NCBI GenBank assembly: GCA_031395945.1
Contig: JANNJV010000509.1
Coordinates: forward strand, 1-49,998
Direction of reading: 5' to 3'
DNA length: 49,998 nucleotides
Source: Gemmatimonadota bacterium
GTDB lineage: Bacteria; Gemmatimonadota; Gemmatimonadetes; Gemmatimonadales; Gemmatimonadaceae
Made by a program: the position numbers and the translations under genes. Each line of letters opens with the position of its first letter. Position 1 is the stretch's first letter. Shown piece after piece: positions 1-49,998 of this stretch. The notes under the pieces were generated by a model that had not been told where the DNA came from, made no database searches, and saw only the letters and a program-made list of their open reading frames with translations.

Positions 1-317
1 CGGCGCAGCTCGAATGTCTCGCGCTGTGGCGGTGTGAGGATCTGCAGCACCTGCTGGTGCGCGGCCTTCTTGATGGAATCGAGCTGGGGCGAGACCGGCT
101 TCATCACCGCGCCGATCTGGCAATTGCGCGCGTCGAGCAGCGAGTCCATCGCCGAGCGCTGCGCCTCCGACAGTCCGAGATCGTCGTACATGCGTGTGCG
201 TGGTGCCCAGTGCTTCCCACGGTCCTGGAACATGCGATCGGCCGAAAAGCCGAGGACGCCGCCCACGAGTACTGCACCGAGCAGGAACATCAGGGCTTGT
301 TGCTTGGAACGCTGCAT
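1..317 (-). CDS. Periplasmic Spy/CpxP-like (LTXXQ-type) protein, N-terminal part only; the gene runs off the window start
   Basis: ATG at 317-315. It is absent from the ORF track because no stop lies in the window. My translation MQRSKQQALMFLLGAVLVGGVLGFSADR... has one N-terminal hydrophobic anchor, then LSEAQRSAMDSL and LTPPQRETFE (LxxxQ repeats typical of the Spy/CpxP/metal-sensor family). It starts 13 nt after the anti-sigma stop. Confidence 0.6.
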   Translation of the reverse strand, partial: MQRSKQQALMFLLGAVLVGGVLGFSADRMFQDRGKHWAPRTRMYDDLGLSEAQRSAMDSLLDARNCQIGAVMKPVSPQLDSIKKAAHQQVLQILTPPQRETFELR

Positions 318-330
318 GGATCAGATCCGG

Positions 331-705
331 TTATCGGGAAGTCATGAGATAGCGGAACGTCGCCGCGCGTCCTTCCTGGAGCACAGGGCGCACCGCTGTT
401 TCGACTGGGAGCGTTGTCGGCGTCAACATGGCTTCGTATGTGACCTGCCGATCTTCCTGAAACGAGCGGAACATCGCCACACCGGCGCCAAGCAGGACCA
501 CAGCCGCCGCGGCAAGAGCGGGCCGCATCCAACGGTCGAGTTCGTCCCACCACCCGATACTCGGCGCGCTGGCCAGCCGCGCGAGAATCCGCGCCTCGAG
601 CCCGCGCCAATACCCATCGTCCGTGGGCGCCGCGTACACCTGCCGCAGCTCACGCGCGATGTCATCGTCGCCGCCATCGGTGTGCAGTTTCAGATAGTCG
701 GTCAT
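331..705 (-). CDS. Putative anti-sigma factor (single-pass membrane protein)
   Basis: 124-aa ORF whose ATG overlaps the stop of the upstream ECF sigma gene (ATGA at 702-705). Central TM segment PALAAAAVVLLGAGVAMF. No zf-HC2 motif, so the call rests on position and topology. Confidence 0.55.
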   Translation of the reverse strand: MTDYLKLHTDGGDDDIARELRQVYAAPTDDGYWRGLEARILARLASAPSIGWWDELDRWMRPALAAAAVVLLGAGVAMFRSFQEDRQVTYEAMLTPTTLPVETAVRPVLQEGRAATFRYLMTSR

Positions 706-1298
706 GAGTCGCTCCGTACGTTCTTCAGCAGGCGCCGCAAGGCCGCCCGCGCGTGGTGCAAGTCGGATCGCGCCGTCCCCTCGGGAATTCCGAGCATCGA
801 GCCGATCTCTCCGTGCGTGTACCCCTCCACATCGTGCAACACGATCACGGCACGCTGCCGATCCGTCAGGTGGGTGAGCGCGTCGTCCAGTCGACGTCGC
901 AGCTCATCCGCCTCGCCCGGATCCCGAAAGGGCAGAGCCACCGTCTCCGGCAGTTCGTCCGCGTCGCGCACCTTACGCCGCCGGACCAGATCCAGCGCGG
1001 CATTGGCGACGATACGGTTGAGCCAGGCGCCGAAGGGCTGATCGGAACGGAAGCGATCCAGCGCGCGAAACGCGTGAAGGAACCCGTCCTGAACTGCGTC
1101 CTCGGCATCTTCGTGAGAGAGCACGATCGCCCGCGCCACTGCGTACGCCCGTCGCTGATGCAACCGCACTAATGCCGCGAACGCCGATTCGCTGCCTTTT
1201 TGCGCGGCGATTACGTGGTCGCGCTCGCTGATCCCTGCTCTATCGTCAGCCGGCATTGGGCTCGGAAGGCGAGGAGTCAGCGCGATCGCGGCGGTCAT
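702..1298 (-). CDS. ECF (sigma-70 family, sigma-24 type) RNA polymerase sigma factor
   Basis: 198 aa. Region 2 pattern AFAALVRLHQRRAYAVARAIV..DAEDAVQDGFLHAF. Region 4 HTH LTDRQRAVIVLHDVEGYTHGEIGSMLGIPEGTARSDLHHAR. Confidence 0.9.
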   Translation of the reverse strand: MTAAIALTPRLPSPMPADDRAGISERDHVIAAQKGSESAFAALVRLHQRRAYAVARAIVLSHEDAEDAVQDGFLHAFRALDRFRSDQPFGAWLNRIVANAALDLVRRRKVRDADELPETVALPFRDPGEADELRRRLDDALTHLTDRQRAVIVLHDVEGYTHGEIGSMLGIPEGTARSDLHHARAALRRLLKNVRSDS

Positions 1299-1428
1299 GC
1301 TCTCCGGAAAAGATTGTCCTGCTGGAGATACGCATGGCGGCTATGGGACGTTGGGCAGGCGCCGGGTGCTGGCGCGTGTGCCGACACGTGTGCGCGGTTC
1401 GTCCTCGCTCGAGCGTCATGGAGCGATG

Positions 1429-2088
1429 TCAGCCCGAGTCCGGCGCACTGCCCGGAGTGCCCGGAGTGCCCGGAGTGCCCGGAGTGCCTGGAGTGCCCGG
1501 AGTGCCCGCGAGACCGAGGGAGTGTGCGGCCGTCTGCATGGCGTCGACGACGAACTGGATGTGCGCGTCGAGATCCACGCCCAGCTCCTGAGCCCCAAGC
1601 AGCACGTCCTCACGGCTCACTCCGCGCGCAAACCCCTTGTCTTTCATCTTCTTCTTGACGGAGCGGGCGTCGACCTCGTTAACGCTGCGCGACGGTCGCA
1701 CCAGCGCCGTAGCTGTGACCAGGCCCGTGAGTTCGTCCACCGCGAACAGCGCCTTGGCCATCTGCGTCTCTCGCGGTACGCCGCTGTAGGTCGCGTGGCC
1801 GAGGATCGCCTGCAGAATGTCCTCTGGCCATCCGCGTTCACGCAGAATGGCCACGCCGTGGGCGGGGTGGCCCTCTGTCGCCGAATGCTCGGCATTGGGA
1901 AAGCGCTCGTAGTCGAAATCGTGAATCAGACCAGCGAGACCCCATCGCTCTGGATCTTCGCCAAACTTTCCGGCGTAGGCGCGCATAGCCGCTTCCACGG
2001 CCAGCATGTGCTTGCGAAGGGAGTCGCTCTGGGTGTACTCGTGCTGCAGCGCGAGCGCCGCATCGCGTGAGGGCAGGTCGGTCGGCAT
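1429..2088 (-). CDS. HD-domain metal-dependent phosphohydrolase with C-terminal (GTP)n low-complexity tail
   Basis: H...HD pattern (RKHMLAVE...GLIHDFDYE...GHPAHG). The ORF track start is 2109. I prefer the internal ATG at 2088 (MPTDLPS) because 2109 overlaps the divergent gene. The tail ...LAGTPGTPGTPGTPGTPGTPGSAPDSG is encoded by a 9-bp tandem repeat. Confidence 0.8.
   Translation of the reverse strand: MPTDLPSRDAALALQHEYTQSDSLRKHMLAVEAAMRAYAGKFGEDPERWGLAGLIHDFDYERFPNAEHSATEGHPAHGVAILRERGWPEDILQAILGHATYSGVPRETQMAKALFAVDELTGLVTATALVRPSRSVNEVDARSVKKKMKDKGFARGVSREDVLLGAQELGVDLDAHIQFVVDAMQTAAHSLGLAGTPGTPGTPGTPGTPGTPGSAPDSG
1451..1508. repeat. 9-bp perfect/near-perfect tandem repeat (cccggagtg x6 plus a partial unit), in-frame inside the HD gene
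   Basis: Direct reading gives units at 1451, 1460, 1469, 1478, 1487 (one C->T variant) and 1496, then a partial unit cccg. It encodes Gly-Thr-Pro repeats on the minus strand. Confidence 0.95.
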
Positions 2089-2091
2089 ACC

Positions 2092-2904
2092 TTGAATATG
2101 ATGCCCCATCTTCGTTCGCTCACCCTCAAGGGCGGAACTTCCGACGGCTTTCCCTTCAGCGTCCCGGCTATCCGGGCGCTGCCGGAACTGTCGTTCGACA
2201 CCCCGGTCACGTTTTTCGTTGGCGAGAACGGATCGGGGAAAAGCACGTTGCTGGAAGGCATCGCGCTGTCAGCCGGAGTGCCGACGGTGGGAAGCGCAAA
2301 CGCCAGCGACGACCAGACGCTCGCCGCTCAGCGCGCTCTGTCAAACGCGTTGAAGCTGGTCTGGACGAAGCGCTCTCGCCGCGGATTCTTTCTGCGTGCC
2401 GAAGACTTCTTCGGCTTCACCAAGCAACTGGCGCGGCTGCGCGCCGAGATGTTGCAGCGCATGTCAGACCTGGAGGAGGAGTACAAGGACCGCTCGGCGT
2501 ATGCGAAGGGGCTTGCGATGGGTCCCGCCACCGGATCGCTTCGCGAAATGGAGCAGCGGTACGGCGTGGACCTCGACGCCAACTCACACGGCCAGAGCTT
2601 TCTCAAGCTCTTTCAGTCCCGGTTCGTCCCGGGGGGTCTGTATCTCCTGGACGAGCCCGAAGCACCGCTCTCTCCCCAGAGCCAACTGGCACTGCTGGTG
2701 ATGATGGGGGACATGATTGCTCAGGACGCACAGTTCATAGTGGCAACTCACTCACCACTGCTGCTCGCGTTTCCCGGCGCGAGGATCTACAGCTTCGACG
2801 AGGTGCCGGTCCGTGCGGTGGCATACGAGTCGCTCGAGCACGTGGCCCTCACCCGCGATTTCCTGAACGACCCGGGCCGGTTCCTTCGGCACCTGTCGTC
2901 CTGA
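2092..2904 (+). CDS. Stand-alone ABC/SMC-like P-loop ATPase (AAA_15/COG3910-like)
   Basis: Walker A FFVGENGSGKSTLLEG, SHGQSF, Walker B LYLLDEPEAPLSPQSQ, H-loop VATHSPLL. The track start is TTG at 2092. ATG alternatives lie at 2098 and 2101. Confidence 0.85.
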   Translation: MNMMPHLRSLTLKGGTSDGFPFSVPAIRALPELSFDTPVTFFVGENGSGKSTLLEGIALSAGVPTVGSANASDDQTLAAQRALSNALKLVWTKRSRRGFFLRAEDFFGFTKQLARLRAEMLQRMSDLEEEYKDRSAYAKGLAMGPATGSLREMEQRYGVDLDANSHGQSFLKLFQSRFVPGGLYLLDEPEAPLSPQSQLALLVMMGDMIAQDAQFIVATHSPLLLAFPGARIYSFDEVPVRAVAYESLEHVALTRDFLNDPGRFLRHLSS

Positions 2905-2940
2905 CGAGCTCCGACAAGTGCCGCTCCTGGCGGACGCGAG

Positions 2941-3123
2941 CTAGTGCGGTGCAGCGGGCGCCGAGGTCGATGCAGGAGCGGTGGTGTGGCCTTCGAACTT
3001 TCGGGCCGTGAGCTGAACGATGGAGTAGACGATCACGAGCAGGGCCAGCGCGCCGCCGATAAGCCCAATGAACGCCGCGCGCGCGTCCGCCTTGTGATCG
3101 TGAGCCACATGCTCTTGATGCAT
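2941..3123 (-). CDS. Small His-rich single-TM membrane protein (hypothetical)
   Basis: 60 aa, MHQEHVAHDHK... followed by the TM segment AAFIGLIGGALALLVIVYSIV. GC-rich third codon positions. No family recognised. Confidence 0.5.
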   Translation of the reverse strand: MHQEHVAHDHKADARAAFIGLIGGALALLVIVYSIVQLTARKFEGHTTAPASTSAPAAPH

Positions 3124-3132
3124 GGATGAGAC

Positions 3133-3156
3133 GGGAAAAGGGAGGCGGGAAACGGG
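3133..3156 (+). repeat. G3-N4-G3-N4-G3-N4-G3 tract (heptad cgggaaa-like repeats) in an intergenic spacer
   Basis: GGGAAAAGGGAGGCGGGAAACGGG read directly. A fifth GGG lies at 3166-3168. It sits between the ppiase stop (3174) and the small-ORF start (3123). Confidence 0.8.
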
Positions 3157-3173
3157 AATGGAGTCGGGAGAAT

Positions 3174-3641
3174 CTATTCGTCCACGACCCGGACGGAGTT
3201 CATCACGTCGTTCGGCTTGATCTGCTTCATGTGCTCCAGTCCTTTCACGATCTTCCCGAACACCGTGTGAACGCCGTTCAGGTGTCGGGTGTTGGATTCG
3301 CTGAGCACCATGAAGAACTGGCTACCGCCAGTGTCCTTGCCGGCGTGCGCCATGGAGAGCGCTCCCACTTCGTGCGTCCGCTTATTGCCCGCGGTCTCGC
3401 ACTTGATCTTGTAGCCCGGGCCGCCAGTGCCCACGCGACGATCGCCTTCCGGCAGGTCGCGTGACAGCGGATCGCCCCCCTGCACGACGAAGTCGGGTAT
3501 TACGCGATGGAACTTCACGCCGTCGTAAAACTTGGCATTGGCGAGCTTCTCGAAATTCTCGACGGTCTTGGGAGCGTCTTTCTCGTAGAGATCCGCGACG
3601 ATGGTGCCGCGATTGGTCTCGAAAGTGGCTTGTTTTGGCAT
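3174..3641 (-). CDS. ppiB: Cyclophilin-type peptidyl-prolyl cis-trans isomerase
   Basis: 155 aa with [15 protein letters not shown]...GTGGPGY...[19 protein letters not shown]...[12 protein letters not shown], the canonical cyclophilin signature. No signal peptide, so it is the cytoplasmic type. Confidence 0.93.
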
Positions 3642-3671
3642 GCCGGAAATCTAGCGCTCAAACGCGCGAGG
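3642..3671 (-). promoter_or_regulatory. Conserved start-proximal motif GAGCGCTAGATTTCCGGC directly abutting the ATG; candidate leaderless promoter (-10-like TAGATT)
   Basis: On the minus strand: CCTCGCGCG-TTT-GAGCGCTAGATTTCCGGC-ATG. Nearly identical sequence lies upstream of the gene starting at 23103. TAGATT fits TANNNT and ends 6 nt before the A of the ATG. No purine-rich SD is present. Confidence 0.4.
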
Positions 3672-4350
3672 AAGGACAGAGGTCGTTCACGACGCATTGC
3701 TCGCACAACGGCCGCCGCGCATCGCAGATCTCGCGACCATGCGAGATGAGCAGGTGGGCCAGCATCGTCCACCGGTTGCGCGGGAAGAGCGAGATCAGGT
3801 CCTGCTCGATCTTGACGGGGTCGGTCTCCCGAGTGAGGCCAAGGCGGTTGCTCACGCGAGAGACATGCGTGTCGACGACGACCCCTTCGTCGATGCCGAA
3901 CGCATTCCCCAGAACGACGTTGGCAGTTTTTCGTCCTACGCCCGGTAAAGCGACAAGCTCCGCCATTGTGCCGGGGACGCTTCCCCCGTGGTGCTGGGCT
4001 ACGGCGTCCGACATTCCCAGGAGGCTCTTCGACTTGTTCCGGAAGAACCCGGTGCTCCTGATCATGTCCTGAAGTTCGTCGGGGTTCGCGACCGACAGCG
4101 CTTCCGGCGTCGGGTACTTCGCGAACAACGCCGGCGTCACCAGGTTGACGCGCTTGTCGGTGCACTGCGCGCTCAGAATCGTGGCGACGAGGAGTTCATA
4201 CGGATTGCGATACTCCAGCGCGCACGTCGCGTCCGGATACGCCTTCGCCAGGCGACGGTAGATCTCAGGAGCCCGCTCCGCCGCTGGTGCCTGACGGGGC
4301 GACTTGCGCGCGGGCTTTTTCCTTTTCTTCGCCGGTGGCTTGCGCGTCAT
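3658..4350 (-). CDS. nth: Endonuclease III (DNA-(apurinic/apyrimidinic site) lyase / glycosylase) with a basic N-terminal extension
   Basis: HhH-GPD motif LVALPGVGRKTANVVLGNAFG, catalytic D in VVVDTHV, and a C-terminal 4Fe-4S cluster loop C-x6-C-x2-C-x5-C (CDARRPLCEQCVVNDLC). Confidence 0.92.
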   Translation of the reverse strand: MTRKPPAKKRKKPARKSPRQAPAAERAPEIYRRLAKAYPDATCALEYRNPYELLVATILSAQCTDKRVNLVTPALFAKYPTPEALSVANPDELQDMIRSTGFFRNKSKSLLGMSDAVAQHHGGSVPGTMAELVALPGVGRKTANVVLGNAFGIDEGVVVDTHVSRVSNRLGLTRETDPVKIEQDLISLFPRNRWTMLAHLLISHGREICDARRPLCEQCVVNDLCPSSRV

Positions 4351-6071
4351 TCGCGGCGCCGCTTTGCGAATGCCACGACATCATCGGCGCTCCGCGTATT
4401 GAGGATGTCTTTGGCTTCCAGCCACCCCTTCCTAGCCATGCTGACCCCAAGGTTGGTCCAATCGAGCCCACCGCGGGAGTGCGCGTCCGGCCCGATCTCA
4501 ATGACGACACCGAGATCGCGGGCGCGCTGGAGATACCGCCAATCGAGGTCGAGGCGTTTCGGATCCGCATTCACCTCCACGGCAACGCCGGCGTCGGCAG
4601 CCTTCTGCAGCACGGCGTCGACGTCCAAATCGTAGGGTTCCCGCGACAACAGCAGCCTCCCCGTCGGGTGCGCCAGGATGGACATATGGGGGTCATCCAT
4701 GGCGCGCAGCACGCGATCGGTCATTGCGGCACCGTCCATCTTGAAACGCGAGTGAATTGACGCGATGACGTAATCAAATCGTGCGAGCAGTTCCTCATCG
4801 TAATCGAGCCGGCCATCGGCCAGGATGTCGGCTTCGACTCCCTTGAGGACGCGGATGTCACTGGCGGTGGCGTTGAACGCATCGATCTCGTCATGTTGCG
4901 CCAGCATCATCTCCCGTGAGACACCGGACGCATAGAACGCGGCCTGCGAGTGGTCGGAGATGCCGATGTACGTCCATCCCTTCGTGCGCGCCGCATCGGC
5001 CATTTCAGCGATCGTCGCTTTGCCGTCGGAATACTGCGTGTGGCAGTGCAGCACGCCGCGGAGATCCGTGAATTCCACCAGCCGTGGCAGGGCGCCGCTC
5101 GCGGCGGCTTCGACCTCGCCACGGCCTTCACGCAGCTCGGGCGGAATCCAGGCCAGGCCAAGCGCCCCGTACAGCGCGGGCTCGTCCGCCACCAAAACCG
5201 CGCGTCCACGTCCGTCGATGAGGTCGTCGGCCTCAAGACGCAGCCCGCGCGATGTCAGCCGCTGCTCGCATGCCATGAGGTGCTCGCTGCTTCCCGTCGC
5301 CCGCCACAGCGCGACCGCGAACCGCTCGGACGTGACGCAGTGGAGATCGAGCTTGGTGCCGTCCACGAATCGCAGGGTCACCGAGGCGCCCGCGCCGTTT
5401 GCGCGCTGGATGCCGGGCGTGCGCGTGAATGACTGTGCCACCTCATCGGGATGCCGCCGACACGCGGCGACGATGTCGAGGTCGGCGACCACTTCGCGTC
5501 GCCGCCGAACGGACCCGGCAATCTCCGCCGCAACGACGTCAGGGTGCGCGCGTACCGCGTCGAGCAGGCCGCGAGCCTCACGAAGCGCCTGTGGATACAG
5601 CGCCAGCACACCCGCATTTCTCAGGAACGCGATGCCCGCGAGAAGCTTCTCCGTCGTCTTCGGGCCCATACCCTTGACCGTCTTCAGCGTGCCCGCGCGA
5701 GCCGCACCTTCGAGGTCGTCCAGCGACGCGATGCCAAGCTCCGAATGGAGTTTGTGAATCTTGTCCGCGCTGAGGCCGGGCACGCGCAGCAGCTCGAGCA
5801 GCCCTTCCGGCATCTGCTCTCGAAGCTGCTCGAGATAACGCGATTCCCCGGATTCGTTCAGTTCCTTCAGCACGGAGACGGTTGCCGGCCCCAGCCCGCG
5901 AACACTCGCGAGCTCACCGGAACGGAGCATGGGCCCGATGTCGTCGATGCCCAGCGCCAGCAGACTCCGCGCGGCAGTCTGATACGCGCGCGCCTTGAAG
6001 TAGTTCTCGCCCGCTAGCTCCAGATACGCGGCGATCCGCGAGAGGACATGCGCGGCGCTTCTCGAGTCCAT
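4347..6071 (-). CDS. polX: Family X DNA polymerase with C-terminal PHP phosphoesterase domain
   Basis: 574 aa. N-terminal 8-kDa/HhH region (ENYFKARAYQTAARSL, GLGPATVSVL, VPGLSADKIHKL, GMGPKTTEKL). PHP domain VLHCHTQYSDGKATIAEMA...ISDHS. The stop overlaps the nth start (ATGA at 4347-4350). Confidence 0.9.
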   Translation of the reverse strand: MDSRSAAHVLSRIAAYLELAGENYFKARAYQTAARSLLALGIDDIGPMLRSGELASVRGLGPATVSVLKELNESGESRYLEQLREQMPEGLLELLRVPGLSADKIHKLHSELGIASLDDLEGAARAGTLKTVKGMGPKTTEKLLAGIAFLRNAGVLALYPQALREARGLLDAVRAHPDVVAAEIAGSVRRRREVVADLDIVAACRRHPDEVAQSFTRTPGIQRANGAGASVTLRFVDGTKLDLHCVTSERFAVALWRATGSSEHLMACEQRLTSRGLRLEADDLIDGRGRAVLVADEPALYGALGLAWIPPELREGRGEVEAAASGALPRLVEFTDLRGVLHCHTQYSDGKATIAEMADAARTKGWTYIGISDHSQAAFYASGVSREMMLAQHDEIDAFNATASDIRVLKGVEADILADGRLDYDEELLARFDYVIASIHSRFKMDGAAMTDRVLRAMDDPHMSILAHPTGRLLLSREPYDLDVDAVLQKAADAGVAVEVNADPKRLDLDWRYLQRARDLGVVIEIGPDAHSRGGLDWTNLGVSMARKGWLEAKDILNTRSADDVVAFAKRRRE

Positions 6072-6117
6072 GCCCGCAAAGTTATCACGTCCACCACGTC
6101 AGTCATCTGACGCGGGT

Positions 6118-6576
6118 TCAGCCGTCGCTCTCGACTCCCGCGGCGAAACGGAGGCGCTCGACCAGATCGTGCAATTGCTTCTCCGTGACCTCCAGCTCCT
6201 GTGCCGCCCCTTCCTCATCCAAGAGCCCAGCGCGCATGGAAATCGAGACCTGATTCAGGTACCGGATCTTGGAGAGGACCTCGTCCGTCGCTCGACGCAG
6301 ATCATAGTAACGGCGCCGTTCGGCGACGGCGCGCCGGTATCGCAACGCCAACTCTGGGGGCGTGAGCCGCTGCGCGATGGCGGTCACCTCGTCACGGCTG
6401 CGTCCCCCGATGGATCCGCGATCGGTGATTCCGGAATCGGCCAGATCCTCGTCGGCAAACCAGAGCCGGCCCACGTATTCGATACCGTCGAACGCGATGC
6501 GGCACGACACGTTCAACCGGTGCCCGTCGTGGTCGATCGTCGCGATGTGCGGCTGGATGATGTCGTGAAGCGCCAT
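6118..6576 (-). CDS. Hypothetical protein
   Basis: The track ORF runs 6118..6666. I use the internal ATG at 6576 (MALHDIIQ...) because the longer form overlaps the upstream gene, which stops at 6602. No recognisable domain. Coding-like GC3. Confidence 0.6.
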   Translation of the reverse strand: MALHDIIQPHIATIDHDGHRLNVSCRIAFDGIEYVGRLWFADEDLADSGITDRGSIGGRSRDEVTAIAQRLTPPELALRYRRAVAERRRYYDLRRATDEVLSKIRYLNQVSISMRAGLLDEEGAAQELEVTEKQLHDLVERLRFAAGVESDG

Positions 6577-6601
6577 TAGGGCTCTGGGCTCTGGGCTTTG
6601 G

Positions 6602-7501
6602 CTATGGGCTGTTCGCTCGCAGGAATGGGTCGATAGCCGAGAAGAGCGCCGCGGGCTGTTCGACATAGGGAACGTGTCCGCAATCCTCGATCACGGTGAG
6701 TTCCGCGTTCATCGTCCGCGCCGCGTCCTCCGAAGAGGCGAGCGGAATGGGATCCTCCCGACCATGCACGATCAGCGAGCTCGATGTGATGGACGAGAGG
6801 GTGCCATTGGCCACCAGGTCGAAGTCGCCGAGACTGTCCCACACCGACTGCTGGACGCGGGCGCTCACCCGAAACGGTGTGAGATCCTGCGCGGACCGCG
6901 CATGCGCAAAGTAGCCGGCAACGCTCAGCTCGAAATTCCTCTGTCTGTAGGCTTCTGGATCCCGCTCGCGAAGGTTGGATTCGGCGAGGTCCCTCCGCAG
7001 CCGTTCGACCTCCTCGCCGGCCTGCCGTCGAGCAAATTCCCGCTCGAACTGACCACGATAGTGCCGGTTCACGGGCGCCGGGTCAATGAGGACGAGTGCG
7101 CCAGGCGCGGGCAGCGCGCGGTCGCGACTGGCCTCCGACGCGTACAGCATGGCCAGCAAACCGCCCCAGGAGTATCCCACAATGGTCGGGCGATCAAGGC
7201 CAAACTCGGAGATGACGGCGCCCACGTCCTTCACCTGCGTCCGCCACGTGATGGGCTCGCGCGCGTCGGTCCTGGATCTCCCGCCGCCGCGCTGGTCATA
7301 GAACAGCAGTTCGCGTCCCCCTGCGATCCCCGTGAGCTCCAGCATCTGTGGCAACAGATAATCGTGATGCGCTCCCGGACCTCCGTGCAGCACCAGCGCC
7401 GCCGGGGCGCCTGCTGGTCCGTATCGGCACCAGTAGAGCGGCGCGTTCGTCGATCGTGTCATGCCGTACGCCGCGGGCGCAGGGATGGGTTGTGGCGCCA
7501 C
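6602..7501 (-). CDS. Alpha/beta hydrolase, proline iminopeptidase-like
   Basis: VLHGGPGAHHDYL (HGGPG motif), nucleophile elbow GYSWGG, C-terminal ..DCGHVPYVEQP. The start is GTG at 7501 or ATG at 7462. Confidence 0.85.
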   Translation of the reverse strand: MAPQPIPAPAAYGMTRSTNAPLYWCRYGPAGAPAALVLHGGPGAHHDYLLPQMLELTGIAGGRELLFYDQRGGGRSRTDAREPITWRTQVKDVGAVISEFGLDRPTIVGYSWGGLLAMLYASEASRDRALPAPGALVLIDPAPVNRHYRGQFEREFARRQAGEEVERLRRDLAESNLRERDPEAYRQRNFELSVAGYFAHARSAQDLTPFRVSARVQQSVWDSLGDFDLVANGTLSSITSSSLIVHGREDPIPLASSEDAARTMNAELTVIEDCGHVPYVEQPAALFSAIDPFLRANSP

Positions 7502-7676
7502 GGCCGTCAGTTGCCCGATCTCAGCCGGGCCGCAGACGCCACCCGCGCTTCGGAAGTGCGGTTGTGCATGATCTAAGCTAAGCGCGATTCTGGCGTGCCC
7601 GATGCCCCTGTCCTAGGTTCTTGTTTCCTCCGCTGTCTTCGCCGTCGGCGGTTCCCAGTCGGGCCTCGCCGCATCC

Positions 7677-9260
7677 ATGGATCAATCCGCGACCTTCGCG
7701 CGCCACTTCGCCAGACTCGTTTCGTTGTTGATGCATGAAGTCAGCAACGTCGACGAGCAGAAGGTGACGTTGCGGGCGCTCGTGGCCCTAAGCAAGAATG
7801 GGCCGGTGACGCTATCGGTGCGCGAGTTGGATCTGCTGGCGAACGGCAAACCGGTCCCCGGCGCGCTCACGGGAGTGCAGGACGTCGCGGCGCAGATGTC
7901 CGCTCAATCGATCCGGGCAATGCGTATCGACGTTGATTCAGTACCCGCGGACTTGCTGGGACTGGCGCGCATCATCGCCACACAATCACCGCCGGGAGAC
8001 GGCGGTGCGCACGTCAGCCAAAAATTCGAGGCGCTCGGCGCGGAAACCATCGAGCTGGTGCTGACGCAAGGTGACATCGCTCCAGTGCCAGTGGTGGCTG
8101 CGTCAGCCGCGGCTTCCGCGCCGGCACCGGCTACTCCGACGAGCATTACGCCTTCAGATGCCCCCACGGTGCTTGCACCCAAGGAAGGGAAAACGGCGGC
8201 GGAAGCAATGGCGGCGCGGTTGGGGCAGGACGCCCCGACGCTGCTCACGCATCTCGCCGGAGCTGACGTGTCCAAGTGGGTCCCGGCTGAGCTGATCGCC
8301 GTGCTCGATGCCGCGAAGACGCCGGATGCCGCGACCAAAGCCCTCGACGATCTTGTCAGCATCGCCGAGCATTCGGTGCGAGTCGGGAAATCCATGGCGG
8401 TTGGCGACGTCCTGCACGGCGTCATCACTCGTGAGTCAAAGGCCTCGGCCCCGGACGTGAAGCGCGCGTACGTACTCGCCATCCGCCGGATGTCGAAGCC
8501 AGCGATTCTGCGTGCAGTGGCTGCCCTCATTCCGAAAAAGCCGGAACGGCGCCAGCACTTTTTCGAAGTGCTGGTGCGCACCGGCGAGGACGGCGCGGAC
8601 GCCCTCATCGAGCAGGTGACACAGGCACAAACGACGGAGGACAGAAAATCCCTCTTCGATGTCCTGACCGAACTCGATTCCGCGGTCCCGGCTCTCATTC
8701 GTATGCTGGGCGACTCGCGCTGGTTCGTAGCGCGAAATGCCGCCGATCTTCTGGGTGAGATGACCGCGCGGGCCGCGGAAAGCGCTCTGATCGCTCTGCT
8801 CCGCCACACCGACGACCGAGTGCGTCGGTCCGCGACGAACGCGCTGCTCAAGCTGGGTACGCCGGATGCGCTGAAGGGGATTTACGAGGCGGTCAGCGAC
8901 AACTCGCCCGAGGTACGCATGCAGGCGGCAGTCGCGCTGTCCACCAAGAAGGACGCCAGGACATCCACGACCCTCATTCGCGCCATCGAAGACGAGACGG
9001 ACGGCGACGTTCAACTGGCGATGATCGCGGCGTTGGGTCGGGTAGCCACCGCGGACGCGGTCCTGAAGCTCGTGAAAATGGCGGAGCCCGAAGGGCGGCT
9101 CTTCCGGAAAAAGGCGATCAATATTCGCGTCGCGGCGGTGCAAGCGCTCGGGGAGGCGAAGACGCCGGCGGCGCTCAGCGCCTTGCGCGAGTTGGCCGGC
9201 GACAAGGACCGTGACGTGCGCGATACCGCGACGCGGGCACTTGCGCACACCAGCCGCTAA
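7677..9260 (+). CDS. HEAT-repeat (PBS-lyase type) protein with an unknown N-terminal half
   Basis: The C-terminal half has repeated units: LGDSRWFVARNAADLLGEM, LLRHTDDRVRRSATNALLKLG, DNSPEVRMQAAVALS, DGDVQLAMIAALGRV, NIRVAAVQALGEA, DKDRDVRDTATRALA. Confidence 0.8.
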   Translation: MDQSATFARHFARLVSLLMHEVSNVDEQKVTLRALVALSKNGPVTLSVRELDLLANGKPVPGALTGVQDVAAQMSAQSIRAMRIDVDSVPADLLGLARIIATQSPPGDGGAHVSQKFEALGAETIELVLTQGDIAPVPVVAASAAASAPAPATPTSITPSDAPTVLAPKEGKTAAEAMAARLGQDAPTLLTHLAGADVSKWVPAELIAVLDAAKTPDAATKALDDLVSIAEHSVRVGKSMAVGDVLHGVITRESKASAPDVKRAYVLAIRRMSKPAILRAVAALIPKKPERRQHFFEVLVRTGEDGADALIEQVTQAQTTEDRKSLFDVLTELDSAVPALIRMLGDSRWFVARNAADLLGEMTARAAESALIALLRHTDDRVRRSATNALLKLGTPDALKGIYEAVSDNSPEVRMQAAVALSTKKDARTSTTLIRAIEDETDGDVQLAMIAALGRVATADAVLKLVKMAEPEGRLFRKKAINIRVAAVQALGEAKTPAALSALRELAGDKDRDVRDTATRALAHTSR

Positions 9261-9299
9261 CTGCCGGTCCAGCACTCGGCCGCCGACGCGGGGCCGCTT

Positions 9300-10370
9300 C
9301 TATCTCGCCGTAAAGTCCGTTTTTGCGTCCACCATGTGGCACACCTCGGCGACCAGCTCCGCCGTATGGTCCACGTCGTCGAGGCTCACCATCTCGTTCG
9401 GCGAGTGCATGTAGCGGTTAGGGATCGAGACGAGCGCGGTGGCTACGCCCTCCTGCGCGATATAGATGGCGTCGGCGTTGGTGGCGGTGTCGCGACCGGC
9501 CGCATGGACGGTGAACGGGATACTCTTGGCGCGCGCGGCAGCGCGTAACAACTCGAAGACCACCGGCGACAGTAGCGCGCCGCGGCTCAATACCGGTCCG
9601 CTGCCCAGGCTGTGATCGCCGATCTCCTTTTTCTCGATGTCGGGATGGTCCGTGGCGAACGTCACGTCGATCACGATTGCCATTTTTGGTTTGACGGCAT
9701 TCGCGGCGACCAACGCGCCACCGCCGGTCCATGCGATTTCTTCCTGGGTGGTGGCGGCGGCGACAACCCGGGCGGATCCAGGTCGCGCCGCGTAGCGGCG
9801 TAGCGCTTCGAGTGCGGCGAAGGCGCCGATGCGGTCGTCGATGGAGCGCGAAACGATACGGTTGTTGGGAAAATCGTGTGCGCGGGAATCGATAACGCCG
9901 GCGTCCCCTACCGACACGCGCACCTCGGCCTCAGCGCGGTTCTTCGCGCCAATGTCCACCCAGAGGTCCGCGAACTTCACGGACCGCTTGCGGTCGCTCT
10001 CCTTGGCGAGATGGATGGGCTTCCTGCCAACGAGTCCGATGACGTCGCCGCCGGGCGCGAGAAGTCGAATACGTTGACCGACCAGAACCTGCGCGTCCCA
10101 CCCGCCAATCGGCGAGATGAACAGGAACCCTTCGTCATCGATGTAATGCACGATCACACCGATCTCGTCGATGTGTCCGTCGACGAGGATGGTGGGGCTA
10201 CCGCCGGGATTGATCTCGGCGATGCAGTTGCCGGCCACGTCCACCGTGAGGCGGTCTGCGAACGTTTCCGCCTCGGCGCGCCACGCCCGGCCTGCCAGCG
10301 TTTCGAATCCGGATGGGCCGGGGGCGTCGAGCAGCCGCTTGAGGAACGCGATCGCTTCCTCAGAAAACAT
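9300..10370 (-). CDS. M42 family metallo-aminopeptidase (FrvX/glutamyl aminopeptidase-like)
   Basis: 356 aa, LLDAPGPSGFE...VDGHIDEIG...DDRIGAFAALEAL...TTQEEI...D family pattern. Confidence 0.85.
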   Translation of the reverse strand: MFSEEAIAFLKRLLDAPGPSGFETLAGRAWRAEAETFADRLTVDVAGNCIAEINPGGSPTILVDGHIDEIGVIVHYIDDEGFLFISPIGGWDAQVLVGQRIRLLAPGGDVIGLVGRKPIHLAKESDRKRSVKFADLWVDIGAKNRAEAEVRVSVGDAGVIDSRAHDFPNNRIVSRSIDDRIGAFAALEALRRYAARPGSARVVAAATTQEEIAWTGGGALVAANAVKPKMAIVIDVTFATDHPDIEKKEIGDHSLGSGPVLSRGALLSPVVFELLRAAARAKSIPFTVHAAGRDTATNADAIYIAQEGVATALVSIPNRYMHSPNEMVSLDDVDHTAELVAEVCHMVDAKTDFTAR

Positions 10371-10375
10371 CGGAG

Positions 10376-10824
10376 TCAGGTCTCGCGACGGACCGGAAAT
10401 GCCGCGAAGCTCACCAGCAGGAGGCCTAACCCCGCGGCGAACCAGCTGGCGTCATCCGTCAAGCCGTAATAAGCAATGCCGAACCACGCGATCATCTGGC
10501 CCAACAGCCAACCTTCCAACACCTCGGGAATGCGGGATACAGTGCGTCGCCGTTGAACAAATCGACTGTGGAGGACCTTAATGTCCAGAATCTGGACAAT
10601 GGCGTAGAGCCAGGTCATGATACCGACGGCGCGCAGCTTCGTCACAAGGTGGGTCCCCTGTGGGACAAGCCCTACACTAAAGCTGACCCAGACCAACAGG
10701 CCGACGAAGAGGGTTAACCCCAGAATCACTGACCGGATGCCGTGCAGTCGATCGGGCGTGAGCCATGGAGCCACCGGCGTACCGGAAGCTGTTGTGATTG
10801 AAGGACTTGGCGCAATGTGACTCA
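10376..10824 (-). CDS. Four-TM membrane protein (hypothetical)
   Basis: Only the C-terminal ~150 aa of track ORF 10376..11134 look coding. They contain four hydrophobic segments. The upstream part crosses a lower-GC promoter-like region and overlaps the lipoprotein gene. GTG at 10824 is my proposed start, and it is uncertain. Confidence 0.55.
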
Positions 10825-10962
10825 CGTTACGGCTCCAATTGGCTCGCGCGACTAATATACTGGCGTTCGCAGGACCTAGGGCAAGTCGGCAGGCACGAGT
10901 TAAGCAGAAGGTCGTCCCTGTCGATACATTAATTGACCAACATCCCCGTTTTGGGAGGCTCC

Positions 10963-11235
10963 ATGGGCTGGAAGAAGGCTCTATTCTTTGGTGGTGCGGT
11001 ACTCGTGCTCGCCGCGTGCTCTGACAGCGCGACGGCTCCATCCGCAATGCGCCAAATGAGTGCTCCCGCGACTGCTGCGTGGGGCCTGCCGACGTCGACG
11101 ACGACGACGAGCGGAACCACTTTGGTACCGACACCGAACCCGATCATCGGTCCGATCTGTAACGGATTCGTGATTCGCACGGGCGAAGAATCAGCTGCGG
11201 CACCAGTAACGACCTGTATCGCGACCGACTGGTAG
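10963..11235 (+). CDS. Small secreted lipoprotein (hypothetical)
   Basis: Internal ATG at 10963, preceded by GGAGG (10954-10958). Signal peptide with lipobox MGWKKALFFGGAVLVLAAC. Followed by a strong hairpin terminator. Confidence 0.7.
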   Translation: MGWKKALFFGGAVLVLAACSDSATAPSAMRQMSAPATAAWGLPTSTTTTSGTTLVPTPNPIIGPICNGFVIRTGEESAAAPVTTCIATDW

Positions 11236-11259
11236 CCCGTAGTTCGACAGACTTTCAAG

Positions 11260-11292
11260 CGACCGCCGCGGATTCCGCGGCGGTCGTTTGCT
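11260..11292 (+). terminator. Rho-independent terminator between convergent genes
   Basis: Perfect 11-bp GC-rich stem gaccgccgcgg / ccgcggcggtc (11260-11270 and 11274-11284), 3-nt loop, then gtttgctt. Confidence 0.7.
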
Positions 11293-11301
11293 TAGGGATG
11301 G

Positions 11302-12978
11302 TCATTTCCCCTTTTCGAATACCGGCCGGCCCGCGATGTACGTGGCGATCACGTGCGTTCCGAGGATTGCTTCGGCCGACACGGTCATGATGTCGCGGTC
11401 GAGCATGACGAAATCCGCGTACTTGCCCGCCGACAGCGACCCCATCTCGCGCTCCTGAAACGCGGCGATGGCCGGCCAGATCGTGATGGACTTGAGGGCC
11501 TCGTCCCGGGTCATACGTTGATCGGGAAACCAGCCGCCGGTTGGCCAGTTGTTCTCGTCCTGGCGGGTTACGGCGGAGTGGAAGGTCTTGAGCGGGTCGA
11601 CGTCCTCGACCGGGAAATCGGTGCCGTTGGGGATGATCACTCCGGTATTCAGGAGCGAGCGCCAGGCGTATCCACCCAGTGAGCGGGAATAGCCCAGGCG
11701 GTTCGGCGCCCAATACATGTCGCTGGTCTGGTGCGTGGACTGCATGGAAGGAATGACATCGAGCTGGGCGAAGCGGGGTATGTCGTCGTGATGCAGGATC
11801 TGCGCGTGCTCGACGCGGAACCGATGATCGGGTATCGGGACTACCTTGAGCGCTTCGTCGAACGCGTCCAGGACGACGCGATTGCCGCGATCACCGATCG
11901 CGTGGACATTGAGTTGGAATCCGGCACGAAGCGCCCGCACCGCGACGTCCCTGATGCGCGCTTGCGGGGTGAGAATCAGACCCGAATGCGAGGGCTCGTC
12001 GGCATAGGGATCCAGGAGCGCCGCCCCGCGCGACCCGAGTGCGCCGTCGGCGCTGATCTTGATGGACCGGATCCAGATCTTTCCGTCGTACAGACCGCTT
12101 TGCGGGCCACGGCGGAAATAACGCGCCAGCGTGGAGTCGTCCTGCCGGATCATGACGTAGTTGCGAAGCGTGTATTGTCCCGCTCGCGCCAGGTCTTCGT
12201 AGACGTCGATGGTCGCGGCGTCCACACCAGCGTCGTGGACACTCGTGAGGCCAAAACGATTGACCTCTTTGATGGCGGTGAGCGTGGCGTCGCGCACCTG
12301 GTCTCGCGTCGCGGCGGGAATGCGCGATCCCACCAGCCCCATCGCGCGATCCACAAGGACTCCCGTCGGCTCGCCGGATGCGATCCGCTCGAGACGGCCG
12401 CCCTGCGGGTCGGCGGTCGTGGCGGTGACATTCGCGATTCTCATCGCGGTCGCGTTGGTGAGCGCGGCGTGGCCATCGACGCGAACCACATAGACGGGAT
12501 GATTGGGCACCGCGCGCGACAAGGCTTCATGCGAGGGAAGGCGCGTGTCCGGCCAGTCGTTCTGATCCCATCCGCGGCCAAGGATCCAGGTGCCGGCGGG
12601 AAGCTCACGCGCTTTCGCGGCGATCCGTTCAACCACCTCCTCATAGCTGCGCGCACCGACGAGATTCACCGACCGCAACGCCTGTCCAAGGCCCAGCAGG
12701 TGCACGTGCGCGTCCGCGATGCCGGGAATGATCGTCGCGCCGAACGCGTCGAGGACACGAGTTTGCGGGCCGCGTAACGAAAGCGCGCCGCGCGCAGATC
12801 CGACGAAGAGCACGCGTCCGCCGCGGACTGCCATGGCCTCGGCGAGCGGTCGTCCGTCGTCTACGGTGTAGATCCGCGCATTCGTGACGACGAGATCAGC
12901 GGAACTGGATGTCTGGCTCGTGGCCACCGCTGACGCGAGGCAGAGCAGGGATGTGGCGGAGATGGGAAGGAATCGCAT
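11302..12978 (-). CDS. Secreted metal-dependent amidohydrolase (Amidohydro_3 / YtcJ-like)
   Basis: PGIADAHVHLLGLG, GWDQNDW, VHAIGDRGN and HAQIL motifs. I prefer the start at ATG 12978 (MRFLPISATSLLCLASAVA signal peptide) over track start 13032, which overlaps the upstream gene. Confidence 0.88.
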   Translation of the reverse strand: MRFLPISATSLLCLASAVATSQTSSSADLVVTNARIYTVDDGRPLAEAMAVRGGRVLFVGSARGALSLRGPQTRVLDAFGATIIPGIADAHVHLLGLGQALRSVNLVGARSYEEVVERIAAKARELPAGTWILGRGWDQNDWPDTRLPSHEALSRAVPNHPVYVVRVDGHAALTNATAMRIANVTATTADPQGGRLERIASGEPTGVLVDRAMGLVGSRIPAATRDQVRDATLTAIKEVNRFGLTSVHDAGVDAATIDVYEDLARAGQYTLRNYVMIRQDDSTLARYFRRGPQSGLYDGKIWIRSIKISADGALGSRGAALLDPYADEPSHSGLILTPQARIRDVAVRALRAGFQLNVHAIGDRGNRVVLDAFDEALKVVPIPDHRFRVEHAQILHHDDIPRFAQLDVIPSMQSTHQTSDMYWAPNRLGYSRSLGGYAWRSLLNTGVIIPNGTDFPVEDVDPLKTFHSAVTRQDENNWPTGGWFPDQRMTRDEALKSITIWPAIAAFQEREMGSLSAGKYADFVMLDRDIMTVSAEAILGTHVIATYIAGRPVFEKGK

Positions 12979-12992
12979 CTCCAAATCAAAGA

Positions 12993-13727
12993 CTATCCGG
13001 GCAGCCGCGTCCAGATCACCACGGCGCCACACCCTGGATTCCCCATCCGGTTGTTGTACTCGGGAGGAATTCCGGATGCCCCTCGATAGACCTCCATCGC
13101 TTCGAGGTCGGTCAGCGGGACGTCGTCAACGTTGAGAAACGGAGCGCGCTGGCCGTCGATCCAGAAGTCCGGCGCGCAGTTGCTTCGCGCCATGCGGAGT
13201 TGGCTGCGCCCGTTGCGATCGGACATGATCCGCACGCCGGGAAGCCGCCGGAGCACATCACTGATGCGCTGGGCCCTCTTGGCTTCGAGTTCTTTTCGAT
13301 TGAAGAACACGCCATTGCCCACGTCGCGATGCCGGTAGAAGTCCGACAGGCGGATCCGCTCGATGGCATTGGTTTCCGTCGTCACGCCGGGCAGGTCCAC
13401 GGGAAGCATAGCGAGCACGACGTCCAGCGTATGCGTGCGTCCATCGACGAGGAGCACGGACAGATCCTGCGGGGCGAAGCCCAGCCGTCGGACGGAAAGC
13501 TTTGCGGGCCCCGCGGGCAGCCCGTCCAGGAGAAATTGGCCCGTGCTGTCCGACAGGCCGCGGACGCCTGACAGCGACACGGAGGCGCGAGGAACCGGGG
13601 ACCCACCGGTATCACGCACCGTTCCGATCACAATGGTCGGGACGGTTTGTGCGCTCGTGCCAGCAGCCATCATCGCGCAAAGCAGCAGGGGACGGCACAG
13701 CGAACCGGTATGCACACGGATTGACAT
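12993..13727 (-). CDS. CarboxypepD_reg domain plus TonB-receptor-plug-like domain protein (no beta-barrel)
   Basis: GTVRDTGGSPVPRASVSL..STGQFLLDGLPAGPAKLSVRRLGFAP (carboxypeptidase regulatory-like fold). C-terminal plug-like RISDVLRRLPGVRI...FWIDG...LEAMEVYRGASGIPPEY. SD-like GAGGTGG lies before the ATG at 13727. The track start is 13766. Confidence 0.8.
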   Translation of the reverse strand: MSIRVHTGSLCRPLLLCAMMAAGTSAQTVPTIVIGTVRDTGGSPVPRASVSLSGVRGLSDSTGQFLLDGLPAGPAKLSVRRLGFAPQDLSVLLVDGRTHTLDVVLAMLPVDLPGVTTETNAIERIRLSDFYRHRDVGNGVFFNRKELEAKRAQRISDVLRRLPGVRIMSDRNGRSQLRMARSNCAPDFWIDGQRAPFLNVDDVPLTDLEAMEVYRGASGIPPEYNNRMGNPGCGAVVIWTRLPG

Positions 13728-13816
13728 GACCACCTCGATCCCTCGAAAGCGGCCACCAGGCCGCACTGCAGACTATGCCCTTTCCACCGGGCCGCGGCAA
13801 GCGTAGCGAGCGGACG

Positions 13817-14425
13817 TCATCGGGTTCGCCGCAGCTCGATGGGCAGATAGTGACCGGCCCATTCGCGCGGTTCCGCGGGCAGCGTGGACTTGACCGCTTT
13901 GGCGATTGCATTGAGGGCTTCGCTATCGATGTTCGGAATCGAGACGCCCGCGGTCTTGTCGAGGAGCCGCTGGTAGACCAGGGGCTGCGGCGATGTGATC
14001 AGGAGGAGGTAGGTCACCGTGTTCGGCGGCAGTGGCGTCGGGCCCCGGATGCGAGCAGCTCTATTTCGCGTCGGGCGCGACCGGATGGTGTCCCGGGCAC
14101 GCGCAATTCGCTCTGAATCTGACTGTGCCAGCAGCGCGGGAATCTCGAAGGAGAGCGAATGGCTTCCGGCGCTGAGCTGATTGTTCGTGGTGGAATCGGG
14201 CGGATACAGGAGCGTCGTGCTGTGTCCCACGGCGACGAGCACCACCGTCGCGTACCCCGCCTGCGGCATCTGCACCATGATGCTGCGGGGTGGAACGGCG
14301 CTGTCCACCGCAACGATCTTTGGCTGGGCGACGGAGCCGTCGCTCAGCGTGCCGCCTGCGGGGGTTGTCGCGCAGGCCGCCGCTACGGCGATGACTCCGA
14401 TTGAACACACGAGCGCACTTCGCAC
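13817..14425 (-). CDS. Lipoprotein (hypothetical)
   Basis: GTG start preceded by AGGTGA. Signal and lipobox (M)RSALVCSIGVIAVAAAC. No domain recognised. Confidence 0.7.
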   Translation of the reverse strand: MRSALVCSIGVIAVAAACATTPAGGTLSDGSVAQPKIVAVDSAVPPRSIMVQMPQAGYATVVLVAVGHSTTLLYPPDSTTNNQLSAGSHSLSFEIPALLAQSDSERIARARDTIRSRPTRNRAARIRGPTPLPPNTVTYLLLITSPQPLVYQRLLDKTAGVSIPNIDSEALNAIAKAVKSTLPAEPREWAGHYLPIELRRTR

Positions 14426-14456
14426 GCATCACCTCTCGGTGCTACCGTAATAGACC

Positions 14457-16910
14457 ATGAGAACAACGACCTCGGCACGACTGGTGTCAACGTCTTGCGT
14501 CATCGCAATCCTGCTCATCGCGCGCACCGGTCACGCTCAAGCCGTTCCAGTGCCCGCCACGAGCATCGCGCTGAAAACTACAGGATTCGACCGCCGCGAT
14601 GGGTTCATCCCGGCGTACCTGGATGCCCGATCGGGAAGGCTGTTGCTGGAGCTGCCGCGCGACTCCACCCGGGCGCTCCTCCTTGTATCTCAGGCGACAG
14701 GCCTTGGTTCCAATCCCATCGGGATCGACCGTGGCGCCAGTGCCGACGACCAGGTGGTGCGCTTCGACCGGGAAGGCGATCGCGTTCTTGTGGTGTTCGA
14801 GAACTGGAAGTACCGCACGTCCGCGACAGCCAACGCCGACCATCGGCGAAGCGTGGTGGAAGCATTCCCGTCCAGCACCATTGCGGCGATGCCGATCCTC
14901 GCGGACGAGCAGGGACGGTTGCTGGTGGATGCCACGGATTTCGTGTTGCGGGACTGGACCGACGTTACCGGAACCGTCGCCCGCGCGCAGCAAGGAACGT
15001 ATGCCATCGCGCGCGACCGGTCCGGGATCAATCGCGCCTTGACGAAGGGATTCGCCGACAATACCGAGATCGACCTGACGCTTACATACGCGCTTTCGAG
15101 TGGCAGGCCGGGACCGATCATCGGACAGATCGTGCCTGACGGACGCGCATTCACATTGCGCCAGCATCTGACGCTGCACCGCCTGCCCGACGATACGTAC
15201 CGCCCGCGCGTGCTCGATCCGCGCGTGGGTTTTTTCGGGATCACGTTTCATGACTTCGCACGCCCCGTTCAGGAACCATTACAGGTCCGGTGGATCTCAC
15301 GTCACCGGCTGGAGCGCGTGAACCCGCGCGAACCCGGTTCCCCGTTCCGGGAGCCGATCGTGTATTACGTCGATCGCGGCATTCCTGAGCCGCTGCGCAC
15401 GGCGACGCTCGAGGGCGCAAAGTTCTGGGAGCAGGCGTTCGATCAGGCTGGGTTGCGGGGCGGATTCCGAGCCGAGTTGCTTCCGGAGGGCGCCGACCCG
15501 ATGGACGCGCGGTACAACGTGGTGCAATGGATCAATCGCCACGAGCGTGGCTGGTCGGTGGGCGGATCGTTGGGCGACGCCCGCACCGGCGAAATCCTCA
15601 AAGGCATGGCACGCATGGATTCCCATCGTGCGCGCACCGACTACAACCTGTACGCGGGGCTCATGGGCGCCGACCCTGCCGCCGCCGACACGGCGTTCGT
15701 GCTGGCCCGCGTCCGTCAAGTGACGGCGCACGAGATCGGACATACGTTGGGCCTGGGGCACAACTACATAGCGTCCACCTACGAGCGTGGCTCCGTGATG
15801 GACTACCCACCGCCGCGCGTGCGTCTGACCGCCGGCGGCGACATCGATATTGCAACGGCGTACGGAACGGGCCCGGGTCCATACGACGCCTGGGCGATCC
15901 GCTGGGGCTACGGCGTTTTTCCCGCCGAGAGTGAAGCCGACTCCCTGCGAGCCATCGTTGCTGACGGGTTGCGGCGCGGGTTTCTCTATCTCTCGGATGG
16001 TGACGCGCGGCCGGATTTTGCGTCCGACCCGCGGACGAATTTATGGGACGACGCCGCGACGGCCTCCGAGTTCCTGCGGCACCAGACCGACGTGCGGCGT
16101 GTGGCCATCCGGCGATTTGGGCTGCGCAATATCCGCGCGGGCGAACCGCTGGCGTTGCTGCAGGAGCGCTTCGCTCCCGTGTATTTCATGCACCGGTTTG
16201 CGCTCAATTCGCTGGCGAAGACCGTCGGCGGCATGGAGTACTCCAATCCGTTGCGCGGTGACGGACAGCAGGCGACGCGTCCGATTGGCCGCGCCCAGCA
16301 ATTGGCGGCGCTCCAGGCGCTGACCGCGGCGCTGCAGCCGGAAGAACTGGCAATCCCGGACACGGTGTTGGCGCTCATGGTCCCTGGCGCCGCCGGCGTG
16401 ACCCCACAAGTCGAGCTGTTCGGGACCCGCACCCGGCCCTCGTTCGACGAGCTTGGCGCCGCGCGAACGCTCGCGCAAATGGTCGTGGACATGCTGTTGC
16501 AGCGCGAGCGAGCAGCGCGACTGGTCCAGTTCGTGAATCGCCCCGGGCCGCAGCTCACGCTTGCCGCGCTCATCGACTCACTGGTGGATGCCACGTGGCG
16601 GCCCGCGCGGTCGTCGCCAAAGCTCGCGGCCTTGCAGCGCGTTACGCAGCGGTCGGTCATCGACCGGTTGATTCTGCTGGCGGCGGACTCAGTCGCGTCT
16701 CCCGAAGTGCGGGGTATCGTCGAGGTCAAGCTGGCCGACTTACGCATCAGAGCGCGCGCGCGTGGCGTCAGCGGTTCGGTTGAGGAGCGGGCACACTGGA
16801 TGAGCATTGTCCGGGACATCGAGCGGTGGACCGAGCATCGCGAGGTGCCACGCCTTACCCCGGCGCTGCTTGCGCCTCCAGGCGATCCCTTCGGCAGCCC
16901 GGATTCGTAG
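14457..16910 (+). CDS. Large secreted zinc metalloprotease (HEXXH; DUF5117/DUF4953-type)
   Basis: 817 aa with a signal peptide. Zinc site VTAHEIGHTLGLGHN followed by SVMDYPP. Confidence 0.88.
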   Translation: MRTTTSARLVSTSCVIAILLIARTGHAQAVPVPATSIALKTTGFDRRDGFIPAYLDARSGRLLLELPRDSTRALLLVSQATGLGSNPIGIDRGASADDQVVRFDREGDRVLVVFENWKYRTSATANADHRRSVVEAFPSSTIAAMPILADEQGRLLVDATDFVLRDWTDVTGTVARAQQGTYAIARDRSGINRALTKGFADNTEIDLTLTYALSSGRPGPIIGQIVPDGRAFTLRQHLTLHRLPDDTYRPRVLDPRVGFFGITFHDFARPVQEPLQVRWISRHRLERVNPREPGSPFREPIVYYVDRGIPEPLRTATLEGAKFWEQAFDQAGLRGGFRAELLPEGADPMDARYNVVQWINRHERGWSVGGSLGDARTGEILKGMARMDSHRARTDYNLYAGLMGADPAAADTAFVLARVRQVTAHEIGHTLGLGHNYIASTYERGSVMDYPPPRVRLTAGGDIDIATAYGTGPGPYDAWAIRWGYGVFPAESEADSLRAIVADGLRRGFLYLSDGDARPDFASDPRTNLWDDAATASEFLRHQTDVRRVAIRRFGLRNIRAGEPLALLQERFAPVYFMHRFALNSLAKTVGGMEYSNPLRGDGQQATRPIGRAQQLAALQALTAALQPEELAIPDTVLALMVPGAAGVTPQVELFGTRTRPSFDELGAARTLAQMVVDMLLQRERAARLVQFVNRPGPQLTLAALIDSLVDATWRPARSSPKLAALQRVTQRSVIDRLILLAADSVASPEVRGIVEVKLADLRIRARARGVSGSVEERAHWMSIVRDIERWTEHREVPRLTPALLAPPGDPFGSPDS

Positions 16911-16911
16911 G

Positions 16912-19215
16912 ATGCGGATTCGCCGAGTGGGGATTGTGGGAGCCGGCACCATGGGTGCGGGCATCGGCGCGCTCGCCGCGTCGGCGGGCATCCCTGTGGT
17001 CCTGCTGGACATTCCCGCGAAAGAGGGGGATGCAAGCGCTCCTGCGAAGAAAGGCCTGGAGCGGCAACTCAAGGCGCGTCCCGCCGCGTTCATGGACCCC
17101 GCTCGTGCCGCGCTCATTCAAGTAGGAAACACGCGCGACGATCTCGCCTGGTTGGCCGACTGCGATCTCGTGATCGAGGCCATAATCGAGCAGGTTGAGC
17201 CCAAGCGGGAGTTGTACGCGCGATTGGAGAAGGTCATCACGCCGGGCGCGATCATCGCGTCCAATACGTCCGGCATTCCGATGAAGCTCCTGGTCGAGGG
17301 CCGCAGCAAGTCGTTCCGCGAGCGGTTTGTGGGGATGCATTTCTTCAATCCGCCGCGGTATCTCCATCTCCTGGAGATTATCGCGGCGCCCGAGACGTCC
17401 GACGCGACCCTGGCTACCGCTCGCGCGTTCAGTCAGCGCATCCTCGGAAAGGGCACGATTCGGGCGAAAGATGTTCCCGGATTCGTGGCGAACCGCCTGG
17501 GCGTCTTTGGTATGGTGCTGGCGCTCCGGATGCTCGACGAGTTCGACCTCGGCATCGATGCAGTGGATGCGCTCACCGGGCCGGCGCTGGCGCGCGCGAA
17601 ATCGGCGACATTCCGCACTGCGGATCTTACGGGGCTGGATGTCCTGAATCACGTCGCGCAGGAACTGACGAGGGCCACGGGGGAAGACTTCGCGCTTCCG
17701 GATTGGGTGCAACAGTTGATCGCGAAAGGGCAGCTGGGCGAAAAAACCGGTGCGGGATTCTACAAAAAGGCTGGCAAGGACATTCTGACGCTGGACCGGA
17801 AAACGCTGGAGTACGGGCCGCAGAAGAAGGTGGACTCGAAGGAGCTGGCAGAGCTGTCGCGTCTTTCTGTCGAGCAGCGGTTCGCCCGCATTCGTGACAT
17901 GAAGGGTGCGTACGGAGAATTCGCGCGAACCTACCTGCTGCGCCTCTCGCACTTCGTGCTGGAGCGCACTCCTGACATTTCGTACGACATCCCGAGTGTG
18001 GATCGCGGAATGGAATGGGGCTATGCGTGGGAGGCGGGTCCGTTCAAGCAGATGGACATGCTCGGACTGGATTTCCTGCGCGACGGATTCAAGAAGGCAA
18101 AGTTGGCCGAGCCCGCCCTGTTGAAGAAAGCGAAGGGGAGCTTCTACACGGACGACTTCGCGAGGGTGCTGGGGTTCGATGGCACCTACGGCGCCGTCGA
18201 AGCCATCGCGGGCGCTATTTCACTGGCTCGCGTACGTGCCCAGAAAAAGGTCTTGCAGACCAACGGCGATGCGAGCCTGCTCGACCTCGGCGACGGCGTG
18301 GTCTGTCTCGAGTTTCACAGCAAACTGAATACGCTTGGAGCCGGCGTGTTGAGCGCGCTGCGAGAGGCGTTGGAGCGGGTTGATAGAGAAGGATTCGCGG
18401 GCTTGGTGCTTGGCAACGACGATCCCCGGACGTTTACGGCCGGAGCCGATCTGGCCATGGTGGGCGGTTTGGTGCAACAGGGCGATTGGAAGCAACTGGA
18501 TGCCGCGGTCTCCACTTTTCAGCAGTGCTCCATGTCGCTCCGGTTCGCGCCGTTTCCCGTGGTTGCCGCGCCCTTCGGTCTCACGCTCGGCGGCGGATGC
18601 GAGTTCTCACTGCACGCAGACATGATCCAGGCACACGCCGAGCTGTACATGGGTCTGGTCGAAGTCGGCGTGGGGTTGATTCCAGGTGGCGGAGGGACGA
18701 AGGAGATGCTGTTCCGCTTCACCAACGAATTGGCAGCCTACGAAGAGGCCGACCCGTTCGAGGCGGTGAAGCGGGCGTTCAAGTTGATCGCGATGGCGAC
18801 AACGAGCACGAGCGCGCTCGAAGCGCGCACGCTGGGCTTTCTTCGCGAGCGTGATCGCGTCTCGATGAACCGCGACCTGTTGATCGCCGACGCGAAGTCT
18901 CGCGTTCTCGATCTGGCCCCCGGCTACGTCGCTCCCTCCATGCAAAACATCATGGCGACTGGAAAAGAGGGCTACGGCAATCTCAAGTACGCCGCGTGGG
19001 CGATGCGCGAAGCCGGACAGATCACGGATTTTGAGGTCAAGCTGGCCCACGAAGTCGCGTACGTGCTGTGCGGCGGCGACGGGCCACCGCGGATGGTGAC
19101 CGAACAGGACATTCTGGATCTCGAGCGCGACGCCTTTCTGAGGCTGCTGGGTACGAAAGAGACACAGGAGCGTATCAGTCACATGCTCAAGACGGGCAAG
19201 CCGTTGCGAAACTAG
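16912..19215 (+). CDS. Bifunctional 3-hydroxyacyl-CoA dehydrogenase (N-terminal) / enoyl-CoA hydratase (C-terminal), FadN-type order
   Basis: The preferred ATG at 16912 lies 1 nt after the upstream stop. Rossmann motif VGIVGAGTMGAGIG. HCDH signature region MHFFNPPRYLHLLEI. C-terminal crotonase fold ...FTAGADL...PFGLTLGGGCEFSLHAD. Track start 16807 overlaps the previous gene. Confidence 0.9.
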   Translation: MRIRRVGIVGAGTMGAGIGALAASAGIPVVLLDIPAKEGDASAPAKKGLERQLKARPAAFMDPARAALIQVGNTRDDLAWLADCDLVIEAIIEQVEPKRELYARLEKVITPGAIIASNTSGIPMKLLVEGRSKSFRERFVGMHFFNPPRYLHLLEIIAAPETSDATLATARAFSQRILGKGTIRAKDVPGFVANRLGVFGMVLALRMLDEFDLGIDAVDALTGPALARAKSATFRTADLTGLDVLNHVAQELTRATGEDFALPDWVQQLIAKGQLGEKTGAGFYKKAGKDILTLDRKTLEYGPQKKVDSKELAELSRLSVEQRFARIRDMKGAYGEFARTYLLRLSHFVLERTPDISYDIPSVDRGMEWGYAWEAGPFKQMDMLGLDFLRDGFKKAKLAEPALLKKAKGSFYTDDFARVLGFDGTYGAVEAIAGAISLARVRAQKKVLQTNGDASLLDLGDGVVCLEFHSKLNTLGAGVLSALREALERVDREGFAGLVLGNDDPRTFTAGADLAMVGGLVQQGDWKQLDAAVSTFQQCSMSLRFAPFPVVAAPFGLTLGGGCEFSLHADMIQAHAELYMGLVEVGVGLIPGGGGTKEMLFRFTNELAAYEEADPFEAVKRAFKLIAMATTSTSALEARTLGFLRERDRVSMNRDLLIADAKSRVLDLAPGYVAPSMQNIMATGKEGYGNLKYAAWAMREAGQITDFEVKLAHEVAYVLCGGDGPPRMVTEQDILDLERDAFLRLLGTKETQERISHMLKTGKPLRN

Positions 19216-19247
19216 ATTGCCATGCTGAAGGATCGCGGGGGACTCCG

Positions 19248-20414
<1,167 letters not shown>

Positions 20415-20466
20415 GCTCGCGAGCCGGGCGTTCGCCGGAGCGCCAGGCTCGCCTCGCCCCATTTTC

Positions 20467-21894
20467 CTACGGCACGATCCGCGACTTCATCAAGGCCTCG
20501 ATCTCGGCGATCTCGCGCGGCGCACGTGAAATCCACTCCAGCCCTTTGTCGCTGACGATGTAGTCGTCCTCGATGCGCACACCCGTGTTCTGGTAGCGCT
20601 CTACGGCAGGACGGATGTTCGCGATCAGCGTGCGATTCCGCGGCGTATCCGCAAGAATCTCGAGCAGGTTGCGGCGCACATAAATGCCGGGCTCGATGGT
20701 GAACGCGCTTCCCTCGCCGATGGTTTGCGTAAAGTAGAACTGGTCGGGATCGTGGACCTCAAGGCCGATGCCGTGACCCAGGCCATGCATGTAGTACAAC
20801 CTCACTTGCGGGGCCTTCGCGATCGCCCCCCCCGGCGCCACAACGTCATACGTGGCCGTTGGCGACTCGATAAGCCCCAGACGCGTCAAACCCGCGGCGA
20901 TGACCGCCCAGGCGGAGTCGCTCATGACGACGGCCTTCATCCCGGGCCTGGCATTGCGTTCGGCGGCGGCCTGCGCGTCACGAACGATCTGATACACCTC
21001 GCGCTGTTCCTGCGTGAAGGCGCCGTTCAAAGGAATGGTGCGCGTCACGTCCGCTGCGTAGCCATCGAAGGACGCTCCAATGTCCATGACGACCACCTCA
21101 CCCGCCTGCATCTGCCGGTCGTTCACATTGTAGTGCAGCACGGTGGAGTTGGGTCCCGACCCGACGATGGTCGCGAACGACGTTCGCTCGGCGCCGCGAC
21201 GACGGAAGCCGCGTTCGATGTCTGCCTCGAGCTCGTACTCGTACATGCTGGGCCTGGCGTTGCGCATGGCTTCGACGTGCGACTCGACCGTGATGTCCAC
21301 CGCGCGCCTGATCAGCGCCAGCTCGGCTGGCGACTTTTTGCCGCGCAGCTGCATGATGAACGCGGTGGCGCCCTGCACCTGGAGTTGCGGGTGGTTGGCA
21401 CGAACCCGCCGCAACTCCAGATCGTGTTCGGTGGACACTCCCACCTCGGGGTTGGGCGAGAGGTCGCCCGCCACGTAAAACGGCAGCTTGAGTCTGGCCA
21501 GCGAGTCGAGGGCTTGAGCAAGTGCCTCTCGCGATCGCGCCGGCAGCCCTGTGCGAGCCGTGGCTCCCTCCGTCCCGATACGCGTCCCCGTCCACACTTC
21601 GGCGGCGGGGTCGCGCGGAAGTACGAACACCGTAGCGGACACGCGTCCATTCTCTTTCACCATGACCAATGCCGCGTCCGGCTCCTTGATCCCCGTGAGG
21701 TAGAGCATTGGGGGATTCTGGAAGAACTCGAGGTAGTCCTTCTCCGGCTCCGCAGCACCAAACACGACGATGACGGCGTCGGGAATGCGAGCCGCTAGTG
21801 CGTCGCGGCGCGTGGCGTATTCACGGGCCAGGATCTGCGACGGCAACGGCAACGGCGCTGCAGAGAGCGCGACGAGCATCCACAAACGCTTCAC
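20467..21894 (-). CDS. pepP: Secreted Xaa-Pro aminopeptidase (M24B, aminopeptidase P family)
   Basis: GTG start and a signal peptide. M24 metal ligands in VVMDIGASFDGYAADVTRT, HGLGHGIGLEVHD, FTIEPG and RIEDD. Confidence 0.88.
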   Translation of the reverse strand: MKRLWMLVALSAAPLPLPSQILAREYATRRDALAARIPDAVIVVFGAAEPEKDYLEFFQNPPMLYLTGIKEPDAALVMVKENGRVSATVFVLPRDPAAEVWTGTRIGTEGATARTGLPARSREALAQALDSLARLKLPFYVAGDLSPNPEVGVSTEHDLELRRVRANHPQLQVQGATAFIMQLRGKKSPAELALIRRAVDITVESHVEAMRNARPSMYEYELEADIERGFRRRGAERTSFATIVGSGPNSTVLHYNVNDRQMQAGEVVVMDIGASFDGYAADVTRTIPLNGAFTQEQREVYQIVRDAQAAAERNARPGMKAVVMSDSAWAVIAAGLTRLGLIESPTATYDVVAPGGAIAKAPQVRLYYMHGLGHGIGLEVHDPDQFYFTQTIGEGSAFTIEPGIYVRRNLLEILADTPRNRTLIANIRPAVERYQNTGVRIEDDYIVSDKGLEWISRAPREIAEIEALMKSRIVP

Positions 21895-21978
21895 GGGTCG
21901 AACCTCGAGGCAGGTAATGGGTGGCCGGCGTCAAGTAAGACACGCGAGCCAGACCTTTGGATGCTCGATTGGGAGGCG

Positions 21979-22632
21979 CTATTTCTTTTTCGCGCCGAGC
22001 TGCCCGTCGCCGTTGTCCAGCGAGCGCCAGAGATACCAGCACGCGATGCTGCTGTAGGGCGACCATTTGGCGCCGATGCGGAGCACGTCCTTGGGGAGCA
22101 CGCGTCGCTTGCGGTAGGCACGCTTGATCGCGTTCTGAATACCAAGGTCCAGATCCGGCAACACGTCGGGCCGCCCGAGCTTGAACATCAGGAACATCTG
22201 CGCGGTCCATTTTCCGATGCCCTTCACCTGGACCAGATGCGCGATGAGCTGGTCGTCGGGCAGCGTGTCCACGTGATCCAGCGGGAGCTCATCGCGATGC
22301 ACGCGTGTCGCGAGGTCGCGCAAGTAGCCGATCTTCTGTCGCGACAGGCCCACCGAGCGCAGTTGATCGTCCGTCGTCGCCAGGATGTCGGCCGCCGAAG
22401 GCGCCCCATCAGGGTAGAGGGCCAGGAAGCGATTGTGGATCGTGGTCGCCGCCTTACCCGAGAGCTGCTGAAAGACGATGGCACGAATCAGGGCACCCAT
22501 ATGCGATCCGCCAGTCCGATCCGCCGGGCGATACGGGCCCACCGCGTCGATGACTCTGGCAATCACGGGATCCACCCTTTTCAGGTGGGCGCGCGCGCGG
22601 CGGGAGATTGCGGCGTGGGACTGTGTCGTCAC
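21979..22632 (-). CDS. alkA: DNA-3-methyladenine glycosylase II family (HhH-GPD, AlkA-like)
   Basis: LSRQKIGYLRDLA, HhH VKGIGKWTAQMFLMF, catalytic Asp context LPDLDLGIQNAIKRAY. Confidence 0.85.
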   Translation of the reverse strand: MTTQSHAAISRRARAHLKRVDPVIARVIDAVGPYRPADRTGGSHMGALIRAIVFQQLSGKAATTIHNRFLALYPDGAPSAADILATTDDQLRSVGLSRQKIGYLRDLATRVHRDELPLDHVDTLPDDQLIAHLVQVKGIGKWTAQMFLMFKLGRPDVLPDLDLGIQNAIKRAYRKRRVLPKDVLRIGAKWSPYSSIACWYLWRSLDNGDGQLGAKKK

Positions 22633-22635
22633 AGA

Positions 22636-23103
22636 CTAATGCCTGGCGAATACCTTCGTGGTGCCATCGCGGTTGAAGGCGATGACGTCGTACGGGTCCC
22701 TGACGCCACCCATTTCCATGCCGGGAGACCCGGCGGGCATCCCGGCGACCGCGATTCCCGCGATTTTCGGCTTCTCCTTCAGCAGCCGCTGAATGTCCGC
22801 GGCCGGCACGTGCCCCTCGACGACGTACCCGTTCACGAACGCCGTATGACAGGAATGCAGGCGTTCCGGCACGCGACCCACCCGCTTCACGCCACTCAGG
22901 TCAGCGGTGTCCTTGGTGATTACCGTGAACGAGTGCTTGCGAAGATGCTCCACCCAGCTCTTGCAACAGCCGCAATTGGCATCCTTGAACACCGTGATCT
23001 CAACGGTGCTCGTGCGCGGGGCCGAGGCAGCGGGAGTGGAGGCGGATGCCAGCGTTGCCAACACGGCCAGGCCACCCGCGCGTAGAAAGGCACTCTTTTT
23101 CAT
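22636..23103 (-). CDS. DUF411 (CopG-like) periplasmic metal-binding protein
   Basis: Signal peptide, CGCC motif (KDANCGCCKSWVEHL), GHVPAADIQRLL, GMPAGSPGME; typical DUF411. Confidence 0.85.
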   Translation of the reverse strand: MKKSAFLRAGGLAVLATLASASTPAASAPRTSTVEITVFKDANCGCCKSWVEHLRKHSFTVITKDTADLSGVKRVGRVPERLHSCHTAFVNGYVVEGHVPAADIQRLLKEKPKIAGIAVAGMPAGSPGMEMGGVRDPYDVIAFNRDGTTKVFARH

Positions 23104-23135
23104 GCCCGAAATCTAGCGCTCGCGCACGTGCGAGG
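23104..23135 (-). promoter_or_regulatory. Second copy of the start-proximal motif GAGCGCTAGATTTCGGGC abutting the ATG
   Basis: Minus strand: CCTCGCACG-TGCGC-GAGCGCTAGATTTCGGGC-ATG. 20 of 21 positions, including the ATG, are identical to the copy at 3639-3659. Confidence 0.4.
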
Positions 23136-23175
23136 TACGATTATCGGGACTTCAACCGCCCCACGGGTCCCTTCG

Positions 23176-24324
23176 ATGCTCCGTACACGCAATCGCCGTC
23201 TGCATGTTCTTTCGTACGTCGTCATGGTCTCCACCGCGACGAGTGCCGCAGTACTCGCGCAGCAACCCTCGGCGCCGGCGTCACAACGGCCACGGCAAAC
23301 GGTGGCGATGGATTCGGCGCGCGCAGCGCAACTGTACGTGAGCAACCGGCCGGACGACCACCCGCAAGCGGATTTCGCGCGCCAGATCCAGGCGAAGGCG
23401 CGCACGGACAGCATCTATCGGGCGCGCAGCCGCGGCGTCATGGACTTTCAGAAAGTCTCGTACAGAAGCGCCGCCGACGGGATGACCATTCCGGCCTACC
23501 TCTTTCAACCGTTGCAAAAGCGCGGAGCACGCGGGCACGCGGCGATGGTGTGGGTGCATGGCGGCGTCCACGGCGACTGGGGTGCGACCATGCTGCCGTT
23601 CGTGAAGGAGGCGGTGCAACGCGGGTACGTCGTCATCGCGCCGGATTACCGCGGCAGCACAGGCTATGGCGCGGCGCACTACAACGCGATCGACTATGGC
23701 GGCAAGGAAGTGGATGACGTTGCGTCCGCGGTCGACTTCCTGAAGACGCTGCCGCACGTAGACGCGGAGCGCTTGGGGGTGATGGGATGGAGCCACGGTG
23801 GATTCATCGCGGCGCATCTCGTGTTCCGTGAGCAGCATCCGTTCAAGGCCGCGGCGTCCATCGTGCCGGTTACGAACCTGGTGTTTCGGCTTGGCTACAA
23901 AGGGCCCAGCTACCAGCGCGGCTTCGCCACGCAGCAGGCCCTGCAGGGACTGCCCTTCGAGAAGCGTGACGAGTACATCAAGCGATCACCGCTCTATAGC
24001 GTGGACAATCTCAAGGTGCCCATGCTGGTCCACGTCGCGACCAACGACGAGGACGTGAACTACGTCGAAGACCAGCAGATGGTCGACGCGCTTCGTTCGC
24101 GCAAACCCGATCTGGCGGAAACCAGGACGTACGTGAATCCGGCGCCGTGGGGCTCGTCGGTGGGCCACGCGTTCAGCCGGCGTGTGGACCCGGAGACCCT
24201 CGAGCGCGTGGACTCGCCGGCACAGATCGATTCCTGGAATCGCACCTGGGTGTTCTTCGACTGGAATCTGCGGCCGTACGAGGATCGCTCGAAGCCGCCG
24301 GAACCGGTGCGAACAGCGCCATGA
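23176..24324 (+). CDS. S9 family serine peptidase (prolyl oligopeptidase catalytic domain only)
   Basis: GWSHGG nucleophile elbow, VWVHGG, DYRGSTGYG, C-terminal D/H region. I prefer ATG 23176 (MLRTRNRRLHVLSYVVMVSTATSAAVLAQ signal peptide). The track start is GTG at 23128. Confidence 0.85.
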   Translation: MLRTRNRRLHVLSYVVMVSTATSAAVLAQQPSAPASQRPRQTVAMDSARAAQLYVSNRPDDHPQADFARQIQAKARTDSIYRARSRGVMDFQKVSYRSAADGMTIPAYLFQPLQKRGARGHAAMVWVHGGVHGDWGATMLPFVKEAVQRGYVVIAPDYRGSTGYGAAHYNAIDYGGKEVDDVASAVDFLKTLPHVDAERLGVMGWSHGGFIAAHLVFREQHPFKAAASIVPVTNLVFRLGYKGPSYQRGFATQQALQGLPFEKRDEYIKRSPLYSVDNLKVPMLVHVATNDEDVNYVEDQQMVDALRSRKPDLAETRTYVNPAPWGSSVGHAFSRRVDPETLERVDSPAQIDSWNRTWVFFDWNLRPYEDRSKPPEPVRTAP

Positions 24325-24515
24325 AACCGGGCCATACTGCGGAATTCCAGGCGCAGCTGGAGGCCATTCGTCGCGACAAGCGCTCGGGCATCAGATGGAC
24401 GTTGTCACACCATACTGCCGAGCTGGCGATCCGTGCGATCGAGGGGCATGTGAGGTTTTCCTATCGGCCAGGCAGCAAATCGCGACGCCGCAAGCGGCAC
24501 AAGCGCCTGCTGTAA
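24321..24515 (+). CDS. Small basic-tailed ORF (hypothetical), ATGA-coupled to the S9 peptidase
   Basis: The ATG at 24321 overlaps the TGA at 24322-24324. 64 aa ending SKSRRRKRHKRLL. No homology recognised. It is part of track ORF 24147..24515. Confidence 0.3.
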   Translation: MKPGHTAEFQAQLEAIRRDKRSGIRWTLSHHTAELAIRAIEGHVRFSYRPGSKSRRRKRHKRLL

Positions 24516-24531
24516 CGCTGTGCGCTGGCGG

Positions 24532-24705
24532 CTACGCCTTTAGCCGTCGGTACAGGACCACGAGCGCCGCGATGGTCACGATGATCGAGGTCGCGCTCAC
24601 CAGGGTCTGATACGTCGAGGCGCTCATCGACCCCTTGTTCCTCAAGGAGTTCGCTCCAACAACAGTGACGAGCAGAACAGCGAGCAACAGAATGGGGATG
24701 AGCAT
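24532..24705 (-). CDS. 57-aa two-TM membrane peptide (hypothetical; below the ORF-track cutoff)
   Basis: My translation: MLIPILLLAVLLVTVVGANSLRNKGSMSASTYQTLVSATSIIVTIAALVVLYRRLKA. It lies 57 nt downstream of the 120-aa membrane protein gene on the same strand. Confidence 0.35.
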   Translation of the reverse strand: MLIPILLLAVLLVTVVGANSLRNKGSMSASTYQTLVSATSIIVTIAALVVLYRRLKA

Positions 24706-24762
24706 GGCGATACGGTCGGAGATGGGCGGCGCGACAACGCTACCGGCGCCAGCCTCGCCGCG

Positions 24763-25125
24763 TCAAGCCTTGGCGTGCGGGCTGCTTCCGACGACCGCGC
24801 CCAATACGGCCCCCGCTCCCACCAGCAGCGTGCTGAACACCAGCGCGCTCGGGGTTGCAATGGTGGCGAGTGCCACCATCCACGCCATACCGAAACCAAA
24901 CACTCCGCCGAGGATGGTCCAGATACGCTGAGAAGGCCGTATCCATTGCCAGCGCACGGCGAGATATGCGCTGGCAACGACGAATGCCATGCCGACGACG
25001 AAGCCGCCGCCCATCAGGCCGCCACGTCCGGCGGTATTGCCGGCCGCGGCGCCGAGAACCGCACCAGCGCCTCCCAGCAAGATGCTGAGCAGAAAAAGCT
25101 TGAGCAGATTCATTGACGGTGTCAT
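24763..25125 (-). CDS. Gly-rich (glycine-zipper-like) multi-TM membrane protein (hypothetical)
   Basis: From the internal ATG at 25125: MTPSMNLLKLFLLSILLGGAGAVLGAAAGNTAGRGG...LLVGAGAVLGAVVG. The upstream part of track ORF 24763..25302 has no membrane character. Confidence 0.6.
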   Translation of the reverse strand: MTPSMNLLKLFLLSILLGGAGAVLGAAAGNTAGRGGLMGGGFVVGMAFVVASAYLAVRWQWIRPSQRIWTILGGVFGFGMAWMVALATIATPSALVFSTLLVGAGAVLGAVVGSSPHAKA

Positions 25126-25210
25126 GGCGGCGCAAGCCAGGGGCCAGCGGCTTCCCACCATCCCATGCGTCGGATAGAATGACGCGACCACCCTTTTCGG
25201 GAATTCACAC

Positions 25211-26398
25211 ATGGCCACAGTACGCCTGACCCTTTCTGCGCTCGCGCTCGCTGCGCTGGCCTGCCAACCCTCGAGCGCGCCGCAACCGACGGCCCAGTCC
25301 AATACCTACCTGCTGCGCCTTGGCAACGACACGCTCGCCGTCGATCAATTCACGCGCAGCGCGGACCGGATAGAGGGCACACTCGTCACGCATCTGCCGC
25401 GGACGGTCGTCACGCGATATACCGTGACGATCAACCCTACGACGGGAATGGCGTCGCAGCTCGTGTACAATTCGCGTCTGCCGGACGGCAGCATGATCGT
25501 CGCGCCGAACAACCAGCCGAGCGTCCGCCAGGTGACCATCAGCTTCATGGGTGACAGCGCCATGCAGCAAGTGCAGCGCGACACCGTCATCACGGTGCGC
25601 GCGCTCGCACGCAACGCGTTTCCCTATCTCAACTACAGCGTCGCCTTCTTTCAGCTGCCGGTGGCCAGGCTACGCGCCGCCAACGCGGATAGCGCCACGA
25701 ACGCTATCTACACGGGCGGACGTGTTACCACGCCGATGTTGGTCAGGCGCACGGGGAGCAATCAGTACTCCGTGAGCATCGGAGGGTTTCCCTACACCGT
25801 GACGACCGACAACGCTGGCGTCATTCAGAGTGTCGATGGCGCGCGCACCACACAACACTTCATCGCCACCCGTCAGGGCGAGATAGACGCAGCGGCGCTC
25901 GCGACGGCCTGGGCGCAGCGTGAGCGCGACGTGCGCCCCATCGCGGCACTTTCCGTCCGTGACACTACCCGCGCAACGGTCGGACCCGCGGAATTGTGGG
26001 TGGACTATGGCCGCCCAACGACGCGTGGCCGGAGAGTGTGGGGTCCGTCGGGCGTCCTGAACGACACCATCTGGCGTACGGGCGCCAACGCGGCCACGCA
26101 GTTCCGCACCAACGTGCCGATCACCATCGGCGGGCAGGTAGTGCCCGCGGGCACCTACACTCTCTGGACATTGGCGGTGCCCGGTCGCTACCAGTTGATC
26201 ATCAACAAGCAGACGGGCCAGTGGGGCACCCAGTACGACGCGAAGCAGGATCTCGTTCGCATACCGTTGCAGGCGCGTCAGCTGGGACAGCATGTCGACC
26301 GCTTCACGATCGCGATCGAACCGACCGGAGCAGCGTCGGGTCTGCTCAAGCTCCAGTGGGACATGACCGAGCTCTCGGTTCCATTCACCGCGCAATAG
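25211..26398 (+). CDS. Lipoprotein with C-terminal DUF2911 domain
   Basis: Lipobox LAALAC. C-terminal IWRTGANAATQFRTNVPITIGGQVVPAGTYTLWTL...YQLIINKQTGQWGTQYD...DRFTIAIEP...LKLQWD matches the DUF2911 pattern as I recall it. Confidence 0.8.
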   Translation: MATVRLTLSALALAALACQPSSAPQPTAQSNTYLLRLGNDTLAVDQFTRSADRIEGTLVTHLPRTVVTRYTVTINPTTGMASQLVYNSRLPDGSMIVAPNNQPSVRQVTISFMGDSAMQQVQRDTVITVRALARNAFPYLNYSVAFFQLPVARLRAANADSATNAIYTGGRVTTPMLVRRTGSNQYSVSIGGFPYTVTTDNAGVIQSVDGARTTQHFIATRQGEIDAAALATAWAQRERDVRPIAALSVRDTTRATVGPAELWVDYGRPTTRGRRVWGPSGVLNDTIWRTGANAATQFRTNVPITIGGQVVPAGTYTLWTLAVPGRYQLIINKQTGQWGTQYDAKQDLVRIPLQARQLGQHVDRFTIAIEPTGAASGLLKLQWDMTELSVPFTAQ

Positions 26399-26968
26399 GT
26401 GACGCGTCTTCTCAACTATTTCTTTCGGGGACTCATCGTCCTCGCTCCGGCCGTCGTCACCATCTACGTCTTCTGGCTGATCTTCAGCGCGGTGGACCAG
26501 TGGATGGGGTTTCGCATTCCTGGTGCGGGGATCGCCGTGACCATCATGCTGATCACGCTCTTCGGGTTTCTGACGTCGAGTGTGCTCGCGCGATGGGTGG
26601 TGAGACTGGTCGACAGCACGTTCAACCGGCTGCCTCTGGTGCGGCTCGTGTATTCGTCCACGCGCGATCTGCTCGCCGCGTTCGTGGGCGAGAAGCGCCG
26701 ATTCGACCGCCCTGTGGTTGTGTCCACGTCGGCCGACGGTATCGAGAAGGCGTTCGGCTTCGTGACGCTGCAGTCGATGGAGCGCTTCGGCCTCGAGGAT
26801 CATATGACGGTGTATCTCCCGTTCTCCTACACGTTCACCGGCGTGATTCGCATCTATCCCAGCAGCAACGTTCGCCCGCTAGCCACCGACAGTGCGGAGC
26901 TGATGGCGTTCGTGGTATCCGGCGGCGTGACCGCGGCGACGACGCGTGGCGCCGATTCGCGTCGTTGA
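26399..26968 (+). CDS. DUF502 family membrane protein
   Basis: The GTG start immediately follows the upstream TAG. FRGLIVLAPAVVTIYVFW...IPGAGIAVTIMLITLFG...RLPLVRLVYSSTRD...TGVIRIYPSSNVRPL...FVVSGG fits DUF502. Confidence 0.8.
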   Translation: MTRLLNYFFRGLIVLAPAVVTIYVFWLIFSAVDQWMGFRIPGAGIAVTIMLITLFGFLTSSVLARWVVRLVDSTFNRLPLVRLVYSSTRDLLAAFVGEKRRFDRPVVVSTSADGIEKAFGFVTLQSMERFGLEDHMTVYLPFSYTFTGVIRIYPSSNVRPLATDSAELMAFVVSGGVTAATTRGADSRR

Positions 26969-27980
26969 CATCACCGACGACGCGGGTGGCCGTGACGTCT
27001 TCCACGCGCTTGTCGCGCCACTGTATCAGCACGAGCCGGCCGGCACGGCGCCGCAGCGGACGACGGTCGAGCGCAATCTGACGCGGGACACGTTCGCCGG
27101 CAGCCAACGCCTCTTCGTCGCGTTCGACGGCGATCGCGCCGTTGCCCGGATCGGCGCGCGCTTGTCACCAACCCTGCGCGACGAGCGAGGACTGCCGTTC
27201 GGCATGCTCGGTTTTTTCGAAGCCCAGCCGCGGGCGGACGCGGCACACGCGATGTTCGCCGCGGCCACGGCCTGGCTGCGCGCGCGCGGTGCGGGCAGGA
27301 TCGTCGGCCCGATGGATGGGGATACGTGGCACCGGTATCGAGTCAATGCAGGCCCGTTCATCCGGCCCCCATTCCCCCTCGAGCCGTGGAACCCGCCGTA
27401 CTACCGCGAGCTCTGGGAGGGTGCCGGGTTCACCCCGGTCGAGTCGTACAGCTCGAAATGGATCGGCGATGTCGCAACGCTGCTGCCCGGATTGCGCGAG
27501 GGGGCGGCGCGCAGCGCGTCACGAGGTGTTCGTATTCGCGGACTCGACCGGGACCGGATCCCTGAGGAACTCGCCATCGTCCATGCGATTTCATCAGAGA
27601 TCTTTCACGACGCATTTCTCTATTCGCCCATCGGGCGGGACGACTTTCTTGCCATGTACGGCGGCGTCGAACGGTTGCTCGATCCGGAGCTGGTCGTTTT
27701 CGCGGAATCTCCTGACGGCCAGGCGGTGGGATTCGTTTTCGCGTACGCCGATCCGCGCGAACCCGCGGTGCACTACAAGACCATAGGCGTGAAGGCCGAC
27801 TGGCGCCGATCGGCCGTGGCAGCCGCGCTGTCCGCTCACGTGTACGGGAACGCGCTCAAGAAAGGCCTGCCTGGCGGGAATCACGCGCTGATGCGCGACG
27901 ACAACCGCTCGCAGGCGCTGGACCAGGGGTTTGGCGACGTGTTTCGTCGGTATCTGCTCTACGAGTGGAGCGGGGCGTGA
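26946..27980 (+). CDS. Two-lobed GNAT-like acyltransferase (tentative)
   Basis: GTG start overlapping DUF502 by 23 nt. GPMDGDTWHRYR, EPWNPPYYRELWEGAGF, and a C-terminal acetyl-CoA-loop-like segment TIGVKADWRRSAVAAALSAHVYGNALKKG. The fold call is from pattern memory only. Confidence 0.55.
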   Translation: MAPIRVVDITDDAGGRDVFHALVAPLYQHEPAGTAPQRTTVERNLTRDTFAGSQRLFVAFDGDRAVARIGARLSPTLRDERGLPFGMLGFFEAQPRADAAHAMFAAATAWLRARGAGRIVGPMDGDTWHRYRVNAGPFIRPPFPLEPWNPPYYRELWEGAGFTPVESYSSKWIGDVATLLPGLREGAARSASRGVRIRGLDRDRIPEELAIVHAISSEIFHDAFLYSPIGRDDFLAMYGGVERLLDPELVVFAESPDGQAVGFVFAYADPREPAVHYKTIGVKADWRRSAVAAALSAHVYGNALKKGLPGGNHALMRDDNRSQALDQGFGDVFRRYLLYEWSGA

Positions 27981-29563
27981 GCGCCAACGTCGCGCAGCTC
28001 TTCCTGGAGTCGGCACGGCGCAACGGCGACAGGCCCGCGTTCCTGTCATCCACTGGCGGTTGCATCACGTTCGGCGAGTTGCGCGCGCGGGTCGACGCGT
28101 TCGCGGGCTGGTTGATGGACCGTGGTGTCGGACCAGGCGATCGCGCGGTGTTCATGCTGCCCATGTCCATCGATCTCTATGTCACCGTACTTGGCACGCT
28201 GTCGGCCGGCGGCGTCGCGGTGTTCGTGGATCCCTGGGTGCCGATACGCGAGATCGCGCGAATGGCGGTCATGGTGCGGCCGGTCGTGTTTGTCGGAACT
28301 CCGAAGGCGCATCTGATGCGACTCCTCGAACGCGAACTGCGGAGTGTTCGTTTTGCCATCACGACTGGAGGGCGCCTGTCGCTGTTTGCGGCGCGCTTCC
28401 GATTGAGCGAGTTGCGTGGCCGCACAGGCTCACCCATGATCGCCGACGTCTCGCATGACGCGCCGGCGCTCATCACGTATACCTCGGGCTCCAGCGGAAC
28501 GCCCAAAGGCGTCAACCGCACCCACGACATTCTGGCGGCGCAGCATGCGGTCATTCGCGACGAATTCCCAGCGGACGCCAACGATGTCGACCTCACCACA
28601 TTCCCCGTATTCGCGTTGAGCAACCTGGCTGCGGGGATTCCAAGCGTCATTCCACCCGTGAACCTGCGGCGTATCGCCGCGGCCGACCCGCGCCTGCTGC
28701 TCACCGACATCCGCCGCTACGCCGTATCCACCGCCGCCGCCTCGCCGCCCCTGTTCGACGTACTGAGCGACTACCTGCGTGCGTCCGGCGAAGCGCCACC
28801 GCGTCTGCGCAGAATTGTGACCGGTGGCGCACCGGTACGTGACGACCAATTGCGTCGCTGGTGCGACACCTGGCCGCAGACCGAGATCGTCGTCGCCTTC
28901 GGCTCCAGCGAAGCGGAGCCGGTGGCAAGCATGTCCGCTGACGAGCGCCTGAAGGTGAGTCGTGGCGGACCGGGATTCTGCGTTGGCACTCCGGTGAGAA
29001 GTGTGCGGGCGAAGGTCATACCCATTACTCGCGCTTCAGTCGATCGGGTGTCGGAGGCGCCAAGCGGCGCGATCGGCGAGCTCGTGGTCAGCGGTCCCCA
29101 CGTGTGTCGCGACTATGCCGACGACAAACGAGCGTTCGCCGAGAACAAGATCCGCGACACCGACGGGACGATCTGGCATCGCATGGGTGATACCGGATAC
29201 TTCGACGACGCTGGCCGCTTTTGGCTGGTGGGGCGTGTGCACTCAACCATACGCCGGGGCGGCGTGGACCTGCATGCGCAGGTCGTCGAATCCGTGACGC
29301 GCGGGGGCGATGCGCGGATTCGACGGGTAGCAGCGCTCGGTATTCCCGACCCCGTACTCGGCGAGCGCCTGGCGATCGTCGTCGAAAGCGAAACGCCAGG
29401 CGTGCGTGCAGACATCGAGGCGAGATTGGCCGCGGCGCATCCGCCGGTGCCGGTGGACCAGCTGATCGTGACGCGCGCCGTGTTGCCAGTAGACCCGCGG
29501 CACAACAGCAAGGTGGACTACCCGCGCCTGCACCAGATGCTGCAGGCAGGAGCGCTTTCGTGA
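27965..29563 (+). CDS. Adenylate-forming enzyme (acyl-AMP/CoA ligase superfamily, OleC/FAAL-like)
   Basis: A3 motif ITYTSGSSGTPKGV, FGSSEAEP, A8 GDTGYFDDAGRFWLVGR, C-terminal PVDPRHNSKVDY. The start is GTG at 27965 or GTG at 27977, which gives a GTGA overlap with the upstream stop. Confidence 0.85.
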   Translation: MERGVSANVAQLFLESARRNGDRPAFLSSTGGCITFGELRARVDAFAGWLMDRGVGPGDRAVFMLPMSIDLYVTVLGTLSAGGVAVFVDPWVPIREIARMAVMVRPVVFVGTPKAHLMRLLERELRSVRFAITTGGRLSLFAARFRLSELRGRTGSPMIADVSHDAPALITYTSGSSGTPKGVNRTHDILAAQHAVIRDEFPADANDVDLTTFPVFALSNLAAGIPSVIPPVNLRRIAAADPRLLLTDIRRYAVSTAAASPPLFDVLSDYLRASGEAPPRLRRIVTGGAPVRDDQLRRWCDTWPQTEIVVAFGSSEAEPVASMSADERLKVSRGGPGFCVGTPVRSVRAKVIPITRASVDRVSEAPSGAIGELVVSGPHVCRDYADDKRAFAENKIRDTDGTIWHRMGDTGYFDDAGRFWLVGRVHSTIRRGGVDLHAQVVESVTRGGDARIRRVAALGIPDPVLGERLAIVVESETPGVRADIEARLAAAHPPVPVDQLIVTRAVLPVDPRHNSKVDYPRLHQMLQAGALS

Positions 29564-30516
29564 CCGTCACGACGCTGCCGGTCACGCGCACCGATCCTTA
29601 CGTGACGCGGCTCCGCGCGTACATGCGCGAGCGCTTCCCCTTGTTCGGACACGTGCTGCTCATCATCAGCTACTTCTCGTCCAATCAGTTTCTGGCGAAA
29701 GTGCTGGTGAATCCCGGCGAGCCGATGCGCTATACCGCGCAGTCACTGCTCGGTGCTCTCACGCTGCTCCTCTTCTTCTGGCACCTGCGCATCTTCGACG
29801 AGCACAAGGATTTTGCCGAGGACTCACGTTTCCATTCGCATCGCGTGCTGCAACGCGGCGTGATCACGTTGGCCGAGCTGCGGATCCTGGCAGCGATCGC
29901 GATTGCTGCGGAGTTCGCGCTCGCTGCCGCCGCCGGAGTCGCGGCGATGACCGGACTCGCGATGGCCTTCGCGTTCTCGCTGCTCATGCTCAAGGAGTTC
30001 TTCGCCGCCGCCTGGCTGAAGCGGCATTTCCTGGTGTACGCCACGTCGCACATGCTGCTCATGCCGCTGCTGTCGCTGATGGTGTTCAGCTTCGCGACGC
30101 GGCAGATGCCCTGGCGCGCGCCGCCCGTCTTCTGGGTGTACGCCTTCGTGGGATTCTTCGTCACCTTCAATGTCGAGGTATCGCGGAAGATTCGTGCTCC
30201 CGAAGATGAGGTCGAGGGACTGGACTCGTATTCGAAGATCTTCGGTACTTACGGGGCCGCGTGGATCGTGCTGGGGTTGCGACTGATCGATACGACGCTG
30301 GTGTCTTTCGTGGGCCACGCCATCGGCGTGAGCCCGTGGTTCTATGTCGCGGTGGGCGCGCTGTTCCTGATGACCCTCGGCACCTTCATCCGATTCCGCA
30401 CGCACACCTCGACGGCCTCGGCTAAAGCGCTGGAGCGCAACGCCGGGCTGTATCTCATCGCGTTCGACCTCATCCTTGCGATCGAGTTGGTCAGGATGCA
30501 CGGCTTCAGAAGATGA
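29560..30516 (+). CDS. UbiA-superfamily integral membrane prenyltransferase
   Basis: The GTG at 29560 overlaps the ligase TGA (GTGA). About 8 TM segments. First Asp-rich motif FDEHKDFAED, second region APEDEVEGLDSYSKIFG. The earlier part of track ORF 29221..30516 overlaps the ligase. Confidence 0.75.
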   Translation: MTVTTLPVTRTDPYVTRLRAYMRERFPLFGHVLLIISYFSSNQFLAKVLVNPGEPMRYTAQSLLGALTLLLFFWHLRIFDEHKDFAEDSRFHSHRVLQRGVITLAELRILAAIAIAAEFALAAAAGVAAMTGLAMAFAFSLLMLKEFFAAAWLKRHFLVYATSHMLLMPLLSLMVFSFATRQMPWRAPPVFWVYAFVGFFVTFNVEVSRKIRAPEDEVEGLDSYSKIFGTYGAAWIVLGLRLIDTTLVSFVGHAIGVSPWFYVAVGALFLMTLGTFIRFRTHTSTASAKALERNAGLYLIAFDLILAIELVRMHGFRR

Positions 30517-33131
30517 GCGAATTCATCTGGCGCGGCACCGCGCAGAGCAAAGCGGACCCGGCCATCGTGGGCGGCAAGGCGGCGAACCTTCAGCGACTCG
30601 TCAGACTGGGCCACCGCGTGCCGCCGTTCATCGTCGTCACGACGGATGCGTGCCGTGCGGCGCTGTCGGCCGCGCCCGGAGACCCACTGCCGCGCGTCGT
30701 GCACGAGGCGCTCGAAACAGCGCTCGCCGCCCTGCCAGCCGATCATTTCTTCGCAGTGCGCTCATCGGCCGTGGGTGAGGACGCGGCCGGCGAGTCCTTC
30801 GCGGGCATTCACGACAGCTTTCTCTACGTGCGTGGACGGCAAGCGATCCGGGACGCGATCGCGCGCGTGTGGGCGTCCGCGACGTCGGAGCGGGCGATGG
30901 CCTACCGTCGCGCGCGCACCCTGCCGACAGAAGGCGTGGAGATCGCCGTGATCGTGCAGGAGATGGTAGAGGCGCAGGCCAGCGGGGTGGTGTTTACCGC
31001 GGAGCCAACGAGCGGCGACGTGCACAAGATCGTGATCAGCGCATTGTTTGGACTGGGCGAGGGCCTCGTGAGTGGCGGCCTGGACGCGGATCTCTTCACG
31101 GTGGACAAGCGCACGCAGGCCGTGGAGCCGCGTCTGGCCGACAAGAGCGAACGGTTCGTGCTGGACGCCGCGAGCCGCCAGGGTGTGACGCGCGAGTCGG
31201 TTCCGCCCGAACTGCGGTCGCGCGCGAGTCTCACGGACGAGCAGATCGGGCAGTTGGCGCGCGCGGCGCGCGCCATCGAGGACGCCTACGGAACGCCGCA
31301 GGACATCGAGTTCGCCGTCGACGGCGCAGGGCAGCTCTGGATTCTTCAAACTCGCCCCATCACCACGGTCGAAGAGAACGGACCGGCAGCAGGGTATGGC
31401 CTGCTCTGGGACAATTCGAACATCATCGAGAGTTTCTCCGGCGTGACATCACCCATGACGTTCAGCGTGATCCGGCGCGCGTACGCGACGGTGTATCGCT
31501 GCTTCTCGCAGGTCATGGGCATCGCTCCCGAGGTCATTCGGCAGAGCGAGCCGCTGTACCAGAACATGCTCGGCCTGATTCGCGGGCGTGTGTACTACAA
31601 CCTGCGAAGCTGGTATCTGCTGCTGCGGCTCTTCCCCGGCTTCGAGTACAATCGCCAGTTCATGGAATCCATGATGGGCGTGAAGGAGTCGTACGACCCG
31701 GGCGCCGGTCAGTCCGCGTCCGCGGTGCGGAAGTACTTCGTCGAGTTGCCGAAGCTGCTGCGATTATTGGGACGGTCGCTCTGGAATTTCGCGCGCATCC
31801 GAAGTCGCGTGAACGCCTTTGAGGCACTCTTCGAGACGCACTATCGCCGCTGGGCCGCCATGGACTTTCCCGAAATGCGCCCCCACGAGTTGATGGCGGT
31901 CTACGGCGAGATGGAGCGCGACATTCTCGAACAATGGCGCGCGCCCATCATCAATGACCTGTTCGTGATGGTCAACTACGGCGTTCTCAAGAAGCTGTGC
32001 GCGTCGTGGTGCGGAGACACGAGCGGGTCGCTGCAGAATGACCTGATCTGCGGCGAGGGTGGGATTCGGAGCACCGAACCGACGTTCCGGCTCATGGACA
32101 TCGCACGCGACGTGCGGGCACAGCCCGAGTTGGCCGCAGTGTTCGCGACCTCGCCAATCGACGACATCGGTCGCATCACACGTGACGAGCCGCGATTTGC
32201 CTCTTTCCATGCGGCGTTCGCGAAGTATCTGGACGAGTACGGCTTTCGCTGCATGAACGAACTGAAGCTCGAGGAGCCGACACTCCGGGATCGCCCCGAG
32301 TTCGCGTACCAGGTTATCCGCAACTACGTCACCTCACAGAGCGGCGCCGATCCGAGCACCATCACGTCGCGAGAGGCCGGGATCCGCTCGAGCGCGGAGT
32401 CGCGCGCCAACACTCTGCTCACCTCGTGGTGGAGGCGTCGCGTGTTTCGCCGCGTACTCGCGAACGCGCGGCTGGGCGTCAAGAATCGCGAGAACATGCG
32501 CTTTGCGCGGACGCGCATTTTCGGGCTGGTGCGGGAACTGGTGCGGGCGCTGGGCGGCCAGTTGACGCAGGGCGGCGCGCTCGACCGACCCGAGGACGTG
32601 TTCTTTCTCACACTCGATGAAGTTTTCGATTTCGTGAAGGGCACCGCGGTGACGGCGCGGCTGAAGGAGCTCGTTGCGCTGCGCCGTGCCGAATTCGACC
32701 AATACCGCACCGAGGACGCGTCGCCACCCGACGACCGGTTCGAGACATTCGGGATGGTCTATACGCGAAACCGGTTTCGGGGACGCGTGGCGCCGGTGGT
32801 GCACACTGATGGCGTGATGCGGGGCATCCCCTGTTCGCCGGGTCAGGTGACGAACAAGGTCAAGGTAATCCTCACCCCGACGGACGATGCGCAACTGGCG
32901 GGAGAGATCCTGGTCGCGGGCCGTACCGATCCGGGCTGGGTCCCGCTGTACCCGTCCGTCTCGGGGTTGCTCATCGAGCGCGGGAGCATTCTCTCGCACT
33001 CGGCCATCGTGGCGCGCGAAATGGGGATCCCAACCATCGTTGGTATTCCCGGGCTCACGACGGCGCTCAAGACGGGCCAGACCGTCTCGATGGATGGGTC
33101 AACGGGAATTGTCTCGATCGTGGAGAGTTGA
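30513..33131 (+). CDS. PEP-utilising-family phosphotransferase: N-terminal PPDK_N ATP-grasp plus C-terminal phosphohistidine swivel, no TIM barrel (rifampicin-phosphotransferase-like architecture)
   Basis: ATGA overlap with the UbiA gene. N-terminus GGKAANLQRL..VPPFIVVT...AVRSSAVGED..ESFAG...IAVIVQEMV. Extreme C-terminus ILVAGRTDPGWVPLYPSVSGLLIERGSILSHSAIVAREMGIPTIVG. Confidence 0.85.
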   Translation: MSEFIWRGTAQSKADPAIVGGKAANLQRLVRLGHRVPPFIVVTTDACRAALSAAPGDPLPRVVHEALETALAALPADHFFAVRSSAVGEDAAGESFAGIHDSFLYVRGRQAIRDAIARVWASATSERAMAYRRARTLPTEGVEIAVIVQEMVEAQASGVVFTAEPTSGDVHKIVISALFGLGEGLVSGGLDADLFTVDKRTQAVEPRLADKSERFVLDAASRQGVTRESVPPELRSRASLTDEQIGQLARAARAIEDAYGTPQDIEFAVDGAGQLWILQTRPITTVEENGPAAGYGLLWDNSNIIESFSGVTSPMTFSVIRRAYATVYRCFSQVMGIAPEVIRQSEPLYQNMLGLIRGRVYYNLRSWYLLLRLFPGFEYNRQFMESMMGVKESYDPGAGQSASAVRKYFVELPKLLRLLGRSLWNFARIRSRVNAFEALFETHYRRWAAMDFPEMRPHELMAVYGEMERDILEQWRAPIINDLFVMVNYGVLKKLCASWCGDTSGSLQNDLICGEGGIRSTEPTFRLMDIARDVRAQPELAAVFATSPIDDIGRITRDEPRFASFHAAFAKYLDEYGFRCMNELKLEEPTLRDRPEFAYQVIRNYVTSQSGADPSTITSREAGIRSSAESRANTLLTSWWRRRVFRRVLANARLGVKNRENMRFARTRIFGLVRELVRALGGQLTQGGALDRPEDVFFLTLDEVFDFVKGTAVTARLKELVALRRAEFDQYRTEDASPPDDRFETFGMVYTRNRFRGRVAPVVHTDGVMRGIPCSPGQVTNKVKVILTPTDDAQLAGEILVAGRTDPGWVPLYPSVSGLLIERGSILSHSAIVAREMGIPTIVGIPGLTTALKTGQTVSMDGSTGIVSIVES

Positions 33132-33167
33132 TCGCATTCGGCGCAATTCGGTCCAGGCGTTCATCGG

Positions 33168-34478
33168 TTACTGGATTGTCCAGGTGGGAATCGCGCGCTG
33201 GTACTGCAGTGCCGCGACCACAGCAGTTGCGACGATAGCCGTGACGGCAGGAATGAAATCCCCCAGGCGTGACGCGGCCGGGTACCGCGTTCGCATCGCG
33301 AGCGCTGCCGCACCGCCCAAAAGCGCCACTGTAAAGAGCACCGCAATGGACGATGGCGGGTATGCGATGGCGAACGCAGTCGGAATCAGGACGATGGCCA
33401 AGCACGCGCCGAGGGCTAGCACCAACGCGCGCGGACGGTGTCCCGCCGCCTGAGCAACGCCGATCACGGTCATCGCGGCCGCAGCACCGAGGAACGGCGC
33501 GTACCAGAAGTTGTGCGCGTCATTCATGTTCGAGACGATCAGAATTGCGACCAGGGGCAAGCACGCGCGCGCCACCGGCCGCACGCCGATGTACCGGCCG
33601 GAGAACCGTCCCGATCGCGCCGTGACCAGTGCGACCATGGCGATCAGGACCGGCAGTGCCCAGAGCGGCGAACCCAGTGACCACAGACCGTAGGTGAAGA
33701 GCAACACCGCGATCGTCGCGCCGACGTTCAACCCGGGAAACCGATGCGCGCCGATTCCGATCACCGCGCAAAGACCCACGAAGCTGGCGTTCTGGAAGAC
33801 GATCTCAGGCAACGGCTTCGTGGTGATCTTGCCCAGAATCACGCACGCGGCGATTGGAACGAAGAGATTGTCGGCGCCGCGCAGGGAAATGGCCTCGAAT
33901 CCCGTCACCACGAGCGCCACGAGCAACGCCGAGAGCACCACCGTGGGACGGTCGAGGTCCGTGAGGAGCAGCATTGGCAGGTGGATCGCCAGGAACGCCA
34001 CCACCAGAAATACCAGCGAGCCCTCGACGCTCTTGCTCTCCTCCTCCACCCGGTACCGCACACGTCCGTACTCGCTGCCCACGAGAGCGGCAAAGGCGTC
34101 CGCGATGCCAAGGGTCAACAACGCGGCCAGATAGCGCCAATAGTCGTCGCCGGCAAGAACAAATACGAGGAAGACCGCCAGCGGGTAGTACTCGCTTCCG
34201 CGACTCGACCGCGCGATGCCGCCCACGCTGCGCAACACTTTTCCCTTGGCCGTCACGAAAAACAGCAGCGAGAGCCCGATGGTAAGCACGAAGGCCACCA
34301 GTGTGGAGCGCACGAGCAACGGCAGAAAGACACCGATCGCGCTGCCACCGAGGTGCACCAGCTTGCGGGTGTGTTCGGGTTTGCCGTTCCAGCGTCTCGC
34401 CCACAGCTCGGCGAGAATGAGAATGACCGTGAACAGGCCGGCGATGACGGTTGCGCCGCGGAGATCGCCGGATGCCAT
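33168..34478 (-). CDS. Polyprenol/phytol kinase-like (Sec59/DolK/VTE5-CdsA superfamily) domain fused to an additional multi-TM C-terminal region
   Basis: The ATG at 34478 shares its A with the DUF3419 TGA. HTRKLVHLGGSAIG, SRGSEYYPLAV, GIADAFAALVGSEYGRVRY..ESKSVEGSLVF, EAISLRGADNLFVPI. About 230 further residues of TM helices follow. Track start 34676 overlaps the upstream gene. Confidence 0.7.
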   Translation of the reverse strand: MASGDLRGATVIAGLFTVILILAELWARRWNGKPEHTRKLVHLGGSAIGVFLPLLVRSTLVAFVLTIGLSLLFFVTAKGKVLRSVGGIARSSRGSEYYPLAVFLVFVLAGDDYWRYLAALLTLGIADAFAALVGSEYGRVRYRVEEESKSVEGSLVFLVVAFLAIHLPMLLLTDLDRPTVVLSALLVALVVTGFEAISLRGADNLFVPIAACVILGKITTKPLPEIVFQNASFVGLCAVIGIGAHRFPGLNVGATIAVLLFTYGLWSLGSPLWALPVLIAMVALVTARSGRFSGRYIGVRPVARACLPLVAILIVSNMNDAHNFWYAPFLGAAAAMTVIGVAQAAGHRPRALVLALGACLAIVLIPTAFAIAYPPSSIAVLFTVALLGGAAALAMRTRYPAASRLGDFIPAVTAIVATAVVAALQYQRAIPTWTIQ

Positions 34479-35569
34479 CACAGAGTCTCCTCGAGCACGA
34501 ACGCGCTGTAGAAGAAGGCGCGGTCCACCGCGAACAGGGCGTGGGCGCGCTCGCCCAGAGAGCGCACCCGGTCCGCGAACACGTCCGGCCGTTGTCGAGG
34601 GACGAGCATGTTCCAGTAGGCCAGTCGTGCCTTGGGGGCCGCGGCCGTCAGGAGGATGCCGTACATCGCGGTACACGCCTCCGGGTCGAGGTACTCGAAG
34701 ATGTCCGAGAGATTGAATCCGTCGAACGGTCCGTGCGTCGCAGCCGCGGCTTCGGCGGCGCCGCGGATCAACGTGAGCCGATCCATCGCGTCACGCAGCG
34801 CTGGGAACCGTTCGCGCGCGAGGTATCGCGGAAGTGTCGCCCCGAAGCGGCCGGTAAAAATGAAGTTGAGGTACGGGTTGGAATGGGTGGGGAGGACGGT
34901 GAATGCGTATTTCGCGCGTCCCATGATGCGATCGGCGACGCTGCCCTCCACGTAACGGAAGAACTCCGGATCCCGGCCCATCAGTCCCATCACACGCCGG
35001 CTGAAGAACACCTTGAACAAGAGACGCCAGCGCCAGTTGTCCCAGGTCGTCGCATAGAATCGCGTGCGTTCGCTTTCGTTCTTTTCGGCGAGCAGTTCCC
35101 GCACGCTTGCCCGACCATGGAAGAGCGGAACGATGCGCCGCCGGAACGTCTCGAAATACCGCTCGAATTTTCCGGCGTGCACGATGCCGCGCCTGATCTC
35201 CTCGGGCCGTGTATCCCAGAACGCGCGCGCCGATGCGGGAAGGTCTGGAGCGAGGCTCGCATAGGTCGCGTCTCGCGCGCTGCCTGGTGCGATTCCCAGG
35301 AATGTCAGGAGGTCGTCGTACTCCAGTCGCCGGATCGCCGCGCGCTTGAGTTCCACCATGGCCAGTTGGGCCTCGCTCAGATCGACCGCTACGACCGTCG
35401 CTCCAGCCGCCGCGAGCGCGAAGCTGTTGTCACCACCGGAGGCAATCGAGAGCATGCGCTTGCCCGGCGCAGGCTGGAGCGCCTGGCACAGGACGTCCGC
35501 ATCTTCCCAGCAATTCGCGTAGCGGACGTAGTCGAACCGCGCGCGCTGTTCGATGCGGTCGCGGGTCAA
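34478..35569 (-). CDS. DUF3419 / BtaA-like SAM-dependent 3-amino-3-carboxypropyl-transferase homolog
   Basis: FDYVRYANCWEDADVLCQAL...KRMLSIASGGDNSFALAAAGATVVAVDLSEAQLAMVELKRAAIRRLEYDDLLTFLG is the DUF3419 N-terminal signature. The TTG start overlaps the HMGR stop (TTGA). Confidence 0.8.
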   Translation of the reverse strand: MTRDRIEQRARFDYVRYANCWEDADVLCQALQPAPGKRMLSIASGGDNSFALAAAGATVVAVDLSEAQLAMVELKRAAIRRLEYDDLLTFLGIAPGSARDATYASLAPDLPASARAFWDTRPEEIRRGIVHAGKFERYFETFRRRIVPLFHGRASVRELLAEKNESERTRFYATTWDNWRWRLLFKVFFSRRVMGLMGRDPEFFRYVEGSVADRIMGRAKYAFTVLPTHSNPYLNFIFTGRFGATLPRYLARERFPALRDAMDRLTLIRGAAEAAAATHGPFDGFNLSDIFEYLDPEACTAMYGILLTAAAPKARLAYWNMLVPRQRPDVFADRVRSLGERAHALFAVDRAFFYSAFVLEETL

Positions 35570-36870
35570 GGCGCTGGTGCTTCGGGCTTCGGCGTGCCGG
35601 CTCGGCCAAAGGTTGCGTGGGCGGCGCTGAACTCGCCCGCGGCCAACGCGCCGGCAATGCTGAGCTCACCCGCCAGCGCGGTCACGCCGCAGATTTCGGC
35701 AAACTTCCGTGCCTGGCCACTGCCCACGCAGCCCACCATCTCCAGACATTCGCGCGCCGTGGGCAGGTGCGTCCCGCCGCCCACGGTGCCGACGATGACG
35801 GTGGGCAGCGTGAGTGAGAGGTACAGATCTCCTGCCTCGGTGACGTCGAAGCGTGTGAGTCCGACGGCCACCTCCGACACGCACGCGACGTCCTGCCCAC
35901 AGGCCAGGAAGAGCGCGGTGAGCCCGTTTGCGACGTGTCCCTGCATGCCGATGGAGCCGCTTTGCAGACTCCCGAGCAGCGCCACCTCCCAGTAGCGCTT
36001 GATCTGCTGCGGCGTGGTATGCAGGAATTTGGCAACCAGAGCCGAGGGGACGATGACTTCCGTCACGACGCGCTTTCCGCGCGTCATCTGGAATGCCAGG
36101 TGGGTAGCCTTCTTGTCCCCGGAAAGGTTCGCCTCGATGAACCAGGTAACGGGTTTGACGGGCGACGTCTCCACGAGTTGCCGACAGATCGCTTCCGTCG
36201 CCAGCGTCACCATGTTCTGGCCGGCCGCGTCGCCCGTGGTGAACTGAAAGAGCAGGAACACTTCCTTGCCCACCAGCGACGGCGTGACGTCGAGCAGCTT
36301 CGCGTGCCTGGAGGAACCCGCGACCGCACGGGTGATCCCGTCCGCGCTGTCCAGCACATGCGCCAGGAAGCGTCCCGCTTCGACCGTGGTGGTGAAGACG
36401 AACCCGGGCCCGCGCGATACGGCTTCGGTGAGGCACAGTGCCGTGGCGCCACCCGATTCGCTGATGAGCCGCGCGCCACGTTGGAACGATGCGACCAGCG
36501 CACCCTCGGTGGTCGCGAGTGGAACGTAGAAATCTCCGTGTGCGACGGACCCATTGATGCGAAGCGGACCGATCACGCCCACGGGGACTCGGGCGAACCC
36601 GACCATCGACTCGATGTTGCCAGCCAGCTTTTCGGGATCGATCTCCTCGCCCTCGCCCGCCAGCTGATCGACCGAGAATCCGCGCGAACGAAGGAATTCA
36701 CGGCGTTTCAGCACGGCGGCCTGGCTGTAGTCGTCCTTCGCCGGCACCGATGGCGGCAACGGCTCTGATGCCGGCAGCCGGGGCGACAGTTCGGCGGCCA
36801 CCGTGGCGGCGTCCCGGTCCGCGAGTACCCTGCTGAGAATCTGCTTGGCCTGCCGGTCGGTGGTTGCCAC
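35566..36870 (-). CDS. Class I (archaeal/eukaryotic-type, soluble) HMG-CoA reductase
   Basis: GNIESMVGFARVPVGVIGPL, VPLATTEGALVAS, TGDAAGQNM, SGDKK...RGKRVV, GTVGGGT, C-terminal ..AAH... . All four catalytic positions (E, K, D, H) appear present. GTG start 6 nt after the upstream stop. Confidence 0.88.
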   Translation of the reverse strand: MATTDRQAKQILSRVLADRDAATVAAELSPRLPASEPLPPSVPAKDDYSQAAVLKRREFLRSRGFSVDQLAGEGEEIDPEKLAGNIESMVGFARVPVGVIGPLRINGSVAHGDFYVPLATTEGALVASFQRGARLISESGGATALCLTEAVSRGPGFVFTTTVEAGRFLAHVLDSADGITRAVAGSSRHAKLLDVTPSLVGKEVFLLFQFTTGDAAGQNMVTLATEAICRQLVETSPVKPVTWFIEANLSGDKKATHLAFQMTRGKRVVTEVIVPSALVAKFLHTTPQQIKRYWEVALLGSLQSGSIGMQGHVANGLTALFLACGQDVACVSEVAVGLTRFDVTEAGDLYLSLTLPTVIVGTVGGGTHLPTARECLEMVGCVGSGQARKFAEICGVTALAGELSIAGALAAGEFSAAHATFGRAGTPKPEAPAP

Positions 36871-36876
36871 AGTTGC

Positions 36877-38499
36877 CTATCGTTGCAGTGCGTTGATGAG
36901 CACCACGCCATCGAGCTTTTCGATGGGCTTCGCGCCAGTGATTGCGGCCAGCGTCGGCGCGATGTCCACGGTTCGCGCAAACTCGGTGTACCGGCCCGGC
37001 TTGGCCCATGGTCCGTAGAAAATGATCGGCACGTGGGCATCCAGATCGTACGGTGAACCATGCGTGGCGGTCGCGCGATACCAATAGCTGTAACGCGTGA
37101 GGGTGACCACGAGATCGACGCCCGCGTTCGCGGGAATCTGGTGCGCCCAGCGGCGTGCCACCGGGTCGAGCGCGAAGTCGGCGCGCAGAATGTCCCGCAT
37201 GCGGTCGACTCTCGCGACCCCCGGCACGTTCAGGACGGCCCGGCGGAACACGTTCAGCAGGGAATCCGCATTGAGCTTCGCGGCGGCGATGGCCTCGCGA
37301 TTGAGCGACACAAGCTCGCCATCGACGAGAAGCGCCAGCGTATCGGCGCCTGCCACGCGCAGCGCATTACGGAAAGCCGCGATGGGGTCGCGAAGAGAAA
37401 CGATCAGGCCCTGGTTGCCGGTGGCCTCGCCGCGACGGCGCGCCAGCTCTGGGATGGGCTGGACGCCGTGATCCCCGGTCAGCGCAATGATGATCGAGCT
37501 GGAATCGCGCAGCCGGTATAACGAGTCCAGAAACCAGCCCAGCGTCTCGTCCAATCGGATCTCATTCTCGTGCGCCTCGCGCGAATCGGGACCGTACGAG
37601 TGTCCCACCGCATCGGTGGACGAGAACGACACCGCCAGGACGTCTGTATGCCCCCCCCGACCGAGCCCGGTGCGCTGGAGGCCTTCCAGCGCGAAGAGCG
37701 CGGTGAGCGAATCCAGAGTCGGCGTCCCCATGAGAGCCGCGGTGACGCGCGCGGTGTCCTCGGGGAGCTGGTAGGGGAACACGCTGCGCCCGCCGTTCTC
37801 TTCCGGAACCGTGTCCGGCTCGGCGTACTTGGATGCCTCCCGCGACAGCCGCCATTGTCCGCCCGCGTAGCGTTGCGGAATGCGGCGGGCGTTGAACTCC
37901 GTCACCCAGGTGGGCAGCGTGTCGCGGTAGTAGTTGCTCGTCGTGAAGGCGCCGCTTGCCGAATACCAGTAGACGTCCTGTTTGGCGCGCCCGATGGGCA
38001 GAATTGCACCCCGGTCCTTTCGCGAGACGGACAGCGCTCGCGTCGCCGGGTTCTTGGCGTACAACCAATCGAAGAGCGTCGTACCCACAAACCGTTCGGG
38101 CGAGGCGCCAGGCTCGGTCTCGAGTCCAGACAGCAACGCGTACCGGCCGTCGGCAACGCCGGCCGAGTTTGAGACGATGCCCGTACTGCGCGGGAACCGT
38201 CCGGACAGGATGCTCGCATGCCCTGGCGCCGTCTCGGTGATGGCGTGATCCTGAAAGGCGTTCACGAACCACGCGCCGCGCATCAGTCGCGCGTACCCAT
38301 GTCGCAGATCCGCGCGATAGCGGTCGAGCATGTCGCCGCGAAGCTGATCGATCGTGATGAGCACCACGAGCTTCGGCGTAGTGACGGGGATCGGTGACAG
38401 GGGCACGCCTTCCGCGGATGCGGTCGCGTGCATGCATCCGATCAGCGAGGTCAACCCGAACAGAGAACCCAGGATCCAGCGTGTGCGGCGCAGCGACAT
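36877..38499 (-). CDS. Secreted alkaline-phosphatase-superfamily enzyme (type I phosphodiesterase/nucleotide pyrophosphatase family)
   Basis: I prefer ATG 38499 (MSLRRTRWILGSLFGLTSLIGC signal, possible lipobox). VLITIDQLRGDML, nucleophile region AITETAPGHASILSG, ALTGDHG. The upstream 130 codons of track ORF 36877..38889 cross the intergenic region. Confidence 0.85.
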   Translation of the reverse strand: MSLRRTRWILGSLFGLTSLIGCMHATASAEGVPLSPIPVTTPKLVVLITIDQLRGDMLDRYRADLRHGYARLMRGAWFVNAFQDHAITETAPGHASILSGRFPRSTGIVSNSAGVADGRYALLSGLETEPGASPERFVGTTLFDWLYAKNPATRALSVSRKDRGAILPIGRAKQDVYWYSASGAFTTSNYYRDTLPTWVTEFNARRIPQRYAGGQWRLSREASKYAEPDTVPEENGGRSVFPYQLPEDTARVTAALMGTPTLDSLTALFALEGLQRTGLGRGGHTDVLAVSFSSTDAVGHSYGPDSREAHENEIRLDETLGWFLDSLYRLRDSSSIIIALTGDHGVQPIPELARRRGEATGNQGLIVSLRDPIAAFRNALRVAGADTLALLVDGELVSLNREAIAAAKLNADSLLNVFRRAVLNVPGVARVDRMRDILRADFALDPVARRWAHQIPANAGVDLVVTLTRYSYWYRATATHGSPYDLDAHVPIIFYGPWAKPGRYTEFARTVDIAPTLAAITGAKPIEKLDGVVLINALQR

Positions 38500-38517
38500 G
38501 GCGACAGAGATTTGGGT

Positions 38518-38590
38518 GTACGTTCGAGCAAGATGAGCGGGCGATCGAGTGCCCGCCAATACGTATCGGAGGCTACGTATCAAGTACGTA
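38518..38590. promoter_or_regulatory. Cluster of four TACGT cores (two TACGTATC direct repeats plus TACGTA) in a divergent intergenic region; candidate operator
   Basis: TACGT at 38518, TACGTATC at 38560 and 38574, TACGTA at 38585, all in the lower-GC spacer between gene starts at 38499 (-) and 38646 (+). Confidence 0.35.
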
Positions 38591-38645
38591 AACATGGCGA
38601 GACACGCGCGGGAACAATATTGTAGCGTCACTCGATTACGGAGCG

Positions 38646-39692
38646 TTGGTGGCAGAAGCTCAAAACGTGGCACCTCTGGCTCCTCGCGGGCTACAGAATG
38701 TCGTCTTGCGCACCGCGGTCTATTACGTGGTGTTGTTCGGCGCGGCATCGCTGCTGTGGCGTCTGCCACAGGCCAAGGCGGTAATGCAGGGATCCCTGGA
38801 CGCGCTGTTTTCGGCGCAGGGGTTCCCCGGACTGGGCCCGGCCACGCCGGAACCCGCCAGCGCCGCCATTGGGGCCACGACGCTTGCACTGACGGTGGCC
38901 ACCGCGATGCTCGGTGCGGTGCTGCTCGCGCTCCCGGTCGCGTGGATCTACGGGCTGACGCGAAAGAAAAAGGGTTACCAGCAGTCGGTGGTGCAGACGC
39001 TCATGGTGCTGCCGCCTCTGGTCGCCAGCGTCGTGGTGCTCGTGAAATACTCGCTGGCGCTGGCCTTTGGTCTTGGCGCGATCGTCGCCGCGGTGCGCTT
39101 TCGAAACACCCTCGAGGACAGCAAGGACGCGGTCTACATCTTTCTGGCCACGGCCATCGGACTGGCGGCAGCGGTGCAGCTCCCCGTCGCCGCTGTGATT
39201 TCAGTGCTCTTCAACGTGCTGGTGCTCGCGCTCTGGTACACGGATTTCGGGAAGGCCACTGCGTTCGAGGGTGACCGCGCGAAGCGCAGGCTGGAGCAGA
39301 CGCGCTCGCGAATGCGTCAGACGGGAACATTCGTGGCGACGGTGGACAAAGAGCTGTTCGAGAACATGTCTGCCGAACAGTTGGAGCTGGTCGCGGACAG
39401 CGCCTGGCGCCGCCGCCGCCGGATGGAGTCGGACGAGCCGGACGACGAAGAGATGCAGCGTCGGGACGTATTGCTGCGGCTCAAGACCAACGACGCCGAG
39501 GCCACGCGCATCGCCGTGGAGGGCCTCTTCGACGACTTTCTCAAGAAATGGCGCTTAGGGGGAGTGGTGCACGAGAAGGACGGAACGCACGTTGTGGAGT
39601 ACGCGGTGCAGCTCAAAAAGGAAGCGCGCTCGTCAGATCTGCTCGATGCGTTGAACGCGAAATCCCCGGTCATCGGGGTGGAGATCAAATGA
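38646..39692 (+). CDS. DUF4956 membrane protein with a long charged/ACT-like cytoplasmic C-terminus
   Basis: Core FGLGAIVAAVRFRNTLEDSKDAVYIFLATAIGLAAAV matches the DUF4956 signature (GLFAI..IRYRT...YLF..I..G) as I recall it. GGAG lies 5-8 nt upstream. The start is TTG at 38646 or GTG at 38649. Confidence 0.75.
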   Translation: MVAEAQNVAPLAPRGLQNVVLRTAVYYVVLFGAASLLWRLPQAKAVMQGSLDALFSAQGFPGLGPATPEPASAAIGATTLALTVATAMLGAVLLALPVAWIYGLTRKKKGYQQSVVQTLMVLPPLVASVVVLVKYSLALAFGLGAIVAAVRFRNTLEDSKDAVYIFLATAIGLAAAVQLPVAAVISVLFNVLVLALWYTDFGKATAFEGDRAKRRLEQTRSRMRQTGTFVATVDKELFENMSAEQLELVADSAWRRRRRMESDEPDDEEMQRRDVLLRLKTNDAEATRIAVEGLFDDFLKKWRLGGVVHEKDGTHVVEYAVQLKKEARSSDLLDALNAKSPVIGVEIK

Positions 39693-40777
39693 CAAATGCG
39701 ATGTTGTTCGGCACGATGCGCCGGATCCTGGGCGCGGCCAGCGCCGCGGGCGTGCTTCTCGGAAGCCAGGTGTCCGCGCAGGAGCCGCAAGGCGACGCGA
39801 AGGAGAAAAAACCGTATAGTCCGCCGCCGATATTCAGCGCGGAAACGCCGATTGAGTTCACGCTGCACGCGCAATTCAGCAAACTGCGGCGCGACCGGGG
39901 TGAGGAAACGGAGTATCGCCCGGCCTTCATCTCGTACAAAGGCGAGAATGGTGAAGTGCAGGTTCCCGTTCGCGCTCGTACGCGCGGTATCTGGCGCAAG
40001 AAGAACTGCGAGATTCCGCCGCTGCTGCTCAACTTCACCAAGGATTCGACGAAGACCACCCAGTTCGCCAAGGTGGATCGGCTGCGACTGACGCTGCATT
40101 GCAAGAATACCGACGATTACGAGCAATATGTGCTGCAGGAATATCAGATCTATCGCGTGCAGCGTCTGCTGACGCCGCTGAGCTATGACGTTCGGCTTGC
40201 CCGGGTGCGCTACGTGGACGCCGAAAAGGCCGACACCCTGATGACGCGTTATGCGTTCCTGCAGGAGCAGGACGACGCGTTTGCCGAGCGAGTGGGCGCG
40301 ACGCTCGTCGAACAGACGGGCGCGTCGCCCGGCGATCTCGAGCCGTATGAGAGCGCGTTCTTCGGCGTTTTCCAGTACTTCGTCGCGAACTCGGATTTCT
40401 CCATCCGCGAACTGCACAACGTGGTGTTGCTCCTGAAGGAGCCGAACCACCTGCCCGTTGCGCGCGATTTCGATTGGTCCGGCGCGGTGAACCCGCGGTA
40501 TGCCAAGCCCAATCCGGTGCTGCCCATCCGGTTCATCAGCGAACGGCTCATGCGCGGCTACTGTGCGCCGCCGGAACAGTACGAAAAGGTGTTCGCGTTG
40601 TTCCGCGAAAAGAAAGACGCGATGTACGCGCTGTACCGCGACTCTATCGGAGCGCTGCTGAAGCCAGGGGTGGTTACAAACACCCTCAAGTACTTCGACG
40701 AGTTTTACGAGGTCATCAACGATCCCAAGAAAGCCAAGCGTCAGATCGTGGGTGCGTGCCTGGGTGGCTCGGCGTAG
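39689..40777 (+). CDS. Secreted hypothetical protein, possibly CotH-like
   Basis: ATGA overlap with the DUF4956 stop. Signal peptide ...AAGVLLGSQVSAQ. The RTRGIWRKKNCEIPPLLLNF / LRLTLHC..DDYEQYVLQEYQIYR / ANSDFSIRELHNVVLL...VARDFDWSG pattern resembles CotH-family layout. This is pattern memory only. Confidence 0.6.
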   Translation: MTNAMLFGTMRRILGAASAAGVLLGSQVSAQEPQGDAKEKKPYSPPPIFSAETPIEFTLHAQFSKLRRDRGEETEYRPAFISYKGENGEVQVPVRARTRGIWRKKNCEIPPLLLNFTKDSTKTTQFAKVDRLRLTLHCKNTDDYEQYVLQEYQIYRVQRLLTPLSYDVRLARVRYVDAEKADTLMTRYAFLQEQDDAFAERVGATLVEQTGASPGDLEPYESAFFGVFQYFVANSDFSIRELHNVVLLLKEPNHLPVARDFDWSGAVNPRYAKPNPVLPIRFISERLMRGYCAPPEQYEKVFALFREKKDAMYALYRDSIGALLKPGVVTNTLKYFDEFYEVINDPKKAKRQIVGACLGGSA

Positions 40778-40818
40778 TCTGGAAGCGCGATACCACGTTT
40801 GTGGGGAGAGACCGCACG

Positions 40819-43800
40819 CTAAGACACGCGGGTCACCGCCGCGTACGGCTCTCCCAGCAGCACTTCCTGTGCTGACGGCCCCGTGCCGTGACGGCGGATA
40901 TACTCACCCGCCGATGTCAGCTCCCATGCGTGGGGATCCGACAGATAGGTATCGAGCATGGTGTCGAGCTGCGCGCGGCAGGCGCGATCCCGGACTGGTG
41001 CCAACAGCTCTACGCGCCGGCGAAGATTGCGCGGCCGCATGTCCGCTGATCCGATGAAGTACTCGGCGGCGCCCGCATTGGCGAAGTAGAACACCCGCGC
41101 GTGCTCGAGGAATCGGCCCAGGACGCTCACGACGGTGACGTGCTCGGAGACACCGGTGACACCAGGACGCAGGGTGCACACGCCGCGCACGACTAGCTCG
41201 ATGCGCACCCCATCCTGGGACGCCCGGAACAGCGCGCTCACGATGTCGGGATCCGACAGCCCGTTGAGCTTCATGCGTATATGTCCGCCGCGTCCACTGC
41301 GGGCATGGGCCGCTTCGCGCTCAATACGCGCCAGCAGTTCAGGCAGCAGCTGCTTGGGCGAAATGAGGCACCCACGCGTGAGGTGAAGCGGGGCGCGCGA
41401 GCTTCCCGTGAGCTCGTTGAACAGATCCTGAATGTCCGCCGAGAGATCCTCGTCGGCGGACAACAGGGAGAGGTCGGTGTACCGCTTTGCCGTCTCGGCG
41501 TTGAAGTTCCCGGTGCCCACATGCACGAAACGCCGCAGCCTGTTGTCACGCTCGTCGCGCCGAACCACCAGCGCCACCTTCGCGTGGTTCTTGATGCCGA
41601 CAAGTCCGTGGACCACGCGTCCGCCGGCCTGCTCCAGGCGCTTGGCCCAACCGATGTTGCGCTCCTCGTCGAATCGCGCCTTGAGCTCCACGAATGCCAC
41701 GACGTCTTTGCCTTGCTCCGCGGCGTCCACCAGCGCGGCGACGATCGGTGATTTCTCCCCCGCGCGATACACCGTCATCTTGATCGTCGTGACGAGGGGA
41801 TCGCTGGCAGCCTCACGGAAAAATCGCACGACGGTGGCGTCGTAGTCGTCGAACGGATGATGGAAGAGGCGGTCGTGTTGCTCGAGCGCCGTCCAGATGC
41901 TGCCCTCCGCCGGCAGCGGATTCGCGCCGACAAACCCCGGATACGACAGCGCAGCGTCCGGCGGCAGCGGAAGACCGGTGAGCGATCCCAGGTCCAGGGG
42001 TCCGTCCACCTCGTACAGGTCGTCCGTGTCCAGCGCCGAACCACCGTGCTCGCGACGCAGCTCGCGCAGGACGACGTCGCGCAGCAGCGCCGGCATGGCC
42101 CGCTCCACCTCGACGCGAACCACGGGTTGCTCGAACCGTTTGCGCGATGCTTCCTCGACCGCGAGCAACAGGCTCGGCGCCCGATCCTCATCGATCTCGA
42201 GATCCGCACCGCGCGTGACTCGGAACGCGTACGCCTGTTCGACCACCGACGACGGATACAAGAGGTCGAGGTTCGCGCGTACGAGCTCCTCGATAGCAAT
42301 CACGGCGTGCATGCCGGGCACCGACGTGAATCGCGGGGAGTCGTCGGGCAGCTCCACCTGGGCGAAATGGGGGGCGGAGCCCGGACGATCGAGGAGTACC
42401 ACGGCCAGGGACAACGACAGGTGCTTGAGGCGGGGGAACGGGTGGCCGGGACTGAGCGTCATTGCCAAGGGCGTCAACGCGGGCAGCAACTCGTCGCGCA
42501 TGAGCGCGCGCAGCTGATCGCGGCGGCTGACATCGAGTTCGCTCCACGTAACGATGCGCGCGCCGTACGCGGCGGCTTCGGCGATACACGACGAATAGCA
42601 ACGGTACTGCCGGGCCACCAGCGATTGGACGTGCAGGGTGATGAGGTCCAGCTGTTGCCGCGGCGTGAGGCCGTCCGGGGTCCGCTCTTCCGTCTGTTCC
42701 TCAGCCGATCGCTTGAGGCCGGCGACGCGCACCATGAAGAACTCGTCGAGATTCTCGCTGACGATGGACAGGTAGCGCAGTCGTTCCATCAGCGGTGTGC
42801 GCAAGTCTTCCGCGAGCGCGAGCACGCGTGCGGTGAACTCCAGAATACTGAGTTCGGAGTTCAGGAAGTGGGGATCGCCGACGGCCGCCTCACCTTCCGC
42901 CGACGCGCCGATCGTGCCCAGTCCCCACCCTGCAACCTCGATGGAGCGTCGCGGGTCGGTGGTGGGTTCGCGGCTCTCCGCCAACAGGCCCGAGCGGACC
43001 GCCACGGAGAGCGCGGCCAGTGAATCCGGATGCACTTCCGGCGCACGGTCCAGTGCTTCCATGGGACGCAGCCACACGGGCTCGCCCTGCTCCTTGACCA
43101 GCTGCTGCGCCGACGACAGTGCCGCGGTCCACACCTCGACGGTTGGCATGGGTCCGATCGAACTGAGCTTGCCCAGCAGGCGGGTATCCGACCCCGGCTC
43201 ACGCGCGCAACGATCCAGCAGAGTGCGCGCGACTCCCACGCCGCTCCCCGGCTCGAACGGCAGGAAAAGCACGGCGCCGCGCTTGAACAAGGCCACCTGT
43301 GTTCCATGCGTAAGCACGAGGGCGACGCCGGCGTCGGACAGCTTCGCTCGTCCACGCTCCTCACGCTCCATCCATTTCAACAGCAGTTGCGCGCGCTCGC
43401 GGGAGCCAGCGCCAATCGGCCGCAACCCGGCGCCATCTGACAGCACTCGGCAGAACCGCTCGAAGGTGCCGGCGTTCCGGCGATGACATCGCACCGTCAC
43501 TTGATGAAAGGCGCGACTCAACATCCCACTGCGCACGTGCACGCGGTCGTAGAGCAACTGGAGCCGGGGACGCCCCAGCCAATCGGCGTCGGCGGCGCGC
43601 GCCACGCGCTCGATCTGCAGCTCGATCTTGGTCTGGAGGAGTCGAAAATCCACCACCGCGGCGAGCCGGCGCGCCGGCTCCGTGTTGCTGGCGAGCGCCT
43701 CCCTCGGATCGGCGGTTGCGACCCGTGCCTCGTAGCGACGGGCAGGCGCGGGATCGCCGACCGCCCCCACGAACACCGTGAGCGTCCGGCGGTCGTCCGA

Positions 43801-43977
43801 GCCGACGCGCAGGCGGCACGTGATTCCTCGGCGCTGCAGCTGATCGTCGTCCGTGTCGATGTACAGGTCGCGATACAGCAGGCGCGTCGACCGGTCTTTC
43901 AGCTCCAACGGCAGCGGCTGCGCCGCGAGAATCGTGAGATGCTCCGCGGATACGACATCGAAGCGACGCTCGATCAT
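40819..43977 (-). CDS. ppk1: Polyphosphate kinase 1 with a ~370-aa N-terminal extension containing a CYTH (triphosphate tunnel) domain
   Basis: The PPK1 body runs from FLNSELSILEFTARVLALAED..RLRYLSIVSENLDEFFMVRV through GIKNHAKVALVVRR to the two PLD-like C domains. The N-terminus MIERRFDV...LYRDLYIDTDDDQLQRRGITCRLRVG..RTLTV fits CYTH. I prefer ATG 43977, 1 nt after the upstream stop. The track start is 44007. Confidence 0.88.
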   Translation of the reverse strand: MIERRFDVVSAEHLTILAAQPLPLELKDRSTRLLYRDLYIDTDDDQLQRRGITCRLRVGSDDRRTLTVFVGAVGDPAPARRYEARVATADPREALASNTEPARRLAAVVDFRLLQTKIELQIERVARAADADWLGRPRLQLLYDRVHVRSGMLSRAFHQVTVRCHRRNAGTFERFCRVLSDGAGLRPIGAGSRERAQLLLKWMEREERGRAKLSDAGVALVLTHGTQVALFKRGAVLFLPFEPGSGVGVARTLLDRCAREPGSDTRLLGKLSSIGPMPTVEVWTAALSSAQQLVKEQGEPVWLRPMEALDRAPEVHPDSLAALSVAVRSGLLAESREPTTDPRRSIEVAGWGLGTIGASAEGEAAVGDPHFLNSELSILEFTARVLALAEDLRTPLMERLRYLSIVSENLDEFFMVRVAGLKRSAEEQTEERTPDGLTPRQQLDLITLHVQSLVARQYRCYSSCIAEAAAYGARIVTWSELDVSRRDQLRALMRDELLPALTPLAMTLSPGHPFPRLKHLSLSLAVVLLDRPGSAPHFAQVELPDDSPRFTSVPGMHAVIAIEELVRANLDLLYPSSVVEQAYAFRVTRGADLEIDEDRAPSLLLAVEEASRKRFEQPVVRVEVERAMPALLRDVVLRELRREHGGSALDTDDLYEVDGPLDLGSLTGLPLPPDAALSYPGFVGANPLPAEGSIWTALEQHDRLFHHPFDDYDATVVRFFREAASDPLVTTIKMTVYRAGEKSPIVAALVDAAEQGKDVVAFVELKARFDEERNIGWAKRLEQAGGRVVHGLVGIKNHAKVALVVRRDERDNRLRRFVHVGTGNFNAETAKRYTDLSLLSADEDLSADIQDLFNELTGSSRAPLHLTRGCLISPKQLLPELLARIEREAAHARSGRGGHIRMKLNGLSDPDIVSALFRASQDGVRIELVVRGVCTLRPGVTGVSEHVTVVSVLGRFLEHARVFYFANAGAAEYFIGSADMRPRNLRRRVELLAPVRDRACRAQLDTMLDTYLSDPHAWELTSAGEYIRRHGTGPSAQEVLLGEPYAAVTRVS

Positions 43978-43978
43978 G

Positions 43979-45001
43979 TCAGGGCGTCCAACGGGCGACG
44001 CGTCCACGCGGGCCAGCGGCGAAGCCAGCGTCCCCCTTGAAGCGGACCGAGTTCATCGGAATCGTGTCGATGTGCGTCCACGTCTCGCCGCTGTCTCGAG
44101 AGACAAAGCTGCCCGCCAGCCCGACCGCGACCAAACGCCCAGCCGAGCCCGCGTACGAGACGCCCGAGAGGTACGCCGCGGGTGACTGTCTGGCAGCCCG
44201 CCAGGTCCGTCCGCCATCGGCCGTTATCGCCACGCTGGTGGCCGCCAACCGCGGCTTGGTGTAATCACCGCCGGCGGCTACCCCCCGCTGTGCGTCGAAG
44301 AAGTCCAGCGAGAAGATTCCGGCCGCGGCCCCTTCGGCGTGGACCGGAACATCGGCGACGGTCCACGTCCCGCCGCGATCGGACGAGTGCATGACCCGCG
44401 CGCGGCCGCCGCCGCCTGTGCCAATCCACACGTCGTCGCCGCGCACGACAAGCGCGCTTCCACTCGCCGCGAACGCGGCTTCGCCCGGCAGCACAGGCGG
44501 CAGGCGTTCAGCCGGTATTCGTGTCCATGTGCGGCCTCGGTCGGTCGTCAGCAGCACGAAGAACGCGCCGTCAACAGGGTCGCTGAGCGCGATGCCGCTG
44601 CGCAGGTCCCAAAAGGCGATGGCGTCGAGGAACACGCCCTTGGCGTCGCTGGTGAACACTTGGTGCCAATGCCGGCCACCGTCGCCCGTCGCCAGGATTT
44701 TCGCCAACCCCTTCTCAGCTTCTCCGGCGCTCGCAATGAAGGCGGCGCCGTCGTTGAGCGCGAACGCGGAGCGAAAATCGAGCGCGGCGAACCCAGGCAC
44801 GGTGTCGGCGACCCACGTGCGACCGCCGTCGACGGATCGCGCGACCGTTCCACGCGAGCCGCTCGCCCACACCACGTGCTCGCTGACCACGCTGAGTCCG
44901 CGCAGTTCGGCCGTGGTGCCGCCGGTGGTATGCGTCCATTGCGCGAGGGCCGACGCGGGGACCGCGAGCGCAACGAGACCAAATGCGGTGAGCTTCTGCA
45001 C
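43979..45001 (-). CDS. Secreted BNR/Asp-box beta-propeller protein (Ycf48-like)
   Basis: Signal peptide. Six SxDxGxTW-type boxes: SVDGGRTW, TGDGGRHW, TTDRGRTW, SSDRGGTW, TADGGRTW, SRDSGETW. No sialidase FRIP motif seen. Confidence 0.85.
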   Translation of the reverse strand: MQKLTAFGLVALAVPASALAQWTHTTGGTTAELRGLSVVSEHVVWASGSRGTVARSVDGGRTWVADTVPGFAALDFRSAFALNDGAAFIASAGEAEKGLAKILATGDGGRHWHQVFTSDAKGVFLDAIAFWDLRSGIALSDPVDGAFFVLLTTDRGRTWTRIPAERLPPVLPGEAAFAASGSALVVRGDDVWIGTGGGGRARVMHSSDRGGTWTVADVPVHAEGAAAGIFSLDFFDAQRGVAAGGDYTKPRLAATSVAITADGGRTWRAARQSPAAYLSGVSYAGSAGRLVAVGLAGSFVSRDSGETWTHIDTIPMNSVRFKGDAGFAAGPRGRVARWTP

Positions 45002-45057
45002 CTGGGAGGGAAGGGGGAAACAGGGTTAGCTTAGCGCCTTACGCTACAGTACTTCGC

Positions 45058-46005
45058 ATGATCACGAAAGACGATATCACGCAGGCGCGCGAGCGCATTC
45101 AGCCACACATCCACGAGACCCCGGTGCTTTCATCGAGCCGGCTGGGGGAGCGGGCGGGTGGCGTGCACCTGTACCTCAAATGCGAGTCCATGCAGCGCAC
45201 CGGATCGTTCAAGGCCAGGGGCGCCCTGAACGCGATGCTGCAGCTGTCGCACGCCGAAAAGGCGCGCGGCGTGGTGACCGTGTCGGCGGGGAATCATGCA
45301 CAGGCGTTGGCGTGGGCATCGGCCATTGTCGGCGCCGAATGCATCACGGTAATGCCCGAAGGGGCGTCGCCAACGAAGATCGCGGCCACCCAGGGCTATG
45401 GGGGCAGGGTGGAGATCGCGGCGGGTGAGCGGAAGCGGGCTTTCGAGCGCGCGCAGGAGATTGCGTCCGAGGGTCGGGTGCTCGTGCATCCGTTCGAGGA
45501 CGCGCGCGTCGCGGCCGGCCAGGGCACCGTCGCGCTCGAGTTGCTGGAGCAATGCCGGGACCTCACGACCGTCGTCGTCCCCATCGGCGGTGGCGGGTTG
45601 ATCACCGGGATGGCGGTCGCCATCAAGAGCAGCCGTCCGGACATCAAAGTCATCGGCGTCGAACCGGAGGGTGCCGCGACCATGCGCGCGAGTCTCGACG
45701 CCGGCACACCGCAGACTCTCGCACCGAGAACGGTCGCGGACGGCCTGGCCGCCCCGATGGTCGGCGAGATGACGCTCGACGCGGTCCGCCGCTTCGTGGA
45801 CGACGTCGTCCTGGTCACCGATGAAGAAATCCTGGGTGCGCTTCGAGACTTGCTGGGCATCACCAAACTGCTCGTCGAGCCCGCGGGCGCGGCCGCCGTC
45901 GCGGCCCTGCTCGCGGGAAAAATTCGGGTCGACCGCGGCTCCCATGTCGCGGCCGTGCTCTCGGGCGGCAACGTGGATCTCGATCGCCTCAAGGCACTGT
46001 TATAG
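45058..46005 (+). CDS. PLP-dependent threonine/serine dehydratase (no ACT regulatory domain)
   Basis: PLP-Lys motif ESMQRTGSFKARGALN, SAGNHAQ, glycine loop VPIGGGGLITG. 315 aa. Confidence 0.88.
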   Translation: MITKDDITQARERIQPHIHETPVLSSSRLGERAGGVHLYLKCESMQRTGSFKARGALNAMLQLSHAEKARGVVTVSAGNHAQALAWASAIVGAECITVMPEGASPTKIAATQGYGGRVEIAAGERKRAFERAQEIASEGRVLVHPFEDARVAAGQGTVALELLEQCRDLTTVVVPIGGGGLITGMAVAIKSSRPDIKVIGVEPEGAATMRASLDAGTPQTLAPRTVADGLAAPMVGEMTLDAVRRFVDDVVLVTDEEILGALRDLLGITKLLVEPAGAAAVAALLAGKIRVDRGSHVAAVLSGGNVDLDRLKALL

Positions 46006-46680
46006 ACGAGCCGGCGGCGCCGCGTCTCCCGAGCGCCGCGAATCTTCCCGGAACGCGAAGTAGGTGAAGCCCAGCCAGGTGCCGCCGATCAGCATTCCGC
46101 CCAGGACGTCGGTTGGCCAGTGTACGCCCAGGTAGATCCGTGAGAACAGACTCACCAGCAGCAGGGGGGCGATCACGTAGCCGGGCCAGCGCACTCCCTT
46201 CACACGATAGAGCACGATCGAGAGCGTGATCAGTACCGCGATACTCGCGATGGCGTGTCCGCTGGGATACGCCGCCCAGTCGTACCATCCGCGTCGCGGA
46301 ATGATGTCAGGGCGGCTCCGGTCGTACAGAAACTTGATCGCGGGATTCAGGCTGTTGCTTCCGACCTGCACGACCGCGAGGTACACCGCTTCGTGATAGC
46401 GCTTCTTGCGCAGCGTCAACCACAGTACGGTGATGATCGTGAGCGGCAACAGCGTGATGTTGGTGCCAAGCCAGGGCATCGCGACCAATGTCGCATCGAG
46501 CCACGCGGGCAGGCGGACGTTCACGGCGCGCAGCGTCGCCCGCTCCCACGCCAGCCCGTCGCTCCAGTCTCCGTACGAGTGCAGCCACCGCGCGAACGCC
46601 ATGCCGATCAGGAACGACAGGGCGTATCCCGCGATGATCATCTGCCATCGTTGGCGCCACCAGGCTCGTGGCTGGCGCAT
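46000..46680 (-). CDS. PAP2 family membrane phosphatase
   Basis: KFLYDRSRP, YPSGHA, SRIYLGVHWPTDV (three PAP2 motifs). I prefer ATG 46680. Track start 46785 would overlap the zinc-ribbon ORF. The 3' end overlaps the convergent dehydratase by 6 nt. Confidence 0.85.
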   Translation of the reverse strand: MRQPRAWWRQRWQMIIAGYALSFLIGMAFARWLHSYGDWSDGLAWERATLRAVNVRLPAWLDATLVAMPWLGTNITLLPLTIITVLWLTLRKKRYHEAVYLAVVQVGSNSLNPAIKFLYDRSRPDIIPRRGWYDWAAYPSGHAIASIAVLITLSIVLYRVKGVRWPGYVIAPLLLVSLFSRIYLGVHWPTDVLGGMLIGGTWLGFTYFAFREDSRRSGDAAPPARL

Positions 46681-46732
46681 CGGCTCGGATGAAGGCTCGA
46701 CCGATCCTCGCGGCGGCTCCCCAGTCACGTGC

Positions 46733-46951
46733 TCACGTGGTAGTGCCTTCCCGACGACAACGAACGCACACCAGCAGCGCTCCAAGATCCACCATCAGCC
46801 GCCGCACGAAGGTGCCGTGCAGATGCGTGTTGCACAGGATGCGGCGACACCGCGGACAAGCTCCTGCACGGCTGAGATCCACGCTCAAACGGCATTCCTC
46901 GCACTGCGTCCACAGGTCCGAGCGGCGGAAGACCGGAGGGGACAGGGACAC
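46733..46951 (-). CDS. Small Cys-rich zinc-ribbon-like protein (hypothetical)
   Basis: GTG at 46951, downstream of the preceding stop at 46966. Three CxxC pairs (CEEC, CPRC, CVRC) plus CNTH. High GC3. Part of track ORF 46733..47005. Confidence 0.4.
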   Translation of the reverse strand: MSLSPPVFRRSDLWTQCEECRLSVDLSRAGACPRCRRILCNTHLHGTFVRRLMVDLGALLVCVRCRREGTTT

Positions 46952-46965
46952 GAGCCGGGATCGTC

Positions 46966-48483
46966 TTACTTCCGCGCGGCGCGATCCAGCCGCCGATGGG
47001 TCCACCCGATGATGGTCGTGCAGCTCCCGCCGCGCGCGCCCGAATACTCTGCCGGCGTCGTGGATGGACTGTACACCTCGATCGCCGCCAGCTCATGCGG
47101 CTTGACGTAATCGTCCACGTCGCCCGGTTCGAGCTGCTGCCACATCGTGCCGTCGATCCAGATCTGTACGCAGCCGTTGGGGCTGCGGGTGCTCGTGATC
47201 ATCTGCCGACCGTCGCTCGCGGACTGTACCCGGATGCCCGGGACCGTTCGCACGACGTCGGACAGGAATCGCGAGGCGGGGTTGATCTGGTCGCCTTCCA
47301 GGAAATGGCCCATCCCCGAGCGCTTGCGATGCGCGTAGCCCACCGCGTCCAGGGCGCGTTCTCGCGACGCGGTGACGCGGACTGTCTCGAGTGTCGGAAC
47401 GAAATCGCTCATCCGGATGGTCACGCTTCGCGGTTCGGCGGATACAAGATCGACGGCTTCTTCCACCGGCGCGTATCCCAGGAGACGCACAGAAACAGTC
47501 TGCGTACCGGGCGGCAGACTATCGAGCACGAATTCGCCCGACGCGCGCGTCTGTGCCATGCGGGTGCTCCCCTCCAGCTGAACCCGTGCCCCTGACAGGG
47601 CCCGACCCGAGGCGCTCAGAACGCGTCCGGTGAGGCGAGCCGTGCCAACGAGAGTCATCTGGCGGGGTCTCCCGAGCGAGTCCGGTCCCGAGGCGACCAT
47701 CGAGCTGGCGGGGGCAATGCTCATGTTCCTGAGAAACAGGAGGTCATCGCCGAAGCTGACGTTGATTTCACCGCTGCTCAGGGGTCCGCTGAGCACCTGA
47801 ACCTTGCCATCCAGCTGGGCCGGCAGGCCACAGATGCGATACGTCCCGTCCGGACCGACGACGGCTTCGCGCACCCGTGGGGTGCGACGCAGTCCGCCGT
47901 TGATATCGATCTCGAACCAGACCAGCGACACCTTTGCGCCGGCCGCGGGCGTACCGGTATCGGCTTCTCGGACGCGCCCCATGAGCGCCGCGGGGCCACG
48001 CGCACGCCACGCGGGGGCGCAGACGAGGCCAATGAACGTCTCTGATGCCGGGGTCGCGAGTTCCGCAACCAGCGTCGAACCACTGGCGTAGTTCTCGTCC
48101 GGCGTCCGCAGCGAGATGCCAAGAGTGTCGAGAAACGGGTGCTCGACTCGGAGATGGTGACGCCCGGGCGCAATGCCTTCAATGCGGAAACGTCCGCTGG
48201 CGTCGCTGGTCGCCGACAGGTCGGAGCTGTCCAGTCGAACGATCGCGCTGGCCAACGGCCGCAGCCGGACGCTGTCGAAAGCGATTCCCAGGGCCGTCGC
48301 CGTGGTTCGCGGTACGGGCGCTGCAGCCGCAGCGGTGGAAGGCGTTGGCGGGTTCTGCGCCACAGCCGTAGACGCCCAAGCGGACGCCAGAATGGTTGGA
48401 AGGAGAGATAAGACTCGCACGGATGGAATGTTACACCGTTGACGGGGGGTTCGACCAACGCCCTGGTTTGTGACGATGCTCAC
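46966..48483 (-). CDS. Triple CarboxypepD_reg domain plus plug-like C-terminal domain protein (no barrel); paralog of 12993..13727
   Basis: Repeated G.V.D..G.P..GA.V.L / GRF.I.G..PG...L.V pattern three times. C-terminus FLSDVVRTVPGIRV...CVQIWIDG...LAAIEVYSPSTTPAEY...SCTTIIGWT. An alternative GTG start at 48420 gives a clean signal peptide (M)RVLSLLPTILASAWASTAVAQ. Confidence 0.8.
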   Translation of the reverse strand: MSIVTNQGVGRTPRQRCNIPSVRVLSLLPTILASAWASTAVAQNPPTPSTAAAAAPVPRTTATALGIAFDSVRLRPLASAIVRLDSSDLSATSDASGRFRIEGIAPGRHHLRVEHPFLDTLGISLRTPDENYASGSTLVAELATPASETFIGLVCAPAWRARGPAALMGRVREADTGTPAAGAKVSLVWFEIDINGGLRRTPRVREAVVGPDGTYRICGLPAQLDGKVQVLSGPLSSGEINVSFGDDLLFLRNMSIAPASSMVASGPDSLGRPRQMTLVGTARLTGRVLSASGRALSGARVQLEGSTRMAQTRASGEFVLDSLPPGTQTVSVRLLGYAPVEEAVDLVSAEPRSVTIRMSDFVPTLETVRVTASRERALDAVGYAHRKRSGMGHFLEGDQINPASRFLSDVVRTVPGIRVQSASDGRQMITSTRSPNGCVQIWIDGTMWQQLEPGDVDDYVKPHELAAIEVYSPSTTPAEYSGARGGSCTTIIGWTHRRLDRAARK

Positions 48484-48596
48484 ACGCGGCGAGCGTCTGA
48501 AATGGTATTCCTTGTGCCGTCGGATGTTCCTGCTTCATGTCACATCGCCTGCCTGCCGGTAATCCTAAACTTTTGCTGCCCAATGCCGAGCCTTAG

Positions 48597-49589
48597 ATGA
48601 CCAAGTCTTCGCCGGAAGGCATTTCCGGGCCACCTCAGGACAGCGAGCAGATGAACGGCGACAACGCGATAGAGCACGCCAAGCGCTTTGTATACCGGCA
48701 TTTCGAGCGTCTGCTCGTGGTGCTGCTCGTCGCGTCACTGCTCATCATTCATTTCTTCATCGAGTACAAGCTCGCGTTTCTCAGTTTCTACTATCTGCCG
48801 GTCATTGCCGCCGGGTTCTTCGTCGGCCGACGCATGGCCGTTTGGGCCTCGTTCTTCGTGGTGCTCCTCGTCAGCTTCTTGCAGTCCATGCAGGGGTTGA
48901 ACGGGCGAGCCGGAATTGGCACGGAAGAGCTGTTGTACCTCATTCCGTGGGGCGGATTTCTCATTCTCACTGGTTATGCAGTGGGGTTCCTGGCAGAGCA
49001 GCGTAAGGCCAGGACGGAAGACGTTCGAAGCACCTACCTCAGGATGCTGGAGCTGCTGACGATTCACGTGGACAGCAGCGATCGGATGCGCCGAGGTCAC
49101 AGCTACCGCGTGGGTGAGCGGGCCGTGGCGCTCGGCCGCGAGTTGGGGCTTACAGATTCGCAGCAGGAGGACGTGCGAATCGCCGGTCTCCTTCACGAAA
49201 TCGGACCACGCGACCCGCGCCTCGTGCGCGTGATGTCGGACGTTCCAACCGCGAACGACTCGAAGCTGAACTCGATGCGAAAGGCGCTGCGGCTGGTGGA
49301 CGAGTACAGTCACTACCACGAGATCGTCAGCACAGGCTGGCCTGTGGATGACACGCGCATCACCGTCGGGGCCAAGATCCTGGCGGTTGCGGATGCGTTC
49401 GAAACGCTCCAGACGCCCACGCCAACGCGTCAGGCATTCGCGCCATGGACGGCGCTGGAGGAGATTGAGCGTGGCGCCGGCAGTACGTTCGCCAGCGAAG
49501 TCGTGCGCGCGCTGCGCAAGACGGCAACGTTCGAGCGCATGGACCGGAGCGGCGAACCGGAAACGGCGCCTCGCGTTCGGCTCGCGTAG
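48597..49589 (+). CDS. Membrane-anchored degenerate HD-GYP domain protein
   Basis: Four N-terminal TM segments. HSYRVGERAVALGRELGL...IAGLLHEIG (HD replaced by HE), HYHE, GWP in place of GYP, AVADAFETL. Confidence 0.75.
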   Translation: MTKSSPEGISGPPQDSEQMNGDNAIEHAKRFVYRHFERLLVVLLVASLLIIHFFIEYKLAFLSFYYLPVIAAGFFVGRRMAVWASFFVVLLVSFLQSMQGLNGRAGIGTEELLYLIPWGGFLILTGYAVGFLAEQRKARTEDVRSTYLRMLELLTIHVDSSDRMRRGHSYRVGERAVALGRELGLTDSQQEDVRIAGLLHEIGPRDPRLVRVMSDVPTANDSKLNSMRKALRLVDEYSHYHEIVSTGWPVDDTRITVGAKILAVADAFETLQTPTPTRQAFAPWTALEEIERGAGSTFASEVVRALRKTATFERMDRSGEPETAPRVRLA

Positions 49590-49686
49590 CCAGCCCGCCT
49601 CGCCTCCAAATCCCTGGGCCCGGGCTTGCTCCTTGCCTGTCTCGTAGCGAACGTCCCGCGTAAGCGGGCACAGCAACGAGAACAGA

Positions 49687-49998
49687 ATGCGACTTCGCTC
49701 CATCGCAGTCACTGCGGCAATGCTCACGCTCATCTTCACGCGCGTCGCGGCCGCGCAGTCCGTCGGGAAAATGCTCGTGGACGATTGGAAGAACGTGGGC
49801 AAGGATGTGCTGGCAATCTGGGGATCGCCATTCGACGCATCCGCGCGCGACTGGCTAATGACCGGAGCCGCCGTTGGCGCATTCGGCGTATCCATGCTCG
49901 CCGATCAGAGCGTGAGCGACTGGGCCATCAAGAACAAGAACTCGTCGGGCTTCCGCGCCATCGATCCGGTGCGGCGTGGCGGCGTTCTCTTTTCCGGG
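49687..49998 (+). CDS. Secreted/membrane hypothetical protein, N-terminal part only (runs off the window end)
   Basis: The ATG at 49687 is open to the window end, so it is absent from the ORF track. My translation is MRLRSIAVTAAMLTLIFTRVAAAQSVGK... with a signal peptide. It may be the N-terminus of a PAP2-type protein, but the motifs would lie beyond the window. Confidence 0.5.
   Translation, partial: MRLRSIAVTAAMLTLIFTRVAAAQSVGKMLVDDWKNVGKDVLAIWGSPFDASARDWLMTGAAVGAFGVSMLADQSVSDWAIKNKNSSGFRAIDPVRRGGVLFSG

Follow-up and report, generated by a model that had tools for sequence, protein, structure and literature searches.

Do the two facing, tightly packed operons at positions 25211–38499 of the window (the whole 49,998-nucleotide stretch of Gemmatimonadaceae DNA analysed here) encode one pathway, and what might that pathway make? 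Ten ORFs were confirmed in this region, with the families and overlapping start and stop junctions given in a preliminary description; Pfam and NCBIfam agreed with every family label except that of the kinase-like protein, and the junctions were read directly from the sequence. The plus-strand block (25211–33131) begins with a DUF2911 lipoprotein gene (25211–26398; Pfam DUF2911, E 7e-40), the TAG of which abuts the GTG of a DUF502 membrane protein gene (26399–26968; Pfam DUF502, E 2e-23) at 26396–26401. The latter overlaps by 23 nt (26946–26968) the gene for a putative 344-aa tandem-GNAT N-acyltransferase (26946–27980; a weak Pfam GNAT match, 3.5e-4). GTGA junctions at 27977 and 29560 lead on to an adenylate-forming ligase of the OleC/PRK09274 clade (27965–29563, 532 aa, or 528 aa from the GTG at 27977; AMP-binding, E 4e-52) and a divergent UbiA-superfamily membrane transferase (29560–30516, 318 aa; Pfam UbiA, 5e-10), and an ATGA at 30513 to an Rph/PigC-type ATP-grasp phosphohistidine dikinase (30513–33131, 872 aa; PPDK_N 2e-74, PEP-utilizers 1e-23). 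The convergent stops of the two blocks, at 33131 and 33168, lie 36 nt apart. On the minus strand (33168–38499), the gene for an AlkP-superfamily (PafA/NPP-like) lipoprotein (36877–38499; Pfam Phosphodiest, E 7e-25) is separated by 6 nt (36871–36876) from that of a 434-aa HMGR-like reductase (35566–36870; Pfam HMG-CoA_red, E 8e-105), which overlaps through TTGA (35566–35569) the gene for a 363-aa DUF3419/BtaA-like SAM-dependent transferase (34478–35569; Pfam DUF3419, E 1e-61); this in turn overlaps through TGATG (34476–34480) the gene for a 436-aa polyprenol-kinase-like integral membrane protein (33168–34478). The tight coupling noted earlier therefore holds. None of the ten proteins reached an NCBIfam equivalog cut-off, full-text literature searches found nothing on this gene combination, and it is not covered by a curated family, in agreement with the earlier statement that no characterised pathway with this set was known.

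Together, the two facing operons amount to a single, uncharacterised set of seven enzyme genes, encoding the HMGR-like, DUF3419/BtaA-like and polyprenol-kinase-like proteins, the Rph-type dikinase, UbiA, the adenylating ligase and the tandem GNAT. The kinase-like family was recovered in 79 loci from other genomes, and because the arrangement is conserved in these loci, it reflects more than chance. Carriers of the set, which spans at least eight phyla and is often a single one-strand operon, belong to Gemmatimonadota, Acidobacteriota, Verrucomicrobiota, Planctomycetota, Desulfobacterota, Nitrospirota, Alphaproteobacteria and Bacillota; they include the cultured Brevibacillus laterosporus and Phormidium tenue. 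All 43 loci with at least 8 kb of sequence on either side of the kinase-like gene contain DUF3419, and the dikinase is present in 29 of them, UbiA in 25, the ligase in 23, the GNAT in 18 and the HMGR-like gene in 15. The complete set occurs in 12 of the 43, from at least six phyla. In another 13 only the DUF3419–kinase pair is found within 10 kb, so that this pair must either make sense alone or have its partner genes elsewhere; 1.9 Mb separate the pair from the GNAT gene in one Acidobacteriota genome. All-against-all clustering of the locus ORFs revealed no other family common to loci across phyla.

Gene order varies across phyla, with the seven genes shuffled between the two blocks, but certain pairs stay together: DUF3419 and the kinase-like gene are neighbours in 73 loci, a median of 21 nt apart, UbiA adjoins the dikinase in every layout examined, and in 19 of 21 loci the ligase and GNAT genes are adjacent. 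A co-directional single operon is present in Geobacter, Nitrospirota, Devosiaceae and Brevibacillus, the one-strand order being seen in B. laterosporus B9 and LMG 15441, and the B. laterosporus cluster has a cytochrome P450 as an eighth gene. The ligase and HMGR-like reductase are an optional front end: a five-gene core (kinase-like, dikinase, UbiA, DUF3419 and GNAT) also occurs without them, standing alone in P. tenue and accompanied by a different reductase, an SDR, in a Paceibacterota (Patescibacteria) genome. The proposal that each block makes one product is not borne out by these layouts, in which genes swap blocks or form one co-directional operon. Independent occurrence of the blocks was looked for across the loci and the opposite was found, genes of both blocks being intermixed.

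Nor do all ten genes form one set, since three fall outside the conserved seven. DUF2911 is present only in the window, being absent even from L003, the locus of the closest relative, and from all other loci. DUF502, with which coupling in the plus operon starts, and the AlkP lipoprotein, encoded first in the minus operon, are lineage-specific accessories, found beyond the window only in L003/L007, from close Gemmatimonadaceae relatives. The AlkP protein has a signal peptide with the lipobox LIGC and scores 283 with the PafA model (cut-off 650). The gene heading the operon encodes this PafA-like AlkP in the window, PhoX in Phormidium, a PLD-like protein in Geobacter and a patatin phospholipase in Devosiaceae, and a phosphatase or phospholipase at this position in four lineages hints at phosphate-stress lipid remodelling. 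Genes for DUF4956 and polyphosphate kinase adjoin the cluster in the window, and an MMPL exporter gene lies in the cluster of one Planctomycetia locus. The earlier suggestion of a lipid product is consistent with this exporter, with the PLD-like and patatin proteins of other lineages, and with the two integral-membrane enzymes.

The HMGR-like protein had been described as a class I HMG-CoA reductase and counted among the enzymes of isoprenoid chemistry. Its class I fold is confirmed; its active site departs from the canonical one. Alignment with the best PDB match, 6hr7, reveals Glu at the equivalents of both Ser684 and His866, which in canonical HMGR are the HMG-carboxylate-binding and the catalytic residue, respectively. 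Substitution of both sites, by Glu or Asp, is conserved in 21 cluster-linked homologues and in Brevibacillus, and nearly all cluster-linked members have the two residues replaced, whereas Glu559, Lys691 and Asp767 are retained; the equivalents of the carboxylate-binding Lys692 and Lys735 are for the most part retained too, and the NADPH and CoA motifs are kept. The canonical Ser/His pair was seen in 1 of 151 sequences (the window protein and its 150 closest representatives at 50% identity), and the TIGR00533 score is 325.7 versus a cut-off of 441.8. Domain fusions among 66 long members scanned involve APH (16), EcKL (12), AMP-binding (9), PP-binding (5), DUF3419 (2) and ACBP (2), and fusions of related HMGR-like proteins with PilZ domains and with an AfsA hotdog domain were also seen. 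DUF3419 is joined to the HMGR-like domain in P0244 and in P0297, a DUF3419–HMGR-like–kinase protein followed by UbiA and dikinase; P0351 has the architecture A-T-HMGR-like-kinase, with dikinase and UbiA genes following, and L086 encodes the A-T-HMGR-like-kinase protein alongside a CDP-alcohol phosphatidyltransferase and a CarS-like enzyme. In the Paceibacterota locus, an SDR of the NAD_binding_4 thioester-reductase type occupies the HMGR position. Because of the substitutions, the A-T, kinase and DUF3419 fusions and the SDR replacement, the HMGR-like enzyme looks like a thioester-to-primary-alcohol reductase and not a supplier of mevalonate. No mevalonate-pathway gene is conserved across the loci, and in those parts of the window that were searched with Pfam models no HMG-CoA synthase, mevalonate kinase or decarboxylase appeared, which also makes its role in isoprenoid chemistry doubtful.

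Neither Pfam nor NCBIfam gives any match to the kinase-like protein, and its polyprenol-kinase-like label stands on other grounds. Sources name its homologues phytol/dolichol kinase or "diacylglycerol/polyprenol kinase family", the motifs HTRKLVH, DAFAAL.G and KS.EGSLVF are invariant, and hhalign matches it with 98% probability to the N-terminal half of a Bacilli protein, the C-terminal half of which is DUF92, the VTE6 family. On these comparisons, its N-terminal ~230 aa are assigned as a VTE5/dolichol-kinase-type CTP-dependent kinase domain; the C-terminal ~200 aa form a transmembrane domain of no assigned function. In L085 the membrane kinase is replaced by a soluble kinase domain of the APH type. 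The DUF3419 protein matches profile positions 4–382 of 385, with an additional weak Rossmann methyltransferase match in Pfam, and is the proposed donor of a 3-amino-3-carboxypropyl (homoserine-type) head group. If it works as BtaA does, it would need a free lipid alcohol and would compete with the kinase for a similar substrate, unless the two use different molecules or act sequentially.

The dikinase carries the SILSHSAIVARE motif, with His829 as the predicted catalytic residue, and scores 866.5 with NF004881 (cut-off 883). The RedH, PigC and Rph models match it far below their cut-offs, the first two over its full length; among PDB entries the Listeria rifampin phosphotransferase 5fbs matches it best, and its orthologues have an Rph_4th domain. 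The UbiA protein scores 39.5 bits with Pfam (cut-off 34.2) and has DExKDxxxD as its first motif instead of NDxxDxxxD. Its family profile best matches DGGGP synthase 6m31 (E 1e-5), followed by chlorophyll synthase (0.015). UbiA enzymes are known to accept diphosphates of allylic, benzylic or anomeric type, and a saturated fatty-alkyl one would serve them poorly as donor, so a transferred chain would need to be either isoprenoid or 2-enoyl-derived. The ligase, which has the P-loop TSGSSGTPK and lacks the NRPS Asp235-type FDxS motif, scores 396 bits with NF006754 and 273 bits with OleC, versus at most 165 bits with generic fatty-acid CoA ligases. Of its two possible starts, 27965 and 27977, the second is favoured because the L003 orthologue overlaps its GNAT gene by 4 nt. 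An AlphaFold2 model of the GNAT protein (pLDDT 93) predicts a tandem-GNAT amine N-acyltransferase fold; the best Foldseek matches are tandem GNATs that act on amines, namely MAB_4324 (TM 0.64), MshD, glucosamine N-acetyltransferase and the clavulanate tandem GNAT, with FemX/MprF-type folds scoring lower (TM about 0.4).

By analogy with characterised relatives, we tentatively propose, with a likelihood a little short of even, that the region encodes one conserved pathway making or remodelling an ether-linked, amino-acid-headed membrane lipid, in which the HMGR-like enzyme does not serve mevalonate formation. The ligase would activate a carboxylic acid, probably lipidic and possibly 3-hydroxy or 2-enoyl, as a thioester, and the HMGR-like enzyme would convert this into a primary alcohol by a four-electron reduction; where a lineage has neither gene, the pathway would start from an alcohol that is already available, for instance phytol, a polyprenol or a fatty alcohol. 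The VTE5-like membrane kinase would phosphorylate the lipid alcohol with CTP, and the dikinase would add the second phosphate, a phosphate-to-diphosphate step for which we know of no precedent in Rph-type enzymes. The UbiA enzyme would then move the activated chain onto an oxygen nucleophile with release of pyrophosphate, giving an ether or ester. The DUF3419 enzyme would attach a 3-amino-3-carboxypropyl group from SAM, and the tandem GNAT would N-acylate its amine, for which the ligase itself might provide the acyl-CoA. This route is predicted to yield an N-acyl-homoserine-type lipid that is ether-linked and free of phosphorus and that, judging by the neighbouring genes, may be used under phosphate stress. 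A plain alkyl substrate does not account for the acidic residues found in place of Ser684 and His866, which would better suit a cationic, amino-bearing one.

Such residues, together with the mostly kept Lys692 and Lys735, suit an ammonium-bearing substrate and hence a different, Kennedy-like reading, which we regard as unlikely: the acid activated would be either a small one of amino or betaine type or the homoserine carboxylate introduced by DUF3419; the HMGR-like enzyme would reduce it to an amino alcohol, a kinase would phosphorylate this, and the phospho-alcohol would become the polar head group, while UbiA and the dikinase gave an isoprenoid anchor. The kinases most often fused to the HMGR-like domain (APH, EcKL and choline-kinase-fold) usually have amino alcohols as their substrates, a fungal A-T-R-R enzyme reportedly reduces glycine betaine to choline, and the L086 neighbours, the direct DUF3419/HMGR-like fusions and the amine required by the GNAT would also fit. 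However, the ligase without an FDxS motif belongs to the OleC/fatty-acid-ligase clade, the ACBP fusions and FAR-type SDR replacement point to acyl-CoA substrates, the cluster kinase is a membrane-embedded polyprenol-kinase homologue and not a soluble amino-alcohol kinase, and the core in P. tenue dispenses with ligase and reductase. Somewhat less probable again is a specialised metabolite in place of a bulk membrane lipid: a signal, surfactant or antibiotic of the prenylated N-acyl amino-acid type, which the cell would produce in low quantity and export. The patchy distribution, which bears the mark of horizontal transfer and includes two unrelated gene orders in distant phyla, favours it, as do the P450 in B. 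laterosporus, a prolific natural-product producer, the full-length matches of the dikinase to the prodiginine condensing enzymes RedH and PigC, the PilZ and AfsA hotdog fusions and the MMPL exporter. Yet one carrier is a Paceibacterota with a reduced genome, four lineages have a phosphatase or phospholipase gene at the head of the operon, the closest analogies (BtaA, DGGGPS and VTE5) are to primary lipid pathways, and no NRPS/PKS core, regulator or resistance gene is conserved across loci.

It is quite improbable that two unrelated functions are merely linked, with prenol salvage (kinase-like, dikinase and UbiA) feeding ordinary quinone or isoprenoid-lipid synthesis beside a BtaA-type betaine-lipid module (DUF3419, GNAT and ligase). 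Pair-only loci, whose other genes can be elsewhere in the genome, and the Bacilli VTE5-like/DUF92 fusion, which shows that stand-alone prenol salvage exists in bacteria, would allow this, but the always-adjacent DUF3419 and kinase cross the two supposed modules, P0297 fuses DUF3419, HMGR-like and kinase domains ahead of UbiA and dikinase, and single operons hold all seven genes in at least six phyla. Most improbable is a genuine mevalonate-forming HMGR supplying isoprenoid precursors for the UbiA step. The intact class I fold, with catalytic Glu, Lys and Asp and NADPH and CoA motifs, and the sharing of the cluster with UbiA and a prenol-kinase homologue speak for it, whereas the replaced His866 and Ser684, the sub-threshold TIGR00533 score and the lack of mevalonate genes in the scanned parts of the window and of any conserved across the loci speak against it; moreover, the HMGR-like gene is dispensable in many carriers, with an SDR instead in one, and the A-T-domain fusions of its relatives make no sense for HMG-CoA.

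In the lipid pathway that we prefer, the reductase, kinase and dikinase series would parallel the classical sequence of HMGR, kinase and phosphokinase, and the kinase and dikinase steps would parallel the action of VTE5 and then VTE6 in plants. For the transfer step, the nearest solved relatives of the UbiA enzyme are the O-prenylating DGGGP synthase and chlorophyll synthase.

All ten open reading frames of the preliminary description are present in the window, which has a GC content of ~65% and whose nearest relatives are metagenome-assembled genomes of the Gemmatimonadaceae and Gemmatimonadales. Nine of the ten family labels were borne out by Pfam and NCBIfam, the one protein lacking a curated-family match being the kinase-like membrane protein (33168–34478, minus strand, 436 aa). 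The close packing of the genes was confirmed as well. On the plus strand, the genes for the DUF2911 protein (25211–26398), DUF502 protein (26399–26968), tandem GNAT (26946–27980), adenylating ligase (27965–29563), UbiA (29560–30516) and Rph-type dikinase (30513–33131) abut or overlap at 26398/26399, 26946–26968, 27977–27980, 29560–29563 and 30513–30516. On the minus strand, the HMG-CoA reductase-like (HMGR-like; 35566–36870), DUF3419/BtaA-like (34478–35569) and kinase-like genes overlap at 35566–35569 and 34476–34480, and 6 nt lie between the HMGR-like gene and that of an AlkP-type lipoprotein (36877–38499). The stop codons of the two convergent operons are separated by 36 nt. A shared terminator in this gap was considered and rejected, because it contains no terminator-like site and the promoter/terminator scan performed no better than its shuffles. 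Elsewhere in the window, 16807–19215 (plus strand) encodes a FadB-like multifunctional protein of reversed domain order, in which 3-hydroxyacyl-CoA dehydrogenase is followed by enoyl-CoA hydratase.

The suggestion that these genes form two blocks, each making one product, did not survive comparison with other genomes, where seven of them travel together across phyla in other orders, including one-strand operons. Using an alignment of kinase-like homologues, we fetched 79 loci from one-genome-per-species collections and searched them with the window proteins; 43 of these were well flanked, with 8 kb or more of DNA on either side of the kinase-like gene. In 73 of the 79 loci, the gene immediately preceding the kinase-like gene is that for DUF3419, at a median gap of 21 nt. 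Of the well-flanked loci, 29 encode the dikinase, 25 UbiA, 23 the ligase, 18 the GNAT and 15 the HMGR-like protein; 13 have the DUF3419-kinase pair without other members of the set. Twelve of the 43 contain the complete seven-gene set, and these belong to the Gemmatimonadota, Acidobacteriota, Verrucomicrobiota, Planctomycetota, Desulfobacterota and Nitrospirota, plus one unclassified genome; an alphaproteobacterial (Devosiaceae) complete set came from loci with shorter flanks. Geobacter, Nitrospirota and Devosiaceae carry all seven on one strand as a single operon, whose order differs from that of the window: HMGR-like, UbiA, dikinase, DUF3419, kinase-like, GNAT, ligase. Three adjacent pairs are constant, namely DUF3419-kinase, UbiA-dikinase and GNAT-ligase (the last adjacent in 19 of 21 loci), and all-against-all clustering of every open reading frame in the 79 loci revealed no eighth family common to several phyla. 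DUF2911 is missing even from a Gemmatimonadaceae locus 74% identical to the window, and that locus is the only one outside the window to carry DUF502 and the AlkP-type lipoprotein. Cross-phylum co-occurrence, gene orders and adjacencies thus identify the two blocks of the window as one conserved seven-gene set with local additions.

A single Thermoanaerobaculia metagenome-assembled genome (JTS-RE88; loci L006 and L008) has the DUF3419-kinase pair twice, one copy beside dikinase, UbiA, ligase and GNAT, and the second beside an HMGR-like gene. On a 3.48-Mb Acidobacteriota contig (L084, 8418–11092), the tandem-GNAT gene lies 1.9 Mb from the DUF3419-kinase pair and is translationally coupled to a gene whose 528-aa product matches no family significantly and does not resemble the ligase. 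Apparent UbiA-dikinase fusions in two loci (L080 and L056) were discarded, as the match coordinates revealed only out-of-frame extensions of open reading frames in GC-rich DNA. The complete operon, together with a cytochrome P450 gene, is found in cultured Brevibacillus laterosporus B9 and LMG 15441, both outside the catch of the pattern-limited genome scan. In LMG 15441 it occupies roughly 2.586–2.607 Mb of CP007806.1, the genes being those for the HMGR-like protein, UbiA, dikinase, DUF3419, kinase-like protein, GNAT, ligase and P450.

In the cultured cyanobacterium Phormidium tenue FACHB-886, the order is PhoX, UbiA, dikinase, DUF3419, kinase-like, YjbQ and GNAT, with neither an HMGR-like gene nor a ligase, and the ligase is likewise absent from a Paceibacterota and a Syntrophobacteraceae locus. 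These versions lead us to view the set as a five-gene core with an optional front end that would convert an acid to an alcohol. The leading gene of the operon varies with lineage: a PafA-like lipoprotein of the alkaline phosphatase superfamily in the window, PhoX in Phormidium, a PLD-like protein in Geobacter, a patatin phospholipase in Devosiaceae and an MMPL exporter in a Planctomycetia locus. The window cluster also adjoins genes for DUF4956 and a CYTH-fused polyphosphate kinase. Such neighbors suggest, short of proof, that the cluster may be tied to phosphate stress and phospholipid turnover.

In the polyphosphate region of the window (38646–44007), the gene for a DUF4956 membrane protein and an open reading frame without annotation lie beside the gene for a 1062-aa polyphosphate kinase 1, a protein with an N-terminal extension of ~370 aa bearing a CYTH (triphosphate tunnel) domain. 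The same arrangement occurs in the 74%-related locus L003. Just upstream of the DUF4956 start, both the window (38612–38627) and L003 (about 5827–5842) retain ACAATATTGTAGCG, containing the palindrome ACAATATTGT, which could serve the DUF4956/polyphosphate gene set as an operator or promoter element. Three direct copies of TACGTAW, with none expected by chance, lie at 38560–38591 (plus strand) in the divergent spacer between the AlkP and DUF4956 genes. A phosphate-box-like regulator site upstream of the AlkP gene was rejected as their explanation, and the triplet was left out of the evidence, because it is missing from the orthologous L003 spacer; it may be a strain-specific regulator site.

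The HMGR-like protein has the class I HMG-CoA reductase fold (Pfam HMG-CoA_red, E 8e-105), and its closest solved structure is an archaeal HMGR with ~45% identity to the window protein. It retains equivalents of Glu559, Lys691, Asp767, His752, Asn755 and Arg590 (human numbering) and the DAxGxN and GTVGGG motifs, and the TTEG, DKK and GQD motifs are found in the window protein and 20 homologues. Two other residues are replaced. In canonical enzymes the catalytic His866 of the C-terminal flap protonates the CoA thiolate, and Ser684 of the cis-loop binds the HMG carboxylate; the window protein has Glu at both equivalents (GALAAGEF for the former). Of 21 cluster-linked homologues, L068 and L080 alone keep His at the His866 position and L066 has Gln; most have Glu or Asp there, and all 21 have Glu or Asp at the Ser684 position (motif V-E-G-N-L-S-G-D-K-K). 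The Brevibacillus protein shows both substitutions, with Asp at the His866 position. The protein misses the equivalog level of TIGR00533 (325.7, cut-off 441.8). No mevalonate-pathway genes were found in the Pfam-scanned parts of the window, and none are conserved within 10 kb in the 79 loci.

Searching 1.84 billion cluster representatives in full with HMMER recovered 3594 clusters related to the HMGR-like protein. The canonical Ser/His pair is present in just one of 151 sequences, comprising the 150 nearest representatives and the window protein. A scan of 66 long members for extra domains found APH (kinase fold) in 16, PilZ in 15, EcKL (kinase fold) in 12, AMP-binding in 9, PP-binding in 5, and DUF3419 and ACBP in 2 each, in architectures that include adenylation-thiolation (A-T)-HMGR-like, A-T-HMGR-like-kinase and DUF3419-HMGR-like-kinase. 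Two of the fusion genes (L085 and L086) adjoin genes for UbiA and an Rph-type dikinase, and so appear to represent the same pathway in other packaging. Furthermore, the Paceibacterota locus has an SDR of the NAD_binding_4 (thioester reductase) type at the position expected for the HMGR-like gene, and a different SDR is present in the Syntrophobacteraceae locus. From the active-site changes, the fusions and the replacement by SDRs, we infer that the HMGR-like protein would act as a thioester-to-alcohol reductase, after the adenylating enzyme and before the kinase. The sequence survey suggests that HMGR-fold thioester reductases make up a large family, so far uncharacterised, and many bacterial "HMG-CoA reductase" annotations are probably wrong: the nearest 150 clusters nearly all lack the Ser/His pair, and many carry fused adenylation, carrier, kinase, PilZ or DUF3419 domains.

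N-terminal PilZ domains (in 15 of the 66 long members, taken from the nearest HMGR-like representatives, P0241–P0390) suggest c-di-GMP-regulated HMGR-fold reductases, and further members carry response-regulator, ACBP, AfsA-hotdog or 4HBT domains. At L086 (609–10472), an A-T-HMGR-like-APH/EcKL fusion gene is followed by those for a CDP-alcohol phosphatidyltransferase, a 136-aa unassigned protein, an Rph-type dikinase, UbiA, a CarS-like protein and PilZ; judged by its gene content, this locus looks like a sister pathway using CDP chemistry instead of DUF3419 and GNAT. The orphan HMGR of Vibrio fluvialis plasmid pIDH5335-3 (L093, 9761–11023) is ~50% identical to the window protein over residues 85–405; its gene is flanked by hypothetical genes and by modABC, and no cluster partner accompanies it. 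This long-known class I HMGR, typical of Vibrio, was accordingly rejected as part of this system, the V. fluvialis gene standing alone beside mod/lux genes, as were the plasmid HMGRs of Sinorhizobium and Alteromonas, which have other gene contexts.

The kinase-like protein gave no Pfam or NCBIfam match even at E values up to 1, and neither sequence nor family-profile searches of the PDB returned a match. Nevertheless, the motifs HTRKLVH, DAFAAL.G and KS.EGSLVF are invariant in 13 aligned sequences and agree with the set RKxxH ... DxxAxxxG ... K(S/T)xEGS, which we take to be the mark of the CTP-dependent polyprenol/phytol/dolichol kinase family. Its N-terminal 230 residues align by hhalign (98% probability, ~217 columns) with the N-terminal half of a VTE5-like/DUF92 fusion from Bacilli, and NCBI names its homologues "diacylglycerol/polyprenol kinase family". 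DUF92 is the VTE6 phytyl-phosphate kinase family; the possibility that the C-terminal half is a diverged DUF92/VTE6 domain was rejected (hhalign probability 0.1%), and the Paceibacterota protein, at just 208 aa, lacks this half. The AlphaFold2 model is poor (pLDDT 67, catalytic region <50) and gave no significant Foldseek match. No similarity was detected to the CarS-like protein of L086, and we therefore make no claim of cytidylyltransferase activity. The Bacilli fusion itself (L082, 8076–9503, from an uncultured genome) joins a VTE5-like prenol kinase domain and a DUF92/VTE6-family domain in one 475-aa chain, and would be a single-chain two-step kinase converting prenol to prenyl diphosphate.

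The dikinase contains ATP-grasp PPDK_N and swivelling PEP-utilizers domains (Pfam), with predicted catalytic His829 in the motif SILSHSAIVARE, and its best PDB match is 5fbs. It reached none of the cut-offs for Rph (331, cut-off 999), PigC (354, 1300), RedH (398, 1350) or TIGR01418 (269, 740), its closest model being the uncharacterised NF004881 (866.5, cut-off 883). The protein thus resembles the Rph and PigC/RedH dikinases in domain architecture, including Rph_4th in orthologues, and in the catalytic His motif, but scores far under the equivalog cut-offs of Rph, PigC and RedH, and we know of no characterised member of these groups that is paired with a UbiA membrane transferase, as the dikinase is here. 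The UbiA protein itself scores 39.5 bits against a Pfam gathering score of 34.2. Its family profile best matches DGGGP synthase (E 1e-5) and then chlorophyll synthase, both of which alkylate oxygen. Motif 1 is DExKDxxxD, a one-residue register shift from the canonical NDxxDxxxD, and motif 2, canonically DxxxD, mixes Glu and Asp, reading E(D/Q)E.EG.(D/E)(S/T)Y. The acidic residues of these motifs are invariant and may bind metal and diphosphate.

The DUF3419 domain is full length (E 1e-61, profile positions 4–382 of 385), with a weak Methyltransf_25 match at residues 45–76 corresponding to a SAM-binding Rossmann motif. By analogy with BtaA, which transfers the 3-amino-3-carboxypropyl group of SAM to diacylglycerol, we infer that the protein would transfer a SAM-derived homoserine-type group to a putative lipid acceptor. 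Across phyla, the 79 loci share no BtaB-type N-methyltransferase, the annotated loci contain none, and the tandem GNAT occupies its place, which suggests N-acylation instead of N-methylation. The AlphaFold2 model of the GNAT (pLDDT 93) has two GNAT folds in one chain and, by its Foldseek matches (7q3a, 1ozp/2c27, 5kf1 and 2wpw; E 1e-10 to 1e-13, TM 0.56–0.64), resembles amine N-acyltransferases such as MshD. The ligase belongs to the OleC/PRK09274 clade of the ANL superfamily, lacks an NRPS amino-acid motif, and reaches the equivalog level of neither NF006754 (396, cut-off 478) nor OleC (273, cut-off 900).

We tentatively propose, while holding the complete scheme to be doubtful, that the cluster encodes an unrecognised bacterial ether-lipid route. 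The ligase would activate an acid and the HMGR-like protein reduce it to a primary alcohol, unless an existing lipid alcohol is taken instead; the VTE5-like CTP kinase and then the Rph-type dikinase would turn the alcohol into a diphosphate, an order of steps mirrored at L086 by the A-T-reductase-kinase domain order and the dikinase and UbiA genes that follow. The DGGGPS-like UbiA would next move the chain onto an oxygen nucleophile to form an ether bond, and the head group would be a SAM-derived homoserine-type moiety added by DUF3419, its amine N-acylated by the tandem GNAT. Against the second step, we know of no precedent for conversion of a phosphate to a diphosphate by this dikinase family, and against the third, UbiA enzymes require stabilised carbocations. 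The 13 of 43 well-flanked loci in which the DUF3419-kinase pair is alone also count against the scheme, as do the acidic residues in the active site of the reductase, which suit a cationic substrate better. These residues keep alive an unlikely alternative, a pathway that builds the head group.

Full-text literature searches did not find this gene combination, including searches on DUF3419, orphan HMGR, BtaA with HMGR, HMGR-like with adenylation, and homoserine or aminolipid angles, nor anything on these enzymes in B. laterosporus. Bacterial formation of non-plasmalogen ether bonds is understood only in part, as is the replacement of phospholipids at low phosphate outside the Proteobacteria. 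The conserved gene set is a concrete candidate for both questions, in soil and sediment phyla known or suspected to produce ether lipids. If the ether-lipid proposal is correct, a phosphorus-free "hybrid" lipid would be made under phosphate stress in Acidobacteriota, Planctomycetota, Verrucomicrobiota, Gemmatimonadota and others, and the HMGR fold would have radiated unnoticed into a large carboxylate/thioester reductase family used in CAR-like A-T-reductase-kinase enzymes. The HMGR-like family also bears on enzyme discovery and on the inference of mevalonate versus MEP pathways from genomes. Because the full operon occurs in cultivable B. laterosporus and the five-gene core in P. tenue, the hypothesis is readily open to genetics and lipidomics.

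Individual enzymes or elements of its logic link the set to the BtaA/BtaB, phytol salvage, DGGGPS/CarS, ElbD and mevalonate pathways, but it belongs to none of them. With the BtaA/BtaB (DGTS) betaine-lipid pathway of phosphate-starved bacteria and algae it has in common a full-length DUF3419/BtaA-type SAM-dependent transferase and a lipid context with adjoining phosphatase or phospholipase genes, but it has a tandem GNAT instead of BtaB and five further linked enzymes, none of them used in DGTS synthesis. Like plant and cyanobacterial phytol salvage, in which the phytol kinase VTE5 and the phytyl-phosphate kinase VTE6 act before a UbiA-family transferase (VTE2 or ChlG), it combines a VTE5/dolichol kinase-type membrane kinase, a second phosphorylating enzyme (the dikinase, in 29 of the 43 well-flanked loci) and a UbiA-family transferase. 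In contrast to that pathway, the second kinase is an Rph/PEP synthase-type dikinase and not DUF92/VTE6, the ligase and HMGR-like protein could make the alcohol de novo from an acid, and a BtaA-like enzyme and a GNAT are linked to the system. The archaeal ether-lipid pathway (GGGPS, DGGGPS, CarS and CDP-alcohol transferases) supplies the best solved relative of the UbiA protein, DGGGP synthase, and the related L086 cluster has CarS-like and CDP-alcohol phosphatidyltransferase genes beside UbiA and dikinase. However, GGGPS, G1P dehydrogenase and CarS were found neither in the window nor in the conserved set, UbiA motif 1 is DExKDxxxD, and the head group would derive from SAM with no CDP intermediate.

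Myxobacterial ElbD, an ether-lipid enzyme, contains acyl-CoA synthetase, ACP, FAR-type reductase and acyltransferase domains (PMC9131029). There too a fatty acid destined for ether lipids is activated, tethered and reduced in the direction of an aldehyde or alcohol (PMC9131029), and A-T-reductase architectures recur among the HMGR-like relatives; the reductase here has the HMG-CoA reductase fold and not that of an SDR/FAR, and is followed by kinases and a UbiA transferase, with no AGPAT-type acyltransferase. Finally, the HMGR-like protein shares with class I HMGR of the mevalonate pathway its fold, the catalytic Glu, Lys and Asp residues, and the DAxGxN and GTVGGG motifs, but differs in having Glu at both the Ser and His sites, in being without pathway partners, and in its place within a large, non-canonical radiation that includes multi-domain fusions.
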